Shown here: one piece after another, positions 1 through 61,496 of the stretch
Layout: every line of letters begins with the position of its first letter
Numbering within the stretch: position 1 is the first letter of the stretch
DNA from: a virus
Length of the DNA: 61,496 nucleotides
UHGV virus genome: UHGV-0350099
Strand: one strand, 5' to 3'
Program-made: the position numbers and the translations under genes
The notes under the pieces: generated by a model
Seen by the model: the letters and a program-made list of their open reading frames with translations, nothing else
Databases searched by the model: none
Told to the model about the DNA's origin: nothing

Positions 1-3000
1 GCGTCGTCTGCCAGTGCCGCGTCAACAAGTGCCGGGCAGGCCTCAGCCAGTGCCACCGCCGCCGGAAAATCGGCAGAAAGCGCCGCATCATCCGCTTCAA
101 CAGCCACAACGAAGGCTGGCGAAGCCACTGAACAGGCCAGCGCAGCAGCGAGGTCTGCTTCCGCAGCGAAGACATCCGAAACGAACGCGAAAGCGTCGGA
201 AACCCGTGCAGAATCCTCAAAAACGGCAGCCGCATCGTCCGCCAGTTCGGCAGCGTCATCGGCATCATCGGCGTCTGCTTCAAAAGATGAGGCGACCAGA
301 CAGGCGTCAGCAGCGAAGAGCAGCGCCACGACGGCATCCACGAAGGCGACAGAGGCAGCTGGCAGTGCGACGGCGGCAGCTCAGAGCAAAAGTACGGCGG
401 AATCCGCGGCAACGCGCGCCGAGACAGCAGCTAAACGGGCAGAGGATATTGCATCCGCCGTGGCGCTTGAGGATGCAAGTACGACGAAAAAGGGGATAGT
501 ACAGCTCAGCAGTGCGACCAACAGCACATCTGAAACGCTTGCCGCGACACCGAAGGCAGTTAAAGCAGCGAATGACAATGCGAATGGCAGGGTACCATCT
601 AACCGAAAAGTTAACGGGAAAGCACTGACTGCGGATATAACATTAACACCGAAAGATATTGGCACTTTAAATTCAGTAACGATCTCTTTCTCTGGCGGGG
701 CAGGGTGGTTCAAACTGGCAACGGTTACCATGCCACAAGCGAGTTCCATCGTTTACATCGCATTGATTGGTGGCGCTGGTTACAACGTCGGCTCCCCACA
801 TCAGGCAGGCATTTCAGAACTGGTTCTACGAGCAGGCAATGGAAACCCCAAAGGGATTACAGGTGCTTTGTGGAAGCGTACAGCTGTCGGATTAACGAAT
901 TTCGCCTGGATCAACACATCCGGCGATACATATGATATTTACGTTGAGATTGGCAATTATGCGACTAGTGTAAATATCCATTGGGATTGTACTGCAAATG
1001 CGACAGTTTCTATTTATACATCGCCAACATATTCAGCGAGTAAGCCTTCCAGCGTTACCGATGGTGTTGTTTATACGATGTATAGCACACATCAGAAACC
1101 GACGCCGTTAGATATTGGAGCACTGCCAACAACCGGAGGAACAGTTTCAGGTCCGTTGTCTGTTACAGGTGGATTAACTGGTTCATTGAATGGTAATGCA
1201 AGTACAGCCACGAAATTGCAGACGGCAAGATCTATCGGTGGAGTTGTTTTCGACGGTTCTGCAAATATTAACCTTCCAGGTGTAAACACTACGGGTAATC
1301 AGAACACCACTGGTAATGCTGCAACTGCTACAAAACTACAGACAGCGCGTACAATCAACGGTGTTAAGTTTGATGGTTCTGCGGACATAACGCTGACTCC
1401 TGCGAACCTTGACGTATACAGCAAAAGCGAAATAGACAATAAAAAAGGGATGAGAAAATACACTTTTTCAGCGCCTGCAAATGCAGTAAGCGGTAAGTGG
1501 TATCCTATAGTCTTTCGCCGATCTGGAGGCAGTACCGATGAATTAGCCTCACGAGTTGTGATAACTACTTATTCCTCAGCTGGCGGATACGCCATGAATA
1601 ATTGTGAATTTAATGGGTTTGTTATGCCTGGCGGTTGGTCTGATCGCGGTTCATATGCGGCTGGTTTTTTCTCAATATATTCTACTGCTGAGCGAGCTAT
1701 ACACTCGATTATTTCAAGTGTGAAAGATGACGATTTGTGTAGTGTATTTTACGTTGAAGCCAGAGCATTCCCTATCAAGATATTTGCTGAGGAGGGCTTG
1801 AACGTAATTGTTCCAACGGCTGATTATGCAGTTGGTCAAACCACTTATAAGTGGGGGGCAACTGATCCTTTATCAGAAAGTACGAATGCACAGATAATTT
1901 TGGACTTTAAAAATGGACGAGGTTATTACTGTTCACATCCATTTATTTCAAGTCTTTCAGGAAATGCTGCTACAGCAACGAAATTGCAGACTGCAAGAAC
2001 TATCGGCGGCGTGGCCTTCGATGGATCTGCGAACATAAATTTGCCTGGTGTAAACACGGCAGGTAATCAGAATACAACGGGCAACGCGGCTACTGCTACG
2101 AAGTTGCAAACAGCGAGAAACATCAATGGTGTTAAGTTTGATGGCTCAGGCGATATCAACATTAATACACTGGTATCTCGTGGCCAAGTTACGGCGTTAA
2201 GTGGCTCTACTCAGGGTACTGCTGGTATTCAAATGTATGAAGCATATAGCAATAATTACCCAACATCATTCGGCAATGTTCTGCATATGAAAGGGGCGAG
2301 TGCTGCTGGTGAGGGCGAGTTGCTTATTGGCTGGAGTGGTACAAGCGGTGCTCATGCTCCGGTTTATGTTCGTTCACGCCGTGATACTTCGACAGCGAAC
2401 TGGTCTGGCTGGGCGCAGATCTACACAACTGCTCATAAACCCACAGCGAAAGATGTTGGGGCCGCGCAAGCGTTTAGCGCGTCTTACAGCACAGGGGCTG
2501 GCAATTGGACTACCGCTGAATTTATCGCATGGCTGAAGGAGCGTGGTGCTTTCGAAGTGCCGTACTGGATGATGAAGGGTTCCTGGTCATATGCCGACAA
2601 TAAAATTATCACTGATACAGGTGTCGGCAATATTTGTCTTGCTGGTGCGGTTATCGAGGTTTTAGGTCACGAAGGCGCAATGACCATCCGAGTTACTACG
2701 CCTACAACGACAACCGGTGGTGGGATTGCCAGTGCTCAGTTCACCTATATTAATCACGGTAGCGCGTATGCCCCTGCCTGGCGCAGAGATTACAACACTG
2801 CTCTCAAACCTACTGCGGCTGATGTCGGTGCGCTGCCGATTTCTGGCGGGACAATGAATGGTGTGCTGACGCTGCAAAATGTGAGTCAGCCTCTCAAGAC
2901 GCCGGGTGGCGGCATTCTGGCAAATGATGGAAATTTATACATCAATAAGTCAGGATTTGCAGGCTGGATTGATGCGCTGTTTTTGAAGAACAGCGGCGGT

Positions 3001-4026
3001 ACTCTGACTGGAAACCTGCGTTTGTCTGCTGACAATGCCTCCATTGTCTGCGGTAACAATGGGGATATTGGCTTCATCAAAAAACAGGGCTACCCAGGCG
3101 CAATCGTGACTGGTTCGGCAACTAAGTTCATGATTATGCGTAGTAATGCGGCCACGAATATTTCGGCTGCAAATACGCTCACGGAAGTAATGTCCATCCA
3201 GCCAACCTCAAATCGTGCCGACTTCGTAGGTGAGGTGGTTTCGCATTCGGCAAATGCGTTACGCGCGGTTTACGGGAACTACGGCTTCTTTATTCGCAAT
3301 GATGGCGGCACAACTTACTTCCTGCTGACTGCTTCTGGCGATAAATATGGCAGCTGGAACACGTTACGCCCATTGTCCATAAACAACGCAAGCGGTGCAG
3401 TTTCAATGGGGAATGGCTTGAGCGTTGGGGGAGGGGTGAATGTCACGAGCGGAAATATCCGAATCCCGACGTCGAGCACATCGTGGATCGACATGAGGAA
3501 CAATGCCGCTCTGTCTAACAGTTCTGCGGTTGCCACTTCCTCTGCATCGGCCATTATTCGTCAGGAGCACGCCGATCGTCATTATTTTGTTGGTGGTTTA
3601 GGTAACTCTCAGTTCGGATTCTACATGATTAACAAGTCACGAACTGCGAACGGCACGGATGCGAACGCATACCTCCAGAATGATGGCACTTGGGTTTGTG
3701 GCGGTAATGGCAACTTTAATGACGTTTATATCCGCTCTGACCGTCGTAGCAAACGCAATATTCGCAAGATTGAACGGGCGCTCGACAAGCTGGATCGGAT
3801 CGAAGGTGTTCTCTACGAGATTCAGGTCTGTGACCGGTATGAGCAGTCTGGCGGCCTCATCGCTCAGGACGTCCAGAATGTTCAGCCTGAACTGGTAACG
3901 GTTGACCATAACGATCAGTCAGGAGAGCCTCGTCTGCGTCTTAACTACAACGGCGTTATCGGCATGTTGGTCGAGGCTGTCAAAGAGCTGCGCGAGGAAG
4001 TGCGCGAACTGAAGGCAAAAATGTAA
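1..4026 (+). CDS. Tail fibre protein, 5'-partial (frame 1 is open from base 1); C-terminal S74-type intramolecular chaperone domain
   Basis: No stop in frame 1 from 1 to 4026; Ala/Ser-rich N-region with KTSETNAKASE-like motifs; repeated GNAATATKLQTAR blocks; C-terminal SDRRSKRNIRKIE...LVEAVKELREEV resembles autoproteolytic chaperone domain. Confidence 0.8.
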   Translation, partial: ASSASAASTSAGQASASATAAGKSAESAASSASTATTKAGEATEQASAAARSASAAKTSETNAKASETRAESSKTAAASSASSAASSASSASASKDEATRQASAAKSSATTASTKATEAAGSATAAAQSKSTAESAATRAETAAKRAEDIASAVALEDASTTKKGIVQLSSATNSTSETLAATPKAVKAANDNANGRVPSNRKVNGKALTADITLTPKDIGTLNSVTISFSGGAGWFKLATVTMPQASSIVYIALIGGAGYNVGSPHQAGISELVLRAGNGNPKGITGALWKRTAVGLTNFAWINTSGDTYDIYVEIGNYATSVNIHWDCTANATVSIYTSPTYSASKPSSVTDGVVYTMYSTHQKPTPLDIGALPTTGGTVSGPLSVTGGLTGSLNGNASTATKLQTARSIGGVVFDGSANINLPGVNTTGNQNTTGNAATATKLQTARTINGVKFDGSADITLTPANLDVYSKSEIDNKKGMRKYTFSAPANAVSGKWYPIVFRRSGGSTDELASRVVITTYSSAGGYAMNNCEFNGFVMPGGWSDRGSYAAGFFSIYSTAERAIHSIISSVKDDDLCSVFYVEARAFPIKIFAEEGLNVIVPTADYAVGQTTYKWGATDPLSESTNAQIILDFKNGRGYYCSHPFISSLSGNAATATKLQTARTIGGVAFDGSANINLPGVNTAGNQNTTGNAATATKLQTARNINGVKFDGSGDININTLVSRGQVTALSGSTQGTAGIQMYEAYSNNYPTSFGNVLHMKGASAAGEGELLIGWSGTSGAHAPVYVRSRRDTSTANWSGWAQIYTTAHKPTAKDVGAAQAFSASYSTGAGNWTTAEFIAWLKERGAFEVPYWMMKGSWSYADNKIITDTGVGNICLAGAVIEVLGHEGAMTIRVTTPTTTTGGGIASAQFTYINHGSAYAPAWRRDYNTALKPTAADVGALPISGGTMNGVLTLQNVSQPLKTPGGGILANDGNLYINKSGFAGWIDALFLKNSGGTLTGNLRLSADNASIVCGNNGDIGFIKKQGYPGAIVTGSATKFMIMRSNAATNISAANTLTEVMSIQPTSNRADFVGEVVSHSANALRAVYGNYGFFIRNDGGTTYFLLTASGDKYGSWNTLRPLSINNASGAVSMGNGLSVGGGVNVTSGNIRIPTSSTSWIDMRNNAALSNSSAVATSSASAIIRQEHADRHYFVGGLGNSQFGFYMINKSRTANGTDANAYLQNDGTWVCGGNGNFNDVYIRSDRRSKRNIRKIERALDKLDRIEGVLYEIQVCDRYEQSGGLIAQDVQNVQPELVTVDHNDQSGEPRLRLNYNGVIGMLVEAVKELREEVRELKAKM

Positions 4027-4092
4027 TCAAGGTGAATGGTGAGGGGCCACCCTCACCAATTCAGGATATTCACATCAAAAAGGAGATTAGAT

Positions 4093-4875
4093 GTGCCAAT
4101 TGTCGGTGTTCCCGGTTGGATTGGGTCTTCGGCTGTCAGTGTGACAGGCCAGAGATGGATGAGTGCGGCTCGAACGGCGGTGCAACTGCCAGCGGCTGGT
4201 TCAATGTCTCAAATGGCCGGGCGATCTAAAGAAGTTCAGTACAGCATCGGTGCGAATCATAACTACAACAAAGACACACTGATCAACTATTTAAAATCCC
4301 AGGGGGCGACGCCAGTCGTTGTTACCATTACAGGGGATCTGGTGTCGTCCAGTAGCGGCGTGCCATGTTTAGATTTCCCGAGTTCACTTACCAACTCTTA
4401 TATCAGCCTTGTAATCAACGCAGGTGTGACTGTCTATGGACGCGGTGGCAATGGTGGTAGTAACGCTGCCGGTGCTGCTGGTGGTAACGCAATTAATAAT
4501 GGCATCGGTACACGCTTGCGTATTACGAATAATGGTGCAATCGCTGGAGGTGGTGGCGGCGGTGGCGGCGGTAACAGGGGTCGACTAGTATTTGGTGGTG
4601 GCGGTGGGTGCCCATTCGGTGCTGGTGGGTCTTCCTCTCATATGAGTTCCGGTGCAACTGCTGGTACTATTTCCACTCCTGGTAAGGGATCTGTTGGTGA
4701 GGGGTCTCTTAGTGCATATACAGGCGGTTCGGGTGGTAATGTCGGTGCTGCTGGAGGAAGATGTAATACTCAAGGTAACGGTACAGAATATAACGGCGGA
4801 GCAGCTGGTAAAGCTGTTACTGGTAATGCTCCAACTTGGACTAAAGTTGGAGCAATTTACGGCGCTCATGTGTAA
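4093..4875 (+). CDS. Glycine-rich protein, possible tail fibre tip/receptor-binding or fibre-associated protein
   Basis: ORF frame 1; start moved to GTG 4093 after RBS AAGGAG (4079-4085) because ATG 4036 lies inside a hairpin; long poly-Gly tracts; position directly after tail fibre. Confidence 0.4.
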   Translation: MPIVGVPGWIGSSAVSVTGQRWMSAARTAVQLPAAGSMSQMAGRSKEVQYSIGANHNYNKDTLINYLKSQGATPVVVTITGDLVSSSSGVPCLDFPSSLTNSYISLVINAGVTVYGRGGNGGSNAAGAAGGNAINNGIGTRLRITNNGAIAGGGGGGGGGNRGRLVFGGGGGCPFGAGGSSSHMSSGATAGTISTPGKGSVGEGSLSAYTGGSGGNVGAAGGRCNTQGNGTEYNGGAAGKAVTGNAPTWTKVGAIYGAHV

Positions 4876-4949
4876 GTACTTACCTACCAAGTGTGGGCGT
4901 TTTATGATATAAATCCGCCATCCCGATTTGACTTTTCACGGAGGAAAAC

Positions 4950-5273
4950 ATGTCGAACGAGATGGCGGGCGTTACAACAGAGCAAGTTGAGCGTATTGCC
5001 GCGATCGTTGCTCGGGAGGTTGTTGGCAAATTAGGTAAAGAGCTACGTGAAGAAATTGGCCAGGAGGTCAATGATCAGCTGAAAACCTACTTTGGTGATA
5101 TGACCCCGGCGCAACATAGTATTCAACACTCCAATCTGGACAAACTCCTTAACCGGTTAGATTCCATCTCAAGTGGGTTCTTTGGCGGCATTGTTTCTAA
5201 AATAACGTCGTTCATTATTACCGCACTGCTTTTGGGGTTAGCCGCGTATGGCGTAAAAAGTGGACTGCAATAA
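4950..5273 (+). CDS. Small protein with C-terminal transmembrane helix; possible holin
   Basis: 107 aa, single hydrophobic C-terminal segment ITSFIITALLLGLAAYGV; sits immediately upstream of putative endolysin and spanins. Confidence 0.3.
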   Translation: MSNEMAGVTTEQVERIAAIVAREVVGKLGKELREEIGQEVNDQLKTYFGDMTPAQHSIQHSNLDKLLNRLDSISSGFFGGIVSKITSFIITALLLGLAAYGVKSGLQ

Positions 5274-5286
5274 CAGGAGATCAAGG

Positions 5287-5979
5287 ATGAAAACTCCGAG
5301 AGGCATTCGTAATAACAACCCTGGCAACCTCGACAAAGGTTCGCCGTGGCAGGGGCTAATCGACAACCCTGCCGAACCGCGCTTTTGCACGTTTAAAGAC
5401 CCTGTTTGGGGGATTCGTGCGCTGGCGGTGACTCTAATTACCTACCACGACAAACGTCGCGCAAAAGACGGCTCAAGTATCGATACCATTCGTGAAGTTA
5501 TTGAACGTTGGGCACCGCCGAATGAAAACAATACTGACGCCTACATTAATGAGGTGTCTAAAGCCGTTGGTGTAACCGCAGACATGATTATCGATCTGCA
5601 TGATTACGACATTCTTCGACCTTTGGTTGAGGCAATCATTCGCCATGAGAATGGGCGAGGTCCGCTAAAAACGCTGAACACCTGGTATGCGGCAGAAGTT
5701 ATTGAGGAAGGTCTGCGTCGAGCTGGCGTTGTTAAGCCGGCGAAAACCGTGAAGGCTGTTCCTGTAACTAAAGAAACCGCAGGCGCAACTGTTACAGCAG
5801 GTATTGGTCTGGCGCAGCTGGCCGATGTTATGCCGCAGGTTTCCGCTGCTATGGATAAAGCACAAGGTCATATCTCTAGCGGGGATACAGTACGCATCAT
5901 CTTCGGTATTGCCACTATTGTTGTGGCAGGATTCATTGCCTGGTCGCAGGTAAGAAAACACCAGAAAGGGATGGTCTAA
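5287..5979 (+). CDS. Putative endolysin / cell-wall hydrolase (by context), C-terminal hydrophobic segment
   Basis: RBS AGGAG then ATG 5287; lies between putative holin and Rz/Rz1-like pair; no catalytic motif recognised with certainty. Confidence 0.4.
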   Translation: MKTPRGIRNNNPGNLDKGSPWQGLIDNPAEPRFCTFKDPVWGIRALAVTLITYHDKRRAKDGSSIDTIREVIERWAPPNENNTDAYINEVSKAVGVTADMIIDLHDYDILRPLVEAIIRHENGRGPLKTLNTWYAAEVIEEGLRRAGVVKPAKTVKAVPVTKETAGATVTAGIGLAQLADVMPQVSAAMDKAQGHISSGDTVRIIFGIATIVVAGFIAWSQVRKHQKGMV

Positions 5980-5980
5980 T

Positions 5981-6232
5981 ATGCTAGGCAGCCTGATGAC
6001 AAAGCTAAAAGTTGCTTTGATTACGCTGGCTGCCGTTCTTTTCGTTCTTGTCGGCGCTTACACGATGGGCGGGAATGCGGCGCGACGAGCAATGGAAGAG
6101 AAGGCAAAACAGGAAGACAGAAAACGACTTCAAAACACAGTGAAAGTGGTGAATGAGACGAACAGTGAAATACGTCAGAAAGATGCTTCTGCCATTCATC
6201 GTGAGCTGCATGATAAGTGGATGCGTCATTAA
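5981..6232 (+). CDS. i-spanin-like (Rz-like) protein
   Basis: N-terminal TM helix LITLAAVLFVLVGAY followed by charged coiled-coil-like region; next gene overlaps in another frame. Confidence 0.5.
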   Translation: MLGSLMTKLKVALITLAAVLFVLVGAYTMGGNAARRAMEEKAKQEDRKRLQNTVKVVNETNSEIRQKDASAIHRELHDKWMRH

Positions 6233-6368
6233 GCCACAAACCGCTAGCGTGTTGTTCTGCGATGGCGCTGAACCTATTTATATCAGCAATGACGATGTAA
6301 TGACCGAAGAAACCGAACGCCAAATCCTTTTTCACAATACGATGGGAGAGAGAGTTTGCGGTTGGTGA
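6153..6368 (+). CDS. o-spanin-like (Rz1-like) lipoprotein, overlapping the i-spanin gene
   Basis: Signal peptide with lipobox MISGC; starts inside 5981-6232 in a different frame, classic overlapped spanin architecture. Confidence 0.55.
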   Translation: MRRTVKYVRKMLLPFIVSCMISGCVIKPQTASVLFCDGAEPIYISNDDVMTEETERQILFHNTMGERVCGW

Positions 6369-6400
6369 TGTCGAAGTTCCCCTCAAATGAGGGGGACACA

Positions 6401-6922
6401 TTATTCTTCGAACAATTTTTCGATAGATTTTGTTGGATAGAACAAAGAACGATCGTTGTTACCAACCAGCTGGATAAAGCCCAAACTTTTATAAAACGCC
6501 CTGGCTTTATCGTTCAACGCCTCAACGAAAAGCCCATGAATGCCTACCGCAAGAGATGCATTGTACACAACACGCATTGCGTGAGTTACAAGCATTGAGC
6601 CAAGCCCCTGACCTTGAAGAGATTTGTCCAAAGCCAGTCTGCCTAAAGTGATACTTGGGACATTCCGATAAGGCACTTTCTTTTGCTGACTCTTTGAAGG
6701 TAAGGTTTCTTTCTCAAAGCAGCTGCCTGACAAAGTGTAATAACCTAATACCTTTGGTATTTCTTCTTTAGTGCAAAGCACATAAGCGCGAAGAATTTTT
6801 CCTTCATGCTGTCTTTTTAAGTGGTTGGTCAAAAATGCGTTTAGTGACTCTTCGCCGCAATCAAAACCGTTTAGATCATAATCGTTCTCTCCAGAGAAAA
6901 TCTCGATCGTCGTATTGCTCAC
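6401..6922 (-). CDS. GNAT-family acetyltransferase toxin (TacT-like)
   Basis: 173 aa; acetyl-CoA motif LGRLALDKSLQGQGLGSML; immediately downstream of a DUF1778-type small protein on same strand. Confidence 0.7.
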   Translation of the reverse strand: MSNTTIEIFSGENDYDLNGFDCGEESLNAFLTNHLKRQHEGKILRAYVLCTKEEIPKVLGYYTLSGSCFEKETLPSKSQQKKVPYRNVPSITLGRLALDKSLQGQGLGSMLVTHAMRVVYNASLAVGIHGLFVEALNDKARAFYKSLGFIQLVGNNDRSLFYPTKSIEKLFEE

Positions 6923-6929
6923 GAGTAAA

Positions 6930-7199
6930 TTACTCCATGCTTTTCAGACGATTGGCAGCTCGTTTCAGCTTGTCGTTCGGTGCCGGAGGATTGCTTATAG
7001 CATCCATAACCAGATTCCAGGACTCTTCACTTAGAACCAGTCTACGGTGTTGCTCTATCACCTTCACGGCACGTTCGGATGCACTGCTAACCATGAACTG
7101 GGTAATGCTCTGGTTAGACATTGCGGCAGCTTCCTCGATGATGCTTTTATCGTCATCGGTTAATCTCAAATCGATGCGCTGCTTTTTCAGTGCGGACAT
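6930..7199 (-). CDS. RHH/DUF1778-type antitoxin (TacA-like)
   Basis: 89 aa; RIDLRLTDDDKSIIEEAAAMSNQSITQFM pattern typical of DUF1778 antitoxins; 7-nt gap to GNAT gene. Confidence 0.7.
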   Translation of the reverse strand: MSALKKQRIDLRLTDDDKSIIEEAAAMSNQSITQFMVSSASERAVKVIEQHRRLVLSEESWNLVMDAISNPPAPNDKLKRAANRLKSME

Positions 7200-7209
7200 G
7201 TGTACCCCC

Positions 7210-7290
7210 TGATGGCCGGTGATGTAGGAAGGCCATCATTGCTCTCTATTTAAACTGAGTTTTCGACTCAAAGGTTATTTAACTGGGCTA
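7210..7290. promoter_or_regulatory. Inverted repeats upstream of the antitoxin gene (candidate autoregulatory operator)
   Basis: GATGGCC-N13-GGCCATC at 7210-7236 and perfect palindrome TGGGCTATAGCCCA near 7275-7290. Confidence 0.3.
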
Positions 7291-7467
7291 TAGCCCATTG
7301 CGTATGTGTCATCAAATTGTGTACGGCAATTTACCGTACTCGTAATATAGAGATGATTGTCACTTTTTTCAACAGACAAATGAAAACAGTTACTAGCAAT
7401 AGGCAATAACAACCTACTAAATAACCTTTACACCGCAGCCGTAGGCATTTAGGCTATATCACATATA

Positions 7468-7484
7468 AGAAAACAAGTTGTTTC
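7468..7484. promoter_or_regulatory. AAACAAGTTGTTT palindrome upstream of parA
   Basis: AGAAAACAAGTTGTTTC about 35 nt before parA start. Confidence 0.5.
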
Positions 7485-7518
7485 AGACGATAATTATATA
7501 CGCAAAGGGAACTCTCCA

Positions 7519-8187
7519 ATGACCAAGATCTTTGTGGTTGGCGGCACAAAGGGCGGGCCTGGCAAATCCACTGTTGCCCAGCAAATTGCCGTTTGCCTGA
7601 AAGTCAAAAAGAAGAAGAAGGTTTATATCACTGATATAGATATTCAGCGCACGACAACGAGCTGGTGTGAAGACCGTCGACAGAACGAAGACCTTGAGCT
7701 GATTCCTTTTGCATACGTTCAGGATGACATCATTAAGCACCTAAAATCGCTTCAGGGTAGAGCTGAGTATGTAGTGGTAGATGCTGGTGGCTTCGACTCC
7801 GAAATTCAGCGACAAGCGATGCTGATGGCTGACGTTATCATTATCCCGCTGCGTCCTAAGCGTCGTGATTTGAAATCTTTACGTGACATCGATCCTATTA
7901 TCGACAATGTTCGCAATGTAAACGATAAAGTGAAGGTCCGCGCGGTCATGAACCAGTGCCCGGCTTTGCCATCACAAGTGTCTCGCATTCTGGCGGCTAA
8001 AGAGATTGTTGAGACGTTTGGCATCGAGTCTGCGCCAGTCAATCTATATAACCGCAACGTCTATGATGATGCGGAAGAGTCTGGTCGTTCTATCTTTGAA
8101 ATGACCGGTAGCGAGCGCGACAAAAAGGCGGAAGCCGAGTTTGAAGAATTTGTAGATTATCTGTTGAGTCTGGAGGAAGAAGAATAA
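7519..8187 (+). CDS. parA: ParA/Soj-family partition ATPase (small, type Ib-like)
   Basis: Deviant Walker A GGTKGGPGKST at N-terminus; 222 aa without N-terminal HTH. Confidence 0.8.
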   Translation: MTKIFVVGGTKGGPGKSTVAQQIAVCLKVKKKKKVYITDIDIQRTTTSWCEDRRQNEDLELIPFAYVQDDIIKHLKSLQGRAEYVVVDAGGFDSEIQRQAMLMADVIIIPLRPKRRDLKSLRDIDPIIDNVRNVNDKVKVRAVMNQCPALPSQVSRILAAKEIVETFGIESAPVNLYNRNVYDDAEESGRSIFEMTGSERDKKAEAEFEEFVDYLLSLEEEE

Positions 8188-8546
8188 TGTCCATGAAAAT
8201 GGGTGACCTAGCAAAGCGCAAAGAGCCTGATGCACCGGCTAAGAACACAACTCCTTTGCGCCAACCAGTCAGACCACAGGGACGCCCGACTCGTGGCAAA
8301 GAGAAAATTAAAAGCCGCACGATGTCACTGGAAGACGAATACTTCGAACTGCTGGAGATGATGAAGTTCATCCCTCGCTTCGAGAAGTTCACCCGTTCTG
8401 ACGTGATTCGCGCAGCCATTTTCCATCTGGCAGAGAAGTCACCGCAGGAAATCGAGGACATCGTGAAACTTAACGAGGCGATCACTGCTGCCGATGTCAC
8501 GATGCGTACCGATGAAATTAAACGCGAGTTAATGAAGAAAGGTTGA
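8187..8546 (+). CDS. Small partition/centromere-binding protein partner (ParG/RHH-like)
   Basis: 119 aa; start overlaps parA stop (TAATG); basic N-terminus, C-terminal region compatible with ribbon-helix-helix. Confidence 0.45.
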   Translation: MSMKMGDLAKRKEPDAPAKNTTPLRQPVRPQGRPTRGKEKIKSRTMSLEDEYFELLEMMKFIPRFEKFTRSDVIRAAIFHLAEKSPQEIEDIVKLNEAITAADVTMRTDEIKRELMKKG

Positions 8547-8558
8547 TATAAATCTCTA

Positions 8559-8594
8559 AGGCTGGTCTGCATTGGACAGCCTTAGAAATATTTC
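8559..8594. terminator. Hairpin between convergent genes (bidirectional terminator candidate)
   Basis: TAAGGCTG-N12-CAGCCTTA inverted repeat between parB-like (+) and 8607-9680 (-). Confidence 0.35.
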
Positions 8595-8606
8595 GTTCTA
8601 TGAAAG

Positions 8607-9680
8607 CTATTCGTAGTTAAGCTCACCGAACAGACTGAACATCAAGTCACCATCCAAAATTTCAAAGGGCAACTCGACATACTCATCCTTATGTCTCGGA
8701 ATTGCGTTGCCGTCGTTAGGGGCATTCTTGGTATAACCTTTTACATGTTTACCGTTTTCTTTTGTATACGGCAGCACGACAATTCGACCGTGATTTTTTG
8801 AAATGATAGTTCCTTCTTTCCAGAGCGTATTGCCTCTTGAGGTGGTTTCGCTTTCGCTAGCAACTTTAACACTCCAACCTACCTGATTTTTGTCCTCAAA
8901 CCAGAAAACAAAGTTGCCAACAACCAGTACCTTTTGCCCATTCCTGAGAGCTTCATCCAGCATTCTTTTTACGCTGGCGAGTTGCAGTAACCGGTTAGCA
9001 CGCGGCAGAAGCATTGAGCGAATAGTCGCTTTTGTTTTTCCCCAATGTGCAGCGCCTGATAAACCAAAACCTCTGGCTATGCGTTCTTGGTAGCAGATCT
9101 TCGCTGTCTTAGCTTTGTTGTTATATGAACATTCCCAAGTGTTAGGAGCAACGAGTTGAAGTGAAACTTGGAATTTGGGAAGAAAAACAAAATGTAAGTA
9201 AGGCATCTCGCTTAGCACGTCAAAAAGGGGTTGACGCAAAGTTTCGTAATCTGGGTTAATTATTAACTCATTTAATGTCACTCGCGGATCGTTGGCGTGT
9301 GCCTTAATTGCTTCGTTGAGCATTATATGCTCTTCATCCATGAGACGTGATTTGGCTTTGAGTGCTTTGTCAACTTTCAAACGCAATGACTTCTTTTGAA
9401 ACATAGATAGAGGAAGTTTTTCAATGTCAAAGCTCACGTTTTTATTCAGCTCTAATGCCGCTTTTCTTGCTTCAGGATAGTTATCGTAGTCGTCATCAAA
9501 AGCGTGGTTTGGCATACCACGATCAACATATCGCCGATACCAAGCAAGGGTTCCATCATTACGGAGTTTCAGACAGAACATCGACCATTTATTCCGTTCA
9601 TATTTAGGCTGAGGCCAAAAAGCCAGTTCGGGAAGGCCATATCCTGGAAGTCTATTCATGCGCATGGTGACAATATCCAC
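8607..9680 (-). CDS. Hypothetical protein in AT-rich accessory segment
   Basis: 357-aa ORF on minus strand; lower GC than flanking replication genes; no motif recognised. Confidence 0.5.
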   Translation of the reverse strand: MDIVTMRMNRLPGYGLPELAFWPQPKYERNKWSMFCLKLRNDGTLAWYRRYVDRGMPNHAFDDDYDNYPEARKAALELNKNVSFDIEKLPLSMFQKKSLRLKVDKALKAKSRLMDEEHIMLNEAIKAHANDPRVTLNELIINPDYETLRQPLFDVLSEMPYLHFVFLPKFQVSLQLVAPNTWECSYNNKAKTAKICYQERIARGFGLSGAAHWGKTKATIRSMLLPRANRLLQLASVKRMLDEALRNGQKVLVVGNFVFWFEDKNQVGWSVKVASESETTSRGNTLWKEGTIISKNHGRIVVLPYTKENGKHVKGYTKNAPNDGNAIPRHKDEYVELPFEILDGDLMFSLFGELNYE

Positions 9681-9922
9681 GAGGCTAAAACACTGATTCT
9701 AACATGATCTCCCTTGATAAATCTGTCAATGACATAGCATCTGGGGTTGGAGTCAAATTATGTTGTTCTTGGTATCCATTAGGAGCCTGTTTCTGTATAT
9801 AAATAATAAGTAACTTATTAAATATATACGGAAGCAGGTCTTTTAAAAGACACCACCAGACCAACTCCCTTCCGTTTTCACTTCCAAAAACTGACACCAG
9901 TCGCTATCATCCGTTCATTGTG

Positions 9923-9944
9923 ATAAGTAAGTAGCTACCTACCA
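9923..9944. promoter_or_regulatory. Palindromic intergenic motif GATAAGTAAGTAGCTACCTACC
   Basis: Member of dispersed TAAGTA/TACTTA family. Confidence 0.4.
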
Positions 9945-9954
9945 GGTGAGACAC

Positions 9955-10695
9955 ATGAGCCAAATCTTTTTCGATACCATCGACAACGACCAGTACGACT
10001 TCATGACAGAGTGGAATACCGCTGTTATGGACAAGTGGGTCGCTGAAAACATTGGTTTGTCGCGCTGTAAAGATGAGGCTGAACTCTTCGAGACGAAGTG
10101 GTTTGATTACCGCGACATGCATCCTCTGATGGCCACCTGTCTATTTACGGAGGCATACAAACGTCAGTACTCAAATATCATGCTGACGCACGGTCGCGAA
10201 CACTTTGAAACAGCTCCGTTCACCACCGGGTTAAAACGCCTGCCTTATCAGGAGTTGTCGACTGCCAATAAAACGTCGCTATGGAAAGCACGCCAGTTTG
10301 CTGACCGCTATTGCTGCTCATACGACTACTTTATCTCCACCGTTCTTTCCGCAGCTGCACGACGACTGTGGGACAAGCTGCCGCGTCCGCAGCATTTGTG
10401 GCAGCCAGAACTGATTGAGATATTTGAAGAGAAATTAGCCAGACGCGCAACAACCCGTCTGGATGACTCTCTCGTTAGCTTTAAGCATATGGGAGACATG
10501 CAGTTCAACCCGATTCAGGAAAGCTATTTTGGGTGGATTCTGGAGCGTTTACGCACCATCCCCCGCAGCAAGCGCATACGCGCAATTTTCTCCGCTATCT
10601 GGTTAATGGAAATCGTTCCAGAGCGCCTTATTTCCGCCCACTTTCCAGAAGAACTGGAAGAAGCACGGCGGTTTATTGATCCCCTATCTAATTAA
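9955..10695 (+). CDS. Hypothetical protein
   Basis: ORF frame with ATG 9955 after palindromic intergenic motif; no motif recognised. Confidence 0.5.
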   Translation: MSQIFFDTIDNDQYDFMTEWNTAVMDKWVAENIGLSRCKDEAELFETKWFDYRDMHPLMATCLFTEAYKRQYSNIMLTHGREHFETAPFTTGLKRLPYQELSTANKTSLWKARQFADRYCCSYDYFISTVLSAAARRLWDKLPRPQHLWQPELIEIFEEKLARRATTRLDDSLVSFKHMGDMQFNPIQESYFGWILERLRTIPRSKRIRAIFSAIWLMEIVPERLISAHFPEELEEARRFIDPLSN

Positions 10696-10703
10696 CTAAT
10701 ACT

Positions 10704-10723
10704 AGAAAACAATTTGTTTAAAA
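10704..10723. promoter_or_regulatory. AAACAATTTGTTTAA palindrome upstream of helicase gene
   Basis: AGAAAACAATTTGTTTAAAA followed by AAAGGAAAGCACATG. Confidence 0.5.
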
Positions 10724-10738
10724 AACAAAGGAAAGCAC

Positions 10739-12079
10739 ATGACCGAACTTTGCCATACAGGACGCGGGCTGTCCGAAGAGTTTGATGAAGATTTCCAGAA
10801 CAGACTGACGGCATATTTTTGTCGTGATCACGAGTTTCTTACTCGTGCGGGAGATCTGGTTGTGCCTAGCCAATTTGCCAATGCGGCCAATGCCATATTG
10901 GTTAATATGGTTTCGGGCTATTACCGTATGTACAAGAGCGCGCCCTCTTCATCTGCGATTCTGGATATGCTTAAGCGTGCGAAACGCGATAAGACTATCC
11001 GTGAGGAACTATTCGCCGATGTTGTTGCTGCGTTTAAGCGCATCCTTGCAGAAAAATTGTCTGATACCTCGTACATGGTTGACCAGGTATCAACCTTCGC
11101 AAAAAGCGTAGCGTTTGATGATGCTCTGATTAAGGCTGCTGAACTGAAAGAGAAGGGCGACTTTCAGGGGGCGATGGCAATCATGGCCAAGGTTCAGCAG
11201 ATTGGATCGAACGAAGCGACCGGAATCTATGACTACTACACCTCCGCAAGTGAGCGATTGAAAGCGCGTGAATATGAGGCTTCAGAGGAGTATGTGCCAA
11301 ACAGCATTACAACTGGACTCCCTCTGCTCGATAGGTTGCTGTACCAAAAAGGCTGGGCGAAGCGTGAAATGGTGCTCTTCATGGGGTTCGCTAAATCCGG
11401 TAAATCGACCGCAATGGGTGAGTTTTCCATAAACGCAACGCTTGCTGGCTACAATGTTCTGTATCTCTCGCTGGAGGTTCACACCACCATTTTATCCGAC
11501 CGTTTTGATGCAAGATTGTCGGAGACAGAAATGTCCAAGCTGGTGGAACGGCGCGATGAGGTTCATCGTAAGTTGGCAGAGTTGGGAGCCACGAAGGGGA
11601 TTGGTAGTTTGTGGGTTGTTGAGCGTCCGTCAGGAAGTATGTCACCGGCAGATCTGGATCGTATGCTTAACAGCATGAAAGCCAATGGCATGGTGCCTGA
11701 CATGGTTGTTGTCGACTATGCAGATTTGATGCGTGCCAGTTATGACCTTCGTGATGATCGCGCCAACATACGTAGTATCTATACCGACTTACGTGCTCTT
11801 TATGACAAACACAACGTTGCTGGTATCACGGCATCGCAGACAAACCGTGAAGGTGGCGCGTCAGAAGTTGCCACAATGATGCACGCTGCCGACAACATCG
11901 AAAAAGTACGTATTGCTGACCTGGTAATAACGATCAACAAAACCGAAGAAGAAGAAGCGAAAGGAGAGGCTCGTCTCTACTTTGCTGGTTCACGTAACCA
12001 GCAGGGAGGGATCAGCATTCGCGTTAAACAAAACCTCGAACAAATGCGCTTCATTGAGCGAATCTTAGACGTTACCTAA
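10739..12079 (+). CDS. DnaB-family/RecA-fold replicative DNA helicase
   Basis: Walker A GFAKSGKST, Walker B VVVDYADLM; conserved start context AAAGGAAAGCACATG. Confidence 0.65.
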   Translation: MTELCHTGRGLSEEFDEDFQNRLTAYFCRDHEFLTRAGDLVVPSQFANAANAILVNMVSGYYRMYKSAPSSSAILDMLKRAKRDKTIREELFADVVAAFKRILAEKLSDTSYMVDQVSTFAKSVAFDDALIKAAELKEKGDFQGAMAIMAKVQQIGSNEATGIYDYYTSASERLKAREYEASEEYVPNSITTGLPLLDRLLYQKGWAKREMVLFMGFAKSGKSTAMGEFSINATLAGYNVLYLSLEVHTTILSDRFDARLSETEMSKLVERRDEVHRKLAELGATKGIGSLWVVERPSGSMSPADLDRMLNSMKANGMVPDMVVVDYADLMRASYDLRDDRANIRSIYTDLRALYDKHNVAGITASQTNREGGASEVATMMHAADNIEKVRIADLVITINKTEEEEAKGEARLYFAGSRNQQGGISIRVKQNLEQMRFIERILDVT

Positions 12080-12161
12080 AAAATAAGCGTGGAGAACACC
12101 TCCACGCTTGATTCATTGGTGAAACAACTTTTCTTTTGCCAAACCACAAAAGAAAAACACA

Positions 12162-13342
12162 TGAGCCTTTATGTTATATCAACATTTAGGTTGGTCACAA
12201 TATTGCCTGTTAAAAGTGGAATTATCGTGAGCGAGCTGAAAGAGCTAATTACCGAATTAGATTTTGAACAATGGTTGGACACTGAAGGTATCGTTTATCG
12301 ACGTGGAGGCGTGAGTGCTCGCGGTCGTGAAGTGAATATCAAGGAGTGTCCGGTATGCGGCAGCTCCAACTGGAAGGTATATTTCAATCTGACCAGTGGC
12401 GTCGGTAAATGCTTCGCTGGTGATCATCCCGAAGAGATTCAGTTCAATAAGCTGGTCTTCCTCAAGCACTACAGCGGCAAATCACGACGACAGTTCGAGG
12501 AATATGTGCAGAACGCCCTTCTTTCCCAGGGGTGGGCACCAAAGAAAGAAGAGATAGTGCTTGCAAGCACAGTCGAGTTAGAGGGACCACTTGCACTCCC
12601 TCGTCATTACGAACTTCCTATAGATGGCCGTCTTCCAGACTATCTGGTTGAACGAAACATATCGCCTGAAATGGCAAAGTATTTTGACCTACGATACTGC
12701 GTCGAAGGCAAGCACGCTTATGTAGATCCGTATACAGATCAGGTTAAAGGACAGATATTCGATATGCGAATACTGATACCGGTTTACGATCTGGATGGGG
12801 TAATGAAGACATTTCAGGGGCGAGACATTACCGGTACAGCTGAACGTCGCTACCTCTTTCCTATGCAGCTTCCAGCTTCAGGTAAGTTTCTCTACAACGG
12901 CCATAATGCGGTCGGCAAACAGACTGTAGTTGTCTGTGAGGGGGCGTTCGATGTTATGGGAGTTAAACGAGCTATTTTTGATGAAGAAACATTACGTGAT
13001 TACGTGGAACCGATAGGAACGTTCGGGATGCATCTATCTGGTAACACCACTCAGGATGCAGAAGATCAGTTGGGCGCGTTCCTGACGCTCAAGGCGCGTG
13101 GATTACGTAATGTGATCATGATGTGGGATAGTGAAAAGCAAGCTATACGCAACACTATGGCCGCAGCCAGGCGACTGACCAGTATTGGTCTTAATGTCAA
13201 AGTAGCATGTTTGGGCGAGGAAGGACTCGACCCAGGCGATGCAACGCCAGAACAAATTATCAAAGCCTATTATCGGGCAAAACCGTATACCAAACAGTTG
13301 GAGTTGCAAAGCAAGGTTTTGGGCATTAAGGCGCTATCGTAA
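12162..13342 (+). CDS. DNA primase (zinc finger + Toprim)
   Basis: CPVCGSSNW...KCFAGDH zinc-binding motif; Toprim-like VVCEGAFDVMG and MMWDSEK; start chosen at ATG 12162 after AAAAACAC. Confidence 0.7.
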
Positions 13343-13354
13343 CAAGTGCCGCTA

Positions 13355-13377
13355 AAATAAGTAGATGATTACTTATC
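13355..13377. promoter_or_regulatory. Palindromic intergenic motif AAATAAGTAGATGATTACTTATC
   Basis: Member of dispersed TAAGTA/TACTTA family. Confidence 0.45.
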
Positions 13378-13417
13378 TTTCTGTAAGAATACTTTCATCT
13401 GTTAGCTAGGAGTTGGT

Positions 13418-14194
13418 ATGAAAGACGAAATTCAGAAATTAGCCTGCGACATCATTGATAAAACTGGTTTAGAAATCAGCGAGAGCAATCGACTAGACAT
13501 CATTGAAAAAGCGGTAAAAACAGCAATGGATCATATCGCCACTCGTTTGGTCGAGATCCCGCTACCAGGGCTACCTTATCTGAAAGTTGAGTTACACGTA
13601 TGGGGTGAACCTTCTTGTTCACGGCGTTCTGCATTAGTTGTTTTTATTAGCAAAGAAAACCCGCTCAGTCTTAAAGTGCAGGTTGGTGCATGGATGGATG
13701 GAAAAGTGATCTACACAAATACCGTTTTTTGTCTTTCAAACGACGAAACTATTGAAGCGGCCATTCAAGAAGCAGTTCTAGCAATGCGCAGCAGCGGTTT
13801 GATGAAGAATAACTACGAAGAGTACTTGCGTTCGATAAGTGGTGAAAAGACATTATCTCTGAAAGCAGATTTCGTTACCCCGAAAAATCTGTTGGAAGTC
13901 TTGCTTAATAAAGGGGCTAATGATGCCGTAAATGTAATCAGAGAGAGTGAGTATGCGTCTCTTTGCGACATGTGCAAAAGCCAGTTGGATCTGGTGCATA
14001 TCGTTATTGATGCTGGGAAGGCATGTGATGGCGTAATGGCGGAATTTGCTTGGAAGGTGGTCAGGATTGCTAACGAATTACCGATGATAGAGCAAGAGGC
14101 CAAATCATACGCCACCAATCATGTCACAGAGCTTCTTGTCCCCTATCGCTTAGAAAGCAATCAGCGCAAGATGGTTAGCTGGGGAAGTTGGTAA
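13418..14194 (+). CDS. Hypothetical protein
   Basis: 258-aa ORF, plus strand, preceded by palindromic motif at 13355-13377. Confidence 0.5.
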   Translation: MKDEIQKLACDIIDKTGLEISESNRLDIIEKAVKTAMDHIATRLVEIPLPGLPYLKVELHVWGEPSCSRRSALVVFISKENPLSLKVQVGAWMDGKVIYTNTVFCLSNDETIEAAIQEAVLAMRSSGLMKNNYEEYLRSISGEKTLSLKADFVTPKNLLEVLLNKGANDAVNVIRESEYASLCDMCKSQLDLVHIVIDAGKACDGVMAEFAWKVVRIANELPMIEQEAKSYATNHVTELLVPYRLESNQRKMVSWGSW

Positions 14195-14249
14195 TCTCTC
14201 CGCGCGTCGTTTTTTACGCAAATAACGATAGGTAAGTACAAGATTATTT

Positions 14250-14732
14250 ATGGCGGTAGTTGTGAAAGCTGATTTGTCAAAAATCCCTTCTATTTCAGGA
14301 AATAACGGTTATTCACTTCGTTGTGAGGAAGTAAAGATAAACGGTGAGTCGGCATATTGCAGCTATTCCGTTTGCCAGCACACCATTCTTGCCTTCAAAG
14401 AAAACCGTCTTCCTCGAACTTCTTTCCAGTCGTGCGCAGCCGCTATTAAAGCAGGCAAATGCAAGGCGTTAAAAATGATGGTTGAAGAGATTCGTAAAGG
14501 AGAATCTCTGTATTTCGAAGATATGACCGCGCTCATTAAGGAGGTTGAAGAACGGAATAAACAAGCCAGAACTATAAAACGAAAACGTGACAGTGTAACG
14601 ATTAATAGCATGGTTAAGAAGAGCACCACATCACAAACAGCGATCACTGACGTGTATGCGGCGTTGCTTGAAGAAACAACAAAAGAAACACATGAGCAAA
14701 TCGATCAACATATGGAGGCAAAACAACAATGA
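14250..14732 (+). CDS. Hypothetical Cys-rich protein
   Basis: 160-aa ORF with several Cys in the N-terminal half; no recognised motif. Confidence 0.45.
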   Translation: MAVVVKADLSKIPSISGNNGYSLRCEEVKINGESAYCSYSVCQHTILAFKENRLPRTSFQSCAAAIKAGKCKALKMMVEEIRKGESLYFEDMTALIKEVEERNKQARTIKRKRDSVTINSMVKKSTTSQTAITDVYAALLEETTKETHEQIDQHMEAKQQ

Positions 14733-16051
14733 AAAAGTTGATCGCACTTAAGCATAAGCTGGACGAAATGAAAGCTATGGGAACCAATGCAAAAAAAGAG
14801 GCATTGGCCAACATGGATGACTTCGAGCAAAGCATGGTTTCATTGATGCTCAACCCTTTCATCCGTTTTGGGGTAAAGAAATACAAAGTGGCAGAGCCGC
14901 TTAGTGAGTCCATCCCAAGTGACGAAAAAGCCATTGATGTACTGAATAAGCTGGCCTCTCGCGAGCTAACGGGGAACGCAGCAATAGCTGCTGTTGAGTC
15001 TATCGTGGCGTCAATGTGCGCCGATGGGCAGGACGTGTTCCGTCGTTTCCTCTTAAAAGATCCGAAAGCTGGCGTTGGGATTAGCCTATGCAACAAGGTT
15101 TTTGAAAATCCCATTCCGAAATTTGAGGTGCAGCTGGCGTCACCGTATAAAGAAAAAGGCGACAAATACCCCTTCAAGCCAAATCCTAAAGCCAAATGGC
15201 CGATGATTGGCAGCCTTAAGCTCGATGGTTTGCGAGTAATTTGTGAGGTTATTGTTGACGAGGAAGAGGTGAACTTCCTTTCTCGTACTGGTAATCCAAT
15301 CACGTCTCTCGATCACCTAAAGCCAGCCATGCTCGAATTAGGCAAACTTTCAGGCCACAAACACATCTTCTTCGATGGTGAAGGAACAGCCGGTTCATTT
15401 AACCAGTCCGTATCTGCATTGCGCAAAAAGAACGTGCAGGCAATTGGCGCTATTTATCATGTTTTCGACTTCTTCCTACCGGAATGGCGGGCACAGGCTA
15501 AATCCAAAGAGTATGCAAAGACAGGTATGAAGCTGAAAGAGCGCCTGGCTATTCTCGTGGCGTTGTTCAAAAACGATCGCAGTGAAGACTACGCGCAAGA
15601 CATTCACCTACATCCGTTCTACATCATCCATAGCCACGAAGACTTCATCGAACGCTTCATGAAACGCCTGGACGATAACGAAGAAGGGGAGATGGGCAAA
15701 GATCCGAACTCTGTTTACGAGTTTAAACGTACCCGCAGCTGGTGGAAGTTAAAAGACGAAGATTCAGAAGATGGTGAAATTATCGACTTTGAGCCGGGCG
15801 ACCCGGACTCTGGTTTTGCCAACACACTTGGAAAAATTGTTATTCGTCTTGAAAACGGCGTCATCGTTCGTGCGAGCGGCATTAAGCATAAATATCTGGA
15901 CGAGATCTGGAACAACAAAGAGAAGTACCGTGGTCGTATTGTCGAGGTTCATTGTCACGAGAAAACACCGGACGGCAGCTTACGCCACCCACGACTGAAA
16001 TGGCCGCGTTGCTTACGCGATACCGAAGATCGAATCGGAGATAAAGAATGA
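14729..16051 (+). CDS. ATP-dependent DNA ligase
   Basis: Adenylation motif KLDGLR (SLKLDGLRVI); size 440 aa; start overlaps previous stop. Confidence 0.8.
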   Translation: MKKLIALKHKLDEMKAMGTNAKKEALANMDDFEQSMVSLMLNPFIRFGVKKYKVAEPLSESIPSDEKAIDVLNKLASRELTGNAAIAAVESIVASMCADGQDVFRRFLLKDPKAGVGISLCNKVFENPIPKFEVQLASPYKEKGDKYPFKPNPKAKWPMIGSLKLDGLRVICEVIVDEEEVNFLSRTGNPITSLDHLKPAMLELGKLSGHKHIFFDGEGTAGSFNQSVSALRKKNVQAIGAIYHVFDFFLPEWRAQAKSKEYAKTGMKLKERLAILVALFKNDRSEDYAQDIHLHPFYIIHSHEDFIERFMKRLDDNEEGEMGKDPNSVYEFKRTRSWWKLKDEDSEDGEIIDFEPGDPDSGFANTLGKIVIRLENGVIVRASGIKHKYLDEIWNNKEKYRGRIVEVHCHEKTPDGSLRHPRLKWPRCLRDTEDRIGDKE

Positions 16052-16263
16052 TCGTATTAAGTAAAAGGGAGAAAGAAACGCTTCATGAAATCAGTAAGTG
16101 GCCGGAGTTCCCTGAGTACTGGAAGCCTAAAACGCGAGCTAAGTTAGAGCGTTTAGGGTTGGTTGCAAACGTTTCTGAAACGTGGTGCTCGGCCAACTAC
16201 CAGTTAACTGATAAAGGGAAAGTATTGCTACAGCAATTAGTAGAATCAGGAGTGTTAAAATGA
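16048..16263 (+). CDS. Hypothetical small protein
   Basis: 71-aa ORF translationally coupled to ligase (overlapping stop/start). Confidence 0.4.
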   Translation: MIVLSKREKETLHEISKWPEFPEYWKPKTRAKLERLGLVANVSETWCSANYQLTDKGKVLLQQLVESGVLK

Positions 16264-16412
16264 TTCCATACATCTCATTAGCTTTTATGGGTGGCTTCCT
16301 TATCGGCTTCGGCATCTGTCGTGATTTAATTAAGCAGGAACTTAAAACCAAAACACTGTGCATCGGAAAGCGTGTGTATCGGGTAGTTCATGAAATAAAG
16401 GTTAGAAAATGA
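16260..16412 (+). CDS. Small membrane protein (50 aa)
   Basis: Unlisted short ORF MIPYISLAFMGGFLIGFGIC..., ATGA-coupled to both neighbours. Confidence 0.3.
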   Translation: MIPYISLAFMGGFLIGFGICRDLIKQELKTKTLCIGKRVYRVVHEIKVRK

Positions 16413-16699
16413 GCAATTTAACTTCTTGGGACTGGTGGTTGGCCACCTATTTCTTAGCGGCCGGAGTCGCATTCGCCTTTTACGTAGGTCAGTTAGTCGT
16501 AAAACTGTTGCTGATTAAATTTGCTAGTCATAAACGTATCGATGATGGTCTGTGGCGTCTTGGCACACTGGTGGAAACTCGCTACGGGCAACTTAAGGAG
16601 AACGAAACCATTACTATCCAGGCGAAACGATTCACTGCCACCATCACAAGAACACCTAGTCGTAGAGTGGCCTTGATCAAAAAAGTCACAACCGAATAA
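16409..16699 (+). CDS. Small membrane protein
   Basis: 96 aa with N-terminal hydrophobic helix WWLATYFLAAGVAFAFYVGQLVV. Confidence 0.4.
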   Translation: MSNLTSWDWWLATYFLAAGVAFAFYVGQLVVKLLLIKFASHKRIDDGLWRLGTLVETRYGQLKENETITIQAKRFTATITRTPSRRVALIKKVTTE

Positions 16700-16708
16700 A
16701 AACATCAT

Positions 16709-16730
16709 GATAAGTATTTACTTACTTATC
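16709..16730. promoter_or_regulatory. Palindromic intergenic motif GATAAGTATTTACTTACTTATC (dispersed family)
   Basis: Near-perfect palindrome of TAAGTA/TACTTA half-sites; one of about 15 similar intergenic sites. Confidence 0.5.
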
Positions 16731-16895
16731 TTTTATGTATAAGATGACTTTGTTTTCGTTGAGACGCGACTGTTTGAACTTAAATACAAGTGCAAACGAA
16801 GAAGTCTATCTGGCAGTAGCCTAATAAGCCAAACACCAGCGAGGTCAGTTTCCAGCCTCGTTACCGAAATGGGACACACTGAGCGAGTGTGATTG

Positions 16896-17015
16896 CAGAA
16901 CGCAGGAGGGAACATTCATGTTCCCTCCGATGAAGTAACAGAATGGGCGGTTGGTATATTTTCAACTCCATATGACTCCCGGATTCTTAGCCACTGACCG
17001 CCCATTCTGTTACGT
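16896..17015 (+). other. Two strong hairpins in tRNA leader region (candidate small structured RNAs)
   Basis: GGAGGGAACAT-TC-ATGTTCCCTCC (16896-16921) and AACAGAATGGGCGG ... CCGCCCATTCTGTT (16936-17015). Confidence 0.35.
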
Positions 17016-17087
17016 CATTTTGTTCAATTATGTCGTTTATACTGGGTTAAAAAGCGGCGACGTAGCCCGGCTGGTATGGTTAGCCAG

Positions 17088-17271
17088 CACACAACGTTGA
17101 GGCCATTACATTTTTATCAATTCTAAGGTTCTATTCACAGAGATACCGGCGAGCGTTGATATGTAACATGTTGGGCAAACATTCAATCGGAGTAGTGGCC
17201 TCAACGTTGTGAAGACAGGATTGTTGTGTAGGTTTAACCACTGTTGCCATTGGTGCCTGTTTTCACAACAA
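17088..17271 (+). ncRNA. Long hairpins with CACAACG...CGTTGTG stems (structured RNA family, unknown function)
   Basis: CACAACGTTGAGGCCAT (17088-17104) pairs with GTGGCCTCAACGTTGTG (17195-17211); TTGTTGTG/CACAACAA at 17221-17271. Confidence 0.35.
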
Positions 17272-17477
17272 ATGATTCCATACATCACATTGTATAAATT
17301 TCAAAGTAGGTGCTGTCCTCAGAAACATCATCTACTTAAAGATTTTGCCTTCTACTATTGAGCGAAGTCGAAAGCGTCTGGCACTAACGAAAAGTGCAAG
17401 TAGCGGTGCGTTTCCTGGCAGAAACTAAACCGTCGCGATTGGCACTGTTGAGTAATAAATACTGGCAGTGCTGAATT

Positions 17478-17552
17478 GATGGTGTAGCTCAGCGGTAGAG
17501 CAGTTGGCTGTTAACCAACTGGTCGGTGGTTCGAATCCACCCACCATCGCCA
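17478..17552 (+). tRNA. tRNA-Asn (anticodon GUU)
   Basis: Hand-folded cloverleaf: acceptor GATGGTG/CACCATC, D-stem GCTC/GAGC, anticodon loop CTGTTAA, T-loop GGTTCGAATCC, 3' CCA. Confidence 0.8.
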
Positions 17553-17557
17553 ATTTA

Positions 17558-17644
17558 GGGGAGTTAGTCCGTAGGGGCAGCGGGGTAGACTGTAAATCTA
17601 CTGTCATTGCGACTCGGGTGGTTCGACTCCATCACTCCCCACCA
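17558..17644 (+). tRNA. tRNA-Tyr (anticodon GUA), long variable arm
   Basis: Acceptor GGGGAGT/ACTCCCC, anticodon loop CTGTAAA, T-loop GGTTCGACTCC, CCA end; architecture like bacterial tRNA-Tyr. Confidence 0.7.
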
Positions 17645-17648
17645 AATT

Positions 17649-17724
17649 GCCGGTTTAGCTCAGTTGGTAGAGCGCCTGCCTTGTAAGCAGGATGTCAGCG
17701 GTTCGATCCCGTTAACCGGCACCA
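17649..17724 (+). tRNA. tRNA-Thr (anticodon UGU)
   Basis: Acceptor GCCGGTT/AACCGGC, D-stem GCTC/GAGC, anticodon arm CCTGC-CTTGTAA-GCAGG, T-loop GGTTCGATCC, CCA. Confidence 0.75.
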
Positions 17725-17732
17725 ACACAACA

Positions 17733-17944
17733 GGTAAGAGCATTGGGCGAATCGGCGATACTGACCCACAAGCCCGTAAATCGATAGAGTCAGACCAGTG
17801 CTCTTACCGTTGTGAGGAAGTGCAGCTCTTTGAAGCAACCAGAAGATAAGCATCTGGCTTCACAACACAACGATAAGATCATTACGGTTAATCGTCGTTC
17901 ATGTGCACAATGACTGGTCGAAAGGTAGTGATCTTACCGTTGTG
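17733..17944 (+). ncRNA. Three further long hairpins of the same family between tRNAs
   Basis: GGTAAGAGCATTGG/CCAGTGCTCTTACC (17733-17807); GTTGTGAGG/CTTCACAAC (17809-17857); CACAACGATAAGATC/GATCTTACCGTTGTG (17856-17944). Confidence 0.35.
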
Positions 17945-18044
17945 ATGAATGCACAGGCTGATGTGCCGCAACTACAGTAGTGCGCGCTTTGCGGGGCTTG
18001 CTACAACCCTGTGTCGGAGTTCAGCACCGACCATCACAATAGCT

Positions 18045-18131
18045 GGAGAGTAGGGAGCATGGTGCTCAAGCGGTCTTGAAATCCGTCCCATTGTGCAAAC
18101 GATGATGGTTCGATTCCATTACTCTCCGCCA
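18045..18131 (+). tRNA. tRNA-Ser(UGA)-like, long variable arm, possibly degenerate
   Basis: Acceptor GGAGAGT/ACTCTCC + CCA, anticodon loop CTTGAAA, T-loop GGTTCGATTCC; anticodon stem has a T-T mismatch and D-arm is atypical. Confidence 0.45.
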
Positions 18132-18133
18132 GA

Positions 18134-18211
18134 CACAGCGTTGAGCGGTTTGGCCTTTTAATCACCCAGATTAAGACTCCGCTAACATAAACCAGACCGC
18201 TCAACGCTGTG
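18134..18211 (+). ncRNA. 20-bp inverted repeat hairpin following tRNA-Ser-like
   Basis: CACAGCGTTGAGCGGTTTGG ... CCAGACCGCTCAACGCTGTG, same CAACG/CGTTG stem signature as upstream hairpins. Confidence 0.35.
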
Positions 18212-18287
18212 ATAGACAATTACGGCAGACGTTCTTAACCATAGCTTGCTAACATCCTAGCAACACTTTTTTTCAGCGCAAAATTCA

Positions 18288-18309
18288 AAGGGGCTTCGGC
18301 CCCTTTTTT
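18288..18309 (+). terminator. Rho-independent terminator after tRNA cluster
   Basis: GGGGC-TTCG-GCCCC followed by TTTTTT. Confidence 0.6.
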
Positions 18310-18352
18310 GCAACTGAAAGAGTCAAGTCTACGAACTTTGTAGGAAGAAATA

Positions 18353-18703
18353 ATGACCAGCAAAGATAACACACCACTAAAAGTCACCCCTGAACACATT
18401 GAACAACTCATTCAAAGTGAACATTATTTCACTGCATATGATGCCAGCCACGGGGATAACTTCATCTCCGTTTACAATTCAAAAACAGATATCGACAAAT
18501 GTCATGAGTCGTTAAAACTCTTAACGTTCTGCGTTATGGTTCTCAAAAATGGATATACCGTAACGGGAAAATCTGCGTGCGTAAGACCAGAAATCTTCAA
18601 CTTTGATGTTGGTCGCGAGTACGCTCGAAAAGATGCTATCGATCAAATCTGGCCCCTGGAAGGCTATCTCCTGAAGCAAAAGTGGCATGAGGCAAAGCAA
18701 TGA
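18353..18703 (+). CDS. Hypothetical protein
   Basis: 116-aa ORF; no motif recognised. Confidence 0.45.
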   Translation: MTSKDNTPLKVTPEHIEQLIQSEHYFTAYDASHGDNFISVYNSKTDIDKCHESLKLLTFCVMVLKNGYTVTGKSACVRPEIFNFDVGREYARKDAIDQIWPLEGYLLKQKWHEAKQ

Positions 18704-18945
18704 CGATCACTATCTACGGACGAGATAACTGCTCATACTGCAAACGTGCGGTCGAGCTGGCGAAGCAACTAAAGGGACATGGCTACGGTGATTATGAGTA
18801 CATCGACATCACCACTGCCGGTATCGACAAGGAAAAACTAAGTGAAATTGTTGGTAAACCGGTAGAGACTATCCCCCAAGTGCTGATCGATGGCCAACCG
18901 ATTGGCGGATACACAGAACTGGCTGCATACGTCAGCACCCTCTGA
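18700..18945 (+). CDS. Glutaredoxin/NrdH-like redoxin
   Basis: 81 aa; N-terminal TIYGRDNCSYCKRA with CxxC active site. Confidence 0.65.
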   Translation: MTITIYGRDNCSYCKRAVELAKQLKGHGYGDYEYIDITTAGIDKEKLSEIVGKPVETIPQVLIDGQPIGGYTELAAYVSTL

Positions 18946-18949
18946 TTTT

Positions 18950-18976
18950 AACGGCTCACAGGAGCCGTTTTTATTC
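18950..18976 (+). terminator. Rho-independent terminator
   Basis: ACGGCTC-ACAG-GAGCCGT followed by TTTTTATT. Confidence 0.55.
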
Positions 18977-19155
18977 CCACCAAACTCACTCCCGTTTCCC
19001 TTAAAATTCAAAAAACAACGTCAAAATGATTCCATACCTACTATGTATGGAATCATTGCTGAAAATGAGTTACTTTTACTCTTGATCCTATAAGAATCTA
19101 TGCCTAATATACTGTTTACTTATACAGTACATCGGCGTAACTCGGTGATTGTCAT

Positions 19156-20259
19156 ATGAAAAATAGCTTTGACAGAGCACGCGCTGCGGAGAACACCTCA
19201 AAAGAGGCGATTGAGTATCTCGAAAGAGCATCTCAAATGCAGGCCGTTATGATCTCGCAGGTTAGCAATGACATGAGATTCTCGGACGCATTCATGTTAT
19301 TCACTCGCTTATCTCTGCTGATAACCAGACGTCGGCCAGAGATCGCTGTTCATTGTATTTTGATACATGTTTTTCCGCACATTGCCGATGTAAAAGTAAG
19401 TGATATTAATAGGTTCATGGTGAACCAACTGGTCAACCCACTAATACTGGATGGCAAAATTGTTATGGGCCGCCGCGTTTTCTCTCTGATGAAGCAGTTC
19501 CTTAGCTGGTGCGCCTTCCAGGGGATGATAGACGTGTCACCGTTAAACGATATGTCACTTAACAAAGTTGCCGGTGGCGCAAAGCCCACGCCCCGCGAGC
19601 GGAAGCTGACTGACGCAGAGGTATGGGTGTTCTGGAATATATGGGACTACTTCAATGTGTGCGCTGGTACAAAATGGGCGGCCAGACTGTGTCTTGTATC
19701 AGCAAGACGACCTGACGAAGTACTGCGGGCTAAAAAAAGTGAGTTCAATCTTAAGCGTGGAGTTTGGAATCAAGGCAAGAGAAACAAGTCAGCACGTGAG
19801 CATTCGCTGCCTTTAAGCACATTAATGCGCACATGCATTGAAGAGTTGTTCGAATACGGTAAAGACAGCCAGTGGCTCGTGCCTTCGAATAAAAAAATCG
19901 GGAAAGACCTTCCTATGTCTAAAGTGGCAATAGCCCAGGCATTACGTCGTATTCTGGAACGACCAGAACTGATGGAGCTTGAGCCATTTACACCCCGAGA
20001 TTTGCGCCGTACTGCGCGTAGTTACTTCCCAGCATTAGGCATAAGCCAGGAGGTATCACGCAAAATCATGAACCACAGTCTTGAGGGGATAGATCGGGTC
20101 TACGACCGGCACGATTATATGGACGAGATGCGAGACGCCTTAGAAAGTTTCTCGACGTACATCGCATCAATCGTAGAGCAACCGGATTTAGACGAAATTG
20201 ACCACAAATTTAAGGGAGATCGTCTATCAACAGAGCTTATTCGTGTAAATTTTTCATAG
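19156..20259 (+). CDS. int: Tyrosine recombinase / phage integrase family protein
   Basis: 367 aa; C-terminal catalytic-domain pattern ARRPDEV...HSLPL...RDLRRTARS...HSLEGIDRVYDRHDY consistent with R-H-R-Y integrase fold. Confidence 0.7.
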   Translation: MKNSFDRARAAENTSKEAIEYLERASQMQAVMISQVSNDMRFSDAFMLFTRLSLLITRRRPEIAVHCILIHVFPHIADVKVSDINRFMVNQLVNPLILDGKIVMGRRVFSLMKQFLSWCAFQGMIDVSPLNDMSLNKVAGGAKPTPRERKLTDAEVWVFWNIWDYFNVCAGTKWAARLCLVSARRPDEVLRAKKSEFNLKRGVWNQGKRNKSAREHSLPLSTLMRTCIEELFEYGKDSQWLVPSNKKIGKDLPMSKVAIAQALRRILERPELMELEPFTPRDLRRTARSYFPALGISQEVSRKIMNHSLEGIDRVYDRHDYMDEMRDALESFSTYIASIVEQPDLDEIDHKFKGDRLSTELIRVNFS

Positions 20260-20640
20260 AGACTTTATGGCCTCAACAACCTTTTGTGATGCGCCTTTCT
20301 CTTTACCGAATCGCTCGTTATATGCAGCAAGAACCTGTTTTTCGTCCTCGTTAAGAGGAGCAGTGCCTTCTTTGTATAAAAATGCTGCGAGTTCGGGTTG
20401 GCGTTCTTCCAGCACCATCATCATAAGACGACTTGGCTCAATACCCAGCGCCAGCGCCAACGGACGAACCTTATCGATAGGCAAAGGAATTTTGCCACTT
20501 TTAATTAAAGAAAGGTTGTTGGCATTTTTGTAACCAATAAGTCTGGCTATTTGGGCCTGACTCATAGGTGAGGATTCAATCAACCCTGCGATAAAAGCAG
20601 CGTAGCGACTTTCTATAAATTCAATCTTGTTATCAGACAT
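20254..20640 (-). CDS. XRE-family HTH transcriptional regulator (candidate phage repressor)
   Basis: 128 aa; N-terminal HTH MSQAQIARLIGYKNANNLSLIKSGK; convergent with integrase; palindrome GGTAAGTGCTTACC in its upstream region. Confidence 0.6.
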   Translation of the reverse strand: MSDNKIEFIESRYAAFIAGLIESSPMSQAQIARLIGYKNANNLSLIKSGKIPLPIDKVRPLALALGIEPSRLMMMVLEERQPELAAFLYKEGTAPLNEDEKQVLAAYNERFGKEKGASQKVVEAIKSL

Positions 20641-20671
20641 GGTTACAACCTTTGCGCGTTCAATTCTCTCT

Positions 20672-20685
20672 GGTAAGTGCTTACC
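20672..20685. promoter_or_regulatory. Perfect palindrome GGTAAGTGCTTACC in repressor upstream region (candidate operator)
   Basis: Same core as dispersed GGTAAGT..ACTTA motifs found before many replication genes. Confidence 0.45.
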
Positions 20686-20891
20686 GATATTACATCAAAG
20701 GTTAGGGTTGTAAAGCTATTATCATTTTTTTCGATAGGCACTTAAAAGACCGGTTAAAGGCCATTGCACGGAGAAAAATTAGCCCAAAATAGGTAAGAAA
20801 ATCAACTTGCATATGATATGAATGTATTCAGTATTGATACAAATTTTAGTAGTATTCCTTACCATAGTATAAGTTAGAATGGATTGATTGA

Positions 20892-21104
20892 ATGAAAACC
20901 ACTATTTCCAGCCTAATCGCTCTTGAGATCGGACACGTACAGAAATTAGCTGATGAGTGTGTAGCTGACATCCTCACCGATCTACCGAATGAGCAGATTC
21001 AGGTTGGTGTGAATGACACAACTGGATTTATATTCGAACTTAACAACAAACGCTTCACGCTTCTCAATACCGGCTCCGGGTCTTTAGCCGTCAGAATCTG
21101 TTAA
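20892..21104 (+). CDS. Hypothetical small protein divergent from repressor
   Basis: 70-aa ORF on opposite strand across a 250-bp AT-rich intergenic region. Confidence 0.35.
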   Translation: MKTTISSLIALEIGHVQKLADECVADILTDLPNEQIQVGVNDTTGFIFELNNKRFTLLNTGSGSLAVRIC

Positions 21105-21202
21105 CCCCTCTTCTCCCTGCGCGAATGGCTTAGTTCCCTGTTCGCGCAGTGCTACATTAAACACACTAGTAAATAATTTGTTTTCATAACAAAGGATTAG
21201 CC

Positions 21203-23311
21203 ATGTCTAAAAAACGTTCCATCAAAGAGGTTCAGGACTTCCGTGACAGTGTAAAACGAGTAGTCGCTCTCCTTTCAGGTAAAAACATCCCTGTTGCAGA
21301 ACGAGGGGACGACGCTTATGTACGCTATAACGATGATGGAGAGCCAATTCTCGTAAACATCCCATCAATCCCGGATAACGCAACACCGGCATTGATGAAT
21401 GCTGTGCGCGGATTTCTCGATCATGAGGTTGCTCACATTTTGTTTACCGATATTCGTGTGTCCAACAAAATGAGAGAAAAAGGACGCGTTCCTTCCTGGT
21501 CGCTATGGAATGCCTTAGAAGACGTGTTCATCGAGCGAAAAATGGGTCAGGTCTTTAACGGAACAAGACGTAATCTGATGGCAACTCAGCGCCTTATAAT
21601 CGAAAAAGTCTTTAAACCAAAGGCTTCAGAGGCTATTGCTTATTGTGGCAAAGATCAGCGCGCGCTTTTTCTAAACTTCTTTCTCTGTCCGGTTGTAAGA
21701 GCCTGGGATGGCCAAGCACCGTTCGTAGATTTCATGGATGAATATTGGCCTGTCATTGAGAAACCAATTTCATTATTAAAAGAACATGGTATCGATGTGG
21801 CCGTGCGTAACATGTCTTGCACCGAGGATTGTGTAAAGGTGGCTGCGACCATAGCTAAGATCCTCAAAGACACTGAAAGTGAAAGCAAAGGTAAGGAGTC
21901 AGCTCCGGGAAAAACTTCCGATCCTTCAGACGCTGACCAGACGGATGCCTCTGGAGAAAACAATGAAGACAACGAAGATCATGAGACACCCTCATCGTTA
22001 GATAATCACAAATCTATTAAATCAGAGTCACATAGTAAGCACAAACATGATAATAACGACAGTGATGATTCAGATAATCCTGAATCATCAGAAACAATAT
22101 TCGATGATACAGAAAATGATAAAGCGGTATCAGATTCTGATGCTTCTGATAACGCGGCGTCAGAATCATTAACCGCTGACCACGAAAAAAGAAAAACGAC
22201 AGAAGACGGCTCTTCAGACATTCCAACTCCGTCAAAAATGAGTCTGGAAGAGGCTTTAGAGGAGTTGGATAGCATGGAAGATGAAGTCGGAGGCATGACA
22301 GAAGATGCGCTATCCGAAACGATTAAAAGCGAGTTAACAGAAAGCTCGAAAAGCGAATACAGGCCATACAATCGCTCATACGACTTCATCGGCTCGATTG
22401 ATCAGGCAGAAGCCCATATCAAACGGCTTATTAAAACATTCTCCGATATTGATTTAGGTGGATATCCAATCAGCCGTTATCGCATCGTTCCTGAAGGCAA
22501 CCAACTCTTCGACAAATATATTGAAAAGCACCTTTCGTCAGGTGTTTCGTCGACGCTGGCAAAAGACCTGGAACGTGCAATAGCAAGCAGAAACAGAGTT
22601 CAGTTTATACCTGGCCAGCGTCGGGGGCGCATTCATGGTTCAAGTATCTACAGATTAACAATGAATGATGATCGCGTGTTTCGTAAAAAAGAAGAATCTA
22701 AAGCCGTTAACGCCTGTGTTCAACAAGTGATTGATTTATCGGGTTCAATGAGTGGCGAAACGATAAAACTAGCTCTTGCAAGTGCATATACCATCGCCGA
22801 TGCACTTGATCGAATAAATGTTCCCAACATTATCACCGGCTTCACTACATTTGGCAGTCATATGGCAGCAGGAGAACTTAAGGCTATCAAATATGAGTTC
22901 TCTCGCTTTGAATCTTTAATGCTACCTATCATCAAAAATTGGAATGAAAAAGCAAATTCTCGCGAAGTTCGCTCACGTATGGGGTGCGTAGGCTACACAT
23001 TCCCACTTCTTAATAACGTGGATGGTGAAAGCATAGCCAGCCTTGCATCGTTATTTTCCGGTCGCTTGGAGGACAGGAAGATCATGCTTGTTCTGAGCGA
23101 TGGCGCGCCGTGGGCTGTTGGGAGAGGTTTTGACGCCCATTTGCGTTCGGTTACGAAGCAAATTGAAACGCAGACTGACATTGATTTGATGGCAATTGGC
23201 ATCATGACTGATGCACCGGAGAGATTTTACGCAAATCATGCCCTGGTAACTAGTGTTGATAGTCTTGGTTCATCTGTAGTTACTGAACTATCTCGTATCA
23301 TTTTGAAGTAA
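21203..23311 (+). CDS. vWA-domain protein, CobT-like, with long acidic low-complexity linker
   Basis: 702 aa; MIDAS-like DLSGSMSG motif near C-terminal domain; Asp/Ser/Glu-rich linker around 21900-22300. Confidence 0.65.
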   Translation: MSKKRSIKEVQDFRDSVKRVVALLSGKNIPVAERGDDAYVRYNDDGEPILVNIPSIPDNATPALMNAVRGFLDHEVAHILFTDIRVSNKMREKGRVPSWSLWNALEDVFIERKMGQVFNGTRRNLMATQRLIIEKVFKPKASEAIAYCGKDQRALFLNFFLCPVVRAWDGQAPFVDFMDEYWPVIEKPISLLKEHGIDVAVRNMSCTEDCVKVAATIAKILKDTESESKGKESAPGKTSDPSDADQTDASGENNEDNEDHETPSSLDNHKSIKSESHSKHKHDNNDSDDSDNPESSETIFDDTENDKAVSDSDASDNAASESLTADHEKRKTTEDGSSDIPTPSKMSLEEALEELDSMEDEVGGMTEDALSETIKSELTESSKSEYRPYNRSYDFIGSIDQAEAHIKRLIKTFSDIDLGGYPISRYRIVPEGNQLFDKYIEKHLSSGVSSTLAKDLERAIASRNRVQFIPGQRRGRIHGSSIYRLTMNDDRVFRKKEESKAVNACVQQVIDLSGSMSGETIKLALASAYTIADALDRINVPNIITGFTTFGSHMAAGELKAIKYEFSRFESLMLPIIKNWNEKANSREVRSRMGCVGYTFPLLNNVDGESIASLASLFSGRLEDRKIMLVLSDGAPWAVGRGFDAHLRSVTKQIETQTDIDLMAIGIMTDAPERFYANHALVTSVDSLGSSVVTELSRIILK

Positions 23312-23327
23312 TTAAAACAGCCTTAAT

Positions 23328-23349
23328 GATAAGTAACTACTTACCATAG
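23328..23349. promoter_or_regulatory. Palindromic intergenic motif GATAAGTAACTACTTACCATAG
   Basis: Member of dispersed TAAGTA/TACTTA motif family. Confidence 0.45.
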
Positions 23350-23406
23350 TTAATGGTATATTTATATAAGAACTTGAACGCTCATTAGAGAACAAAGGAA
23401 AAGCGC

Positions 23407-24642
23407 ATGACTACTACTGCACTGCAAAATGATAAAAATCCTTCTGATTACCTTGTTTGCAAGTGGTGCGGCAAATCATTTCACTATTTTAAGTCCCATG
23501 TAGCCAATGGTAATTGCGAGGGCATTCCTGAGTCAGTAAAAGATGCCGATCCTGACACCGTACTGAAAATGTACACAACGCAGTTTCCAGATGAACCAAC
23601 GCTATCGAAAAAGGCACTTGATGCAATTCAAGCTAAACGTGCCGAGCAAAAAAGCGAAATGGCGAAATCTTCTGGCTTGACCAGTAGCCCAGGCTACACA
23701 GGCACAGTTGAGTACAAGACAGATCTGGTCGCAGCTCACGAACTGCTAAACGTAACGGTGGAAGAACTCGGAACAAAACGTGGGACGCCGCTCATGGTTA
23801 GCGTCAACGTCAATACGCCGTATCCAGAGTTCGTTCCAGAAGTGAAGAAGGGCTACGTATATGGCGACTTCGAACTGATCAAAGATATTTTCATGATGCT
23901 TGAACTTGGCATACCTGGCTATTTGTGGGGTCATGCAGGAACAGGCAAATCGTCATTGCCTACACAGCTATGTGCTTTGCTCAATCGTCCGTTGATCCGT
24001 GCCCAACATACAGCATCAATGGAAGAGGCACATGTTACGGGGCAAATTCTGGCGCGTGATGGCTCTACGTATTTCGAGCCTGGCTTGCTTGCGCTCGCAA
24101 TGAAGCATGGCTGGGTTTACCTCGCGGATGAATACGACTTTGCGTTTCCACAAATTCTTGGCGTGTATCAGCCAGTGCTGGAAGGTGAGGCGTTGGTCAT
24201 CAAAGAGGCAACTCCAGAATGGCGTCGCATTACTCCGCATGAACGGTTTGCTTTCATTGGCACTGGCAACACAAACGGTTCTGGTGATGAAACCGGCTTG
24301 TACCAGGGTACAAACATCCAGAACGCCGCGAACTTTTCACGTTTTGGCATCGTTTCGAATGTGAAATACATGAGCAAAGAGGCAGAGATCAACATGTTGA
24401 TAAATGCCGGCATCGTGGATGAGTACGCTGAAAAGATGGTTAAGTTTGCCGGTATCGTTCGCGATGGATATGAAGAACACCTTATCAGCCAGCCAATTGG
24501 GCCTCGTGAGCTTTTGTTGTCGGCCAAGATTGGAATGATGCGAGGCGACTTTGTGGCAGGTATTGAGCGTTCTTTCATTAACAAACTCCCTTCAGCTTCT
24601 GCGCAAGCGGCTCGTGAAGTTGTTCAAAAAATATTTGGTTAA
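23407..24642 (+). CDS. AAA+ ATPase, MoxR/CobS-like
   Basis: Walker A GHAGTGKSSL, Walker B-like VYLADEYDF; adjacent to vWA partner. Confidence 0.7.
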   Translation: MTTTALQNDKNPSDYLVCKWCGKSFHYFKSHVANGNCEGIPESVKDADPDTVLKMYTTQFPDEPTLSKKALDAIQAKRAEQKSEMAKSSGLTSSPGYTGTVEYKTDLVAAHELLNVTVEELGTKRGTPLMVSVNVNTPYPEFVPEVKKGYVYGDFELIKDIFMMLELGIPGYLWGHAGTGKSSLPTQLCALLNRPLIRAQHTASMEEAHVTGQILARDGSTYFEPGLLALAMKHGWVYLADEYDFAFPQILGVYQPVLEGEALVIKEATPEWRRITPHERFAFIGTGNTNGSGDETGLYQGTNIQNAANFSRFGIVSNVKYMSKEAEINMLINAGIVDEYAEKMVKFAGIVRDGYEEHLISQPIGPRELLLSAKIGMMRGDFVAGIERSFINKLPSASAQAAREVVQKIFG

Positions 24643-24822
24643 TCGTGCGTAAAGGATGTTTCGGCTCTCTTATCGCTGCTTCTGAAACTGGCAAGGCTTG
24701 TCTGGGGTGTCCAGACAAGCCCGATTGTCACCAATCAGCAAAAGAAGTTGCGATTTCGATGTATGGGAAGTTCGTAGGCTTCCCCAATGACAAAATCAAA
24801 AAAACCAGAAAGGTAAAAACAC

Positions 24823-27800
24823 ATGAAGGCACTGATGGTTCGAACTGACTTCTCACTTGGGGAGTCGGCTCTAAAAGCAGAAAACGCGGTGAAGATTGCC
24901 AGAGAAGCTGGCTACACCGCTGTAATTTCAGCAGATAGCATGAATATTGCGAGCGTTATTCCACTACAACGTGCCGCTGGTGACGACATGGCGGTTATTT
25001 GTGGTGTGAAACTAAACATTGTTGATGATCCCACATACGAGCACCGGGCTAAACTTGCTAAAGAATCTATGAGATGTATGGAATCATTAGAGCGGGGACG
25101 TAACTACTCGTTTACCGCTCTAATTAAAAATGAGCAAGGATATCGCGACATCTGCGAACTAATGACGGTGGCCAACACACGAGAACAGTTCTACTTTGTA
25201 CCGCGTCTCTCGCTCGAACAGTTGGTTTCTACATATGCCAAAGGCAACATCATCCTGCTTACTTCCGACATCGGTAGCGTGTTCCAACGCAACGATTTTG
25301 CAAAAATCATAAGCACACTGATTACAGCGGGTGGAAAAGACAACTTCTATAGTGTGGTTTATCCGCACCCTACCCCATTCTACGACCAGATTAACGTCCG
25401 AGCGATGAAAGTAGCCAGCGCACTGAAAATAGAGCCAGTAGCGTTCTATCCCGCTTATTACGAATCGATCGACGATGCAGACATTAAAGACATTGCGCAC
25501 ATGGTTACGAACAACATAAAAATCGACCAGCCGCATCGTCTGCGTATCCCCCACCAGCGAGATAACGCCATCAATGGTCGTCGCCATCTCCTTGAGGCGC
25601 TTAAAGCCTTCTCCGTTCGCATGGATGTGCCGGTAACAGCTGCAATGGCCTCAACAACGCAGGACTCCATTATCGATGCCTGCACATGGCGCTGGCATGA
25701 ATTGCCACCAGCACTGCCCAAGATGGCAGACGACGAACCTGCAACGCTGATGAAACTGGCTGTTGCAGGGCTGCGTAAACGTCTTACCACAAAAGAGTTT
25801 GGATACACACCACCTGCTTCTGAGAACAGGGTTTATGTTGAGCGGCTAAAGTACGAAATGAACACGCTGACTCGCCTGGGATTTTGTGGTTACTTCCTGA
25901 TGGTACGCGATCTGATGAATCACAGCCGTGAAACTGGCATTCCTGTCGGGCCTGGTCGTGGTTCCTCTGCCGGTTCTCTGGTGGCGTGGTGCATAGGCAT
26001 AACCAACGTCGACCCAATCCGTCACGGTCTTCTGTTTGAGCGTTTCATCAACCCTGAGCGTCTCGACTTGCCGGATGCGGACTTGGACTTCAGCCAGGCA
26101 CGTCGCCATGAGGTGATCGAGTATCTGAATGAACGCTACGGCGAAGATTACGTTGCAGGCATTCCGAACTTCACCTATCTGGGCGCGGCATCTGCACTAC
26201 GTGACACCGCTCGTATTTATGGTGTGGAGTCCGCAGATATGGCGGTATCAAAAGAACTGAAGAACGTCGAGGATGATAGCCTTCCATTGGAAGAGCTGCG
26301 CGAACAACTGGCAAGTCTCGACAAATACGCAACAAAATATCCTGATGCATTCAATGCAGCCTGCAAGTTACAAAGCCTTATGCGTGGCTTTGGTAGACAT
26401 GCGGCAGGGATGATTGTAGCAGGTGTTCCTCTGACAGAACGTACACCGGTTGAGCGCCGTGGTGACGCGCGTTGTATCGCATTTGACAAGCGTTACTGCG
26501 AGGCTATGGGCCTAATTAAGCTGGACGTGCTTGGCCTGGCAACTCTCGATTTGCTCGATAGTGCAAAACGCTACATAAAAGAGAACACAGGTGAAGATAT
26601 CAATCTTGATGCCATTTCTCTTGAAGATCGCAAGGTGCTGGATGGTTTTGCTGCAGGGTATACACAGGGCGTATTCCAGCTGGAGTCCGGCCCCATGCGC
26701 AAGCTGCTTAAAGATCTAGGCGGTGGCATTGAGCCAATGAGCTTTAAAACCGTTGTCGCCACGACCGCACTCTTCCGACCTGGCCCGATCCAATCCGGCA
26801 TGTTGGACGACTATGTTTCTGTCGCCAAAGGCTTTATGACGCCGGAATCATTACACCCCGTTCTTGATGAACTTACCGCGGAAACAAATGGCGTGATTCT
26901 CTATCAGGAACAGACGATGAACGCGACTCGATTGCTTGCCGGCTTCACAATGGCTGAAGCTGACGGTGTGCGTTCCGCAATCGGTAAGAAGAACATGGAA
27001 AAAATGAAGAGCATGGGCGAGAAGTTCATCGTTCAGGCTCAAGCTGGCTGGATAGACGTTGAGCTGGAAGATGGCACTACACAGCGCATTCACCGTGCGG
27101 AACATTTTAAATGCGAAGACGGAACTCTGAAAACTGTCGAAGAGGCACTTGAGCACGGCGCAAAACTACCTATAAACGCAGTACGCGTTACAGCGTCACA
27201 TCCAGGGCTATCAGAGATGAAAGCGAAGGAGATCTGGACCGCATTCGAAAAAAATGGTGCCTACCAGTTCAATAAATCACACTCCGTTGCTTATTCTTTA
27301 ATCAGTTATCAGTCTATGTGGCTAAAGACGCACTACCCTGCTGAGTTCTTCGCAGCTGCGCTCACCATTCTGGGCGAGGATAAGCATCAGGGGCTGGTGA
27401 AGGATGCGCTGACCTATGGCATTCGCGTATTGCCACCAGACGTTAATGTGTCATCTAACCGAATTGAGATCCGCACACTCGAAGACGGCAGTCAGGCACT
27501 GTATGCGCCATTCTCTGCTGTGAAAGGCTGTTCTGAAAATGGTTGTCAGGCAATTATGCGTGCGCGTGAGAAAGTTGGTGGCAAATTCGAGTCAGTGGCA
27601 CAATTCGATGAAGCGGTCGAGAAGCGTGCATGTAACAGTCGTGTACGCGAGTCGCTTCATAAAGTAGGGGCTTTTGCGTCAATTGAGCCAGGCAGTCTGC
27701 CAGCAACTGATCCTGAACGACTGCGCGACCAGGCTGAGCTGATGGGCAATCTCATCATTGACGCTGTTAAAGCATCACGTCCGTTCGAAATGAATCCTAA

Positions 27801-28341
27801 GCGTTCTGCCGAAATCAACGTACTCATGACACGTATGGCGGCTGAAATGGGCTTGGGTGAGGAGTTGATACGCCCGACTATTGGTATTAAACCCAAAATC
27901 ATGATCATTCTGGACAATGCGAACGGCAATGACGCTCGTACCGGCTACTTCATGGAGAACGGATACGACGACTTTAAGGCAAAACTACTGACAGTTGGAG
28001 ATCTGCGCATGGGCGATCTTTATGTCACGGGTGTTTGTAAGAAGGTTAAGGACAAAGAGAAAGACTATACCAAAGACGAGATAGGCCAGTTCACAGACTT
28101 TATGCGGGAAGAAATTAATCTTGTACGACCAACCTACATTTTGACGTGTGGTAGTCGTTCAACCGCACTATTTAACAATAAGAGTAAACCATCAGATCTG
28201 ATTGGTCGTAAGGAGTACTTCCCAGAGCTTGATGCAACCGTCTTCTACGGATTTAACCCGAATATCCTGTACTTCCGACCGGAAGAAGGAGAGCGACTGG
28301 AGGCCATTCTGGCTGATATCGCGGAGACAATAAATAAGTAA
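24823..28341 (+). CDS. dnaE: DNA polymerase III alpha-subunit-like (DnaE-family, C-family polymerase)
   Basis: 1172 aa; N-terminal PHP-like region; core GFCGYFLMVRDLM...GPGRGSSAGSLVAWCIGITNVDP...PDADLDF. Confidence 0.9.
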   Translation: MKALMVRTDFSLGESALKAENAVKIAREAGYTAVISADSMNIASVIPLQRAAGDDMAVICGVKLNIVDDPTYEHRAKLAKESMRCMESLERGRNYSFTALIKNEQGYRDICELMTVANTREQFYFVPRLSLEQLVSTYAKGNIILLTSDIGSVFQRNDFAKIISTLITAGGKDNFYSVVYPHPTPFYDQINVRAMKVASALKIEPVAFYPAYYESIDDADIKDIAHMVTNNIKIDQPHRLRIPHQRDNAINGRRHLLEALKAFSVRMDVPVTAAMASTTQDSIIDACTWRWHELPPALPKMADDEPATLMKLAVAGLRKRLTTKEFGYTPPASENRVYVERLKYEMNTLTRLGFCGYFLMVRDLMNHSRETGIPVGPGRGSSAGSLVAWCIGITNVDPIRHGLLFERFINPERLDLPDADLDFSQARRHEVIEYLNERYGEDYVAGIPNFTYLGAASALRDTARIYGVESADMAVSKELKNVEDDSLPLEELREQLASLDKYATKYPDAFNAACKLQSLMRGFGRHAAGMIVAGVPLTERTPVERRGDARCIAFDKRYCEAMGLIKLDVLGLATLDLLDSAKRYIKENTGEDINLDAISLEDRKVLDGFAAGYTQGVFQLESGPMRKLLKDLGGGIEPMSFKTVVATTALFRPGPIQSGMLDDYVSVAKGFMTPESLHPVLDELTAETNGVILYQEQTMNATRLLAGFTMAEADGVRSAIGKKNMEKMKSMGEKFIVQAQAGWIDVELEDGTTQRIHRAEHFKCEDGTLKTVEEALEHGAKLPINAVRVTASHPGLSEMKAKEIWTAFEKNGAYQFNKSHSVAYSLISYQSMWLKTHYPAEFFAAALTILGEDKHQGLVKDALTYGIRVLPPDVNVSSNRIEIRTLEDGSQALYAPFSAVKGCSENGCQAIMRAREKVGGKFESVAQFDEAVEKRACNSRVRESLHKVGAFASIEPGSLPATDPERLRDQAELMGNLIIDAVKASRPFEMNPKRSAEINVLMTRMAAEMGLGEELIRPTIGIKPKIMIILDNANGNDARTGYFMENGYDDFKAKLLTVGDLRMGDLYVTGVCKKVKDKEKDYTKDEIGQFTDFMREEINLVRPTYILTCGSRSTALFNNKSKPSDLIGRKEYFPELDATVFYGFNPNILYFRPEEGERLEAILADIAETINK

Positions 28342-28347
28342 TAAAGA

Positions 28348-28372
28348 AAACCCGCCTGTTGGCGGGTTTATA
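28348..28372. terminator. Bidirectional rho-independent terminator between dnaE (+) and cspA (-)
   Basis: AAAACCCGCC-TGTT-GGCGGGTTTAT, A-tract and T-tract on either side. Confidence 0.65.
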
Positions 28373-28644
28373 AAGAATTATGGCGCTTGTTGAGGAAGTC
28401 ACTCCTCTTACGCACTTTGTTTTGCCATGCCGGCAGTTAGCTTCTGCCTTTGACTATTCATGCGGCAACCCCGCATTTCGCCACAATGGGCAATTCACTT
28501 TTATGGAATAAACTGGCCGTTGTGTCGATTTAATTAGCATGGCCTTACCATGCTAATTTATTCAACTTGTACAATCCTACAAATCTATCCACTCAGGCTT
28601 ACACCGTCTTCGTTATTGTAGAAATGAGGATCATCAGCGTTGAA

Positions 28645-28860
28645 TCAGCTTAGAGCAACGACATTTGCTGCTGCTGGGCCTTTAGCACCATTCTCGATAG
28701 AGAATTCGACCTGCTGGCCTTCTTCCAAAGTGCGGAAATTATTACTCTGAATTGCCGAAAAATGTACAAAAACATCTTTACTGCCATCAGCAGGAGAAAT
28801 AAAGCCAAAGCCTTTATCAGAGTTAAACCATTTTACTAAACCAGTCATTTTATTAGACAT
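28645..28860 (-). CDS. cspA: Cold-shock protein, CspA family
   Basis: [38 protein letters not shown]... with RNP motifs KGFGFI and VFVHF; start trimmed to MSNK. Confidence 0.9.
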
Positions 28861-29075
28861 AGATATTACCTTCTTAATTTTGTGAGCCACATAGTGCGGC
28901 GAGAATTTGATCTGTATAGATTGGGACTTACTTAGGCACTTAAGGAGGAGACTCACGAAGAAGGGAAATCAGAAGATAACACTGAACTGAGACTGCTTTA
29001 CTAAAACTGCTTACATAAGGTCTGTCTTGCAAACCAACGATGCTATTAACGCATACCCCTTCTTTTCATGCAACC
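28861..29075 (-). promoter_or_regulatory. cspA-type promoter and long 5' UTR
   Basis: On minus strand reads TTGCAT -35-like, TTAAT -10-like and a cold-box-like TGCAAGACAGACC; about 180-nt leader as in enterobacterial cspA (recalled from memory). Confidence 0.5.
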
Positions 29076-29189
29076 TTTATTTTTCAAAGATAACTAATTT
29101 TTGTCACCATTGGTTTAGTAAACGTTAACGAACCAGACGATGCCAGACACCTTTACAGAGAACAGATGCCCGCCAATTGGCGGGCATCA

Positions 29190-29753
29190 TTATGCGCATT
29201 TCGCAATATCTTTGCGGCGTTTAATCAGTTTCTCCGCAATTTGCTCTATTTCGTTGAAATCTTTCGAGACGCTGTTTCGAAGCGCCAGATTCCATTTACT
29301 CAAAGTTCGGGCATTTTGGACAATTTGATCGCCCTCTTTAAGTCGTCCGTTATTCATGAGCCATTCAGCCACATCAGCCCAATCCCAGAGAGGAGACTGG
29401 CCTTTTATGCGTTGTACAGGGCAAGGGAAGTCGCCGCTTCCGCGCTTACCGTCTTTGAGCAACGCCACTGCCTGGCGAGACAGGTCTGTCAGTTCCGCGA
29501 TATCGCTTAAGCCCACAAGAGCCGAGTCGACGGATTCAACAATTGCACCGATACCGGCTGATTCAATATTGTCGACCGCAGATGCGATAGCTGCATCAAG
29601 TGATTGTGCTTCGCGGTCAAATTCTACATAGACGGAGTTTCCATATGCGCAAATTAGCGCATCGTCACAGCCGTTTTGGTACAGCGCGTCTTCCAGTCCT
29701 TCCGTCTCATACGATACGCCTGAGAGCGTCAGAGTGAAGTTATAAAGCGCCAT
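29190..29753 (-). CDS. Putative DNA-binding protein with HicB-like N-terminal fold (antitoxin-like)
   Basis: Start taken at MALYNFTLTL; N-terminal YxFTLTL...YVEF pattern and a C-terminal HTH-like segment; assignment is weak. Confidence 0.3.
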   Translation of the reverse strand: MALYNFTLTLSGVSYETEGLEDALYQNGCDDALICAYGNSVYVEFDREAQSLDAAIASAVDNIESAGIGAIVESVDSALVGLSDIAELTDLSRQAVALLKDGKRGSGDFPCPVQRIKGQSPLWDWADVAEWLMNNGRLKEGDQIVQNARTLSKWNLALRNSVSKDFNEIEQIAEKLIKRRKDIAKCA

Positions 29754-29813
29754 AGTTTTCCTTTGAAGATAGTTGGACAGTTTCTGCAAAAGGCGGCTAA
29801 TGCCGCCTTGAAA

Positions 29814-30038
29814 TCATTTACAACGATCAACCATTCGTTTGATCTGTTTGGCATGGTTTTCGGGATTACCCGGAGTCGACCATACGCTCATTTGGTGAGT
29901 TTTGTGTTCACCTTCTGGATTACCGCATCGCAGTCTGCAAAAACAATGTGCAGCACCACCAGCTGCTACCCAGATCCAGCCTTTACTTAATGCATAGTCA
30001 ATGGCTGCTTGAATATGCTTATTCGGATGTTGCTTCAT
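29814..30038 (-). CDS. Small Cys/His-containing protein upstream of the HicB-like gene
   Basis: 74 aa, HCFCRLRC...H..H motif; first gene of a two-gene minus-strand cassette. Confidence 0.35.
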   Translation of the reverse strand: MKQHPNKHIQAAIDYALSKGWIWVAAGGAAHCFCRLRCGNPEGEHKTHQMSVWSTPGNPENHAKQIKRMVDRCK

Positions 30039-30292
30039 TCGCCTCCGATAATAGTATTCTATTCACAGTGTTGACATCTGTCAACGGCGACTGAATTTCA
30101 TCCGTTCATGCCACACCCCCATCCATCTCATGTATGTGACCTAAAGATGGTCAGCACAGCTTACCAAAATAAGACAACTAATTATCTTCGGTGATCTCAA
30201 TATTTTCCCCTGAACAAAGTTGACATGACGCCATAAACCCGTTCTCTGTTTGATATAATTGATACAGATTTTATAAGTAGGAACCTATTAGA

Positions 30293-30724
30293 GTGAACAC
30301 TGATATTTTTTCTAAAATCATGGCCGATCTGGAGTTCGACCGCGACAACCTTGAGGAAGTATGGCGTAAACAGCCACGGCTTTTAATGGAGTATGGGTCA
30401 AAACTAGCGCAGGCAGATCGAGATGTCGCAGAGGCAAAACTTAACCTTGAAGCTGTTGAAGCAAAGCTATACGACACAGAGCGTAAGAACTTGAGTATGA
30501 ACGGCATTAAGTTTAACGAGTCTGTACTGGACGCTAAGGTTAAAACAAACCCACAGTATCTGTCTAAACGGCAGAAGTTGGATGAAGCACGGCACATCGC
30601 AGACATATACAAACATGCTGTCGCCGCCTTTTCGCATCGCCGAGACATGATCGTTCAGGCGTCAAAGATGGCCATCGTTGAATTAGAGCGATTAGGCTCT
30701 GAACGCTTTATTACTCCCCGTTGA
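30293..30724 (+). CDS. Hypothetical protein
   Basis: 143-aa ORF with GTG start; coiled-coil-like composition. Confidence 0.45.
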   Translation: MNTDIFSKIMADLEFDRDNLEEVWRKQPRLLMEYGSKLAQADRDVAEAKLNLEAVEAKLYDTERKNLSMNGIKFNESVLDAKVKTNPQYLSKRQKLDEARHIADIYKHAVAAFSHRRDMIVQASKMAIVELERLGSERFITPR

Positions 30725-30729
30725 TTTTT

Positions 30730-30758
30730 GATAGATAATAAGTAAGTACTGATCTATC
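30730..30758. promoter_or_regulatory. Palindromic intergenic motif GATAGATAATAAGTAAGTACTGATCTATC
   Basis: Member of dispersed TAAGTA/TACTTA family, upstream of SSB-like gene. Confidence 0.45.
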
Positions 30759-30841
30759 ATTTAACAGCTCGAAAGAGCCACGAATGAACGAAAGCCCAAC
30801 GCGCATAGCGCCATCGGCCAAATCACAACAAGGAGAAACAC

Positions 30842-31870
30842 ATGTCTAAGACATTACTTGATTTGCTTAACAAAACTCGTGAAGACATTGCCGCCAAACG
30901 TGGCAACAACGTTGATCTGACTCGCTTAAAAGACGGCGTCAACTATATCCGCATCTTCCCGAATAAAGACGACCCAAACGGTAAGTTCTTCCAGACTTTC
31001 GGTATGCACTACGTTAAGTATCAGAACGAGGAAGGTAAAGAAGCAACCAACGCTTATATTTGTGAGCAACATACTCACGGTCGCGCTTGTCAGCTATGCG
31101 AAATGGTTATGGAAGGTCGCGCTCGTCACAAGGGTAACAAAGCAATGGAAGAACGCATCGGTCAAATGCGTGCCACTCCTCGCTACCTGGTCAACGGCAT
31201 TCTTTCTGCTCGTGAGGATTTCGCAGATGCTGAGAAATGCCAGTTAATCGAGCTGCCGTCTACTGTATTCGATGATATCTGCAAAGCAATCACCGAAGAC
31301 ATCGCTGATGATATCGGCAATCCACTGAGCAAAGAGGAAGGCTACGCATTCCTGATTAAACGTACTGGCTCTGGTCGCGATACCAAATATGACGTCTCGC
31401 CTAAGCGTAAAGTCTACAAAGGCGATATCGAAGATAAATTCTGGAACACCCAGCATGATCTGATCGCATACGCAAATCAGGCTGATGAAACTCGTCTTCT
31501 GTCGACAGTTCGCACTATGGGTCGTCTGATTGGCATCGCTGCACCAACTGCCGCAGCATCTGCACCAGCAATTTCCTCAACCGCGAAAACATCGGCTGCG
31601 GCACTACCTGGATTTGGCTCTGTCACTGGTCATACGGAGGGTGCGACTGCTGTAGCAACCGCTCACACCCCAGCTTCTGAACCAACCAGTCTGGTTGATG
31701 AAGAAATCCTCCGTGCCGTTGAAACTGAATTTAAACCAGAAGCAAGTTCCGCTGCCGTTGCCGTATCAGTCAAAGAGTCTGAAGCAGTCGCAGCGACATC
31801 TGTAGCAGCCGCATCTGCGACGGAAGATGAAGGTCTGGATGACCTACTGAGAGAGCTGGACTCTCTGTAA
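30842..31870 (+). CDS. Single-stranded DNA-binding protein (gp32-like)
   Basis: Zn-binding-like CEQHTHGRACQLCE; Ala/Ser-rich linker and acidic C-terminal tail DEGLDDLLRELDSL. Confidence 0.55.
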   Translation: MSKTLLDLLNKTREDIAAKRGNNVDLTRLKDGVNYIRIFPNKDDPNGKFFQTFGMHYVKYQNEEGKEATNAYICEQHTHGRACQLCEMVMEGRARHKGNKAMEERIGQMRATPRYLVNGILSAREDFADAEKCQLIELPSTVFDDICKAITEDIADDIGNPLSKEEGYAFLIKRTGSGRDTKYDVSPKRKVYKGDIEDKFWNTQHDLIAYANQADETRLLSTVRTMGRLIGIAAPTAAASAPAISSTAKTSAAALPGFGSVTGHTEGATAVATAHTPASEPTSLVDEEILRAVETEFKPEASSAAVAVSVKESEAVAATSVAAASATEDEGLDDLLRELDSL

Positions 31871-31886
31871 TCCCATTACGTGACCA

Positions 31887-31915
31887 GTAAGGCGTCTACG
31901 GACGCCTTACTTTTT
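31887..31915 (+). terminator. Rho-independent terminator (AGGCGTCC/GGACGCCT family)
   Basis: GTAAGGCGTC-TACG-GACGCCTTAC followed by TTTTT. Confidence 0.65.
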
Positions 31916-31930
31916 GGAAGGAATGTACCG

Positions 31931-32875
31931 GTGAATTATCTCTTCGTAGATGGCAATAGCCTGGGTTATTACCACCAACAATCTGACAAATTGCACAACG
32001 GCGAAATGGAAGTACAGGCTGCTTTCGGCTTTGTTAAGAACGTCCGTCGTTATGCCTCCATCCTCCATGCCCGACCTATGATTCTTTGGGATGGATTTAG
32101 TGACAAGCGTCGCGACTTTTACCCGGACTACAAAGCAAATCGCGACGACGATCCTGATATGAAAAAGATGAAGGAAGGCTTTGCTGTCCAGAAGCCATAC
32201 ATCCTCAAAATGATGACCGCGCTTGGTGTTAACCAAATCATTGCAAAAGATGCAGAAGCGGATGATCTGGCCGGGCTGCTGGTATCCCGCATGGCACCGC
32301 AGCCAACCGTTGAACACATCTATCTGTTAACAGGCGATAGCGACTGGCTTCAGTTAGTTCGTGAAAACGTAAGCTGGGTAAGCCTGCGTGAAGACGCCAA
32401 AAACAAGCAGGTTAATTTTGAGCAATTTGCGGAGCTGACAGGATTCGCCACGCCTCGCGCATTTTTGGAAGCAAAAGCATTACAAGGCGATAACTCGGAC
32501 AACATTAGCGGTGTTGGAGGCATTGGTGCTGGCGGTGCGAAAGAGCTGCTGCATGAATGGGGAAGTGTCGCAACGATGGTACGCGGCATCAACGACGGCT
32601 CAATCGTGGTTAATAAAGGGCGTCATAAGACCGCCTTCAACAAACTAGCGAAGAATGCCTTCAACGAGAAAACAGGCTGTCGAATGCTCGAAGCGTTCAA
32701 GAGAAACATCACGCTAATGAACCTGATTGAGACGAAGTTTCCGCCTACCGAAATCGAAACAATCAAAGGCAATCGTGACGTGAAAGCATTCGAGCAACTG
32801 TGCTACGAGCTGAATTTCCGTTCGTTCCTTGAAGACCTTGAAGTGTTTGTTCTTCCATTCGAAAGGTATTGCTAA
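31931..32875 (+). CDS. 5'-3' exonuclease / flap endonuclease (Pol I 5' nuclease-like, phage RNase H type)
   Basis: LFVDGNSLGYY, AEADDLAG, LLTGDSDWLQLV and H3TH GDNSDNISGVGGIG motifs; start GTG 31931 after RBS GGAAGGA, since the longer ORF start lies inside the terminator. Confidence 0.8.
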   Translation: MNYLFVDGNSLGYYHQQSDKLHNGEMEVQAAFGFVKNVRRYASILHARPMILWDGFSDKRRDFYPDYKANRDDDPDMKKMKEGFAVQKPYILKMMTALGVNQIIAKDAEADDLAGLLVSRMAPQPTVEHIYLLTGDSDWLQLVRENVSWVSLREDAKNKQVNFEQFAELTGFATPRAFLEAKALQGDNSDNISGVGGIGAGGAKELLHEWGSVATMVRGINDGSIVVNKGRHKTAFNKLAKNAFNEKTGCRMLEAFKRNITLMNLIETKFPPTEIETIKGNRDVKAFEQLCYELNFRSFLEDLEVFVLPFERYC

Positions 32876-33141
32876 TGCTTAAATCGATTATCAATGGCGC
32901 TACAACCACCCCTGCCCAACTGGCAAAAGAGATTGTCTTTTATCACGGTGAGTACGCTGTCATCGCACTGCCGTCAATTCTAGGCGCTGCCGGAATGAAA
33001 GCGACAGATCGCGAGTTTGGATTAGTCAGCGAGCAGGTCGTAAAAATCCTCGCTCGTGTATCCAGACTCCTTAACCACGATGCGATTGTATTCGATGAAT
33101 CCGCCGCTTTAAAACGAATCAACGAAACAAAAGGAGCCTGA
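32875..33141 (+). CDS. Hypothetical small protein
   Basis: 88-aa ORF, TAATG-coupled to exonuclease gene. Confidence 0.4.
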   Translation: MLKSIINGATTTPAQLAKEIVFYHGEYAVIALPSILGAAGMKATDREFGLVSEQVVKILARVSRLLNHDAIVFDESAALKRINETKGA

Positions 33142-33143
33142 TC

Positions 33144-35483
33144 ATGGCAAAAGGAAAATCCGCACTGGCACTTGCTCTGAAAAAGAAAATCGGTAGCAAC
33201 GACGAAATTCAGAAAGTAACTCATTGGATTGATACAGGCTTTCCACCGTTAAACAAAGCTATTTCTGGTCGTTACGATGGCGGCTTCCCATGTGGTCGTA
33301 TCGTCGAAGTATTCGGTCCACCAAGCGCGGGGAAATGTGTTACCGCAGACACCATGCTGCTGACGGAGCGTGGAATGGTAACAGTGAAAGAGTTGTTTGA
33401 GATTGAAGGGTACAAAGCGACATGCACTACTCGCGATGTAGAGCATAACGTTGGACTCATCAATGAAAATGGCGTGATAGAGAAGACCTCACACCTGACA
33501 TGGAACAACCGTCGCAAATTCAAGCGTATTAAGCTGGCATCAGGCGGTTATATCGAGGCTACGTTCCGTCACCCAATCCGTGTGGTTGACGACTTAGGTA
33601 ATGTCGTCTGGCGACATGCTGAAAAAATCAGTGTAGGCGACACGATTCCTTCAATGGTTGGCACACATCAATTCGGCGATCAGCACCTGGATGCCAATAT
33701 CGCAAAACTGATGGGCTATTTAATTGCTGACGGATACGTGGCCTCTGAAAATTCAGTGAATTTTTCTAACACAGATCCTTTCATCAAGGATGAGTACTAC
33801 CGCCTCATTTCGCTGGTATCAGACAAGATGCCAGTTGCGAGAAAACATAACGGCTCGGAAGACCATGTGCTGTTTAGCAAAGAGGTGCGTTCGCTGCTTT
33901 TTAAAGAATATGGTCTGGAGTATGAGAAAGCTGCTGGCAAGCAGGTTCCGTTGAGTGTGCGTCGCGCCAATAGCGAGGCTCAAATTGCATTCCTTCGCGG
34001 CTACTTTGAGCTGGAATGCCACGTCAATGATGGTCGCTGCATTGAGGTTGTGAGCGCGAGTGGGCTGCTGCTACAGCAAATTCGCCTCATGCTCCTGAAT
34101 CTGGGGATTACGTCAACTATCTCTGAAAAACACGTCGCGGGTTATGAAAATACATATTACCGGCTGTCATTCAGTGGCTCTAATTACGACCTTTTTCTGT
34201 CAACGATTGGTTTCGAATCTCCGGCACGTTTATCAGTGGCAACCAAACGGGACATTGGTTTTGACCGCACTTACTCAGGCTATGTTCCGCACATCAGCGG
34301 CTTAGTGAAATCACTCTACGAGTCGCTCACCAAGACCACCCGTGAAGACTACGCTCTGGTAGACCACGTTATTGGCCGCGGCGATCGTGTCGGAATAGAC
34401 AAACTGCGAGAAATCTATGTCTCCTTCATTGGCAGAAAGAATCGTTTTAACGAGCATCTGTTTGCACAACTGGCAGCGGTAATTGGCTCTAACTTGTTCT
34501 ACGACGAAGTCGTGGCTATTGAGGAAGGTGAAGCACCAACGTTCGACGTAGCGATGCCGGAAACACACTCTTTCTGGTCTAACGGGATTATCAGCCACAA
34601 CACATTCCTTGCAACAGCAGCGATGATCTCCGCTCAAAAACAAGATGGTCTGGCGGTATTCCTCGATCATGAAAACAGTTTTGACGTTGGCCTGGCTGTA
34701 GCCAATGGCCTGAACGCAGATGAGGATGACGGTCAGTGGGTATACAAGCAGCCAGATACCTTCGAAGACTCTGTAGAGTTGATCGGCACAATACTTAAAT
34801 TGGTTCGTGATGAAGAGCTTATCCCCGAATCAGCACCTATCTGTATCGTGGCTGACTCTCTTGCGTCTATGGTTCCGAACTCCAAAGCCGAGAAGTTCGA
34901 AAAGATGGCTGAAGGCACAGCCAAAGACAAAGATCAGCTAAACATGAACGACAATACGGCACTGGCTCGTGCGACGAGTGCGAACTTCCCTACTCTGGCT
35001 TTGTGGGCACGCAAATACAACGCCTGCATCATCTTCTTGAATCAGGTTCGCACAAAAATCGGTGTAATGTTTGGCGACCCTACTACGTCGCCAGGTGGAG
35101 ATTCACCGAAGTTTTACGCTTCTGTGCGTATCCGTCTTGGTGCATCGGTGATGAAGGATGGTAAAGAGAAGATCGGCCAGGACGTAGGCGCAGAATGCAT
35201 CAAAAACAAAGTTGCACCACCGTATGGCAAATGCACCTGGAAATTCTACTTCGATCCTACTCGTGGCCTCGACGTTATCGAATCGCTCGTCGAGTACATG
35301 CTGGAAGAAGGATACCTGCCAAAGAACGCCAGCGGGCGAGTTGAAATTGGTGACAAGAAATACACCAAATCGCAGATCGTCGAGATGTATCGGGAGAAGC
35401 CACTGGCTGAAATCATTGCGGCTTTGCAGGCAATCGACGACCGAAGAGCAAAAGACAACCCCACCGAGTCAGTAGAAGAGTAA
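33144..35483 (+). CDS. recA: RecA-like recombinase interrupted by an intein
   Basis: Exteins: GRIVEVFGPPSAGK|...|TFLATAAM, AVFLDHENSFD, CIVADSLASMVP, IFLNQVRTKIGVMFGDPTTSPGGDSPKFYASVRIRLG match RecA core motifs. Confidence 0.85.
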   Translation: MAKGKSALALALKKKIGSNDEIQKVTHWIDTGFPPLNKAISGRYDGGFPCGRIVEVFGPPSAGKCVTADTMLLTERGMVTVKELFEIEGYKATCTTRDVEHNVGLINENGVIEKTSHLTWNNRRKFKRIKLASGGYIEATFRHPIRVVDDLGNVVWRHAEKISVGDTIPSMVGTHQFGDQHLDANIAKLMGYLIADGYVASENSVNFSNTDPFIKDEYYRLISLVSDKMPVARKHNGSEDHVLFSKEVRSLLFKEYGLEYEKAAGKQVPLSVRRANSEAQIAFLRGYFELECHVNDGRCIEVVSASGLLLQQIRLMLLNLGITSTISEKHVAGYENTYYRLSFSGSNYDLFLSTIGFESPARLSVATKRDIGFDRTYSGYVPHISGLVKSLYESLTKTTREDYALVDHVIGRGDRVGIDKLREIYVSFIGRKNRFNEHLFAQLAAVIGSNLFYDEVVAIEEGEAPTFDVAMPETHSFWSNGIISHNTFLATAAMISAQKQDGLAVFLDHENSFDVGLAVANGLNADEDDGQWVYKQPDTFEDSVELIGTILKLVRDEELIPESAPICIVADSLASMVPNSKAEKFEKMAEGTAKDKDQLNMNDNTALARATSANFPTLALWARKYNACIIFLNQVRTKIGVMFGDPTTSPGGDSPKFYASVRIRLGASVMKDGKEKIGQDVGAECIKNKVAPPYGKCTWKFYFDPTRGLDVIESLVEYMLEEGYLPKNASGRVEIGDKKYTKSQIVEMYREKPLAEIIAALQAIDDRRAKDNPTESVEE
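33336..34601 (+). mobile_element. Intein (422 aa) with LAGLIDADG homing endonuclease, inserted in the RecA P-loop
   Basis: Begins with Cys right after GPPSAGK, ends HN followed by Thr; LAGLIDADG-like LMGYLIADGYV and FLRGYFELECHV. Confidence 0.8.
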
Positions 35484-35487
35484 ACAC

Positions 35488-35513
35488 AAGGCGTCCACAG
35501 GACGCCTTTTTAT
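35488..35513 (+). terminator. Rho-independent terminator (AGGCGTCC/GGACGCCT family)
   Basis: AAGGCGTCC-ACA-GGACGCCTT followed by TTTATCT. Confidence 0.6.
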
Positions 35514-35524
35514 CTCTTGAAAAT

Positions 35525-35544
35525 ATATAAGTACTTACTTATAT
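35525..35544. promoter_or_regulatory. Palindromic intergenic motif ATATAAGTACTTACTTATAT
   Basis: Member of dispersed TAAGTA/TACTTA family. Confidence 0.45.
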
Positions 35545-35573
35545 TTTCGCATAACAACCACATAGGAAAACAC

Positions 35574-35774
35574 ATGATCAAAATCTATCTATTGGCAGTA
35601 GCCACAGGCCTTTCAGTGGCTCTCATCTACGGTTTACTGGTTCCGTCGCTGATTTCTACCAAGAGTGATTTAGCCGTCATGTTTGGAGTTATCGTTGGTT
35701 TTGGTGCTCCTGTAATCGGTCTTATTGCTGGTCGTAAGTTTATCAACTCATTAATCAAAGCAAAGGGGAAATAA
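35574..35774 (+). CDS. Small membrane protein (two predicted TM helices)
   Basis: Start at ATG 35574 after GGAAAACAC; hydrophobic segments LLAVATGLSVALIYGLLV and VMFGVIVGFGAPVIGLIAG. Confidence 0.4.
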   Translation: MIKIYLLAVATGLSVALIYGLLVPSLISTKSDLAVMFGVIVGFGAPVIGLIAGRKFINSLIKAKGK

Positions 35775-35777
35775 GTA

Positions 35778-36608
35778 ATGAAGAAAGGTTTACTTGCAGT
35801 TGCTCTGGCGGCTATTTGCACAATGGGTCTTACTGGCTGTGATCGCGTGGAGCCTGGATACGTTGGCATCAAAGTAAACAAATTAGGTGAAGACAAAGGG
35901 ATTGGTGAAGTGGTTGGCGTTGGTCGCCAATGGACAGGTCTTAACACCGAACTTTACGTATTCCCGACCTTCAAACAAATGAAGACCTACGACGAGCCGT
36001 TCACATTCCAGATGAGTGACGGTACTGCTATTGGTCACAAAATTGGCGTTGCGTATCTGGTTAATCGTGACAAGGTAACGACGGTGTTCCAGACCTATCG
36101 CAAAGGCGTAGACGATATCACCGAATCAGATCTGCGTCAGAAAATTGCCGACTCTCTAAACCGTTTGGCCAGCCGTATGACCACTGACTCATTTATCGAC
36201 GGTGGTAAGGCACAATTGCTGGACAACGCACTGAAAGATATTCAGAAAGAGATGTCTCCGGTTGGTATTGAGGTACTGAGCCTGTCATGGGTTGGAAAGC
36301 CTGATTACCCAAAAACTGTCATTGAATCTATTAACGCCAAAGTAACGGCTAACCAGCGTACTCTGCAACGTCAGCAGGAAGTTGAACAACGTAAAGCTGA
36401 GGCGAATATGCTACGTGAACAGGCTAATGGTGAAGCTGATGCTATCCGTGCTCGTGCGCAAGCAGAAGCAGACGCCATTCGTCTGCGCGGTGAAGCTCTG
36501 CGTCAAAACCCGAACGTTATGGAACTGGAAGCCATCAATAAATGGAATGGCCAGTTACCGCAGTACATGACTCAAGGGGCTAACACTCCTTTCATTACAG
36601 TGAAATAA
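35778..36608 (+). CDS. SPFH/band-7 (prohibitin/stomatin-like) domain lipoprotein
   Basis: Signal peptide with lipobox LTGC; SPFH-like core followed by Ala/Glu/Arg-rich coiled coil (EADAIRARAQAEADAIRLRGEA). Confidence 0.65.
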   Translation: MKKGLLAVALAAICTMGLTGCDRVEPGYVGIKVNKLGEDKGIGEVVGVGRQWTGLNTELYVFPTFKQMKTYDEPFTFQMSDGTAIGHKIGVAYLVNRDKVTTVFQTYRKGVDDITESDLRQKIADSLNRLASRMTTDSFIDGGKAQLLDNALKDIQKEMSPVGIEVLSLSWVGKPDYPKTVIESINAKVTANQRTLQRQQEVEQRKAEANMLREQANGEADAIRARAQAEADAIRLRGEALRQNPNVMELEAINKWNGQLPQYMTQGANTPFITVK

Positions 36609-36625
36609 CTCCCCTAAAAAGTTCA

Positions 36626-36649
36626 GGCGTCCAGTTGGACGCCTTTTTT
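36626..36649 (+). terminator. Rho-independent terminator (AGGCGTCC/GGACGCCT family)
   Basis: GGCGTCC-AGTT-GGACGCC followed by TTTTTTA. Confidence 0.65.
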
Positions 36650-36666
36650 ATCGCAATTATCTTATT

Positions 36667-36687
36667 AAGAAAACAATTTGTTTAAAA
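36667..36687. promoter_or_regulatory. AAACAATTTGTTTAA palindrome upstream of 36700 gene
   Basis: AAGAAAACAATTTGTTTAAAA followed by GGATAAGAAAACATG. Confidence 0.5.
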
Positions 36688-36699
36688 GGATAAGAAAAC

Positions 36700-37125
36700 A
36701 TGACAGCTATTAAGAAACTCTACGATGCCGCAAACGTGGCTCTGGATGTTATTGATGATGAAGTAGCAAAAGGCTTTCCTGAACCTGATTGGGCGCATCA
36801 GCTACGAAACGCTATCGCAGAAATGACCCCACCAGATCCAACCCCCGACGAGACAGACTGGCAGCGATTCATCCGTATGTACGCTCAGGAAATAGGTCCA
36901 ACGCCAACGGCAGAGCAGGCAATGCTGCTGAAATACTTCAAAGAGGCGGGAGAGGATTTACCAATTGATGACTCAGCATATTGGTTCCACTGCGCATGGC
37001 GTAAGTATGACGTGATATTCACACAAGGCATGGGAAGCAAAGATATGGTTGTGTGGCATCTACTCCATATAGACACAGCCGTTGACAGAGTTATTGAACA
37101 GTTTTTCCCTAAACAAGAAGATTGA
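36700..37125 (+). CDS. Hypothetical protein
   Basis: 141-aa ORF preceded by AAACAATTTGTTTAA motif. Confidence 0.5.
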   Translation: MTAIKKLYDAANVALDVIDDEVAKGFPEPDWAHQLRNAIAEMTPPDPTPDETDWQRFIRMYAQEIGPTPTAEQAMLLKYFKEAGEDLPIDDSAYWFHCAWRKYDVIFTQGMGSKDMVVWHLLHIDTAVDRVIEQFFPKQED

Positions 37126-37180
37126 TCGCCTATTCATAACTAACAAAATAAGTAAACACTAACCACAAAAGGAAAAACAC

Positions 37181-37456
37181 ATGAGAGTTTTAGTTCGAAT
37201 CGTTACCAGCACTGTCTATGACGTGTTTCCGCTTTTTATGGTCAAAGCCGATGGCCTTAACGACGAAGAAACTGACGCGCTGATCCAGCGTATTCTCGTT
37301 GAATATACAGGTCATGACGCTGATTCAGTGATGGTTGATGATGATGGTGTTTGTTGGCATAACGGCAACTGTTGGTACGTAGAAGAGACTCAACAAATCA
37401 GTGATGAAGATGCCGAACATCTTGAGCGTATTTTAAGCATCAGCACTTTTGAGTGA
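37181..37456 (+). CDS. Hypothetical acidic protein
   Basis: 91-aa ORF with conserved AAAGGAAAAACACATG start context. Confidence 0.5.
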   Translation: MRVLVRIVTSTVYDVFPLFMVKADGLNDEETDALIQRILVEYTGHDADSVMVDDDGVCWHNGNCWYVEETQQISDEDAEHLERILSISTFE

Positions 37457-37473
37457 GTTTACAGTAAAATTTA

Positions 37474-37495
37474 TATAAGTTAGTATCTACCTATC
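37474..37495. promoter_or_regulatory. Palindromic intergenic motif TATAAGTTAGTATCTACCTATC
   Basis: Member of dispersed motif family. Confidence 0.4.
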
Positions 37496-37675
37496 ATGAA
37501 GATTTTTATTGAATACTTGTTACTCATCGTTTCAATAGCTTTTGTCATCGACTGCATTTTCACTGGTGTCATTCGTAAAGTCTTTTCCCCGGTGCACGAC
37601 GTAGTCATAAACGCTTTGGCTATCGTGCTCGTATTTAATTCAGCATTTGATGTAATCAAAGAGGTGGCAGCATGA
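37496..37675 (+). CDS. Small membrane protein (about 59 aa)
   Basis: Unlisted short ORF MKIFIEYLLLIVSIAFVIDC...; ATGA-coupled to next gene; preceded by palindromic motif. Confidence 0.3.
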   Translation: MKIFIEYLLLIVSIAFVIDCIFTGVIRKVFSPVHDVVINALAIVLVFNSAFDVIKEVAA

Positions 37676-38007
37676 AGGCCATCCCATTCGCGCTGTTGTT
37701 CCTTTCTTCGATCGTTGTGGCCGACACCACTGTTTATCAGTGTGAAATGTCTGTAGCCGACGTTAAGAATGGCGCTCTTACCGACGTCATAAAAGCACCA
37801 TATGGAGCGATGGTCGTAGACAGCGGCGACCAGTTCTATGTTGTGCGTGACGATCGAGTGTTGTCATCCCCATATCTCACAAATCGTAATGGCAAATTAA
37901 CCGGCGTCGGAGAAGACCACTTCGTATACAACAAATACAAGGGCTTCTATGGCGTTCACGCTTCTCAGCAAAGCTACCTTTTCGATGACTGCAAGGAGGT
38001 TGGATAA
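37672..38007 (+). CDS. Secreted protein (signal peptide)
   Basis: N-terminal MKAIPFALLFLSSIVVA signal-like sequence; 111 aa. Confidence 0.45.
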   Translation: MKAIPFALLFLSSIVVADTTVYQCEMSVADVKNGALTDVIKAPYGAMVVDSGDQFYVVRDDRVLSSPYLTNRNGKLTGVGEDHFVYNKYKGFYGVHASQQSYLFDDCKEVG

Positions 38008-38219
38008 TGGCATTAACACTGGCAGGTCTGGAAATCGAGAAAACAAGCGGCTACTGGCGTGCTAAGGGTTTCAAGCAGCCTGGCATTCTTGAGCGTCTGG
38101 AACGTGAAGATGGGTATATCGTCCACCAGCGGCGTGAATGGCGTATGTACGATCCAGAAACAGGAAAACTGACTACAAAAGCCGGAACACTTTGGGGTCT
38201 GTTGAAGAAAATACACTAA
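38007..38219 (+). CDS. Hypothetical small protein
   Basis: 70-aa ORF, ATGG-coupled to previous gene. Confidence 0.4.
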   Translation: MALTLAGLEIEKTSGYWRAKGFKQPGILERLEREDGYIVHQRREWRMYDPETGKLTTKAGTLWGLLKKIH

Positions 38220-38224
38220 TAGCA

Positions 38225-38708
38225 CCAACCACTGCGGTGAGTAGTCTGCTCACCGCATTCGTATCCAGCTCATTATCCACTGTAGTCAGTAACAAAACCT
38301 TCCTACATATCTGCTAACCACTGTAGCGAGTAGACAGCCTTTCATTCGCATCAAACAACCACTATGGTGAGTATTGGAGTGAGATGTCCAGCGGGTATCC
38401 ACTATGGTGAGTAAGCCTTTGCTGTTTTCAGTGGATATCCACTCGCCACAGTGGATACGCTCAAAGATGAGGGCGACAACAACCACTATAGACAGTAAAT
38501 TTTCCAAGATACCCAGTGACCACTAACCTCGCAGCCCTTGTTTCATCAGTGTTAGTGATCACTAACATTTAATTCAGTATTTGCATTCTACTGCCTACAG
38601 TGGTTATCAACAGATAACGATACTCACTATAGTGGATAGCGAATTACAGATATAAGTAAGGCTCACTACAGTGGATAGTGAGCCTTACTACTAACTACAG
38701 TGGTTGGG
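38225..38708. repeat. Iteron-like repeat array downstream of repA (incA-like copy-control candidate)
   Basis: About 11 copies of CCACTRTRG(N)GAGTA / CTACAGTGGWTA at roughly 40-bp spacing, both orientations; core CACTATAGTG is palindromic. Confidence 0.6.
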
Positions 38709-39764
38709 CTATTTGCGAGTCTTTGCCTTGCGCAACTCTTCGAGAAGCGCCAGTTCTTCTTTACTCAACATGACCATTTTGCCTTCTTTTTCGTCAGGCA
38801 CAACGTCGATAATGTCATCTTGATTCTCATCTGGGAGGCTATATTCCGTCTCATCATTATCGATTTTTGTTGATATTTGTGCCTGGCGTAACTTTGGCCG
38901 CCTATAGTGGATGACGAAGTAGACCGAGTTTCCGCGCTTAACTTCCGTGTAATCGAGATATCCTATCTCTCGCAGCTGTTCCATAGCCTTTCTTACCGTC
39001 GCATTCTGAGTAATAGTGCGACTTGTCAGATTAAGTCTGGCGCGTAAACGGGCTAGTGATATTGGTGCCGGATCAGGCGGCAAACTTTCAATAAAAGTAT
39101 AAAGCGCCTGAGCGGATTCTTTTCTTGAGAGTTCGTTTATAGCCCGGAGTTGCAGAAGAACCTTTTTGTCGAACTGGTAGAGTTCGAAAATCTTGGGATC
39201 TGCTTTCAGTTCGACCGTATCGTGCTTGACACTATATTTTGCCGTTTGCACAAGATGCGTTACGTAAAACTCATCAGAGCCTTTGCTACGGAACGAGATG
39301 GTATTTGTGGCAATACGGCTTAGCGAACTGTCCAGGCGTTTGCGTAACTTCGCTGATGACCTGGCGGTCGGAATGCCACACAGCCTTACAAACTCAACGA
39401 ACGGCAACGTGACAGTATCGCCAACGACCTTGTGTTTGGCAAACGCGTGGATTATTCCCACCCACGTTTTAAAGTCGTTATCCATATCAAGCCGAAGGCC
39501 AGAGATCCTTATGTCTTCGTACCCTTCGGCTTTTGCCAGAGACAGCTGTTTGAGTTCAGCAGAGGCATCCATAGAGACCATTTGCCCCTTTCTTCCTCTG
39601 GATGTCGATTTCAGCGTCGGAACGAAGAGGCCCAGACGCATCAAAGCAACAGGCTGAACAGTGTTATTAGTGTTAGGAACCAACGTAACAACTTCGCCTG
39701 TCTTTTTATCTGTTTCTGAAAATGCTTCAACGATCGCTATGTTTTTATTGCCGTTTTCGCTCAT
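38709..39764 (-). CDS. repA: Iteron-type plasmid replication initiator RepA (P1 RepA / RepFIB-like)
   Basis: 351 aa flanked by iteron arrays; [47 protein letters not shown] segments recalled as matching P1-type RepA (no search run). Confidence 0.8.
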
Positions 39765-39804
39765 TCCAAATGTCTCTTGTTATTCGACGGCTTTGGTGGC
39801 CTTT

Positions 39805-39930
39805 GCTGATTACAGTGGATAGTAGCACTCATCACAGCGGTTATCCTACCGTCTATAGTGGTTTTTCTCCTCTCTATAGTGGTTGCTTTGCTCCCTATAG
39901 TGGATTATTCGCTCTCTATAGTGGATATCG
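39805..39930. repeat. Origin iterons (6 direct repeats, about 21-bp spacing)
   Basis: YTCTATAGTGGWT cores at 39811, 39833, 39853, 39875, 39896, 39917. Confidence 0.7.
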
Positions 39931-39964
39931 ATCATGTCTGAAGGCAGATGGCACAACGGTTTGA

Positions 39965-40050
39965 GGTGGGCGGGGATCTTATTGGGTCTTTATGGGTCTC
40001 TTTGGTTCTCTTTGTGATCTGAATTACTGGATCGGGCCTGTGGATAAAAA
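39965..40050. promoter_or_regulatory. Degenerate GATC-heptamer region plus DnaA-box-like TGTGGATAA
   Basis: GGGATCTTATT/GGGTCTTTAT/GGGTCTCTTT/GTGATCT repeats; TGTGGATAA at 40039-40047. Confidence 0.45.
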
Positions 40051-40204
40051 TCAGAGGATTTCAAGAACAGGTAACTCTACTCTTCTGTGGATATTTAAGG
40101 ACATAAGAATCATGACTAAGAGTAGAGTTTAAAATATATCTATGTATATCAGTATGTTAATGAAGAATTAAGTCATTAAGTTATCCATAAAAGACAATGT
40201 GCTC

Positions 40205-40310
40205 TACTCTCTACAGTGGATATATACAGCTCTCCAGAGTGGTTGTTTTACTCTTCATAGCGGTTATTCAGCTCTCTACAGAGGTTTCTTTGCTCTCCAT
40301 AGTGGATGGC
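40205..40310. repeat. Second iteron set (5 repeats), part of duplicated origin module
   Basis: CTCTACAGTGG, CTCCAGAGTGG, CTTCATAGCGG, CTCTACAGAGG, CTCCATAGTGG at 21-22-bp spacing. Confidence 0.6.
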
Positions 40311-40344
40311 AACACCCTTTCAGACCAGTAACCGCAACGGCTAG

Positions 40345-40420
40345 AGGCGATCGGGGATCTCTTTGGATCTTCTATTTGATCTTACTTGGGATCTCTTATT
40401 TGGATCTATCCAGTGGATAA
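40345..40420. promoter_or_regulatory. Cluster of six GATC sites at 11-13-bp spacing plus DnaA-box-like CAGTGGATAA
   Basis: CGATCGGGGATCTCTTTGGATCTTCTATTTGATCTTACTTGGGATCTCTTATTTGGATCTATCCAGTGGATAA. Confidence 0.55.
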
Positions 40421-40507
40421 CTGGGATAAGTAAAACAGGCAAATGCAGATTAAGGTATGCCTAATGAGTTATCGTAGCATCGGCCAATAACTACTGAAAA
40501 AACGATT

Positions 40508-41152
40508 ATGGATCTAAAACGCACGCGCTGGGTTCGTCGTCTTGAGGACGGCTCCTACACTATCGAATCAAATTCCAACCTGAATAAGCAGAAGTTACTT
40601 TGTGATATCTGCGGTATAGCGGCGAAGTGCCCGATCTACGAAACCAGAATTAAACTTGATAAGGCTGGTGTGAACTTTCATTTGAATAGTTGTATCAGGT
40701 ACGTTCCATTGCTCGCATTTCGTAAACCGATCATCGGATTGGATGCGCCCTACTTCAACACACTCCGTTCAGGAGTAACGTGGCGAGATCGTTTATCACC
40801 AGACAAACTGATTTGCCTTGTATCCGCAGATACAGGAAAAATCATTCGTTTTGGGAAAGTAGACAAGGTTTACTCAGGCCCAGTTGACGAGATGTTGCGG
40901 AAACACAGCCGGTTTAATCACCTCTGCATGGGTGGTGAGAAAATCGAGAAGGTTGAAGAAGTGATCCGCAAATCCTACGGACACTTCCTGACCAAAGATA
41001 GCCTGCTCACCGCAATCTACATCAGACATGTAAAACGTGAGTTCGACCTCGAATACCACAGCGAAGAAGAGCTTAACCTTGTTGACCCACGTCCAAAAGC
41101 TGGCGTCATAAGCATAAACGCAGCGCGTAAAAAGCCCACTGACGCGCTGTAA
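40508..41152 (+). CDS. Hypothetical protein
   Basis: 214-aa ORF next to origin region; no motif recognised. Confidence 0.5.
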   Translation: MDLKRTRWVRRLEDGSYTIESNSNLNKQKLLCDICGIAAKCPIYETRIKLDKAGVNFHLNSCIRYVPLLAFRKPIIGLDAPYFNTLRSGVTWRDRLSPDKLICLVSADTGKIIRFGKVDKVYSGPVDEMLRKHSRFNHLCMGGEKIEKVEEVIRKSYGHFLTKDSLLTAIYIRHVKREFDLEYHSEEELNLVDPRPKAGVISINAARKKPTDAL

Positions 41153-41276
41153 CCCTCCAGATCGTATATTGGCGTAGATAGAATCTACGCCCCCTCAAAA
41201 TAGCTCTCATAGCGTTCTACAGTGATCCTGTCTTATTTTTAGTCATACAGACAAGCAAAGTTGCGTCACAACAAAT

Positions 41277-41294
41277 AGGTATATACTTACTTAT
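41277..41294. promoter_or_regulatory. Palindromic intergenic motif AGGTATATACTTACTTAT
   Basis: Member of dispersed TAAGTA/TACTTA family, upstream of sbcD-like gene. Confidence 0.4.
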
Positions 41295-41406
41295 AAATTT
41301 TGTATATTAAGACGCTCGTTTCATTCCTAACATACCGTTATGCATAGTTGTTTACCTTCTCATTGCTCTTAAAATTTGTATCAAAATAACCACAAAGGAA
41401 AAACAC

Positions 41407-42492
41407 ATGACTTTGCCATACGGCGTCATTTCTGACTGCCACTACCACAAATGGGATGCGTTCTCCACGACGAACGCAGAGGGGCTTAACTCCAGACTTG
41501 AAATACAGTTGGAAGCAACGAAAGAAGCAGCCATCGCCATGAAGAAGGCCGGTTGTAAGTACATGTTGGTTGCCGGTGACACATTTCACGTCCGAGGAAC
41601 TGTGTCCCCTTCTGTTTTGCATTACGTAACTGAAACGTACAAGTGGATTATCAACGAGCTTGATCTGACAGTAGTAATGCTGGCCGGTAATCACGATCTT
41701 GAAACCAACGATTCAGTATATAGCGCCAACGCAGCAGCATCGCTGAGTTCTATCGGCGTGGTAATCGTATGTGGCAAGCGCCCACACTCAATAAAAATTG
41801 GTGATGTGACTGTCCACCTGATTAGCTGGCGTAACAATCATGCGGAGCTTATCAGCGATCTGAAAGCATTACGTAAGAGCGTAGAAGGTGATAATCATGA
41901 CGTTGTTATCCATACATCCATTAACAAAGCCATTCCAACAATGCCTGACGTCGGTATCGATGCGCAGGAGTTAAAGGATATCGGCTTTCGTCTCGTGCTT
42001 AGTGGGCATTACCACAACCACAAAGAGGTCATTCCTGGAGTTATCAGTGTCGGTGCACTGACTCATCAAAATTGGGGAGATGTTGGATCTCTGGCTGGCT
42101 ACATGATCGTAAACCCGGACGGCAGTTTCAGTCACTACGAAACCAGTGCGCCTAAATTCATTAACCTGGAAGATGATGTTGCTGATGACCAAATTCGCGG
42201 CAACTACGTGCGTTTCCGCGCCGTAATTGAGAACGATGAAGAAGGCATTAAGTACCAGAACATCCTCAAAACAATGGGTGCAAAAGGTGTCGTGTGCAAC
42301 TTCATCCGTAAGTCATCAATGATGGAAGGGACAGCCAGCACAACTGAAACCAGCAAAATCGATAGCCTGGGAGAGTCGGTATCTGCTTATTGCAAGATTG
42401 TCCACGATACTGACGGCGGATTTGATCTGAGCAAGTTGGATATTTTGTGTCAGGAAATCCTCACCGAAGCGGAGAGTTCGGAGGCTGTGTGA
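41407..42492 (+). CDS. sbcD: SbcD/Mre11-family nuclease (metallophosphatase)
   Basis: Phosphoesterase motifs SDCHYH, AGDTFH, GNHD, SGHYHN. Confidence 0.8.
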   Translation: MTLPYGVISDCHYHKWDAFSTTNAEGLNSRLEIQLEATKEAAIAMKKAGCKYMLVAGDTFHVRGTVSPSVLHYVTETYKWIINELDLTVVMLAGNHDLETNDSVYSANAAASLSSIGVVIVCGKRPHSIKIGDVTVHLISWRNNHAELISDLKALRKSVEGDNHDVVIHTSINKAIPTMPDVGIDAQELKDIGFRLVLSGHYHNHKEVIPGVISVGALTHQNWGDVGSLAGYMIVNPDGSFSHYETSAPKFINLEDDVADDQIRGNYVRFRAVIENDEEGIKYQNILKTMGAKGVVCNFIRKSSMMEGTASTTETSKIDSLGESVSAYCKIVHDTDGGFDLSKLDILCQEILTEAESSEAV

Positions 42493-42533
42493 GGCAAAGT
42501 CGTTATGGGAGCTTTCGAGACTTTGCCATCACG

Positions 42534-42725
42534 ATGAAAAGACTTGAACGAGGCCAGACGGTGATGTTTCACAAGCCCTACCCGCCACAAGGAAATCCCG
42601 TAGCGTTTTATCTTGGAAGGTTAACCAGAAAAGGCGTATTGAGGCGCAGATCCTTCCCGGCGCATACGGAGTTCAGATTGAAAGAAGGTCAAAAGCTAAC
42701 ACACGGTATCAAAGGTGTTATATGA
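42534..42725 (+). CDS. Small basic protein between sbcD and sbcC
   Basis: About 63 aa from ATG 42534; ATGA-coupled to sbcC start; preceded by hairpin GGCAAAGTC...GACTTTGCC. Confidence 0.3.
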   Translation: MKRLERGQTVMFHKPYPPQGNPVAFYLGRLTRKGVLRRRSFPAHTEFRLKEGQKLTHGIKGVI

Positions 42726-44638
42726 AGTTTTTAAAGCTCCAGGTTGAGAATTTTATGGCTATCGCCAGCGCGGAGGTCGAGTTAGATCAGCGTGGTTTAG
42801 TGCTCATTCAGGGTGTTAATAGTGATGATAGTTCCGCATCAAGTAATGGCTCTGGAAAGTCAACGCTAATGAATAGCCTGATGTGGTGTCTTTATGGCGA
42901 AACAGCTCATGGTGTGAAGGGTGACGATGTGTTGTCTACCGACCATGAAAAGAACTGTCGTGTTGCAGTAACCATCGAGGATGAAGGCAAGAGATATGCG
43001 ATCATTCGTCACCGTAAACACAAAGAGTTCAAAAATCGGCTTATCGTTCGTGGTGAAGACGGCGATATGACGAAAGGCAAAGATGCGCTGACGCAGGAGT
43101 TCGTCGAGCGTCTGATCGGTGCATCTAAAGAGGTTTTCATGGCTTCCATCTATGCGAGCCAAGAAGCTATGCCAGATTTACCTGGAATGTCCGACAAAAA
43201 CCTCAAAACCATCGTAGAAGAAGCCGCTGGCGTTGACAGACTGACACGCGCCTACGCTATTGCTCGTGAGCGAGCTAATGCAGCTGCCGCACGTATGGAT
43301 GTGGTTAAAACCAAATTGGAGTCGACAATCTCGACCATTGAGGCAACACAGTCAGAAATTGAGTCAGCGAAAGCCTCCTCTGAATCATGGGAGCAAGAGC
43401 GTTCTAAACGTTATGACGATGCCCTGGCTGGGCTGGCCAGTGCCGAAGTTGAGTTAACGGAAGTTGAACTTGAGATCCGCACTCTTCCCGAACAGATACG
43501 TGATACCGAGAAGGCAATCGAAAGTGAGCGCAAAAAGTTAGCCTCAAAAGAAGAACATGACGCCAAGTTGCTCAAAGTTCGTGGTGCGATAACTGATATT
43601 CGGGCAAGCATCAAAGCTACAGAAAATAGTCAGGCTGATGCAATGAACCGCGCGCGTAATTTTAAGACCAAAGCAGAAGAGGTTGGTACTAAAGTGGGAT
43701 CACCATGCCCTACTTGTGGCAAAGCCTACTGCGAAGAAGATCTATCAACGGTGAAGGAGAATTTCATTGAACAAGCACGTCAGGAAATTGGTCAGGCGAA
43801 GACACTTGCAGAGGCAATGGCTAAACACAAAACGAATCTTGAGAAAGCGTTAAGCATTGAGTCTGCCCTTGTTAAAACGACACCTGATGTAACGGCTATC
43901 ATTGCCCGGATTGAAGAGCTTACGAAACAACTCTCATCTTTGCGTCATCGTGAGAAGGAGGTTGTTGCTATTGAGTCTCTTGTGACTCGTGCTCGTACTG
44001 AGGTCGATCGTATATCAAAAGAGATTAATCCGTTTATTGCTCTTATCGCCAGACACGAAGATAACCTGGTATCCAGTAAGTCTACCTTCAAGTCCTTAAA
44101 AGATGAGTTGAAGGCTATTCAGGAACAAACGTTGCTATTGGAAAAAGCTCGTCAGGTCTACTCTCCTGCCGGGGTGCGTTCTCATATTTTGACGTCTGTT
44201 ACGCCTTTCCTGAATACACGCACTGCCGAGTATCTCAATACGTTGTCTGACGGGAATATTACTGCTGAGTGGTCGACGATGGATGTCACTAAAAAAGGTG
44301 AGTATCGCGACAAATTCAACATTAGTGTGCAGAAGAAAGGTTCAAGTAAGTCGTTCCAGACCCTCTCTGGTGGTGAGAAGCGGAAGGTTCGCATTGCGTG
44401 TTCTTTGGCATTGCAGGATCTGGTTAGTAACCGGGCGAGTAAAAACATCGATTTGTTTATCGGCGACGAAATTGACGATGCACTCGATACAGCCGGTCTT
44501 GAACGCCTCATGGGTATTCTGGAGTCCAAAGCTCGCGAGCGAGGTACTGTGCTGATTATCTCCCATAAAGAGATGAAGTCATGGTTCCGGGAAACTATTA
44601 CGCTGGAAGTTAAAGAGGGGCGCAGCTATGTCGTTTAA
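42722..44638 (+). CDS. sbcC: SbcC/Rad50-family ATPase
   Basis: Walker A NGSGKST, central coiled coil with zinc hook CPTCG, signature LSGGEKRKV, Walker B LFIGDEIDDALD. Confidence 0.8.
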   Translation: MKFLKLQVENFMAIASAEVELDQRGLVLIQGVNSDDSSASSNGSGKSTLMNSLMWCLYGETAHGVKGDDVLSTDHEKNCRVAVTIEDEGKRYAIIRHRKHKEFKNRLIVRGEDGDMTKGKDALTQEFVERLIGASKEVFMASIYASQEAMPDLPGMSDKNLKTIVEEAAGVDRLTRAYAIARERANAAAARMDVVKTKLESTISTIEATQSEIESAKASSESWEQERSKRYDDALAGLASAEVELTEVELEIRTLPEQIRDTEKAIESERKKLASKEEHDAKLLKVRGAITDIRASIKATENSQADAMNRARNFKTKAEEVGTKVGSPCPTCGKAYCEEDLSTVKENFIEQARQEIGQAKTLAEAMAKHKTNLEKALSIESALVKTTPDVTAIIARIEELTKQLSSLRHREKEVVAIESLVTRARTEVDRISKEINPFIALIARHEDNLVSSKSTFKSLKDELKAIQEQTLLLEKARQVYSPAGVRSHILTSVTPFLNTRTAEYLNTLSDGNITAEWSTMDVTKKGEYRDKFNISVQKKGSSKSFQTLSGGEKRKVRIACSLALQDLVSNRASKNIDLFIGDEIDDALDTAGLERLMGILESKARERGTVLIISHKEMKSWFRETITLEVKEGRSYVV

Positions 44639-45371
44639 ATTAAGCCGCTCGCAGTTTTTGCAGGTATTTGCAGTGATGCAGTCGATAAAACTGATCAATG
44701 GGCATACTTCCAATGGTGCGGCTCCACGTATTCTGTGGGGCAGCAACAATATTGACGGAGTACAATTCGCCGCGTTGCTTGGTCTAATATCCGAGACGCC
44801 ATTGATGCAAAGTTTGAAATCACTACCACCTGGATGTATTGCGCCGATCCTGATTAATCCTTTTGTTGAGGGGGGATATCTTCCCAACGTCGGGCCTGGG
44901 TTTATTGCATCCCATGAAACTGAAGATCTTAACATTAATAGCGAAGGGTTCTTTGGGGGAATGGGTGCGCATCACTGTATGGCTTTCACGAACCTTATTC
45001 GACTTGCCAATAAGCGGGTGGATAGTTTGGCATCGCCAGGTGATGCTTTTACTGGTTTCCTTATCCAAAGGAGGGATAAAAAGTACAGTGCGGACAAACT
45101 ACAGTTTGTTGGTAAGTATGGAGAAATGGTAGAAATCGAACTTCAGCTCCCTCATGTTTTAGCAAACGATAGTGCAGACAGTCGGAGGCTATTGGGCATC
45201 ATGCGTCATTTCATAGCAAGTGGTGTTAAACATGCCGCAGATAAACGTGTCACGCAGGAAAATGAGTATTCAGACTTTGCAAACTATCCCCAACCAACGT
45301 TGCAAACGGCAATAGTAGCCAATTCGTTGGAGGCGAGATTATTGGAAAACCCTATATGGGGAACATGGTAA
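44628..45371 (+). CDS. Hypothetical protein
   Basis: 247-aa ORF overlapping sbcC end; no motif recognised. Confidence 0.5.
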   Translation: MSFKLSRSQFLQVFAVMQSIKLINGHTSNGAAPRILWGSNNIDGVQFAALLGLISETPLMQSLKSLPPGCIAPILINPFVEGGYLPNVGPGFIASHETEDLNINSEGFFGGMGAHHCMAFTNLIRLANKRVDSLASPGDAFTGFLIQRRDKKYSADKLQFVGKYGEMVEIELQLPHVLANDSADSRRLLGIMRHFIASGVKHAADKRVTQENEYSDFANYPQPTLQTAIVANSLEARLLENPIWGTW

Positions 45372-45380
45372 GGAGACTAT

Positions 45381-45950
45381 ATGAGTAAAAAAATCAGCGT
45401 AGTTGGTGTTGATCCCTCAATGAGCAACTTTGGGCTTGCTGTGGGCACTTTAGACCTTGAGACGGACGAACTTGAGATTCACGGCCTTACTCTTGTTGAG
45501 ACTAAAGCGGGGAGTAACAAAAAGACCGTTCGTGTGAACAGTGACGATCTGCGCCGCGCCAGTGAAATATGGCGTGTTGCGAAGCCAATCATTGATAAGG
45601 CAAATATGGTTTTTTGTGAGCTACCGGTTGGGAGCCAAAACTCTCGTTCGCAGACGTCTTACGGTATTTGTATCGGTGTACTTGCGTGTGTGGATAAGCC
45701 ATTGATCCAGGTTACTCCAAACGAAATCAAGCATTTTGTCGGCAATAAACTTACTACATCGAAAGAAGAGATTATCCAGTGGGCTACGAAAAAACACCCT
45801 AAAGCACCGTGGCTGCGTCGTAAGCAATCTGGACAGGATGTTCTCGTGAACAAAAACGAACATTTGGCTGATGCGGTGGCTGCCATCCATACCGGTATGC
45901 AAACAGATCAGTTCCGCCAGGTGCGCGATGTTCTTAAGTCTCTCATTTGA
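45381..45950 (+). CDS. RuvC-like Holliday junction resolvase (RNase H fold)
   Basis: VVGVDPSMSNFGLAVG N-terminus, acidic residues in CELPVG, C-terminal HLADAVAAIHTG resembling RuvC catalytic end. Confidence 0.5.
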   Translation: MSKKISVVGVDPSMSNFGLAVGTLDLETDELEIHGLTLVETKAGSNKKTVRVNSDDLRRASEIWRVAKPIIDKANMVFCELPVGSQNSRSQTSYGICIGVLACVDKPLIQVTPNEIKHFVGNKLTTSKEEIIQWATKKHPKAPWLRRKQSGQDVLVNKNEHLADAVAAIHTGMQTDQFRQVRDVLKSLI

Positions 45951-45957
45951 TTTCATT

Positions 45958-45978
45958 GATAGGTAAGTGCTTATCTAT
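45958..45978. promoter_or_regulatory. Palindromic intergenic motif GATAGGTAAGTGCTTATCTAT
   Basis: Shares GGTAAGTGCTTA core with the palindrome upstream of the XRE repressor. Confidence 0.5.
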
Positions 45979-45984
45979 TAACAT

Positions 45985-46015
45985 GGGCCACTATATTTAG
46001 TGGCCCTCTTTATTT
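45985..46015 (+). terminator. Rho-independent terminator
   Basis: GGGCCACT-ATATTT-AGTGGCCC followed by TCTTTATTT. Confidence 0.55.
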
Positions 46016-46023
46016 GGTGATAC

Positions 46024-48339
46024 ATGATAAGCATCGTAAAACGTAACGGCCAAACAGAGCCGTTATCCGAAGAAAAATACAACCGCGTCGTAATGTATGG
46101 CGTAGAAGGCATTCGTGGTGTAAGCGCATCCGCTGTAGCAATGGGAGCTGCGGCCAGCATTTTTGATGGGATTACCACCAGCCAGTTGCATGAGGCTTTG
46201 GTTAAATCTGCCGCTGATTTGATCTCACCAGAAGCACCAAATTACTCACAGGTGGCTGCCCGCCTGAACATTTTTAAAATCCGCAAAGATGCCTTCGGTC
46301 GTTACGACTATCCGAACTTCTACCAACACATTGTCAAGAACGTTAACAAGGGCGTTTATGACAAGGATTTGCTGACACATTATTCGTTTGAAGAGATCGA
46401 AGAACTCGGCAATTACATTAAGCCGAAACGTGACGATCTTTTTGGCTATGCAGCTACGGTGCAGTTGCAAAGCAAATACCTCGTTCAAAACCGTGTTACT
46501 GGTGAGATTCATGAGGGGCCGCAACATATCTATATGCTGGTAGGCATGTGTCTGTTCCAGAATTGGGAAGACGACTGCGCTGGCAAAACACGTATGGAGA
46601 TGGTCAAAGGTTTCTATGACGTTACAAGTACGTTCAAACTGTCTCTGCCCACACCAATCATGGCCGGCGTCCGTACTCCAACCCGTCAGTTCTCCAGTTG
46701 TGTGCTGATTGAGTCTGGCGATAGTCTGAAAGGGATTAGTGCAGCTTCAGCCGCAATTATCGACTACGTTTCACGTCGTGCTGGAATTGGTATTGGTTTT
46801 GGCCGTATCCGTGCGCTGGGCAGCGAGATCCGCAATGGTGAAGCCACCCATACTGGAGTTATTCCATTCCTGAAGCATTTCCAGACGGCTGTTAAATCTT
46901 GTTCGCAAGGTGGTGTTCGTGGTGGCGCAGCAACAGCGTTTTACCCGATCTGGCATCTTGAAGTTGAAAGTCTGCTGGTGGTGAAAAATAACCGTGGTAT
47001 TGATGAAAACCGCGTTCGCCATCTTGATTACGGCGTCATGAGTAACCGTCTAATGTACCGTCGACTCGTCAGAAGCGAGAACATCACTCTGTTCAGCCCG
47101 CATGATGTGCCTGATATGTACGAAGCCTTCTTCACAGACCAGGAGCTGTTTGAAAAGCTGTACCATAAATACGAAGCCGATGATTCAATTCGCAAGAAGT
47201 CAGTACCTGCCATTGAGCTGTTCTCATCTCTGATGCAGGAACGAGCGTCCACGGGCCGAATTTATATTGCGAACGTCGATCATATTAATGAGCATGGCGC
47301 TTTCATTCCTGCTCTTGCACCTGTTCGCCAGTCAAACCTGTGTATGGAGATCACCCTACCCACCCGTCCACTGGCATTTACCGACGACCCGAACGGTGAG
47401 ATCGCGCTATGCACTTTATCCGCTTTTAACCTCGGAGCCATCCGTTCACTGGAGTCTCTTAAAGAGGTGGCGTTCTATGCCGTTGCTGCACTGGATTCGT
47501 TACTGGATTATCAAGACTATCCGATGGAGGCAGCCGAAGTGCCTGCCAAAGCTCGTCGTAGCTTGGGAATTGGTGTAACCAACTTTGCTTATTACCTGGC
47601 AAAGAATGGCGTTCGTTATTCTGATACCGCTGGCAATAAACTGGTGCATGAAACGTTCGAAGCTATCCAGTATTACCTTCTTGATGCCAGCTGCCGACTT
47701 GCTGAAGCAAAAGGTGAGTGTGACTGGTTTGAGCAGACCAAATACGCAATTGGTCAGTTGCCGATCGACCATTACCGTTCTTCATTAGACGAAAGTGGCG
47801 AAACCAACTTTGAGTTAAAGATGCCGTGGGAAGAACTGCGTGAACGTATTGCAAAATACGGCCTTCGCAACTCCACACTGACGGCACAAATGCCATGCGA
47901 GACTTCCAGCCAGATCACTAATTCCACCAACGGCATCGAACCGCCTCGTGGCCCGGTGTCGGTGAAATCTTCTAAGGACGGCATCGTTAAGATGGTCGTG
48001 CCTGAGTTTGAAAAACTGAAGGAACAGTATGAATACCTGTGGGATATGCCGGACAACCGCGGCTATCTGACAAAGGTGGCGATCATCCAGAAGTTCTTTG
48101 ACCAGGCTATTTCAGCCAATACCAACTATGACCCTTCTCGCTTTGAAGGCGATAAAGTCCCAATGATGACGCTACTGTCAGATTTGCTTCTCGCCTACAA
48201 GATGGGAGTTAAAACGCTTTACTACCACAACACCAGAGATGGGGCAGGAAAGCGTGATGACGACGAACCGCAGAATCCACTGACGCAAGCTGTAGCCGTC
48301 GAGCCAGAAGATGAGTGCGACGGAGCCTGCAAAATCTGA
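46024..48339 (+). CDS. nrdA: Ribonucleoside-diphosphate reductase alpha subunit (class I)
   Basis: 771 aa; N-terminal ATP-cone-like VVKRNGQTEPL; active-site NLCMEI; C-terminal Cys pair ECDGACKI. Confidence 0.9.
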   Translation: MISIVKRNGQTEPLSEEKYNRVVMYGVEGIRGVSASAVAMGAAASIFDGITTSQLHEALVKSAADLISPEAPNYSQVAARLNIFKIRKDAFGRYDYPNFYQHIVKNVNKGVYDKDLLTHYSFEEIEELGNYIKPKRDDLFGYAATVQLQSKYLVQNRVTGEIHEGPQHIYMLVGMCLFQNWEDDCAGKTRMEMVKGFYDVTSTFKLSLPTPIMAGVRTPTRQFSSCVLIESGDSLKGISAASAAIIDYVSRRAGIGIGFGRIRALGSEIRNGEATHTGVIPFLKHFQTAVKSCSQGGVRGGAATAFYPIWHLEVESLLVVKNNRGIDENRVRHLDYGVMSNRLMYRRLVRSENITLFSPHDVPDMYEAFFTDQELFEKLYHKYEADDSIRKKSVPAIELFSSLMQERASTGRIYIANVDHINEHGAFIPALAPVRQSNLCMEITLPTRPLAFTDDPNGEIALCTLSAFNLGAIRSLESLKEVAFYAVAALDSLLDYQDYPMEAAEVPAKARRSLGIGVTNFAYYLAKNGVRYSDTAGNKLVHETFEAIQYYLLDASCRLAEAKGECDWFEQTKYAIGQLPIDHYRSSLDESGETNFELKMPWEELRERIAKYGLRNSTLTAQMPCETSSQITNSTNGIEPPRGPVSVKSSKDGIVKMVVPEFEKLKEQYEYLWDMPDNRGYLTKVAIIQKFFDQAISANTNYDPSRFEGDKVPMMTLLSDLLLAYKMGVKTLYYHNTRDGAGKRDDDEPQNPLTQAVAVEPEDECDGACKI

Positions 48340-48382
48340 CATATGGTGGGGTATAACCCCACCTTCTCTTTGATTTGTAAGC

Positions 48383-48418
48383 CTTGTTTAAACAAATAAG
48401 ATAACAACTTGTTTAAAC
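48383..48418. promoter_or_regulatory. Two adjacent AAACAA/TTGTTT palindromes upstream of nrdB
   Basis: TTGTTTAAACAA and AACAACTTGTTTAAAC followed by AAAGGAAAAACACATG. Confidence 0.5.
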
Positions 48419-48444
48419 ACATCAAAAAGCAAAAGGAAAAACAC

Positions 48445-49587
48445 ATGTCATATTCAACGTTCCGTTTGGGTGCTAATGATGCAACCAAAGAGCCTATGTT
48501 CCTCGGACAATCTGTCAACGTGGCACGTTACGATCAGCAAAAATACCGTGATTTTGAAAAGTTGATTGAACGTCAATTGTCTTTCTTCTGGCGGCCGGAA
48601 GAAGTTGATATTTCGAGCGATCGTATCGACTTCAACACGAAGCTGCGGGACCACGAACGTCACATTTTTCTGAGCAATCTCCGTTATCAAACGTTACTCG
48701 ACTCAGTTCAGGGACGTAGCCCAAATGCAACGCTGCTGCCGCTTATCTCTATTCCTGAACTGGAAACGTGGGTTGAAACATGGTCTTTCTCTGAGACTAT
48801 CCATAGCCGCAGCTACACCCACATTATTCGTGGCATGGTGGACGATCCGAGCATTGTTTTTGACGGTATTGTTACGGATGAAGAAATCATCAACCGAGCG
48901 ATCAGTATCTCTGCTGAATATGACAGGCTTTATGGGATGACCTGCGAGCGCCAGTCGTTAGGTGAGAAAGAGTTTGAACGTCTGTACGTAAATGAATATG
49001 GCTGGGAGCCATACCCTTTGCATCGTCAGCTTTTCCGCACGTTGGTGTCCATTAATGCGCTTGAGGCGATCCGTTTCTATGTAAGTTTTGCATGTACGTT
49101 TGCCTTTGGCGAACGGAAGTTGCTTGAGGGTAACACCAAAATTATGCGCTTTATTGCCCGTGATGAAGCTCTGCATTGCGAAGGAACTGAACGCATGATC
49201 CGCTTCATGCGTACCGGTCGCGAAGGTTTATTGTGGAAAGAGATTGCTGCTGATGAAGAAAACGTCATTTACGACACCATGAAATCAGTCGCCGAACAAG
49301 AAATGAACTGGGCAGACTATCTCTTCAAAGACGGTTCGATGATTGGTTTAAACGCGGATATTCTGAAGACCTATGTAAAATACCGAACCAATCTGGCTAT
49401 GAATCGTCTTGGCCTGAAGGCTTTATTTCCAGAAGTTACCACTGATCCGCTGGTCTGGATGAACAAGTGGTTGTTAACCGACACACTGCAAATTGCACCA
49501 CAAGAGGCAGAGCAAAGCACATATCTGGTAGGTCAGATCGATTCTACCGTGGATAAGGCTTCTCTAAGCCAGTTTGCTGACCTGTAA
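48445..49587 (+). CDS. nrdB: Ribonucleoside-diphosphate reductase beta subunit (class I)
   Basis: Di-iron ligand pattern [13 protein letters not shown] and RDEALH; start at ATG 48445 in conserved start context. Confidence 0.9.
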
Positions 49588-49664
49588 ACCGATACAAAGC
49601 ATTATGTGGCCTGGCAACGCTGGTCCACAATGGATCACAAGAATTAAGAAGGAACAAAACTAGC

Positions 49665-50534
49665 ATGAACTTTACCAAACTGACTGACCACCTGAAACTT
49701 GCCACCGATCGACTCATTGGATTTAAGCCAGAACCATATGAGTTGCATGAAGGTCATGGTGTAGCTACTGAAAGTATTTACAAGATGGTCGATCAGTTTC
49801 ATGAACTCTTCCAGCATCCGAGACGCGTTATGCCGACACCAGAGCTGCTTCGTCTCCGTGCAAGCCTGATTCATGAAGAAGCTGTAGTGGAAGGTATTCC
49901 AGCCGCAATGAATGGGGATATTGAGCAACTGCTGGATGCAATGGCCGACTTTTTATACGTTGGTGTTGGTACGATGGTCGCCATCAAAGGTGGTATTTCT
50001 ACCGGCATGACCTATTACACGCAGGAACAGAGCATTGATCGCTTTATGCAGACAATTTTTGTGCCCGGTAACACTGTTTTCGATGATATGGCAATGCCAT
50101 TTCAGGAAGCTCGTGAGGCGTCATGTATGCTCGAAGAGCTGGCAGATAAACTTGAGAACAAGACTGTTAAGGATTCTGAGCTGATTCAGGAACTGCGCCG
50201 TGTCATGAACAAAATCTATGTGGCGTGCATGATGACCTATCGACTGGCTGATTTCCTCGGTATCAATGTAGTCGAGCTGGTTGGCGAAATTCATCGGTCT
50301 AACATGACAAAATTATGGCCTGCTGATGTTGAGGAACGTCGCCAGGCTGTGGCCAACTGCAAATACGACTCTTCAGACCTGGGATTTCGCCATGCTGATG
50401 GTACCGATAAGATGATCGGTTTTCGAATTTCCGATGGAAAGATTCTGAAGTCTCCAACCTATAGTGATGTCGATTTATCCTCCTTTGTTGAGCAAGCTAA
50501 AGCCTCAGCAATGTACGGAATGATCAAAAAATAG
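49665..50534 (+). CDS. Putative all-alpha NTP pyrophosphohydrolase (MazG/dimeric dUTPase-like)
   Basis: Glu/Asp-rich helical motif HEEAVVEGIPAAMNGDIEQLLDAMADF; context among nucleotide metabolism genes; weak. Confidence 0.4.
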   Translation: MNFTKLTDHLKLATDRLIGFKPEPYELHEGHGVATESIYKMVDQFHELFQHPRRVMPTPELLRLRASLIHEEAVVEGIPAAMNGDIEQLLDAMADFLYVGVGTMVAIKGGISTGMTYYTQEQSIDRFMQTIFVPGNTVFDDMAMPFQEAREASCMLEELADKLENKTVKDSELIQELRRVMNKIYVACMMTYRLADFLGINVVELVGEIHRSNMTKLWPADVEERRQAVANCKYDSSDLGFRHADGTDKMIGFRISDGKILKSPTYSDVDLSSFVEQAKASAMYGMIKK

Positions 50535-50536
50535 TT

Positions 50537-50557
50537 GTAGGTAGTTATCTATCTATG
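50537..50557. promoter_or_regulatory. Palindromic intergenic motif GTAGGTAGTTATCTATCTATG
   Basis: Member of dispersed motif family. Confidence 0.4.
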
Positions 50558-50603
50558 TATATTGTGTTGGCGCGTTAAATTCCTGAAACAACTATTCGTT
50601 TTT

Positions 50604-50628
50604 GGTGGCCTATGGCCACCATTTTTTT
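50604..50628 (+). terminator. Rho-independent terminator
   Basis: GGTGGCC-TAT-GGCCACC followed by ATTTTTTT. Confidence 0.65.
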
Positions 50629-50673
50629 ATCTATCTGGCCTTGTTCTCTCAATAAATGTAAACTCACGTAATG

Positions 50674-50691
50674 AATAAGTGGTTACTTATC
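50674..50691. promoter_or_regulatory. Palindromic intergenic motif AATAAGTGGTTACTTATC
   Basis: Member of dispersed motif family, directly upstream of thyA. Confidence 0.45.
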
Positions 50692-50705
50692 TTTGTGAGG
50701 TTTTT

Positions 50706-51809
50706 GTGTCACTCCTTTTGAATCGTGAGCATACGAACGGTCAGGTAACAAACGCATCGTATGCAAAAGTTATTGAGACGGTGCTTAAAAGCGGCGTGCA
50801 GGCTGATGATCGCACAGGCACTGGTACTTTAAGCACCTGCTACGTTCCCTCTTACTACATGCTTACTGGTGGGACTGTGCCGCTTATTTCTGGAAAGGCG
50901 GTAAATCTTAAGCCACTGCTTGTCGAACTTGAGTGGTATCTGAAAGGCACGGGCAACATCCAATTTCTCAAGGATAACGGCGTTAAGATTTGGGATGCAT
51001 GGGCCGATGAGAATGGCGATTTGGGGCCGGTTTACGGTAAGCAGTGGCGTCGATGGGAAGATACCCGCATCGTGAGCCATAGTGAATATCTGAGCAAGAT
51101 CGATACTTTCCGTGAACGCGGGTACAAAGTCGAGGGATACCTGGGTATCAGTGAAGATCGCGTAGTGCTGTCCCGTGAAATCGATCAGCTACAGCGTATT
51201 GTCGATACACTGCGCACGAACCCTACCGATCGTCGCATCATGCTTAACGCATGGAACGTAGGCGAGCTTGAGGATATGAAACTGCCACCTTGCCACTTTG
51301 TCTTCTCTTTGTGGAGTCGTGAGCTGGATTTTGAAACCCGTTTAACGATGGCAACTGACATTGGTCTTCAACACAGTCGCCTCGGTTACGAGTCTATCTA
51401 CACCAAGATGCTATACGATCTGGAGATGGACGGCAGTGTTACTGAAGCTGAACTGGATGAACTTGGAATCCCCAAACGCATCCTCAACTCCTGCCTCGTA
51501 CAGCGTAGCGTAGACACTTTTGTTGGTATGCCATTCAATATTGCTGGCTATGGCATTCTCACTCATTTTCTCGCGAAGATTACGGGTCACATGGCCGGTG
51601 CATTTGTGCATTTTGGCTTTGACGTGCATTTGTACAACAACCACATGGAAGGTGTGTGTGAGCTAATGAAACGACAGGCTCCAGAGCATTCAGATCCGGT
51701 CGTTATTTTCCCTCATGAATGGTCAGAGTTGGATGATTTCAAATGGGACGAGGTTTTAATTCTTGGCTATGACCCTCTACCGTGGATCAAGGTTCCAGTG
51801 GCGGTGTGA
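50706..51809 (+). CDS. thyA: Thymidylate synthase (ThyA family) with two insertions
   Basis: DDRTGTGTLS, IWDAWADENGDLGPVYGKQWRRW, RRIMLNAWNVGEL, LPPCH, GMPFNIAGY, C-terminal GYDPLPWIKVPVAV; start at GTG 50706 is tentative. Confidence 0.85.
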   Translation: MSLLLNREHTNGQVTNASYAKVIETVLKSGVQADDRTGTGTLSTCYVPSYYMLTGGTVPLISGKAVNLKPLLVELEWYLKGTGNIQFLKDNGVKIWDAWADENGDLGPVYGKQWRRWEDTRIVSHSEYLSKIDTFRERGYKVEGYLGISEDRVVLSREIDQLQRIVDTLRTNPTDRRIMLNAWNVGELEDMKLPPCHFVFSLWSRELDFETRLTMATDIGLQHSRLGYESIYTKMLYDLEMDGSVTEAELDELGIPKRILNSCLVQRSVDTFVGMPFNIAGYGILTHFLAKITGHMAGAFVHFGFDVHLYNNHMEGVCELMKRQAPEHSDPVVIFPHEWSELDDFKWDEVLILGYDPLPWIKVPVAV

Positions 51810-51810
51810 T

Positions 51811-52224
51811 ATGGCAAGAGGTATGTATGTCTTATGCGAAATTGAAGGTGTGCTGGCAAATGCCAGCCATCGTAAATCAGTATCTGACGCGGATGCAGGC
51901 CAGCTCATTGCCGGTGATGAACTCATTTTCCCCACCAGCCGTATGTTGCGTGGTTTTGCTCGCTCAGGGGCTGAAGTGGTGCTTATCAGTAGCCGCTCTG
52001 AAACTCTTGAAGCGCCAACTAAACGATGGCTGAAAGATTTTGGCGTTGATTATGACTGGCTTCATCTCGTACCGAATGGCACCAGTTATGAGAAGCATAT
52101 TAAGCGCACATTAGCGGAGCATAAAGGCGATCTGCTTATCGCTGCGCTGGTGCACGATCCTCGACTCCGTGCCGCTTTAGCCGACTCTCACCATCGACCG
52201 GTCATCTATGAGGTGAGCAAATGA
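51811..52224 (+). CDS. Hypothetical protein
   Basis: ATG 51811 overlaps thyA stop (TGATATG); 137 aa; no confident motif. Confidence 0.45.
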   Translation: MARGMYVLCEIEGVLANASHRKSVSDADAGQLIAGDELIFPTSRMLRGFARSGAEVVLISSRSETLEAPTKRWLKDFGVDYDWLHLVPNGTSYEKHIKRTLAEHKGDLLIAALVHDPRLRAALADSHHRPVIYEVSK

Positions 52225-52697
52225 AGATGATCGCTGCTGTTGGCCGTAACTATGAGATCGGCATAGCGAATGAACTCCCCTGGCGTTGTTCTACCGATCT
52301 GAAGCTATTTAAGAGACTCACCAAAAACGCCACTGTCGTTATGGGGCGTAAAACGATGGAAAGTCTCAAACGCCCTCTTCCAGAGCGTCATAACCTCGTT
52401 TTGACGCGCTCTCATGGCTTTGTACCAAATGGATTCTACCCTGCTGGTGTGGATGATGTGTTGCGATTACCAGAGCCTGTGTGGGTGATTGGCGGGGAAC
52501 AAATTTACTCGCTATTCATGCCGCATGTTGAAGAGATTTGGCTCTCCCACATCGGCGTTGATGTACCAAACGCCGATGCATTCTTCCCGGCAAGCATGAT
52601 GCGTAACTTAGGCTTTGTGCCTGTTGAAACAGCTTATACCCAACGAGCCAGCGAGGAAGAGCCTGGCTTTTCGCAGATCGTATACAGAAGGTCGTAA
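52221..52697 (+). CDS. Dihydrofolate reductase
   Basis: MIAAVGRNYEIGIANELPWRCSTDLKLFKRLTKNATVVMGRKTMESL matches DHFR N-terminal signature. Confidence 0.9.
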   Translation: MKMIAAVGRNYEIGIANELPWRCSTDLKLFKRLTKNATVVMGRKTMESLKRPLPERHNLVLTRSHGFVPNGFYPAGVDDVLRLPEPVWVIGGEQIYSLFMPHVEEIWLSHIGVDVPNADAFFPASMMRNLGFVPVETAYTQRASEEEPGFSQIVYRRS

Positions 52698-53341
52698 TGG
52701 ATTACCGGATTGGGATCACTGGTGCTCAGGGCAGTGGGAAAACAACCCTGGCTAAATATATCGACAAACATTACGGAATCCCTTACGTGGATGCTGGTGT
52801 CGGAAGTTTGATGAGCCGCCTCGGTGTTCGAGTAGGTGATTCTATGCCTCTATATGAGCGGCTTCAGATTCAAATGGAAATAGCAAAGCATATAGAGCTA
52901 CTTACGCGTGGAGTTGAAGGCTTTGTTATCGATCGCACACCTGCTGATGTTATGGCCTACACGTTGGATTTGGTCGGCCATACAAATGAAGATCGGTGTA
53001 TTGAGTTAGCCCTCGATATCGAAAAGTTTTGCCACAAAACTGCTATTTCAAACTTTAACGCCATTGCTGGCTTACGCCCGGGAGTCGCTCTCTCAGAGCG
53101 AGATTACTTGCGGTCACAACGAGCATCATTAGACCGTCTGTATGTCGCTCGTATTGATGCGTTGATGTGCGGGGAACTGACAAAAATTCACCTGCATCCG
53201 CAAAGGGGAGATCTGCAAACCTTCGTCGTTTCCAACCGGTATCGCACAGTTGAAGCAAGAGCCAGATCAGTGATGAGAATGCTAGATAACGCTGTAGAAA
53301 AGATAGAAAACCGGTTCTGTGGCCGAGTGACCGTTCATTAG
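52697..53341 (+). CDS. P-loop kinase, possibly deoxynucleoside monophosphate kinase
   Basis: N-terminal GITGAQGSGKTTLAKY Walker A; context; function inferred. Confidence 0.4.
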   Translation: MDYRIGITGAQGSGKTTLAKYIDKHYGIPYVDAGVGSLMSRLGVRVGDSMPLYERLQIQMEIAKHIELLTRGVEGFVIDRTPADVMAYTLDLVGHTNEDRCIELALDIEKFCHKTAISNFNAIAGLRPGVALSERDYLRSQRASLDRLYVARIDALMCGELTKIHLHPQRGDLQTFVVSNRYRTVEARARSVMRMLDNAVEKIENRFCGRVTVH

Positions 53342-53402
53342 AAATTGTTCGCCTCTTCGACATTGCGACAATAAAACTCTCAAAATGGGTTAAGGATAAA
53401 AA

Positions 53403-53822
53403 ATGTTTAGTGAAATGTTGCTTGAAGATGAACTGGATCGGAAAACAACAGAGGCTTTGATTCGTGTAGCGGACGAACATTCCCGGTCGCTTATGAGCGA
53501 TCGAGAGGCTCGTCTGGCTATTCGTGCCATATTCGAAACTGCGCAGGGGCTTGTTGGTACACAAGTGGGTGAAGCCATTAACATCGCCATGTCTCAGTTC
53601 AGTGAAGGCAGTAAAAAGCCTCTGTTTCCTATGCATTTGATGCTGGCTGGTGGCACGGTGCTTTATATCTCTGTTTGTCTGGATAGCAACCAAATCAATA
53701 TTCTCAACACTGTGTCAGGTAAGTGGAAAGATCCGATTGTCTGTGAAACCAGTGAAGAAACTTTGAAAAAAGCGGCTCAATTTGTACGTAGCGCACTACT
53801 TAAGGGCGCTAAGAAGTTGTAA
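53403..53822 (+). CDS. Hypothetical protein
   Basis: 139-aa ORF; no motif recognised. Confidence 0.45.
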   Translation: MFSEMLLEDELDRKTTEALIRVADEHSRSLMSDREARLAIRAIFETAQGLVGTQVGEAINIAMSQFSEGSKKPLFPMHLMLAGGTVLYISVCLDSNQINILNTVSGKWKDPIVCETSEETLKKAAQFVRSALLKGAKKL

Positions 53823-53831
53823 GGAGTTCTG

Positions 53832-54389
53832 ATGACAACGATTGTTGCAGGCATCGATATCGAGTCTACGGGACTGGATTTCCTTGCTGGTCATAAAATT
53901 ATTGAAATCGCAATTACCCGCTATGAACTGGAGACACAGAGACATATTGATAGTCTGGAGATGCGTTTTAACCCTCGCAGAAACATAGATCCGAAAGCTC
54001 AAGCCGTTCATGGCATTTCATTGGAACAGCTCGCAGCTGAACCTTTGTTGTCAAATCATGCCAGCGAAATTGGCGCTTATATGGGGGCATGTAGTGTGTG
54101 GGTTGCTCATAACGGCGAAGCATTTGATATACCATTTATTCGACACGAGTTTTCAGGGTATGGAGTAAGACTGCCAGAAGTTCCTGTTATAGATACTATG
54201 TTATCGGGATTGTGGGCCACAGAAGACGGTAAACGTCCCCGCCTTGAAGAGTTGGCCTTCTCTCTTGGCTTTATATACGATCATGCCAAAGCACATAGTG
54301 CCTTATATGACACAAACTTAATGATGCAATGCTTCTTTAAGGCACGTAATAAGTACGGATTTTTTAAATTACCCTCTGAAATTGTGTAA
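53832..54389 (+). CDS. DnaQ-like 3'-5' exonuclease (DEDDh family, epsilon-like)
   Basis: Exo I GIDIESTG, Exo II VAHNGEAFDIPF, Exo III HSALYDTN. Confidence 0.7.
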   Translation: MTTIVAGIDIESTGLDFLAGHKIIEIAITRYELETQRHIDSLEMRFNPRRNIDPKAQAVHGISLEQLAAEPLLSNHASEIGAYMGACSVWVAHNGEAFDIPFIRHEFSGYGVRLPEVPVIDTMLSGLWATEDGKRPRLEELAFSLGFIYDHAKAHSALYDTNLMMQCFFKARNKYGFFKLPSEIV

Positions 54390-54394
54390 AACAA

Positions 54395-54433
54395 AAGCCT
54401 ACTTTAAAAAGTTTAAAGTAGGCTTTCTTTTAA
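54395..54433 (+). terminator. Rho-independent terminator (long AT-rich stem)
   Basis: AAGCCTACTTTAAA-AAG-TTTAAAGTAGGCTT followed by TCTTTT. Confidence 0.55.
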
Positions 54434-54547
54434 AGAACAGTCGCCTTTCAATCATTTCCTGCCTGTATTTAATACTTTTCCGCCTGATAGGTTTAGTCAA
54501 AATGTAGCCATCGAAACGCAAATGTAACCAAACAGAAGGAGACTTAC

Positions 54548-55357
54548 ATGAGTTCGGTTGAAAATGTAATGACAAATGATGATCTGGACGAGCTGACAGC
54601 CATGTTGCAATCACTTGATGAACCAGTAAAAAAAGCTGCACAGGTTGAAAATACTGATGATATTGACGATCTGCTGCTCGGCCTAGATGCTGGCGTAGCC
54701 ATGAGTTCTGATGATGTTGCCGAAGAACTGTTCAATGAAGAAAAAGCAGGTGATTTCAGCTCTGCTTTAAATGAGTTGGAGTTAGCGCATGAGCCTATAA
54801 ACGTAATTAACGTTGAAAGTGTTGAAGCTGCCGAAAACGAGCCAGAACAATTGGGATTTATTGAGGTTGAAGAGTGTGTTGAGGTTAATGATGAATTAAA
54901 AGTTCAACAGTCAAATGATAGCAATACAAATAAAAAAGCTCGTACTGCAAGAGGTCCTCGTTTTACTTTAAGTGATAAAGATGATTCGTTTTTCAATAAA
55001 GCGGGCTTAGAAAAAGATATTTTCTTAGACGCTTACGATAACGCGCCTGTCAAAGCAAAGGATAAGATATTAAACCTTCTTAATTGGTTTAGCGGAGGTC
55101 CAGATATTAGTGTTTACACGGTAATTTCCATGAGACACCTTCTCACAGAAAAGAAGGCTACAAGTAATAGTATTAAGATTGCTTTAATGAGCAATCCAGA
55201 AAAACCGTATCCGCTTAACACTGCGTCAACTCAGGCTGGGCAAATGATGGCTGTATTTCCAGCGACAGGAATTGCCGTTAGAGACGGTGGAAATCTAACA
55301 TTGAACGAAGAATCACCGATCGTTAAGAAGTTTGTCGCGGAGTACACTATTGGATGA
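54548..55357 (+). CDS. Hypothetical acidic protein (AT-rich gene)
   Basis: 269-aa ORF, Asp/Glu-rich N-terminal half; lower GC than neighbours. Confidence 0.45.
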   Translation: MSSVENVMTNDDLDELTAMLQSLDEPVKKAAQVENTDDIDDLLLGLDAGVAMSSDDVAEELFNEEKAGDFSSALNELELAHEPINVINVESVEAAENEPEQLGFIEVEECVEVNDELKVQQSNDSNTNKKARTARGPRFTLSDKDDSFFNKAGLEKDIFLDAYDNAPVKAKDKILNLLNWFSGGPDISVYTVISMRHLLTEKKATSNSIKIALMSNPEKPYPLNTASTQAGQMMAVFPATGIAVRDGGNLTLNEESPIVKKFVAEYTIG

Positions 55358-55432
55358 CGTTCCCCTACTGAAAATAAAGCCCATAGAGAGCTTTATAGTG
55401 CTGGGTAAGCCAATCACATACCCAGCACCACA

Positions 55433-55480
55433 AAAACGCGCCAGAGAGCTTCTCGTTTGCATTTCTGGCGCGTTTTATTT
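55433..55480 (+). terminator. Rho-independent terminator (12-bp stem)
   Basis: AAACGCGCCAGA ... TCTGGCGCGTTT followed by TATTTGATT. Confidence 0.55.
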
Positions 55481-55509
55481 GATTGCCAGACATAAAATCA
55501 AATGCAAAA

Positions 55510-55530
55510 ATAGGTATTTACTTACCTATC
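55510..55530. promoter_or_regulatory. Palindromic intergenic motif ATAGGTATTTACTTACCTATC
   Basis: Member of dispersed motif family, upstream of methyltransferase gene. Confidence 0.45.
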
Positions 55531-55540
55531 GAGAAAGAAG

Positions 55541-56134
55541 ATGATTGCAGCCGAAAAAATCAAACAGCGAAAGCGCGACAACTCTCTTCGTGACCTCTGG
55601 AGAACACCTGACTGGCTGTTTTCTGCCATTCAACGTTATCTTGGAGTGACATTTGATGTTGACGTTGCCTGCAACAAGGACAATGCAAAGCTGCCTAATT
55701 TCATAGGCGTTGAGCGTGATGCTTTGAAATCTGAATGGGGACAGCCAGGTACAATTGCCTTCCTCAATCCACCCTACTCCAAAATCTCCCCCTGGATTGA
55801 TGCAGCTATACGTGAGCAGGCTCGCGGAGTTACAACAGTGATGCTAATTCCTCAATCCCTAGATACAAAGTGGTATGAGCGTGCAACAGAGTGTGCGAAT
55901 GAGACGATTATTCTGTCTGGTGGCCGCGTAGCGTTTGTCGAGCCTGACGTCAATCTGGGTCAGGTAGAAGTAAACATCAACCCCGGTGGCAGTATGCTCG
56001 TTGTTTTTCGAGGATTCTGTCAGGACGCTGGGCACTCTATAAGCAAGATCCCTTTGGACGTCATGAAAAGTCTGGGAGGGTATGATCCTGCGAATGTGGT
56101 CAGAAAAAAAAGACCATCAAAGAAGGCTGCTTAG
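55541..56134 (+). CDS. DNA N6-adenine methyltransferase (phage Dam-like)
   Basis: Motif IV AFLNPPYSKI (NPPY); 197 aa typical of small phage N6A methyltransferases. Confidence 0.6.
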   Translation: MIAAEKIKQRKRDNSLRDLWRTPDWLFSAIQRYLGVTFDVDVACNKDNAKLPNFIGVERDALKSEWGQPGTIAFLNPPYSKISPWIDAAIREQARGVTTVMLIPQSLDTKWYERATECANETIILSGGRVAFVEPDVNLGQVEVNINPGGSMLVVFRGFCQDAGHSISKIPLDVMKSLGGYDPANVVRKKRPSKKAA

Positions 56135-56320
56135 TTTGTTCTGGCGTCTGTAATTAGCCTGCTTCTGTATATATAAATAACTACATATTAATTATTAATA
56201 TACGGAAACAGGCTGTTTTGTATCAGAGACTCCAGACCTGAACATCACTACAGAATCCACTAGAACCCCTTCCCAGACGCTTTAAAATCGATTTTATGAA
56301 CCACTTTAAGGAAAACTAAC

Positions 56321-56551
56321 ATGCCATACCCGACCAATGTTGTTGCGCTCGTAGAGAGCGATTTTCTGGCTAAGGCTCGTGAAATGATGAAAGACCGCGA
56401 GCAGGCTTTCAACTTGTACGAATGGGCAATTAAGTGCTTGCATCTTGGGGAACATCGCGAACTTGTTGAACAGCTTTTAGGTGAGTTGATCAACGAGGTG
56501 TTTGCCTTGAATGTTCAACTACATGGTCGAGAAAATAATCAATCGAAATGA
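56321..56551 (+). CDS. Hypothetical small protein
   Basis: 76-aa ORF. Confidence 0.4.
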   Translation: MPYPTNVVALVESDFLAKAREMMKDREQAFNLYEWAIKCLHLGEHRELVEQLLGELINEVFALNVQLHGRENNQSK

Positions 56552-57135
56552 TAGATAAGTACAAACTATTCATAAAATGAATTGTAAGTGCTAAGATCTG
56601 ATAGTTTCCAGTCGTAGACTGGAGACTCGACCTGATGGGTGGGGGTAAGCGTCACTGGCGTCAGGTTTAAAAAAGCTCACTACCAGCGTAGAACCGGTGC
56701 CGTTTAGGTGTCGGGGAAGGGGGAACCAAAGTGAGCGGAGACAAGGGTCACTTTATGATTGTCGAGTCTGGGGTGTTTCGAGAGGTTGAATCCAGTACTC
56801 CCCTTCATAAAGTGTGGGAAGATCTCGGTTCTGGGGTGCTGTCATCCATAACTTCCCAAGTCTAAGCTGGCAGTAGACTTAGGCCATAACTTTTCAGGTT
56901 ATGAAACGACCAGGTTGGTGAGGGATTTTTATACTCACCTCCCTGGGAGAGTATTACCTGAAAAGACAACCTCTCACTTCGTTCGAGGTGAACTTCACTC
57001 ACTTCGTTCGTTCAGTTCAGGTTTATAAAAACCTGTTCTGGGAAGTAATTTGTTTATTTTAATAATTATTAACACGCACGCGTGTGCGCACGCGCGAGGA
57101 AAAAAATCGGCGCGGCGCTTGATTCAGGAGTTTAT
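56552..57135. other. About 580-bp non-coding region with direct repeats and a GC-rich double palindrome
   Basis: No ORF of 60 aa or more; CACTCACTTCGTTCG tandem repeat near 56985-57015; CACGCGTG/GTGCGCAC palindromes at 57073-57098. Confidence 0.4.
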
Positions 57136-57729
57136 ATGACGACGAAGACACCAGCCCGATCGCAAGACAAAACTCGCAAAAAAGCCAAAAACAAAAATTC
57201 TCCCCGCACCAATTCCACAACGCCTGTCGTAGAGTTCAATCCCCAGCTTAAAACCGTGAAAATCTTCAGTGATGGCTCTTGCCTTAAAAATCCGGGTGGC
57301 CCGGGCGGTTACGGTATAGTTCTCCAGTATCGTGGTGAGGAACGCGAGTTCTCAGATGGTTTTCATAGCACCACCAATAACCGCATGGAGATGATGGGGG
57401 CACTTATCGGGCTGGAGCGTTTGAAATATCCATGCAACGTTATTTTGCACTCTGATAGCCAGTATCTGAAAAACGGCATGACACAGTGGATGAAATGGTG
57501 GAAACGCAATGGATGGGTGACTTCTGACAAAAAACCGGTAAAGAATGTTGATCTGTGGAAGCGTCTGGATGAGGCTGCAAGTCGACATAATGTTCGCTGG
57601 AAGTGGGTTAAAGGTCACGCCGGGCATCGTGAAAATGAAATATGTGATCGACTCGCGAAGATCGCAGCTTTTTCCGCAGCAGATATGCCTCACAAGAAAG
57701 ATATTGGTTTTGTTTACAACAAGCAGTAA
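57136..57729 (+). CDS. rnhA: Ribonuclease HI with basic N-terminal extension
   Basis: [57 protein letters not shown]; start at ATG 57136 after RBS AGGAG. Confidence 0.9.
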
Positions 57730-57747
57730 GTAAGTGTTTACCTATCA
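57727..57747. promoter_or_regulatory. Palindromic intergenic motif GTAAGTAAGTGTTTACCTATC
   Basis: Member of dispersed motif family. Confidence 0.4.
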
Positions 57748-57874
57748 TTTTAAATCATGTATCTTATCGGCGTCAGGATGACAATGTGTCGGTAAGACAC
57801 AGTTCCAGGATGGAACGAGAAAGGCGGCTGGCAATCGCCAGCCGCAACTCTTTCTGACACTGGATGGAGTCCAC

Positions 57875-58369
57875 ATGGCACGTCAAACCTATTTCACTTC
57901 TGCAACTAAACGTCCTCGTTCACTACGTCAAATTTTGGCCGAATTATTTAGCGGTCGTGTTCTGTCACGTCTTGATGAACTAGAGACTGCCGTTCGGTTG
58001 CTGAATGAACGTTTAGATAAGCAAGCGTCAGTTGTTGCGAACGTGGGGGCGATTGTTACCTCTGGTTCTTCACGCGAAGCGAAAAGTACACGGCCTTTAG
58101 TGAAGGAGAAAAACAACAAGGACAGTTCGAATGGAAAATTTTCAAAGAAAGAGGCTGAAACCAATGGCCTACGTTCTCATTATAGTTTCACTGGCGACGG
58201 TAGCCGTTCCAGCCGGCCAGAGCCTTTTGATGCCGGGTTCATCCATCACCACACCTCCGTCGACGACAATTACCACCACTCCAGTAGAGCGTCCTGTCAC
58301 TCTGGATGGGATGACGGTGGATGCGATACCTCAAGTTCATCCAGTTACTCAGGATCATGCTGTGACTAA
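57875..58369 (+). CDS. Hypothetical Ser-rich protein
   Basis: 164-aa ORF; low-complexity C-terminus. Confidence 0.4.
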   Translation: MARQTYFTSATKRPRSLRQILAELFSGRVLSRLDELETAVRLLNERLDKQASVVANVGAIVTSGSSREAKSTRPLVKEKNNKDSSNGKFSKKEAETNGLRSHYSFTGDGSRSSRPEPFDAGFIHHHTSVDDNYHHSSRASCHSGWDDGGCDTSSSSSYSGSCCD

Positions 58370-58378
58370 GGCGGTTGT

Positions 58379-58576
58379 ATGAACTGGTTTTCAAATCACT
58401 TTGGAAAAACTTGGCTGGCGATTCTGGCTTTCATAGCTCTCATGGCCGCCGGTTGGGTATCGAACATTGTAAAACTCGTTTGCTCTGGTGATCTCCAGTT
58501 TCAGGCTGGTATGACCTTGGCTCGTGTTGTTGGGATTTTTGTTTTTCCAGTCGGTTCGGTACTTGGTTATTTCTGA
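58379..58576 (+). CDS. Small membrane protein
   Basis: 65 aa with two hydrophobic segments. Confidence 0.35.
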   Translation: MNWFSNHFGKTWLAILAFIALMAAGWVSNIVKLVCSGDLQFQAGMTLARVVGIFVFPVGSVLGYF

Positions 58577-58628
58577 CGGTTGTTAGTGCATATGCATTGC
58601 CCGTCTTTTCGTAAGCAATTCATGTAAC

Positions 58629-58651
58629 TAGAAAACAACTTGTTTTAACAA
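58629..58651. promoter_or_regulatory. AAACAACTTGTTTT palindrome upstream of TerB-like gene
   Basis: TAGAAAACAACTTGTTTTAACAA followed by AAAGGAAAGCACATG. Confidence 0.5.
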
Positions 58652-58669
58652 ATAACAAAAGGAAAGCAC

Positions 58670-59095
58670 ATGTTAGGTTTATTCAAAAAGAAAACTCGTA
58701 AAGCTGTTATCGAGGTCAAAAAAATGGAGAACCGAGATGCGGTTGAAGCCACCGTGTGGGGCGCGTACATGATCTCCTATGCCGATGGCACATGCGACGC
58801 AAAGGAAATTTCCATTCTTGAGAAAACAATTGCAGCTCTGCCTGCGTTTTCTCCGTTTGCTGGTGAGATTGCCCAAATGAGCGCCAATATCCGTGCTCAA
58901 TACGAAGCCTCACCGCGCCGCGCTAATGCCCAGGCTTTACGTGAGCTGGCTGATGTGGCCGGGACTAATGATGCAGTAGATGTACTGTGTCTGTGCCTTG
59001 ATATTGCCGACCAAGACGGTATTGGCGAACAAGAAGAGCTGGCCCTGAAAAAGATCGCACAGGCGCTCCAGTTGTCACTGGATGCTTATCTCTAA
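58670..59095 (+). CDS. TerB-like domain protein
   Basis: 141 aa; pattern AYMISYADGTCDAKEISILEK...CLDIADQDGIGEQEE resembles TerB/tellurite-resistance-like fold; weak. Confidence 0.35.
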   Translation: MLGLFKKKTRKAVIEVKKMENRDAVEATVWGAYMISYADGTCDAKEISILEKTIAALPAFSPFAGEIAQMSANIRAQYEASPRRANAQALRELADVAGTNDAVDVLCLCLDIADQDGIGEQEELALKKIAQALQLSLDAYL

Positions 59096-59255
59096 TGCTT
59101 GAGAGATTCCGGCTTGTGACCGTCATTGCTCTTCTGGTGATGGCGGTGTTGGTGGATTTTACGGGAAAGATGATGTCTGTCATTTCTGATGGCGTCCTCA
59201 TTGGTCTGGCGATCTACTTCGCTTATCCGCTAGTCCGTAAAGCAACGTGTTAATG

Positions 59256-59285
59256 ACAAGGGCCAAATGGCCCTTGTGTTTCGTT
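59256..59285 (+). terminator. Rho-independent terminator
   Basis: ACAAGGGCC-AAAT-GGCCCTTGT followed by GTTTCGTT. Confidence 0.5.
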
Positions 59286-59357
59286 GACCGAAATAGAGAG
59301 TTTGCACCTTTACGTTTAGCTTGCTCCCCTTTTATGCCACATCACAATAAAGCCAAT

Positions 59358-59378
59358 AAGAAAACAACTTGTTTAAGC
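59358..59378. promoter_or_regulatory. AAACAACTTGTTTAA palindrome upstream of 59393 gene
   Basis: AAGAAAACAACTTGTTTAAGC followed by AGGAAAAACACATG. Confidence 0.5.
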
Positions 59379-59392
59379 ATTAGGAAAAACAC

Positions 59393-59962
59393 ATGTGCAA
59401 GAAATGCAAAGCGATAGCTGATGAACAAAACGCCTTATTCGAAGAAATGGATGCTAATGAACTGGTCAAAATGTTAGCCATTCTTCGAGGAATAGAAGAC
59501 GTTTCCATATTTGAGAGAGTGGTTACAGCACTTAATTTTGAGTCCACCTTTGAAGAGCCAACTCAGGTTGTAGCTTTAGCACATCATTTCGGTGTTCATT
59601 ATCTTGCTGAAAAAGAGCGCGCTGATAAGTTGCAGGCGACTTTGGATATGGTGAGCGAGACTCAACGAACTGATGACACTAACAAGAGTGAGGCGATTAT
59701 TGCCAGCAAAGATCGTGAAATTGCTGGGCTTAAATCCTCTCTAACGATGTTGATGTCTGCGTTCAATCTTATGTCTTCTCAGGCGGGTTATAAAATGCCA
59801 TCACTAAACAGCGATGATCCGATGGCCGTTCGTCAGCTTTTGGGAGCAATGGCCGACCAACTCGACGACACAAAGAGTCGGCTTGAAGACATGATGCGTG
59901 AGTTAAGCCATCGACATAACCTCGCAACACAGCCACACAAAGCCTTTCAAAGCTCTAATTGA
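59393..59962 (+). CDS. Hypothetical protein
   Basis: 189-aa ORF with conserved start context. Confidence 0.45.
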   Translation: MCKKCKAIADEQNALFEEMDANELVKMLAILRGIEDVSIFERVVTALNFESTFEEPTQVVALAHHFGVHYLAEKERADKLQATLDMVSETQRTDDTNKSEAIIASKDREIAGLKSSLTMLMSAFNLMSSQAGYKMPSLNSDDPMAVRQLLGAMADQLDDTKSRLEDMMRELSHRHNLATQPHKAFQSSN

Positions 59963-60244
59963 TCTGATATGGCCGCATGATCGGCCATATTGTGTTGATA
60001 AAAAACAAGGATGAAAAATGGCATACGGTACAGGGATTTACAACAATAAAGGAATTAACGTTACTGGCTTCCTTACTCCTATTTTTTTTCTTGATCGATT
60101 TACTGCGTCATCAGGCTCTAAGACGTACTCCAATCCGCCACCGGGTAAATCGCTACATGCCGTGTGGTCATTGATGCCTCTTAACAACGACAACTACATT
60201 AATTTACCTGTTCCAACAGTTACTATTAATGGAAATACGGTTAG

Positions 60245-60916
60245 TTGGTCAAATTTATATACGGGGCTTGGTTCTTACATATACACATACTGGGGATAAT
60301 TATGTTCGGGATGTCAATTACTCAATCAGATGGAAGTTTGTGGATGAGTCCAGAATTTACTCCGCAAAATCTGATTAATAAAGGGACAATGTCTACATCT
60401 AAAGGTTCTGTTTTTCAAACATCAATCCCATCAAACAAATCATGCTTTTTCTTCATAAAAAGCAGTAATAAGGCGAACATGATGTTTATTCATGAGCATA
60501 GTAACGGATACAATGCTCTCAGATTGCATCAGGTAAATGGTAGCCCCGGAACAATAACAGTTTATGCTTTTTCTGATATGGTGTTACCACATTCTGGCTA
60601 TGGCATTGCCATGTATAACAGCGCAGGCGCAATGGTGTATCACGGTGAGATGATGCCCCTTGATGCGAAACTTATCACTATTTCTGACCCTCAATTTACA
60701 ATAGATATGGGGTATCCATGTGCGGTAATGCCTGCTATGGTTGGGGTATATAACTATAGACGAACCGATTACGACAGACCTGTCTATGTAACTATGACCG
60801 GTGCAACTGGAAACCAAGTATATAACGGTCAATGGTATTCCGGTAATGTCACATGGGATATTAAGAAGATTTATACAAACAAAATCCTGGTTATAAATAC
60901 CTCAAAGTATGATTAG
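60245..60916 (+). CDS. Hypothetical protein (AT-rich gene); true start may be internal ATG
   Basis: 223-aa ORF in low-GC segment; overlapping 60018-60299 ORF may be alternative/upstream gene. Confidence 0.35.
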   Translation: MVKFIYGAWFLHIHILGIIMFGMSITQSDGSLWMSPEFTPQNLINKGTMSTSKGSVFQTSIPSNKSCFFFIKSSNKANMMFIHEHSNGYNALRLHQVNGSPGTITVYAFSDMVLPHSGYGIAMYNSAGAMVYHGEMMPLDAKLITISDPQFTIDMGYPCAVMPAMVGVYNYRRTDYDRPVYVTMTGATGNQVYNGQWYSGNVTWDIKKIYTNKILVINTSKYD

Positions 60917-61019
60917 CAAATACCTTTATTTAAAGGATTGCCTGTTAATTTCTATTTAGCACCTTTTCATTTTTGAAATAATTGCACCATTAAACAAATC
61001 TTTTCTTAATGGTGCAATT

Positions 61020-61496
61020 ATGAATACAGCTCTTTCCATCATCGACGATGCCAACTCAAACACTGCTATCGATTATCGTCAGGAAATGAACGTCATCCAC
61101 GAAATTGTGGCCGAGTGCGAGAAAGAGATCGCCTTCATGTATCAGGTTCACGACTTCGTTTATGGAGACGAACGCCACAACATGATTAATCGCCTGCTGC
61201 AACTGAACCACCGACCAGATGAAGAACGCTCACGTTTGAATCGAGCTTGGCTGGATAAAGTCGATCTGGAATGGGTGAAACAGAATATTTGGGCCGAGTA
61301 CTGGAGGAAGGTCACGGATATGACTAACGTTCTGCTGATCATGCCAGCTTCCCGTCGTGACGAGTGGTATGAGCAATTTATCGAGGGCAAGCAGGAAGTC
61401 ATCAAAACTGACAGAACCGGCTATCAGATGAAGGTTAAAGAGTTCGTTGGTGTACCTGAGTTCAAAGTGGATACAGACATCCCTACGATGGCTTGA
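61020..61496 (+). CDS. Hypothetical protein
   Basis: 158-aa ORF ending with TGA at window end. Confidence 0.45.
   Translation: MNTALSIIDDANSNTAIDYRQEMNVIHEIVAECEKEIAFMYQVHDFVYGDERHNMINRLLQLNHRPDEERSRLNRAWLDKVDLEWVKQNIWAEYWRKVTDMTNVLLIMPASRRDEWYEQFIEGKQEVIKTDRTGYQMKVKEFVGVPEFKVDTDIPTMA

Follow-up and report, generated by a model that had tools for sequence, protein, structure and literature searches.

Genes and signals at the locus

The window, that is, the whole stretch of 61,496 nucleotides that was analysed, belongs to an SSU5-like phage-plasmid of E. coli, and the region of the gene considered here shares 99% identity or more with many plasmids of 108–112 kb from E. coli and Shigella. As the initial annotation had placed it, the gene lies between the partition and replication modules, with ParA- and ParB-like genes on one side and a 246/249-aa ORF, a helicase gene and a primase gene on the other, in the company of a toxin-antitoxin pair (Table 1). 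It also opposes the main direction of transcription as had been stated, 47 of the 55 ORFs of at least 100 aa in the window being on the plus strand and 8 on the minus strand. The GNAT/RHH pair next to parA carries a KacT-type annotation in phage Cyrano and had no match in PADLOC; one of the validated two-gene systems of DefensePredictor, DS-33, is nicknamed GNAT (PMC13092281). A second minus-strand ORF, of near-equal length (351 aa), is found elsewhere in the window, and paralogy with the gene was rejected because the two are unrelated by BLASTP.

Table 1. Coordinates of the cassette, its flanking genes and other features of the window
Feature	Position	Strand	Remarks
GNAT-toxin/RHH-antitoxin pair	6401–7199	-	adjoins parA
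ParA gene	7519–8187		left of the cassette
Small ParB-like gene	8187–8546		convergent with the 352-aa gene
Replaceable one-gene cargo cassette, partition/replication hotspot	8550–9774		from blastn breaks against SSU5 and Cyrano
Cassette-specific 3' region, 57 nt	8550–8606		hairpin with 13-bp stem, 8552–8564 / 8577–8589
Protein-coding gene of an orphan family, 352 aa	8607–9665	-	stop codon 8607–8609, ATG 9665–9663
Cassette-specific 5' region of the gene, 109 nt	9666–9774	-	holds the conserved extended -10 element
GTG ORF, 70 aa	9685–9897	-	very likely no gene
Near-perfect palindrome	9786–9838		26-nt arms, 1-nt centre; backbone DNA just right of the cassette
Replication module			right of the cassette; 246/249-aa ORF, DnaB-like helicase, primase
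ORF, 351 aa	38709–39764	-	unrelated to the 352-aa gene
ORF, GC 39.8%	54548–55357	+	
ORF, GC 38.4%	60245–60916	+	

Counted from its first GTG (9680), the ORF encodes 357 aa, which is the length initially reported. The ORF is real and ends where it was said to end, but its biological start is almost certainly the ATG at 9665 rather than the GTG, giving a predicted protein of 352 aa. Four lines of evidence argue for this start: near-identical plasmid genes in RefSeq/GenBank are annotated from that ATG, the alignment with the protein group PHROG 22329 begins at residue 6 of the 357-aa form, all 35 of 35 aligned homologues start at the equivalent methionine, and the ATG is kept in the upstream DNA of E. 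coli, Klebsiella and S. Typhi pHCM2 while the GTG is not. The span 8607–9900, which had been proposed as the gene, did not hold, as positions 9681–9900 are non-coding and everything from 9775 onward is backbone DNA. A GTG ORF of 70 aa falls inside that span and is very likely no gene because it crosses both a backbone palindrome and the cassette border.

The 352-aa gene is real and under strong purifying selection. Comparison with the pHCM2 orthologue gave a dN/dS of 0.07 and comparison with the Klebsiella orthologue one of 0.15, close to the values of 0.02–0.05 obtained for the flanking parA and 246-aa ORF. In the same comparisons, dN in the N-terminal half of the protein is 2.5–5 times that of the C-terminal half, with both halves constrained.

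The extent of the acquired DNA can be read from the related elements. In blastn comparisons with SSU5 and phage Cyrano, the homologous backbone runs up to 8548/8549, three bases past the parB-like stop codon, and restarts at 9775–9778, which identifies 8550–9774 as an insert with the 352-aa gene in it. Within the cassette-specific 5' region, an extended -10 element (TGTTAGAAT, 9704–9696) is kept in E. coli, Klebsiella and pHCM2 and is likely the putative promoter of the gene itself. This promoter function is inferred from conservation because a consensus scan of the cassette 5' region gave no canonical two-hexamer promoter; a TTGACA at 9729–9724 sits 22 nt upstream of the -10 element, too distant for a canonical -35. 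On the other side, the cassette-specific 3' region contains a hairpin that, as RNA, is predicted at -19 kcal/mol (z -4.3) and, located between the convergent parB-like gene and 352-aa ORF, looks like a terminator.

Immediately beyond the right border, in the backbone, lies a near-perfect palindrome, whose conservation extends to SSU5, Cyrano, Klebsiella and pHCM2. Because it occupies the divergent region upstream of the module of 246-aa ORF, helicase and primase, it is a candidate for an operator or an origin element. An Rfam scan of the region returned only spurious miRNA and hairpin matches, all on this palindrome.

The gene had initially been described as AT-rich, with lower GC than its surroundings, and a comparison of GC and codon usage bears this out in direction alone. 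With a GC content of 42.8%, the ORF falls at the 11th percentile of stretches of 1059 nt, the window as a whole having 46.1%, and its GC3 of 41.5% is about one sd below the mean over genes, 46.5% (sd 5.3); the GC deviation amounts to about 1.2 sd and is not significant. Two ORFs near the right end of the window deviate more (Table 1) and, because their GC is lower than that of the 352-aa gene, are better candidates for recent acquisition by composition. The GC and codon evidence is thus too weak, and composition alone would not show horizontal acquisition.

A cargo hotspot between partition and replication genes

The slot between the parB-like gene and the 246-aa ORF has at least five alternative contents across SSU5-like phage-plasmids. 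In SSU5 itself it holds three plus-strand genes, the last of which encodes a DUF2971 protein matching the PADLOC candidate PDC-S31, the two others being unassigned genes. A single DUF2971/PDC-S31 gene occupies the slot in Cyrano and many E. coli plasmids, and a single DUF2971 gene is found there in Enterobacter and some Klebsiella plasmids. S. Typhi pHCM2 has both a DUF2971 gene and the 352-aa gene, in opposite orientations, while one K. pneumoniae plasmid carries a KAP-family NTPase matching PDC-S49 and one S. sonnei plasmid an unrelated minus-strand ORF of 224 aa. A DUF2971 protein of 181 aa has been shown experimentally to be protective, as the validated system DS-45 of DefensePredictor (PMC13092281, Tables S6/S8).

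The cassette itself is a minority occupant. It is present in 138 of 737 flank-matching plasmids, about one in five, and missing from about 80% of them; it was found in 37 of 5426 complete E. coli genomes, plasmid-borne every time, and only 6 of 50,697 phage records contain the 352-aa gene. Moreover, in plasmid pCTX (NZ_CP047004.1, 1501–3333) an IS1 element interrupts a copy of the gene whose sequence is otherwise 100% identical; about 200 aa of the product are left, and the plasmid persists. That the gene is acquired, dispensable cargo, a moron, is established by the borders of the cassette, by the other genes that occupy the slot and by the insertion of IS1. An acquired moron had been proposed at the outset from composition and position; the position argument has been borne out by a one-gene cassette in a swappable slot, and the composition argument is the weak part.

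The same observations bear on whether the gene could be a part of plasmid replication or partition, such as an initiator, a copy-number factor or an incompatibility factor. Its place between the par and helicase/primase genes would suit such a role, and these plasmids are typed IncFIB, with no initiator gene identified here. However, the gene is absent from SSU5, Cyrano and the great majority of flank-matching plasmids, its interruption in pCTX, an extant plasmid, indicates that it is not needed for replication or partition, most of its homologues are chromosomal, and neither a Rep domain (Pfam, NCBIfam) nor meaningful iteron-like direct repeats near the gene were found. A replication or partition role is therefore very improbable, and the reading as a replicon with Rep and iterons is rejected by the comparative data and close to refuted. 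Still less credible, to the point of being nearly negligible, is that the ORF encodes a structural or housekeeping phage protein or is non-functional: searches of Pfam, NCBIfam, PHROG and PDB profiles, in which the initial annotation would have seen such homology as decisive against its proposal, gave no structural or housekeeping homology, the gene is missing from most related phages as well as from nearly all phage records, and purifying selection is strong with protein length constant across phyla.

An orphan protein family and its genomic company

The protein matches PHROG 22329 over its full length (E 1.4e-257; residues 6–357 of the GTG form against profile positions 1–352 of 352), and this group, its sole profile match, carries no functional annotation. 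Pfam and NCBIfam scans gave no match, and none of the defence HMMs of PADLOC-DB 2.0.0 matched at E up to 1, in keeping with the early remark that no motif was recognisable. A word-indexed search retrieved 346 homologues with at least 49% identity, all annotated as hypothetical and almost all of 346–357 aa, in Enterobacteriaceae, Vibrio, Shewanella, Aeromonas, Pseudomonas, Colwellia and other hosts. Searched exhaustively with HMMER, 1.84 billion cluster representatives yielded 141 representatives of the family, many of them fragments, and 92 relatives were confirmed in a scan of 185,579 species, each represented by a single genome; 32 loci of the family are present in IMG/VR, several of them close to contig ends. 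The family occurs in Alpha-, Beta- and Gammaproteobacteria, across which identity ranges from 39 to 80%, and in addition in one Bacteroidota genome and one Chlorobi MAG. Being rare, patchy and highly conserved at the same time, it has evidently spread horizontally.

The family appears to be uncatalogued. Its accessions are not mentioned in the literature searched, and its WP accessions are absent among the entries listed in the DefensePredictor supplementary tables. A 2025 DefenseFinder survey of phage-plasmids reported no defence system in pHCM2-like elements (10.1101/2025.09.12.675607). Since these elements carry the 352-aa gene, this negative result means only that the family is uncatalogued.

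Conservation is unevenly distributed along the protein, which is predicted to be soluble and basic (pI 9.3) with long helices. The N-terminal half (aa 1–185) is variable and the C-terminal half (aa 186–352) highly conserved: the commonest residue of an alignment column has a mean frequency of 0.46–0.57 for aa 1–185, 0.77 for aa 186–245, 0.63 for aa 246–280 and 0.84 for aa 281–352. Distant relatives share the core alone, roughly aa 232–325, on unrelated N-termini that include zinc-ribbon and coiled-coil regions. The core is marked by the motif W-x2-G-x-I-x-S-[RK]-N-x-G-x-[IV][IV]-x-P ... D-G-x2-V-x-G-[YH]-T-[RK]-N-x-P-x-[ED]-G-x-A-x-P-R, and across 80 aligned sequences W282, S289, N291, P299, G310, T312 and R324 are invariant, with no acidic residue or histidine among the invariant positions. 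In the working model the C-terminal core is beta-rich, and within the structural comparisons made both halves appear to be predicted folds without a recognised relative. A sequence profile search of the PDB gave only noise (best E 1.1), hhalign detected no internal repeats, and 10 distant relatives scanned contained no informative Pfam domain; a beta-propeller match in one of the distant relatives, P0285, was rejected as spurious. No similarity to a known enzyme or fold was found, so there is no pointer to an effector activity.

The surroundings of the homologues are more telling. In V. parahaemolyticus the homologue directly follows GajA/GajB and precedes a HEPN_Toprim_N gene, and in Pseudomonas it has for company an AAA_15/21 ATPase gene, a beta/cII pair, BubE/ThiF-domain genes and a pair of OLD-TOPRIM and UvrD genes. 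In Salmonella it is the first gene past the integrase at a prophage end, where a gene for a NEL-type effector adjoins, it comes right after the integrase, with an AAA_21 ATPase gene beside it, in a P2-like Vibrio phage, and in Aeromonas it lies within an integrase island. For two distant relatives the contigs were too short to tell anything about context.

Clustering of the ORFs around 78 homologues from 78 species revealed no universal neighbour, the commonest, HipA, being present in 14 of 78, and the absence of a constant neighbour across these loci shows that the protein acts without a fixed partner. When the 148 immediate neighbours at these loci were scanned with PADLOC, the top family counts were 11, 11, 9, 7, 6, 6, 5 and 4, with LmuB-like models matching 11, PDC-S06 7, beta 6, PD-Lambda-2_C 6, DRT 5, GajA 4 and GajB 4. 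The 121 control ORFs, taken from 7 kb or more away, gave 4 matches for the top family and at most 2 for any other. The comparison is semi-quantitative, as it uses per-family counts and as the control ORFs, with a median length of 198 aa where the neighbours have 256 aa, are shorter and possibly lie in the same islands. The direction is clear: defence genes are commoner beside the homologues than in the distal controls, the pattern of a gene of defence islands.

Two arrangements recur within lineages. In Alphaproteobacteria (Bradyrhizobium, Rhodopseudomonas, Sphingomonas and others), a HipA kinase gene, a gene for a 374-aa protein, an optional PDC-S06 ATPase gene (874 aa) and the homologue are co-directional. 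The 374-aa gene overlaps hipA by 4 bp and has no match in Pfam or PADLOC; it may be a further partner or a separate system, and comparison of its product with the protein studied here gave no homology. In seven Pseudomonas species, a P4-type beta gene follows the homologue after a gap of 268 nt and in the same direction, a cII-like gene is convergent, and gop is absent.

Candidate functions and comparison with known systems

Taken together, these data suggest that the accessory cargo of the SSU5-like hotspot encodes a stand-alone cytoplasmic protein acting against phages or other mobile elements, a defence or exclusion function, whose expression, driven by its own promoter, would fall in the lysogenic or plasmid state, when the element is kept as a plasmid prophage. 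This reading is the most likely one, with moderate probability, and draws on association: the slot otherwise holds defence-type single genes, homologues occupy defence islands and prophage ends, and the family is distributed as mobile defence genes are. An exclusion or defence gene had also been suspected initially, from the habit of such positions in phage-plasmids, and the slot cargo and the location of the homologues now argue for it in the same associative manner. As for how the protein might work, the variable N-terminal half combined with a re-usable conserved C-terminal core suggests a sensor/output arrangement, in which the faster-evolving half would recognise an infection cue and the near-invariant module would be the output part. 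The output would more likely consist in the binding or blocking of a conserved target, or in assembly into an oligomer, than in metal-dependent nuclease chemistry, because the invariant residues include neither an acidic residue nor a histidine. Both the sensor/effector split and the mode of action are speculative.

Positions at prophage ends and in plasmid cargo also host virulence, anti-defence and fitness genes, and these roles have to be weighed against defence. An anti-defence or element-benefit factor would shield its carrier, whether phage-plasmid, prophage or island, against host immunity or aid its establishment, and such a factor might well be borne, as this gene is, by mobile elements of all three types and be a small, basic, soluble protein lacking an enzymatic signature; the anti-retron gene Rad is known in elements of the SSU5 group (10.1101/2025.09.12.675607). 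In Vibrio and Pseudomonas, however, the homologue is embedded in chromosomal defence-gene clusters, and the alternative occupants of the slot are of defence rather than anti-defence type. The gene is moreover unlike an early anti-defence gene, because it opposes lytic and early transcription and has its own putative promoter, and the anti-defence role is accordingly judged unlikely. Slightly more unlikely is a factor of lysogenic conversion or host fitness that has nothing to do with phages, for example a regulator or a nucleoid-binding protein. The basic charge and long helices of the protein fit that idea, as does the effector gene next to the Salmonella homologue, but no helix-turn-helix or other DNA-binding domain was detected (Pfam, NCBIfam), the neighbours are enriched for defence and not for virulence or metabolic genes, and the presence of the family in free-living soil and marine Alpha-, Beta- and Gammaproteobacteria argues that it is not tied to virulence.

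A toxin-like module of addiction or growth control, similar to gop, held in check by another factor and stabilising the element, would account for the homologue taking the place of gop by beta and cII in the seven Pseudomonas species and for its position in Alphaproteobacteria, where it follows HipA and the 374-aa gene in one co-directional array. Against it, neither the window nor 71 of the 78 species have beta and cII, the cassette contains no second gene, Gop has 133 aa whereas the protein has 352, and, as judged by model matches, the protein resembles nothing in the PADLOC library, which has beta and cII models. These points make the gop-like module quite unlikely, a shade more so than the fitness factor; it also overlaps the main explanation, because gop-beta-cII itself counts as a defence system. 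Identity with P4 Gop was likewise rejected on the model search and on an adjacency seen in only 7 of 78 species, and a type II toxin-antitoxin module was rejected since there is one gene in the cassette and no neighbour is conserved across loci.

Returning to the defence reading, a more specific version of it is a tentative one: the gene could be the founding member of an uncatalogued family of single-protein immunity, with a C-terminal fold that has no known relative and lacks catalytic residues of the nuclease type, and with a mechanism not yet described, in which a phage would be stopped by stoichiometric blocking of a conserved target or by triggered self-assembly. The carriers of the family are SSU5/pHCM2-type phage-plasmids of E. 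coli, Shigella, Klebsiella and S. Typhi, together with proteobacterial defence islands. Clinical E. coli, Shigella sonnei, Klebsiella and Salmonella Typhi commonly carry phage-plasmids of this type, pHCM2 has few cargo genes, the 352-aa gene among them, and an effect of the cargo on phage susceptibility would bear on phage therapy and on the persistence of these elements. If the protein is protective, the catalogue of defence systems gains a new family with an unrecognised fold and a very conserved core of 90 residues, whose invariant positions offer themselves for mutation; the compact hotspot defined here between the parB-like gene and the replication module is in addition a place to mine for further cargo.

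With regard to known systems, PHROG 22329 is the same family, matched over its full length, and names it without explaining its function. Modular single-protein defence systems with a sensor and an effector are alike in that the N-terminal half varies while the C-terminal module is conserved, a likeness of architecture alone, and differ in that the 352-aa protein has no recognisable sensor (NTPase, repeats) or effector (nuclease, TIR, SIR2, pore). The gop-beta-cII cassette is a defence system of the P4 hotspot, and the homologue takes the place of gop in the seven Pseudomonas species, co-directional with beta and convergent with cII; it differs in its size, in the 268-nt gap to beta and in that beta and cII are missing in most species. 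The DUF2971 (PDC-S31) and KAP-NTPase (PDC-S49) genes have no sequence similarity to the 352-aa protein and are read in the opposite direction, but they share with it the same hotspot in sister phage-plasmids and are also single genes. The candidate is thus new, while its kind is rather a well-known one, hotspot cargo with a probable defence role and not a new kind of genetic element.

Follow-up and report, generated by a model that had tools for sequence, protein, structure and literature searches.

Dispersed palindromes at the promoters of an SSU5-like phage-plasmid as candidate operators of its XRE-type protein

Analysis of a 61,496-nucleotide stretch of viral DNA, considered at its full length and termed here the window, revealed some 20 copies of a palindrome at the promoters of replication, nucleotide-metabolism and lysis genes. 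The reading favored on balance is that these sites are dispersed, promoter-embedded operators of a plasmid-encoded repressor, with a 128-aa XRE protein being the candidate binder. From the enrichment of the motif, its intergenic placement, its palindromic, protein-type conservation, its overlap with promoter-like sequences, its conservation in relatives and its linkage to the XRE locus, all observed directly, we infer both the identity of the binder and that binding leads to repression.

At approximately 96–98% identity, the window matches the SSU5-like phage-plasmid pLF82 (Escherichia phage Cyrano). An earlier note on this DNA had described a palindromic motif dispersed over about 15 intergenic sites, and comparison with shuffled sequences showed the motif to be commoner than expected by chance. 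When up to one mismatch was allowed, TARGTNNNNACYTA was found 25 times in the window, as compared to 4.18 ± 2.00 times in 100 dinucleotide shuffles (largest value, 8). The centers of 18 of these 25 matches are non-coding, with ORF-based non-coding sequence comprising 8.9% of the window, and three more (35528, 50676 and 55511) lie 5′ of the true start codons. Counting only gaps that measure 25 bp or more, the window has 39, and the motif is present in 16 of these. The sequences given in the earlier note were present at all 17 positions listed, and the XRE-proximal copy GGTAAGTGCTTACC at 20672–20685 was as first described. The proposed 8-N-8 form of the site had, however, to be replaced, the actual unit being a 20-bp palindrome (ATARGTAAGT·ACTTACYTAT) with 4-nt periodicity (TAAG TAAG T·A CTTA CTTA). 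Among the positions first listed, 14232, 37144 and 56551 correspond to weak or half sites. Two sites absent from that list were also seen, namely one at 4868, beyond the range it covered, and a weak one at 30269. The sites are given below as unstranded 20-mers (the SlmA rule is that considered later in the text).

4868–4887, unstranded: motif site ATGTGTAAGTACTTACCTAC, before the holin gene; perfect core GTAAGTACTTAC at 4872–4883; SlmA rule 12/12
9923–9942, unstranded: strong motif site ATAAGTAAGTAGCTACCTAC, directly 5′ of the ribosome-binding site of a 249-aa gene (CYRAN_31 homologue)
13357–13376, unstranded: strong motif site ATAAGTAGATGATTACTTAT, gap between the primase gene and a 258-aa gene; outer halves 14/14
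14232–14251, unstranded: weak site GTAAGTACAAGATTATTTAT, good left half only; 13.5 bits, under the cut-off used
16710–16729, unstranded: strong motif site ATAAGTATTTACTTACTTAT, start of the tRNA region; outer halves 14/14; 33.1 bits
20669–20688, unstranded: strong motif site at the XRE promoter; core GTAAGTGCTTAC at 20673–20684; SlmA rule 12/12
23329–23348, unstranded: strong motif site ATAAGTAACTACTTACCATA, CobT-like/CobS-like gap; TGGTATATT 5 nt downstream
30269–30288, unstranded: weak site TAAGTAGGAACCTA, downstream of TGATATAAT and before a uvsY-like gene; 9.6 bits
30738–30757, unstranded: strong motif site ATAAGTAAGTACTGATCTAT, fills the spacer of predicted promoter TAGATA-17-TATCAT; before a gp32-like SSB gene
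35523–35542, unstranded: strong motif site ATATATAAGTACTTACTTAT, fills the spacer of predicted promoter TTGAAA-17-TATATT (10/12 matches); just past a terminator
37144–37163, unstranded: weak site AATAAGTAAACACTAACC, before a 91-aa gene; 11.6 bits
37475–37494, unstranded: strong motif site ATAAGTTAGTATCTACCTAT, within predicted promoters TTTACA-17-TAGTAT and TTTATA-16-TATCAT; adjoins the ATG of a 59-aa gene
41275–41294, unstranded: strong motif site ATAGGTATATACTTACTTAT, before an sbcD-like gene; outer halves 14/14
45959–45978, unstranded: strong motif site ATAGGTAAGTGCTTATCTAT, spacer of predicted promoter TTGATA-17-TAACAT; ruvC/nrdA gap; terminator hairpin next (45985–46006)
50537–50556, unstranded: strong motif site GTAGGTAGTTATCTATCTAT, immediately 3′ of the mazG stop codon
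50671–50690, unstranded: strong motif site ATGAATAAGTGGTTACTTAT, adjoins the thyX ribosome-binding site
55510–55529, unstranded: strong motif site ATAGGTATTTACTTACCTAT, begins at the -10 of predicted promoter TTGCCA-17-AAAAAT; before a dam-like methylase gene; outer halves 14/14
56551–56570, unstranded: partial site ATAGATAAGTACAAACTATT, left half good, right half poor
57726–57745, unstranded: strong motif site GTAAGTAAGTGTTTACCTAT, overlaps the RNase H stop codon; then TATCAT

Sites also recur in the orthologous gaps of Cyrano, of SSU5 and of a distant plasmid from Klebsiella, some of these being structural-gene gaps that lie beyond the window. Cyrano and SSU5 contain seven further sites in structural and lysis gene gaps, such that the earlier description of intergenic sites preceding replication and nucleotide-metabolism genes holds, but their confinement to such genes does not. 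Acinetobacter relatives present the same palindrome design, based instead on a TCAG unit. Indeed, 11 sites of the TCAGTCAGT·ACTGACTGA type were detected in the 33.7 kb of Acinetobacter plasmid pA230-2, three in the XRE control region; here too, sites are found in promoter spacers, including that of the XRE promoter (TTCAAA-18-TATATT). The XRE protein of pA230-2, encoded at the same position, is 40% identical to that of the window, with the recognition helix reading RPNVLSMIKSGE in Acinetobacter and NANN[LI]SLIKSG[KR] in the enteric elements.

In the window itself, the XRE locus comprises the following features.

20254–20640, minus strand: gene for the candidate binder, an XRE-type protein of 128 aa with a helix-turn-helix (CYRAN_45 homologue), characterized by profile, fold, expression and core-gene status
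20687–20714, minus strand: predicted sigma-70 promoter of the XRE gene (TTTACA-16-TAATAT), with its expected start inside the palindrome and its elements conserved

This promoter ends at 20687, adjoining the palindrome at 20672–20685, and the two are conserved in plasmids from five genera (E. coli, Klebsiella, Yersinia, Cronobacter and Enterobacter); in the distant Klebsiella plasmid, two sites lie upstream of its own XRE gene. The XRE protein matches PHROG 8 (E 6.6e-12) as well as Pfam HTH_19 and HTH_37, both under the curated cut-offs, and its structure model resembles Cro/CI-XRE helix-turn-helix repressors in weak fold matches (E at least 0.16). Among plasmid-form relatives, the XRE-integrase module belongs to the core, with both genes being found in 961 plasmids of the same genus spread as relatives in the nrdA region, and is absent only from SSU5, isolated as virions. 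That SSU5 retains good sites counts against these being XRE operators, although the absence of the XRE gene would fit with SSU5 being a repressor-less derivative. In the LF82 lysogen, CYRAN_45 is expressed some 10-fold over the local background, and CYRAN_81, found past a weak site at 78472, is the only expressed gene preceded by the motif (PMC9928086). Finally, the motif is constant although the XRE proteins of the elements carrying it are only 57–68% identical, a constancy for which a conserved host factor might account just as well.

Of the 13 plus-strand sigma-70-like promoters predicted by a tool in positions 4001–61496, six (at five loci) overlap sites. The palindrome lies within the spacer of those at 30732, 35517, 37470 and 45956; in the promoter at 55483, it is found at the -10/start. 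At the same time, a convincing promoter surrounds only about a third of the sites and several adjoin a ribosome-binding site or stop codon, both points counting against the repressor reading. The earlier note had alternatively suggested a phage-specific promoter class. On such a reading, the motif would be recognized by an activator, RNA polymerase or sigma factor encoded by the phage, which would switch on middle and late genes. This now seems rather improbable, even given that the window has fewer canonical sigma-70-like promoters than expected (11 vs. 29.7 and 13 vs. 27.5) and that many operons are preceded by sites, including late ones in relatives. Moreover, the last three bases of the site (TAT) begin a -10-like hexamer (TAnnnT) in about a third of cases (some 8 of 22, partly by inspection); the suggestion is only partly right, because the motif would be an operator overlapping the -10, and a separate class is not supported. 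The sites are palindromic, yet nearly all genes share one orientation, the distance to the start codon ranges between 0 and over 100 nt and most sites lack a -10 element at constant offset. At predicted promoters, moreover, the site occupies a spacer of the optimal 17 bp or lies over the start, a position expected of a repressor rather than an activator, and one site lies at the start of the XRE promoter. Three sites are upstream of terminators (45959 directly, 50537 and 57726 by some 50–80 nt), a placement that counts against a promoter class and against the repressor reading alike. In a non-exhaustive search, the annotations of Cyrano and SSU5 showed no gene for an RNA polymerase or sigma factor, which also argues against a promoter class. 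It is far less probable still that the palindromes act as RNA hairpins in processing, stability or termination, or as DNA cruciforms, even though they are intergenic and some adjoin stop codons or terminators. Pairable combinations matched the independent-column expectation at all ten mirrored position pairs, the lack of covariation pointing to a protein site rather than an RNA structure. A·C clashes occur as often as A-T pairs (at positions 4/17, A·C occurs in 5 of 19 sites), the sequences fold only weakly (-3.3 kcal/mol on average), the stems are AT-rich with no U-tract, and separate GC-rich terminators are found nearby.

A further alternative, considered unlikely, is that the main binder is SlmA, the TetR-family nucleoid-occlusion factor of the host, which would silence genes from promoter spacers; many plasmid-borne SlmA-DNA complexes would, in addition, inhibit FtsZ near the plasmid, or cell-wide upon lytic replication. 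The SlmA site is GTGAGTACTCAC, with G, T, A and G being required at positions 1, 2, 4 and 5, any purine accepted at position 3 (G to A, Kd ~60 nM vs. ~50 nM) and any pyrimidine tolerated at position 6 (Tonthat 2011, PMC3020112). The motif core GTAAGTACTTAC (GTAAGT·ACTTAC) is exactly the tolerated G3A variant, bound with high affinity (Kd ~60 nM; PMC3020112). The 24-mer SlmA consensus AAGTAAGTGAGCGCTCACTTACGT and natural site SBS17 (…ATTTACTTACTT…) show the same TAAG/CTTA flanks and 4-nt periodicity as the motif (PMC4423959), and tens of dispersed copies exist in both systems. With up to one mismatch, GTRAGYRCTYAC was found seven times (1.31 ± 1.18 expected), six being motif sites. With up to two mismatches, 13 of 19 sites fit the SlmA rule, as do SBS17 and SBS12, compared to 2 of 400 control intergenic windows; as such, host SlmA may bind these sites as well, as predicted from the sequence match. 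A promoter with a SlmA site between -35 and -10 is repressed by SlmA, and division is blocked by SlmA together with a multicopy plasmid bearing such sites (PMC3573117). SlmA is 85–100% identical among the closest homologues listed, all from Enterobacterales, conservation that would explain a constant motif. Given the published core, this host protein could thus be the real or an additional binder. Still, Acinetobacter relatives employ the TCAG version of the design, including the three sites in the XRE control region, and Acinetobacter is not known to possess SlmA. Chromosomal SlmA sites are mostly inside genes, with no intergenic bias (2 of 24; PMC5519180), and act on FtsZ rather than transcription, whereas the present sites are almost all intergenic and promoter-embedded. 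Many of these break SlmA positions 4 and 5 and keep the outer halves, and these critical positions are broken in the four perfect-outer-half sites at 13357, 16710, 41275 and 55510. A matrix built solely from published SlmA half-sites yielded 21 matches (14.9 in shuffles) and did not single out motif sites, and a constitutive host repressor offers no obvious induction route.

Returning to the repressor-operator reading, the 20-bp palindrome would be bound by a dimer or dimer pair of a helix-turn-helix protein that the element encodes, the 128-aa XRE protein being the most probable one. The palindrome occupies the -35/-10 spacer, lies over the transcription start or sits just downstream. Bound sites would block RNA polymerase binding or read-through at lysis, replication, recombination and nucleotide-metabolism operons, and in relatives at structural-gene operons, keeping the plasmid prophage silent. 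The site on the XRE promoter would provide negative autoregulation, and loss or inactivation of the repressor would free all promoters together upon induction. In agreement with the earlier note, one repressor acting from scattered operators, with XRE as candidate, is best supported (promoter overlap, XRE-promoter site, core module, Acinetobacter parallel); a regulon limited to replication is not.

Comparable arrangements are known. Mycobacteriophage L5/Bxb1 stoperators, tens of repressor sites in short intergenic gaps genome-wide, late genes included, silence the prophage partly by blocking elongation; these are asymmetric, orientation-dependent 13-bp sequences, whereas the present sites are symmetric, many lying over core promoters. 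In IncP plasmid RK2, a palindrome repeated about a dozen times around the plasmid likewise allows global repression by one plasmid-encoded protein, the ParB-family KorB, which acts also at a distance; the ParB-like proteins of the present element gave no sign of involvement, the sole exception being a site 5′ of parB in Cyrano. The earlier analogy to P1 C1, where one repressor of a plasmid prophage serves many unlinked operators over ~100 kb, replication functions included, holds functionally but not for site form, because C1 operators are asymmetric 17-bp sites, as opposed to the 20-bp palindromes here. C1 is also a 283-aa protein of another family than the 128-aa XRE-type candidate, and the present sites also extend to lysis genes and, in relatives, to structural-gene gaps. 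In layout, the nearest parallel is offered by Streptomyces phage phiC31, where the c repressor binds highly conserved inverted repeats (CIRs) at its own promoter and in many intergenic regions, although host, repressor family and sequence are unrelated and the repeats, of 17 bp, accompany a phage-specific early promoter class.

The frequency of the dispersed palindrome relative to shuffled sequence, set beforehand as the refuting check, was considered by counting matches to TARGTNNNNACYTA carrying no more than one mismatch. In the window, 25 such matches were obtained, as compared to 4.18 ± 2.00 in 100 dinucleotide-preserving shuffles, none of which reached 25. When these were placed on the ORF map, the centre of 18 of the 25 fell within the non-coding 8.9% of the window, with three further matches lying upstream of true start codons. 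Scoring with a matrix derived from the sites returned 20 loci of at least 15 bits in the window versus 0.4 in shuffles, a comparison that is circular and that served the site list alone. At every position where an earlier note had reported the palindrome, the sequence described was indeed present, although three of these positions (14227, 37147 and 56550) correspond to weak or half sites and two sites had been missed, namely, 4868, found before the holin gene and beyond the range then given, and the weak site 30269. The observation as a whole was thus confirmed and extended.

Megablast placed the window in the SSU5 group of phage-plasmids, revealing ~96-98% identity to Escherichia phage Cyrano (pLF82 of E. 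coli LF82) and ~77-82% identity to Salmonella phage SSU5; over one stretch of 801 bp, identity to E. coli plasmids, e.g., NZ_CP027369.1, reaches 100%. Such phage-plasmids are widespread, including pHCM2 (Salmonella Typhi), pMT1 (Yersinia pestis), pLF82/Cyrano and hundreds of Klebsiella, Enterobacter and E. coli plasmids. The gene layout of the window was taken from the Cyrano annotation, with almost all of the genes lying on the plus strand. In order, these are:

tail-fibre and lysis genes
toxin-antitoxin and partition genes
helicase, primase, ligase and tRNA genes
integrase, XRE, CobT/CobS-like and Pol III alpha genes
UvsY, gp32-like, exonuclease and RecA genes
RepA gene
SbcCD, RuvC, NrdAB, MazG, ThyX, Pnk, DHFR, Dam and RNase H genes

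The RecA/UvsX-like ORF (33144-35483) comprises 779 residues in both the window and Cyrano, as opposed to ~358 residues for the SSU5 recombinase, a difference hinting at an inserted element, for instance an intein.

The motif is present in 16 of the window's 39 gaps measuring 25 bp or more. Whole-genome scans (at least 15 bits) revealed 28 sites for Cyrano and 27 for SSU5, with the gaps that contain them matching between the two phages and spanning ~2 kb to ~85 kb, and with almost no sites in the 85-108 kb block; the gaps concerned include that between the terminase and portal genes, that following the capsid gene, those among the tail genes and that preceding the holin gene. The motif is still found at the corresponding gaps of a distantly related Klebsiella ozaenae plasmid, 67% identical in the nrdA region, with the outer halves of the sites being unchanged and the centre being different (ATAAGTAAACATTTACTTAT). 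In an automated footprinting comparison with SSU5 and the Klebsiella plasmid, which was rough and noisy, the sites were 81.5% identical in the SSU5 alignment versus 72% for the rest of the gaps, lending weak support to their preferential conservation. No description of the 20-bp motif was found in the searchable literature. Following the motif site before the holin gene, window positions 4900-4925 and Cyrano positions 26690-26715 share an identical stretch, TGATATAAATCCGCCATCCCGAT, that includes an extended -10-like sequence, TGATATAAA; the tail-fibre genes upstream of this stretch differ between the two.

By Gibbs alignment, 50 loci taken from Cyrano and SSU5 yielded aaaaaATAaGTAAGTACTTACcTAtcat, with the consensus, ATAaGTAAGTACTTACcTAt, describing a two-fold symmetric site. 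The site consists of a 20-bp palindrome, ATAAGTAAGT·ACTTACTTAT, with ATGATAAGTAAGT·ACTTACTTATCAT being a frequent longer form. Because a 4-nt unit is repeated in each arm (TAAG TAAG T), several registers look palindromic, and varying spacers were earlier perceived. The best-kept parts of the motif are the outer halves, ATARGTA-N6-TACYTAT, matched at 14 of 14 positions by four window sites (13357, 16710, 41275 and 55510). At the ten mirrored position pairs, pairable combinations were no more frequent than for independent columns, with positions 4 and 17 presenting A·C in 5 of 19 sites, and the hairpins predicted at the sites are weak (mean -3.3 kcal/mol). Given this absence of covariation and the weak folding, each half is seen as conserved towards the consensus, as in a protein-binding site, rather than towards the other half, as in RNA or a cruciform. 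An RNA hairpin or cruciform was rejected on the same grounds, and RNA structure is considered a highly improbable explanation of the sites.

Relative to expectation, canonical sigma-70-like promoter predictions are depleted in the window (11 vs. 29.7, 23 vs. 27.4 and 13 vs. 27.5), strongly so against shuffles in segments 4001-24000 and 44000-61496 (11 vs. 29.7 ± 6.4 and 13 vs. 27.5 ± 6.4). Of the 13 plus-strand predictions in 4001-61496, six overlap motif sites, at five loci that together account for less than 2% of the sequence:

start 30732, plus strand, predicted promoter TAGATA-17-TATCAT, spacer filled by the palindrome
start 35517, plus strand, predicted promoter TTGAAA-17-TATATT, spacer filled by the palindrome
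start 37470, plus strand, predicted promoter TTTATA-16-TATCAT, spacer filled by the palindrome
start 45956, plus strand, predicted promoter TTGATA-17-TAACAT, spacer filled by the palindrome
start 55483, plus strand, predicted promoter TTGCCA-17-AAAAAT, palindrome beginning at the -10 element

In sites of the spacer type, the -10 hexamer often begins with the last TAT of the palindrome. A convincing promoter surrounds only about one-third of all sites. Manual inspection placed sites 30269 and 50671 just downstream of an extended -10 element and sites 4868, 23329 and 41275 just upstream of one; the remaining sites are without a convincing promoter, with some abutting ribosome-binding sites, stop codons or terminators. 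A -10 element at a fixed offset is absent from most sites, the plus-strand bias of a flanking TAnnnT hexamer is only slight, and the distance from site to start codon ranges from 0 to more than 100 nt, for which reason a translation signal with constant spacing to the start codon was rejected. This placement fits operators that occlude promoters or block elongation, rather than an orientation-dependent promoter element or an activator site upstream. Many of the co-directional nucleotide-metabolism genes are separated by strong intrinsic-terminator-like hairpins:

35488-35508, terminator-like hairpin
36625-36644, terminator-like hairpin
45985-46006, terminator-like hairpin
48345-48363, terminator-like hairpin
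50603-50621, terminator-like hairpin

Site 45959 lies directly upstream of the hairpin at 45985-46006, while sites 50537 and 57726 precede a terminator by ~50-80 nt. Simple promoter occlusion does not explain the order site-terminator-gene.

The candidate binder of these sites is XRE, a putative 128-residue helix-turn-helix protein encoded at 20254-20640 on the minus strand and homologous to CYRAN_45. Pfam matches to HTH_19 (18.9 bits; cut-off, 30.2) and HTH_37 (16.4 bits; cut-off, 27) both fell below cut-off, while comparison with PHROG 8, 'transcriptional regulator', gave an E value of 6.6e-12. No match was found in the PDB by sequence. A single-sequence structure model (pLDDT 73) found its best fold matches in Stl, a Salmonella phage repressor, C.AhdI and lambda cI, with probabilities of up to 0.99 but E values of at least 0.16. 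As such, the protein appears weakly XRE-like by sequence and predicted fold. The promoter prediction tool assigned the gene the following:

20714-20687, minus strand, predicted XRE promoter TTTACA-16-TAATAT

The expected transcription start consequently falls inside the palindrome at 20672-20685. When the regions upstream of the XRE gene in E. coli, Klebsiella, Yersinia pestis pMT, Cronobacter and Enterobacter plasmids were aligned, the promoter and palindrome, (G/A)GTAAG(C/T)ACTTACC, proved to be the best-conserved block. A site placed as an autoregulatory operator would be, at the predicted promoter of XRE itself, is found in the window, in these five genera, in the Klebsiella ozaenae plasmid, where two sites lie upstream of the gene, and in Acinetobacter, where there are three. 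In the LF82 lysogen, CYRAN_45 is transcribed ~10-fold above local background, and ciprofloxacin induces Cyrano 39-fold (PMC9928086).

The XRE-integrase pair was detected by tblastn in 961 plasmids, with the same spread of genera as the relatives identified through the nrdA region, and is kept by hundreds of plasmid-form relatives. By contrast, SSU5, which was isolated as a virion, is without the pair, the whole block comprising the glutaredoxin gene, a moron, the integrase gene, the XRE gene and a 70-residue protein-encoding gene being missing (window 19156-21104 vs. SSU5 42596-42761). With the XRE-integrase core present in 961 plasmid relatives and SSU5 being the exception, absence of the gene from this phage was rejected as proof against XRE as binder. 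SSU5 may rather be a natural repressor-less derivative, and loss of the pair suggests an explanation for its lytic behaviour.

Other candidate binders were also considered. CYRAN_114 (Cyrano 100780-101301, outside the window), although annotated as a 'transcriptional regulator', is a FljA-type repressor of phase-1 flagellin (Pfam Flag1_repress, E 1e-80) that looks like a lysogenic-conversion function rather than a phage regulator. CYRAN_98 is an S24 peptidase without a DNA-binding domain, and the small proteins encoded at 16048, 20892 and 38007 belong to no informative family. None of these presents a link to the sites, and all were rejected. Among host factors, the Fur (GATAATGATAATCATTATC), LexA, CRP, NrdR and TrpR boxes likewise appear not to fit the motif in spacing or sequence.

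The phage-plasmid group that includes plasmid pA230-2 of Acinetobacter baumannii has persistent genes in common with the SSU5 group (PMC7969092). The XRE protein of this plasmid is 40% identical to that of the window and is encoded at the same position, divergently from the CobT/CobS-like operon and a small gene. When short palindromes were counted blind in pA230-2, AGTCA-N4-TGACT appeared eight times, as compared to no more than three in shuffles. The full site, TCAGTCAGT·ACTGACTGA, occurs at 11 intergenic places in 33.7 kb (plasmid coordinates 2956, 3629, 9423, 10616, 16896, 19027, 19480, 19797, 19869, 26773 and 31973), three of which are in the XRE control region, and shares with the window motif a design of 4-nt periodicity, the unit being TCAG rather than TAAG. 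At this locus, the palindrome lies within or at the core promoter for the two best promoter predictions, as it does for the XRE promoter (TTCAAA-18-TATATT). The Acinetobacter 14-mer, when scanned over genome contigs, gave random matches across all taxa. The putative recognition helix of XRE reads NANN[LI]SLIKSG[KR] in all of the enteric elements, all of which carry the TAAG motif, and RPNVLSMIKSGE in Acinetobacter. It is mainly because of this co-variation of helix and motif, together with the operators at the XRE promoter in three lineages, that the plasmid-encoded XRE protein is ranked first as binder. The co-variation is suggestive and not decisive, since divergence between these lineages extends to all proteins of the element.

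The motif also resembles the binding site of SlmA, the host nucleoid-occlusion factor of the TetR family. Tonthat et al. defined the SlmA site as GTGAGTACTCAC, with G, T, A and G being required at positions 1, 2, 4 and 5, any purine being accepted at position 3, where a G-to-A variant was bound with a Kd of ~60 nM versus ~50 nM, and any pyrimidine at position 6 (PMC3020112). The motif core, GTAAGT·ACTTAC, is exactly this G-to-A variant. A longer consensus, AAGTAAGTGAGCGCTCACTTACGT, and the natural chromosomal site SBS17, TCAACGTTAGTGACCATTTACTTACTTTTG (PMC4423959), have TAAG/CTTA flanks and 4-nt periodicity in common with the motif. Allowing for one mismatch, GTRAGYRCTYAC occurs seven times in the window versus an expected 1.31 ± 1.18, with six of the seven being motif sites. 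The 12-bp rule GTRAGY·RCTYAC is matched at all 12 positions by two sites (4872 and 20673) and at 11 by four; 13 of 19 sites present no more than two mismatches, as do SBS17 and SBS12, another natural chromosomal site, versus 2 of 400 control intergenic windows. With a matrix built from five published half-sites, a very small training set, the phage consensus scored 12.9 bits, as compared to 21-27 bits for published sites, and the same matrix gave 21 matches in the window versus 14.9 in shuffles. SlmA is known to repress a promoter in which its site lies between the -35 and -10 elements, and a multicopy plasmid bearing SlmA sites, together with SlmA, leads to a lethal division block (PMC3573117).

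Nonetheless, SlmA is unlikely to be the principal binder. The motif sites lie almost without exception between genes, as compared to just 2 of the 24 SlmA sites of the E. coli chromosome (PMC5519180). In addition, positions 4 and 5 are broken in the four sites with perfect outer halves, and the small half-site matrix does not clearly pick the motif out. No SlmA homologue is encoded on SSU5-like plasmids, and the matches listed by a homologue search with SlmA were close Enterobacterales ones alone. Acinetobacter, where a version of the motif is found, is not known to have SlmA. That the sites instead correspond to a separate phage-specific promoter class, the alternative offered in the earlier note, is argued against by the palindromic nature of the element, the variable distance to start codons and the lack of a fixed-offset -10 element at most sites, as well as by an annotation-level look at Cyrano and SSU5 in which no phage polymerase or sigma gene was seen; this explanation is given little credence. 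The reading considered most likely and, on balance, probable is that the sites are palindromic operators embedded in promoters, together forming a regulon under the element's own putative repressor, XRE.

The comparison earlier drawn with P1 C1, in which one repressor acts at scattered operators, holds in terms of function but not of type. The P1 C1 regulon consists of asymmetric 17-bp operators and a C1-family repressor, whereas the window sites are palindromic and the candidate is a putative 128-residue helix-turn-helix protein. Similarly, the stoperators of cluster A mycobacteriophages are asymmetric and of one orientation relative to transcription, whereas the window sites are symmetric; as with stoperators, however, there are many short-gap intergenic sites genome-wide, including among late genes (28 in Cyrano and 27 in SSU5). 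Together with the phiC31 conserved inverted repeats, these systems are functionally of the same kind as that proposed for the window, which is not a member of any of these families.

Alongside XRE, SlmA could possibly, if doubtfully, occupy at least the near-consensus sites (4868, 20669, 23329, 35523, 45959 and 57726), with the phage-plasmid borrowing the host protein. Were this so, SlmA could be an additional silencer, one removed by titration as copies of the element are made, thereby creating a copy-number-coupled switch, or it could provide a checkpoint preventing septum closure across plasmid copies that have yet to segregate, or the sites could act as a DNA-encoded block of cell division in the host while lytic replication is under way and SlmA-activating sites come to number in the thousands; one, two or all three of these could apply. 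Binding of this sort would connect a plasmid prophage to host division control. With an operator core equal to a measured SlmA site, such interaction may proceed through DNA sequence alone, a possibility directly testable with existing E. coli tools. No account of how SSU5-like phage-plasmids, which can carry resistance genes, maintain lysogeny was found in the searchable literature. A conserved operator at ~20-30 positions and a candidate repressor together lay out the lysogeny circuit in a concrete form that lends itself to testing.

The window was also noted to carry another dispersed palindrome, (T)AGAAAACAA-N-TTGTTTAA, at 7471, 10707, 36671, 48403, 58633 and 59362, with a weaker copy at 56206. 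It sits in gaps without the first motif, 16-35 nt upstream of the start codons of parA, the helicase gene, a 141-residue protein-encoding gene, nrdB, a tciA-like gene and a 189-residue protein-encoding gene, and may correspond to the sites of a second regulator or to a translational operator. Exact AACAA-N1-TTGTT occurs six times in the window, as compared to no more than three times in shuffles, and ten times in 40 kb of the distant Klebsiella plasmid.

Follow-up and report, generated by a model that had tools for sequence, protein, structure and literature searches.

The window analyzed here, meaning the whole 61,496-nt stretch of virus genome UHGV-0350099, carries between positions 16752 and 18309 of its plus strand a single non-coding RNA island of an SSU5-like phage-plasmid. 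Within about 1.6 kb, the island combines a tmRNA-like tag template, four tRNA genes and at least seven long hairpins, and no open reading frame longer than 80 amino acids lies in 16700-18352. Its features are listed below, with folding z-scores (z) for the lettered hairpins.

16752-16830, plus strand: tmRNA-like 5′ block, GUUUUCGUUGAGACGCGAC...UUAAAUACAAGU, with tag frame (from relatives and the beta_tmRNA model)
16795-16830, plus strand: tag frame GCA..GCC UAA UAA, encoding ANEEVYLAVA and two stops
16831-16928, plus strand: structured segment after the tag, with hairpins GCGAGG..CCUCG and CACACU..AGUGUG and a covarying palindrome (nine relatives)
16930-17018, plus strand: hairpin A, stem of 22-27 bp, GAUGAAGUAACAGAAUGGGCGG.. 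/ ..CCGCCCAUUCUGUUACGUCAU, variable apex (z -7.9)
17070-17088, plus strand: small hairpin GCUGG-uaugguuag-CCAGC (alignment pairs 352-357/365-370)
17090-17211, plus strand: hairpin B, class 2 basal stem CACAACGUUGAGGCCAUUAC/GUAGUGGCCUCAACGUUGUG, 20-nt arms, 82-nt cargo (z -6.8)
17206-17269, plus strand: hairpin C, reversed polarity, GUUGUGAAGACAGG...CCUGUUUUCACAAC, 14-nt arms (z -3.2)
17478-17552, plus strand: tRNA-Asn (GUU) (ARAGORN; Rfam tRNA RF00005, 75.5 bits)
17558-17644, plus strand: tRNA-Tyr (GUA) (ARAGORN; RF00005, 39.7 bits)
17649-17724, plus strand: tRNA-Thr (UGU) (ARAGORN; RF00005, 73.1 bits)
17726-17814, plus strand: hairpin D, class 1 basal stem CACAAC-A-GGUAAGAGCAUUGG/CCAGUGCUCUUACC-GUUGUG (z -5.8)
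17815-17865, plus strand: spacer 1, inner hairpin CCAGAAGAUAAGCAUCUGG (17839-17857) and boxA-like GCUCUUUGA (from sequence and relatives)
17866-17944, plus strand: hairpin E, class 1-like stem CACAACGAUAAGAUCAUUAC/GUAGUGAUCUUACCGUUGUG, 19-20 bp (z -4.6)
17945-18044, plus strand: spacer 2, conserved ends AUGAAUGCACAGGCUGAUGUG ... CGGAGUUCAGCACCGACCAUCACAA, variable middle (from relatives)
18045-18131, plus strand: tRNA-Ser (UGA), long variable arm, unusual D region (ARAGORN)
18134-18211, plus strand: hairpin F, class 2 stem CACAGCGUUGAGCGGUUUGG/CCAGACCGCUCAACGCUGUG, 20-nt arms (z -11.1)
about 18246-18276, plus strand: second terminator candidate, UUGCUA..UAGCAA and U7 (read from sequence)
18290-18309, plus strand: terminator-like GGGGC-UUCG-GCCCC followed by U6, closing the non-coding unit (read from sequence)

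The closing terminator-like hairpin is kept in Cyrano and CMS-2020a, and the consensus scan did not list it. Matches to the island or to parts of it occur in 780 of 5,426 complete E. coli genomes (at least 80% of the island in 188), and SSU5-like phage-plasmids are present in a large share of clinical Enterobacteriaceae. Although P1 is among the most studied phages, the stretch is annotated solely as tRNAs or as doubtful ORFs on the opposite strand (plp, upl). No small ORF inside the hairpin loops is conserved. CRISPRi of the P1 trnT, plp and upl region caused no plaque defect (PMC10695390), so any role is dispensable under laboratory conditions.

The initial annotation had proposed four tRNA or tRNA-like genes here, and ARAGORN calls all four, as Asn, Tyr, Thr and Ser(UGA). 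The first three also pass the Rfam tRNA (RF00005) gathering cut-off of 29 bits; for tRNA-Ser the sole Rfam match is the tRNA-Sec model, at 41.1 bits against a cut-off of 47. The imperfect anticodon stem described for the Ser gene is real: a U.U occupies the loop-closing pair in the window where most relatives have U-A, and this lone mismatch is seen only in the window's rare allele. The accompanying suggestion of decay does not agree with the relatives, since the 87-nt gene is near-invariant across P1-like, SSU5-like and Klebsiella relatives. Its variable arm carries a compensatory change from C-G to U-A among them, and tRNA-Ser is conserved and not clearly decaying. Phage Cyrano lacks tRNA-Tyr.

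A tmRNA-like tag template

The tag template lies about 100 nt upstream of position 16896, where the initial annotation began, and is absent from that account. Its frame has the resume codon, the hydrophobic Ala-rich C-terminus and the stop by which a tmRNA tag frame is recognized. All relatives keep the ten tag codons and the stop, and about 20 tag variants of like form occur at more than 190 loci. Upstream indels of 1-2 nt disrupt any ordinary ORF. The likeness to tmRNA (ssrA, including two-piece and permuted forms) lies in the resume context, in a 10-codon tag of the form AN(D/E)x..(L/M)x(A/V)A with stop codon(s), and in a 5′ block resembling the tmRNA 5′ part, with weak covariance matches over the coding region. 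In contrast to tmRNA, the island has tRNAs and long hairpins where the pseudoknots and the 3′ tRNA-like half belong, and scores stay far below gathering: the beta_tmRNA model aligns 16782-16875 at 14.4 bits (E 0.008) against a gathering score of 84, and the tmRNA_permuted model reaches 16.4 bits against 47. With default settings, ARAGORN calls a tmRNA neither in the window nor in close relatives; at an 85% threshold it makes a weak permuted call in P1 only. No tRNA-like domain for the tag template (acceptor stem with G3.U70, T arm, 3′ CCA) is recognised in the window, which contains no T loop outside the four tRNAs.

Several candidate pairings were tried and set aside. Lowered ARAGORN thresholds and RNAalifold on 9 SSU5-type and 10 9NA-type sequences gave no conserved pairing for a tRNA-like domain, and a manual pairing of the 5′ GUUUUCG with CGAAAA motifs is not conserved. 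Pairing of CGUUGAGAC in the 5′ block with the 3′ arm of hairpin B showed no compensatory change in variants L101 and L149. The 9NA/Sasha-like phages have a unit bounded by a promoter-like TTGACC before its start and by a terminator-like, U-run-bearing hairpin at its end, and within it a conserved core of about 170 nt has a class-1 hairpin directly 3′ of it. The hairpin is also present in HK629, DE16 and IME207, there without any tag.

A hairpin family with a fixed stem and exchangeable cargo

The initial annotation had placed the tRNAs within a family of related long hairpins, and this is what we find: B, D, E and F have the ends CACA(A/G)C...G(C/U)UGUG. The hairpin loops, given there as 45-90 nt, measure 36-82 nt. 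The two palindromes reported upstream were recovered, one at 16905-16928 with 11-bp arms that are 100% complementary and the other, CACACTgagcgAGTGTG, at about 16875-16891; in the 16831-16928 segment, alignment pairs 163-173/197-207 show double-sided changes among nine relatives. Hairpins A, B, D, E and F have folding z-scores between -4.6 and -11, and C has one of -3.2. With limits of at least 17 nt for the stem and at least 25 nt for the loop, four of the six plus-strand hairpins in the 61-kb window fall in the 1.3-kb tRNA stretch, where about 0.03 would be expected from 30 dinucleotide shuffles (1.6 hairpins per 61 kb).

Comparison across relatives places the pairing at the RNA level. The basal stem is 19-21 bp long in 63 of 81 distinct relatives, in which the tRNA strand has 134 G.U pairs versus 5 A.C mismatches; the opposite strand mispairs at the same stem column. 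In a set of 48 distinct basal stems, pairing covers 95.9% of cells and double-sided changes affect 12 of 20 pairs; none of 500 shuffles attains these values, and slid controls are 35-56% paired. Orientation could be read in six other phages, and in all six the hairpin lies on the strand of the adjacent genes or tRNAs. Because G.U is confined to the tRNA strand, the changes are compensatory and the elements are sense to transcription, the hairpins are genuine elements of the RNA made from the tRNA strand, as would be required of the processing signals or small stable RNAs first proposed.

The family's basal stem measures about 20 bp. Its conserved ends are 5′-CACARC, which may come with a bulged A, and GYUGUG-3′; near its apical end a U.G or U-A pair is conserved, and its 3′ flank is rich in purines. 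Pairing in the class-2 stem is perfect, without extrahelical bases. The apical domains borne by two basal stems number more than 20, range from 7 to 82 nt and are unrelated to one another, and family members span 48-122 bp; some of them have no cargo, as the loop is just 7-9 nt. With loops of 36-82 nt and purine-rich 3′ flanks (AUGAAG, AGGAAG, AUAGAC), the family hairpins in the island do not have the form of intrinsic terminators; 18290-18309 alone has it. The 5′ ends of the family hairpins often lie 1-4 nt past a tRNA CCA end or past a small 5-bp hairpin, and many of the hairpins are 2-3 nt from a tRNA 3′ end. For example, D begins 1 nt past the CCA of tRNA-Thr and F 2 nt past that of tRNA-Ser, and the small hairpin at 17070-17088 ends 1 nt before B, in the spot filled by a tRNA 3′ end ahead of D and F.

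Conservation differs from element to element. The stem of hairpin A (22-nt arms, ends GUAACAG...CUGUUAC) is kept in nine relatives with G.U and compensatory changes, and its apex is unconserved; hairpin C, which has its GUUGUG in common with the 3′ arm of B, also shows compensatory changes in nine relatives. In the cargo of B, the loop motifs YCACAGAG and UUGGG are conserved while the cargo stems covary, and F has a conserved loop motif, AAGACUCCGC. Whole modules are gained or lost between close relatives, with joints inside CACAAC or CAACGTTG: relative L080 lacks exactly module B, D is missing from Cyrano and CMS-2020a SCU-107, and E is missing from Cyrano. Spacer 1, flanked by GUUGUG and CACAAC, recurs as a module in P1, Sasha, PJ16 and the PL-N leader of P22-like epsilon34, and the ends of spacer 2 recur in P1, HK629 and IME207. 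A boxA/nut reading of spacer 1 was rejected; the inner hairpin is common to the epsilon34 PL-N leader, but the boxA-like part is unconserved in Sasha and PJ16. A C/D-box-like UGAUGA...CUGA after hairpin E is not kept in P1.

Beyond SSU5-like phages, the family stem occurs in P1 (beneath plp/upl), lambdoid HK629, and Sasha/9NA-like, Phapecoctavirus and Shuimuvirus phages, often 1-3 nt past the CCA end of a tRNA. The class-1 stem bears different cargo in HK629, Sasha, PJ16, DE16 and IME207. The family consists of a fixed stem with exchangeable cargo, found across unrelated phage groups. Rfam scans of the window, relatives and single hairpins, at gathering and E-value thresholds, assigned no family to any hairpin; a YrlA match was spurious, spanning two adjacent tRNAs. 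Literature searches covering the ban-leader RNAs of P1, small RNAs of phage-plasmids, tmRNA in phages and the tag strings returned nothing relevant. The hairpins are apparently an undescribed RNA family common to many unrelated enterobacterial phages. A covariance model built on the basal stem (R1, with GAAA linking the arms) and run with filters off missed true hairpins and did not span long apical inserts; its top match, at 28482-28524 on the minus strand (E 0.03) near a cspA-like element, is probably due to chance.

Possible roles of the hairpins

The best reading, which we hold tentatively and at somewhat less than an even chance, is that the hairpins serve a polycistronic operon of non-coding RNAs as processing or clamp stems that display variable cargo and, by analogy, are probably substrates of RNase III. 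A near-perfect duplex of about 20 bp is what the E. coli enzyme requires, and rRNAs, DicF and the intervening sequences of 23S rRNA are excised by it in this manner; naming it as the nuclease here is a guess. The 19-21-bp stems, mostly Watson-Crick and each closing an RNA segment, have the duplex of an RNase III processing stem. The island would be transcribed as one polycistronic precursor, in which the perfect stems of about two helical turns would act as double-strand processing or clamp stems. Cleavage within them would separate adjacent tRNAs and the tmRNA-like RNA, and would free every apical domain along with a short duplex that protects it. Where cargo is conserved, as in the loops of B and F, it may itself be a small stable RNA, and the shared arms could double as recombination homology through which modules are added, deleted or swapped.

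The closest analogy is to the RNase III stalks of rRNA operons and the 23S intervening sequences of Salmonella and Yersinia, where a duplex of about 20 bp or more likewise flanks a segment of a polycistronic non-coding transcript with tRNAs; the intervening sequences are also about 90-110 nt long, variable at the apex and sporadic among close relatives. The island's stems differ in being candidate substrates, with conserved sequence, CACAAC/GUUGUG ends and short variable cargo instead of rRNA, and in being of a type found in phages only. One scan of species-representative genomes gave just three matches to the class-1 stem pattern, so a link to chromosomal rRNA intervening sequences is unsupported. 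Other observations speak against parts of the processing reading. RNase III has no requirement for 12-14 bp of conserved sequence, and conservation of the stem far beyond structural need points to a sequence-specific partner, concerted evolution or recent horizontal spread. The D-spacer-E tandem has nothing between its hairpins to separate and is unneeded for tRNA release, some family members are free of cargo, and a consensus scan found no promoter in the stretch; the P1 CRISPRi result counts here too.

It is possible, if on the unlikely side, that the hairpins are themselves the end products, regulatory or decoy RNAs whose common stem is stabilising or protein-binding and whose apex gives specificity, with processing secondary; the apex could hold base-pairing seeds or act as a tRNA-like decoy for host tRNA-directed nucleases or modification enzymes. 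Apical loops of B and F that stay conserved while the remainder drifts would fit such products, as would an identical cargo motif, UAGGGGUAUGU..GGG, on different stems in PJ16 and IME207, a T-arm cargo common to P1 and L176, T-arm-like cargo (GGGUUCGAAUCCC or GAGUUCGACUCUC) in P1 and CMS-2020a SCU-175, and the excess conservation of the stem. Most cargo, however, is unconserved between close relatives, some members have none, no target complementarity was identified, and Rfam tRNA, YrlA and sRNA models do not match the window copies. YrlA Y RNA (RF02553) does resemble the hairpins in having a long stem formed from the 5′ and 3′ ends with an apical module, and in a few relatives that module even runs from a T arm through a closed acceptor-like hairpin to a D-like hairpin (CMS-2020a SCU-175, L004:2801-2887), but most phage cargo is not tRNA-like. 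With an E-value limit of 10, the RF02553 model matched none of the hairpins, and none of the 20 window ORFs scanned is a Ro/TROVE gene. An architectural role, in which A-C are body helices of a phage tmRNA-like RNA replacing pseudoknots PK2-PK4 and D-F are duplicated copies, is unlikely. The conserved tag frame and 5′ block directly upstream would favor it, together with the class-1 hairpin directly after the core in 9NA/Sasha-like phages and T-arm-like cargo at that place in L174 and L176. The missing tRNA-like domain in the window and the missing ARAGORN call at default settings weigh against it, as do the tagless hairpins of HK629, DE16 and IME207 and the location of D-F beyond three tRNAs. 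We consider it distinctly unlikely that P1-like, SSU5-like and 9NA/Sasha-like phages encode a split trans-translation system, with a tag-template RNA that has no built-in tRNA-like domain and hairpins that serve as a programmable processing scaffold delivering interchangeable modules. Such modules may come from one precursor and in some phages include T-arm-bearing tRNA-like pieces, and a phage so equipped could use a degradation tag of its own to re-tag or rescue host ribosomes that have stalled. Whether phages manipulate the rescue of ribosomes and the tagging of proteins is a question that the tmRNA-like template would raise.

Explanations at the DNA level fare worse. Miniature inverted-repeat mobile elements or single-strand recombination sites like integron attC, with arms that a recombinase or transposase would recognise, would account for the presence or absence of modules and for their occurrence in unrelated genomes; the conserved ends, variable center and size of the family members fit, and about 950 bp downstream the window has a gene for a tyrosine integrase. 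We nevertheless rate this very unlikely. Filled and empty sites show no target-site duplications, and deletion joints within the arms, as expected for homologous recombination, count against it. The hairpins are always sense and register-locked to tRNA 3′ ends, the class-2 stem offers no extrahelical bases, and the integrase (domains Phage_integrase and Phage_int_M) is of ordinary phage type and not beside the island in SSU5, pJN2-26 or P1. Against the attC core (R''/R', RYYYAAC...GTTRRRY), ACACAAC/GTTGTGR is off at two positions. Correia/NEMIS elements of Neisseria and enterobacterial ERIC are similar as co-transcribed intergenic inverted repeats of 80-150 nt that form long mRNA hairpins, are strain-polymorphic and are RNase III or RNase E substrates. 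These known elements have a conserved interior, target-site duplications and either orientation, whereas the phage hairpins have unrelated interiors, unlike miniature inverted-repeat copies, and showed none of these three marks. Hardly credible is the remaining explanation, that the hairpins are decayed tRNA genes or that the stretch codes for small opposite-strand proteins as annotated in P1. T-arm-like sequence in the cargo of P1, L174 and L176 and the annotation of plp and upl would speak for it. Against this, no tRNA model matches the window copies within an E-value limit of 10, tRNAs are not closed by a 20-bp stem, module indels and compensatory stem changes dominate over codon-like variation, and the pairing holds only on the strand opposite plp/upl.

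If the processing-stem reading is true, the RNA scaffold, conserved, shared horizontally and able to exchange its cargo, would represent a phage non-coding RNA of a new class and possibly a ready-made tool to express small RNAs, and it would explain how mixed operons of tRNAs and non-coding RNAs mature. T4 species 1 and 2 RNAs, the C4 RNA of P1/P7 and DicF are comparable as small structured RNAs that lie with phage tRNAs or in operon leaders and are released by host RNases (RNase P for C4, RNase III/E for DicF); they differ in having no sequence or model similarity to the island hairpins. To our knowledge, a common 20-bp scaffold with exchangeable apex and cross-family spread has not been described for any of them. 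The P1 annotation also has a dicF-like region in the same leader.

The hairpin family and its RNA-level evidence

The island of the phage-plasmid is a non-coding stretch closed by a terminator-like hairpin read from the sequence: ORFs of more than 80 aa are absent from both strands of 16700-18352, and the flanking genes lie on the plus strand. Hairpins A to F were identified by inverted-repeat search and folding.

Features of the island (all plus strand)
16752-16830, plus: tmRNA-like tag template; the tag ANEEVYLAVA and two stop codons occupy 16795-16830
16930-17018, plus: hairpin A
17090-17211, plus: hairpin B
17206-17269, plus: hairpin C, reverse polarity
17478-17552, plus: tRNA-Asn (ARAGORN, Rfam-confirmed)
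17558-17644, plus: tRNA-Tyr (ARAGORN, Rfam-confirmed)
17649-17724, plus: tRNA-Thr (ARAGORN, Rfam-confirmed)
17726-17814, plus: hairpin D
17866-17944, plus: hairpin E
18045-18131, plus: tRNA-Ser(UGA) (ARAGORN; Rfam tRNA-Sec model at 41 bits, cut-off 47)
18134-18211, plus: hairpin F
18290-18309, plus: terminator-like GGGGCUUCGGCCCC with U6, downstream of F

The initial annotation had placed at least six long hairpins with 45-90-nt loops around the tRNAs. Six were found, with stems of 14-22 bp and folding z-scores of -3.2 to -11, and the loop range is corrected to 36-82 nt. Both upstream palindromes are in the sequence as described, and the common stem ends hold for B, D, E and F, all 5′-CACA(A/G)C / G(C/U)UGUG-3′. 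Four of the six longest hairpins of such form in the 61-kb window fall within the 1.3 kb of the region 16896-18220; dinucleotide shuffles set the chance level at 1.6 per 61 kb. On these counts the initial observation is confirmed. Hairpin C (GUUGUG...CACAAC) uses one GUUGUG in common with the 3′ arm of B and is kept through compensatory changes in nine relatives; the spacers D-E and E-tRNA-Ser are bracketed in the same manner. D and F start 1-4 nt past a tRNA CCA end, and B and the phage P1 copies 1-4 nt past a small 5-bp hairpin. The 3′ flanks are purine-rich (AUGAAG, GUGAAU, AUAGAC) and have no U-run.

Pattern scans of IMG/VR yielded more than 170 loci, with 81 distinct hairpins on the tRNA strand, and the basal stems form two classes (class 1, CACAAC-A-GGUAAGRGCAUU..; class 2, CACARCGUUGAG-NNN-AYUGG). 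Of the 81, 63 have an outer stem of 19-21 bp and 41 share one bulged A, and G.U pairs number 134 versus five A.C mismatches; on the opposite strand the family mispairs at one fixed column. When 48 distinct basal stems are aligned, 95.9% of cells are paired and 12 of 20 pairs have changed on both sides. None of 500 shuffles attained these values, and slid registers were 35-56% paired. Because of the G.U excess, the double-sided changes and the opposite-strand mispairing, we conclude that the family folds as RNA, or at minimum in single-stranded form with the polarity of the tRNAs. The stem of ~20 bp is conserved and strand-specific, carries exchangeable cargo (the apical domain) and keeps a fixed register to tRNA 3′ ends. 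None of the hairpins is matched by an Rfam family, and a literature search found no paper on the family.

Cargo turnover and spread to other phages

More than 20 apical domains of 7-82 nt, unrelated to each other, sit on the two basal stems. The cargo of B comprises two apical hairpins whose loops (YCACAGAG and UUGGG) are kept while their stems covary, and AAGACUCCGC is conserved in that of F; other cargo is wholly different even among close relatives. T-arm-like cargo occurs in a few relatives (GGGUUCGAAUCCC in P1, GAGUUCGACUCUC in CMS-2020a SCU-175) and is absent from the hairpin copies of the window. Whole modules also vary: Cyrano is without tRNA-Tyr, D and E, CMS-2020a SCU-107 without D, another relative (L080) without exactly module B, and CMS-2020a SCU-175 has different hairpins. 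The deletion joints fall within CACAAC or CAACGTTG, the mark of recombination between repeated arms rather than of transposition.

Two SSU5-like phage-plasmids, Escherichia phages CMS-2020a and Cyrano, are the nearest relatives (95-97% identity across 16896-18220), and phages P1, P7 and D6 match parts of this region. The island or parts of it occur in 780 of 5,426 complete E. coli genomes (at least 80% of it in 188); the matches are nearly all plasmid-borne, with annotation of the tRNAs only. One class-1 stem pattern scan of species-representative genomes gave only three hits: two Escherichia assemblies and a metagenome-assembled genome labelled Cellvibrionaceae. A sensitive search recovered the class-1 stem and 3′ flank in five more phages, with unrelated cargo and, in every case, on the strand of the adjacent genes or tRNAs.

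Family hairpins in other phages
P1 (locus L002), 1666-1748, 2106-2192, 2332-2425 and 2608-2686: four hairpins in the C1-controlled ban-operon leader
Lambdoid HK629, strand of adjacent genes: class 1, late leader, HNH gene to holin
Sashavirus Sasha and Nonanavirus PJ16, strand of adjacent genes: class 1, between head and tail genes
Phapecoctavirus DE16, tRNA strand: class 1, immediately 3′ of a tRNA
Shuimuvirus IME207, tRNA strand: class 1, 5′ of tRNAs

Three of the four P1 hairpins, on the plus strand, lie beneath plp ('putative lipoprotein') and upl, ORFs annotated on the other strand (L002 2075-2644; NC_005856 69472-70041), which also oppose two conserved spacers. Both ORFs are probably mis-annotations of a non-coding RNA region. 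In P1, CRISPRi found trnT, plp and upl dispensable for plaque formation (PMC10695390). The inner hairpin of the D-E spacer, CCAGAAGAUAAGCAUCUGG (17839-17857), reappears with its flanks in the PL-N leader of the P22-like Salmonella phage epsilon34 (L166 1500-1560), 3′ of a lambda-like boxB, CGGCUGAAAAGCCG, where lambda has an RNase III site.

The tag template and tRNA-Ser

The tag lies 100 nt upstream of 16896 and reads GCA AAC GAA GAA GUC UAU CUG GCA GUA GCC UAA UAA. Its product is very similar to ANDENYALAA, the ssrA tag of E. coli, and the GUUUUCG...CGAC...UAAAU block ahead of it resembles the tmRNA 5′ part and resume context. The ten-codon frame is conserved in every relative, with about 20 variants among P1-like, SSU5-like and 9NA/Sasha-like phages (ANDDLMMVAA in P1, ANEDTYLAVA in SSU5, ANDNQYLAVA in pJN2-26, ANEERFLMAA in PJ16); indels of 1-2 nt shortly upstream exclude its being part of an ordinary ORF. 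The template is unannotated in P1, and PGAP calls none. The beta_tmRNA model matches the tag region weakly and falls far short of gathering in the window (E 0.008) as well as in PJ16 (E 6-9e-4). ARAGORN at default settings made no tmRNA call and no tRNA-like domain was found for the tag RNA, comparative folding found no conserved acceptor pairing, and the window has no T loop beyond those of its four tRNAs. In 9NA-like phages a class-1 hairpin directly follows the conserved tag-RNA core, so tag RNA and hairpins travel together in several lineages; that unit, as read from sequence, has a promoter-like TTGACC 5′ of the block and a terminator-like hairpin with U-run at its end. In HK629, DE16 and IME207 the hairpin occurs without the tag RNA. 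Three IMG/VR loci with 9NA-like tag RNAs (L174, L176, L221) carry canonical-looking T arms, GGUUCGAUUCC, within or beside long hairpins 3′ of the tag, and a possible 3′ end in L221, ...CCCUGGAACCA, pairs with UUCCAGG upstream. These arms, which drew no ARAGORN call, may represent parts of a tRNA-like domain that has been split.

All four tRNA genes initially proposed are called by ARAGORN, and Rfam backs Asn, Tyr and Thr. The suggestion that tRNA-Ser may be decaying is not supported by comparison: its 87 nt are almost unchanged among P1-like (D6), SSU5-like and Klebsiella relatives, and its variable arm shows a double change from C-G to U-A. The window carries a rare allele with U at position 39 (U.U), where most relatives have A (U-A) and some have G (U.G). 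The gene appears to be maintained as a tRNA of unusual structure and not to be decaying. The tRNA-Sec model outscores the general tRNA model on it, its D region is short, and some homologues carry the PGAP label 'tRNA-OTHER'; it may be an atypical serine tRNA, Sec-like or allo-tRNA-like.

Candidate roles and genomic setting

Tentatively, we infer as the likeliest reading that a polycistronic precursor uses the stems for double-strand processing or as clamps. Cleavage would part tRNAs and tag RNA from each other and would also free the apical domains, each capped by a short duplex. RNase III would be the most plausible enzyme; it requires a near-perfect duplex about two helical turns long, and in these hosts it already processes rRNA and 23S intervening sequences as well as DicF, a prophage RNA, to their mature forms. 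However, conservation covers the stem sequence and not structure alone, tandem hairpins enclose nothing to be separated, and some family members lack cargo. Functional small RNAs or decoys on one common scaffold are a somewhat unlikely alternative; the kept loops of B speak for it, and the cargo that differs among close relatives speaks against it.

That the hairpins are body helices of a tmRNA-like RNA is doubtful; tag core and hairpin adjoin in 9NA-like phages, and the hairpin stands alone in three others. Mobile or recombination sites acting as DNA are improbable: the deletion joints lie in the arms, and the hairpin always shares the strand of the adjacent genes or tRNAs. Decayed tRNAs or opposite-strand coding, for which T-arm-like cargo and plp/upl might be cited, seem very improbable beside the mispairing of that strand. 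Processing or structural RNA stems are known as a kind; what appears new is their build from scaffold and cargo, their conserved ends and their association with tag RNA, in a widely shared, apparently unannotated phage RNA hairpin family whose island also holds a tmRNA-like tag template.

Elsewhere the window encodes a ParA-like ATPase, DnaB-like helicase, primase, ATP-dependent ligase, phage integrase, CobT/AAA proteins, DNA polymerase III alpha subunit, gp32-like protein, 5′-3′ exonuclease and a RecA-like protein (33144-35483) split by an intein that contains a homing-endonuclease domain of the LAGLIDADG type. The cspA thermoregulator model is matched over its full length at 28620-29038 (minus strand, 187.6 bits), from which the phage-plasmid is predicted to carry a cold-shock-type cspA 5′ UTR and gene. 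A 43-nt hairpin with CACAAC/GUUGUG-like ends at 28482-28524 (minus strand, E 0.03) is probably due to chance. At 38274-38458, GTATCCACT/AGTGGATAC recurs as a cluster of copies in direct and inverted orientation, iteron- or operator-like in appearance. The 33 nt at 17078-17110, which span the small hairpin together with the 5′ arm of B, are 100% identical to a spacer in an annotated CRISPR array of the E. coli SC418 chromosome (NZ_LR778147.1 1705873-1705905; L252 401-433), which makes this phage-plasmid family a natural CRISPR target there.
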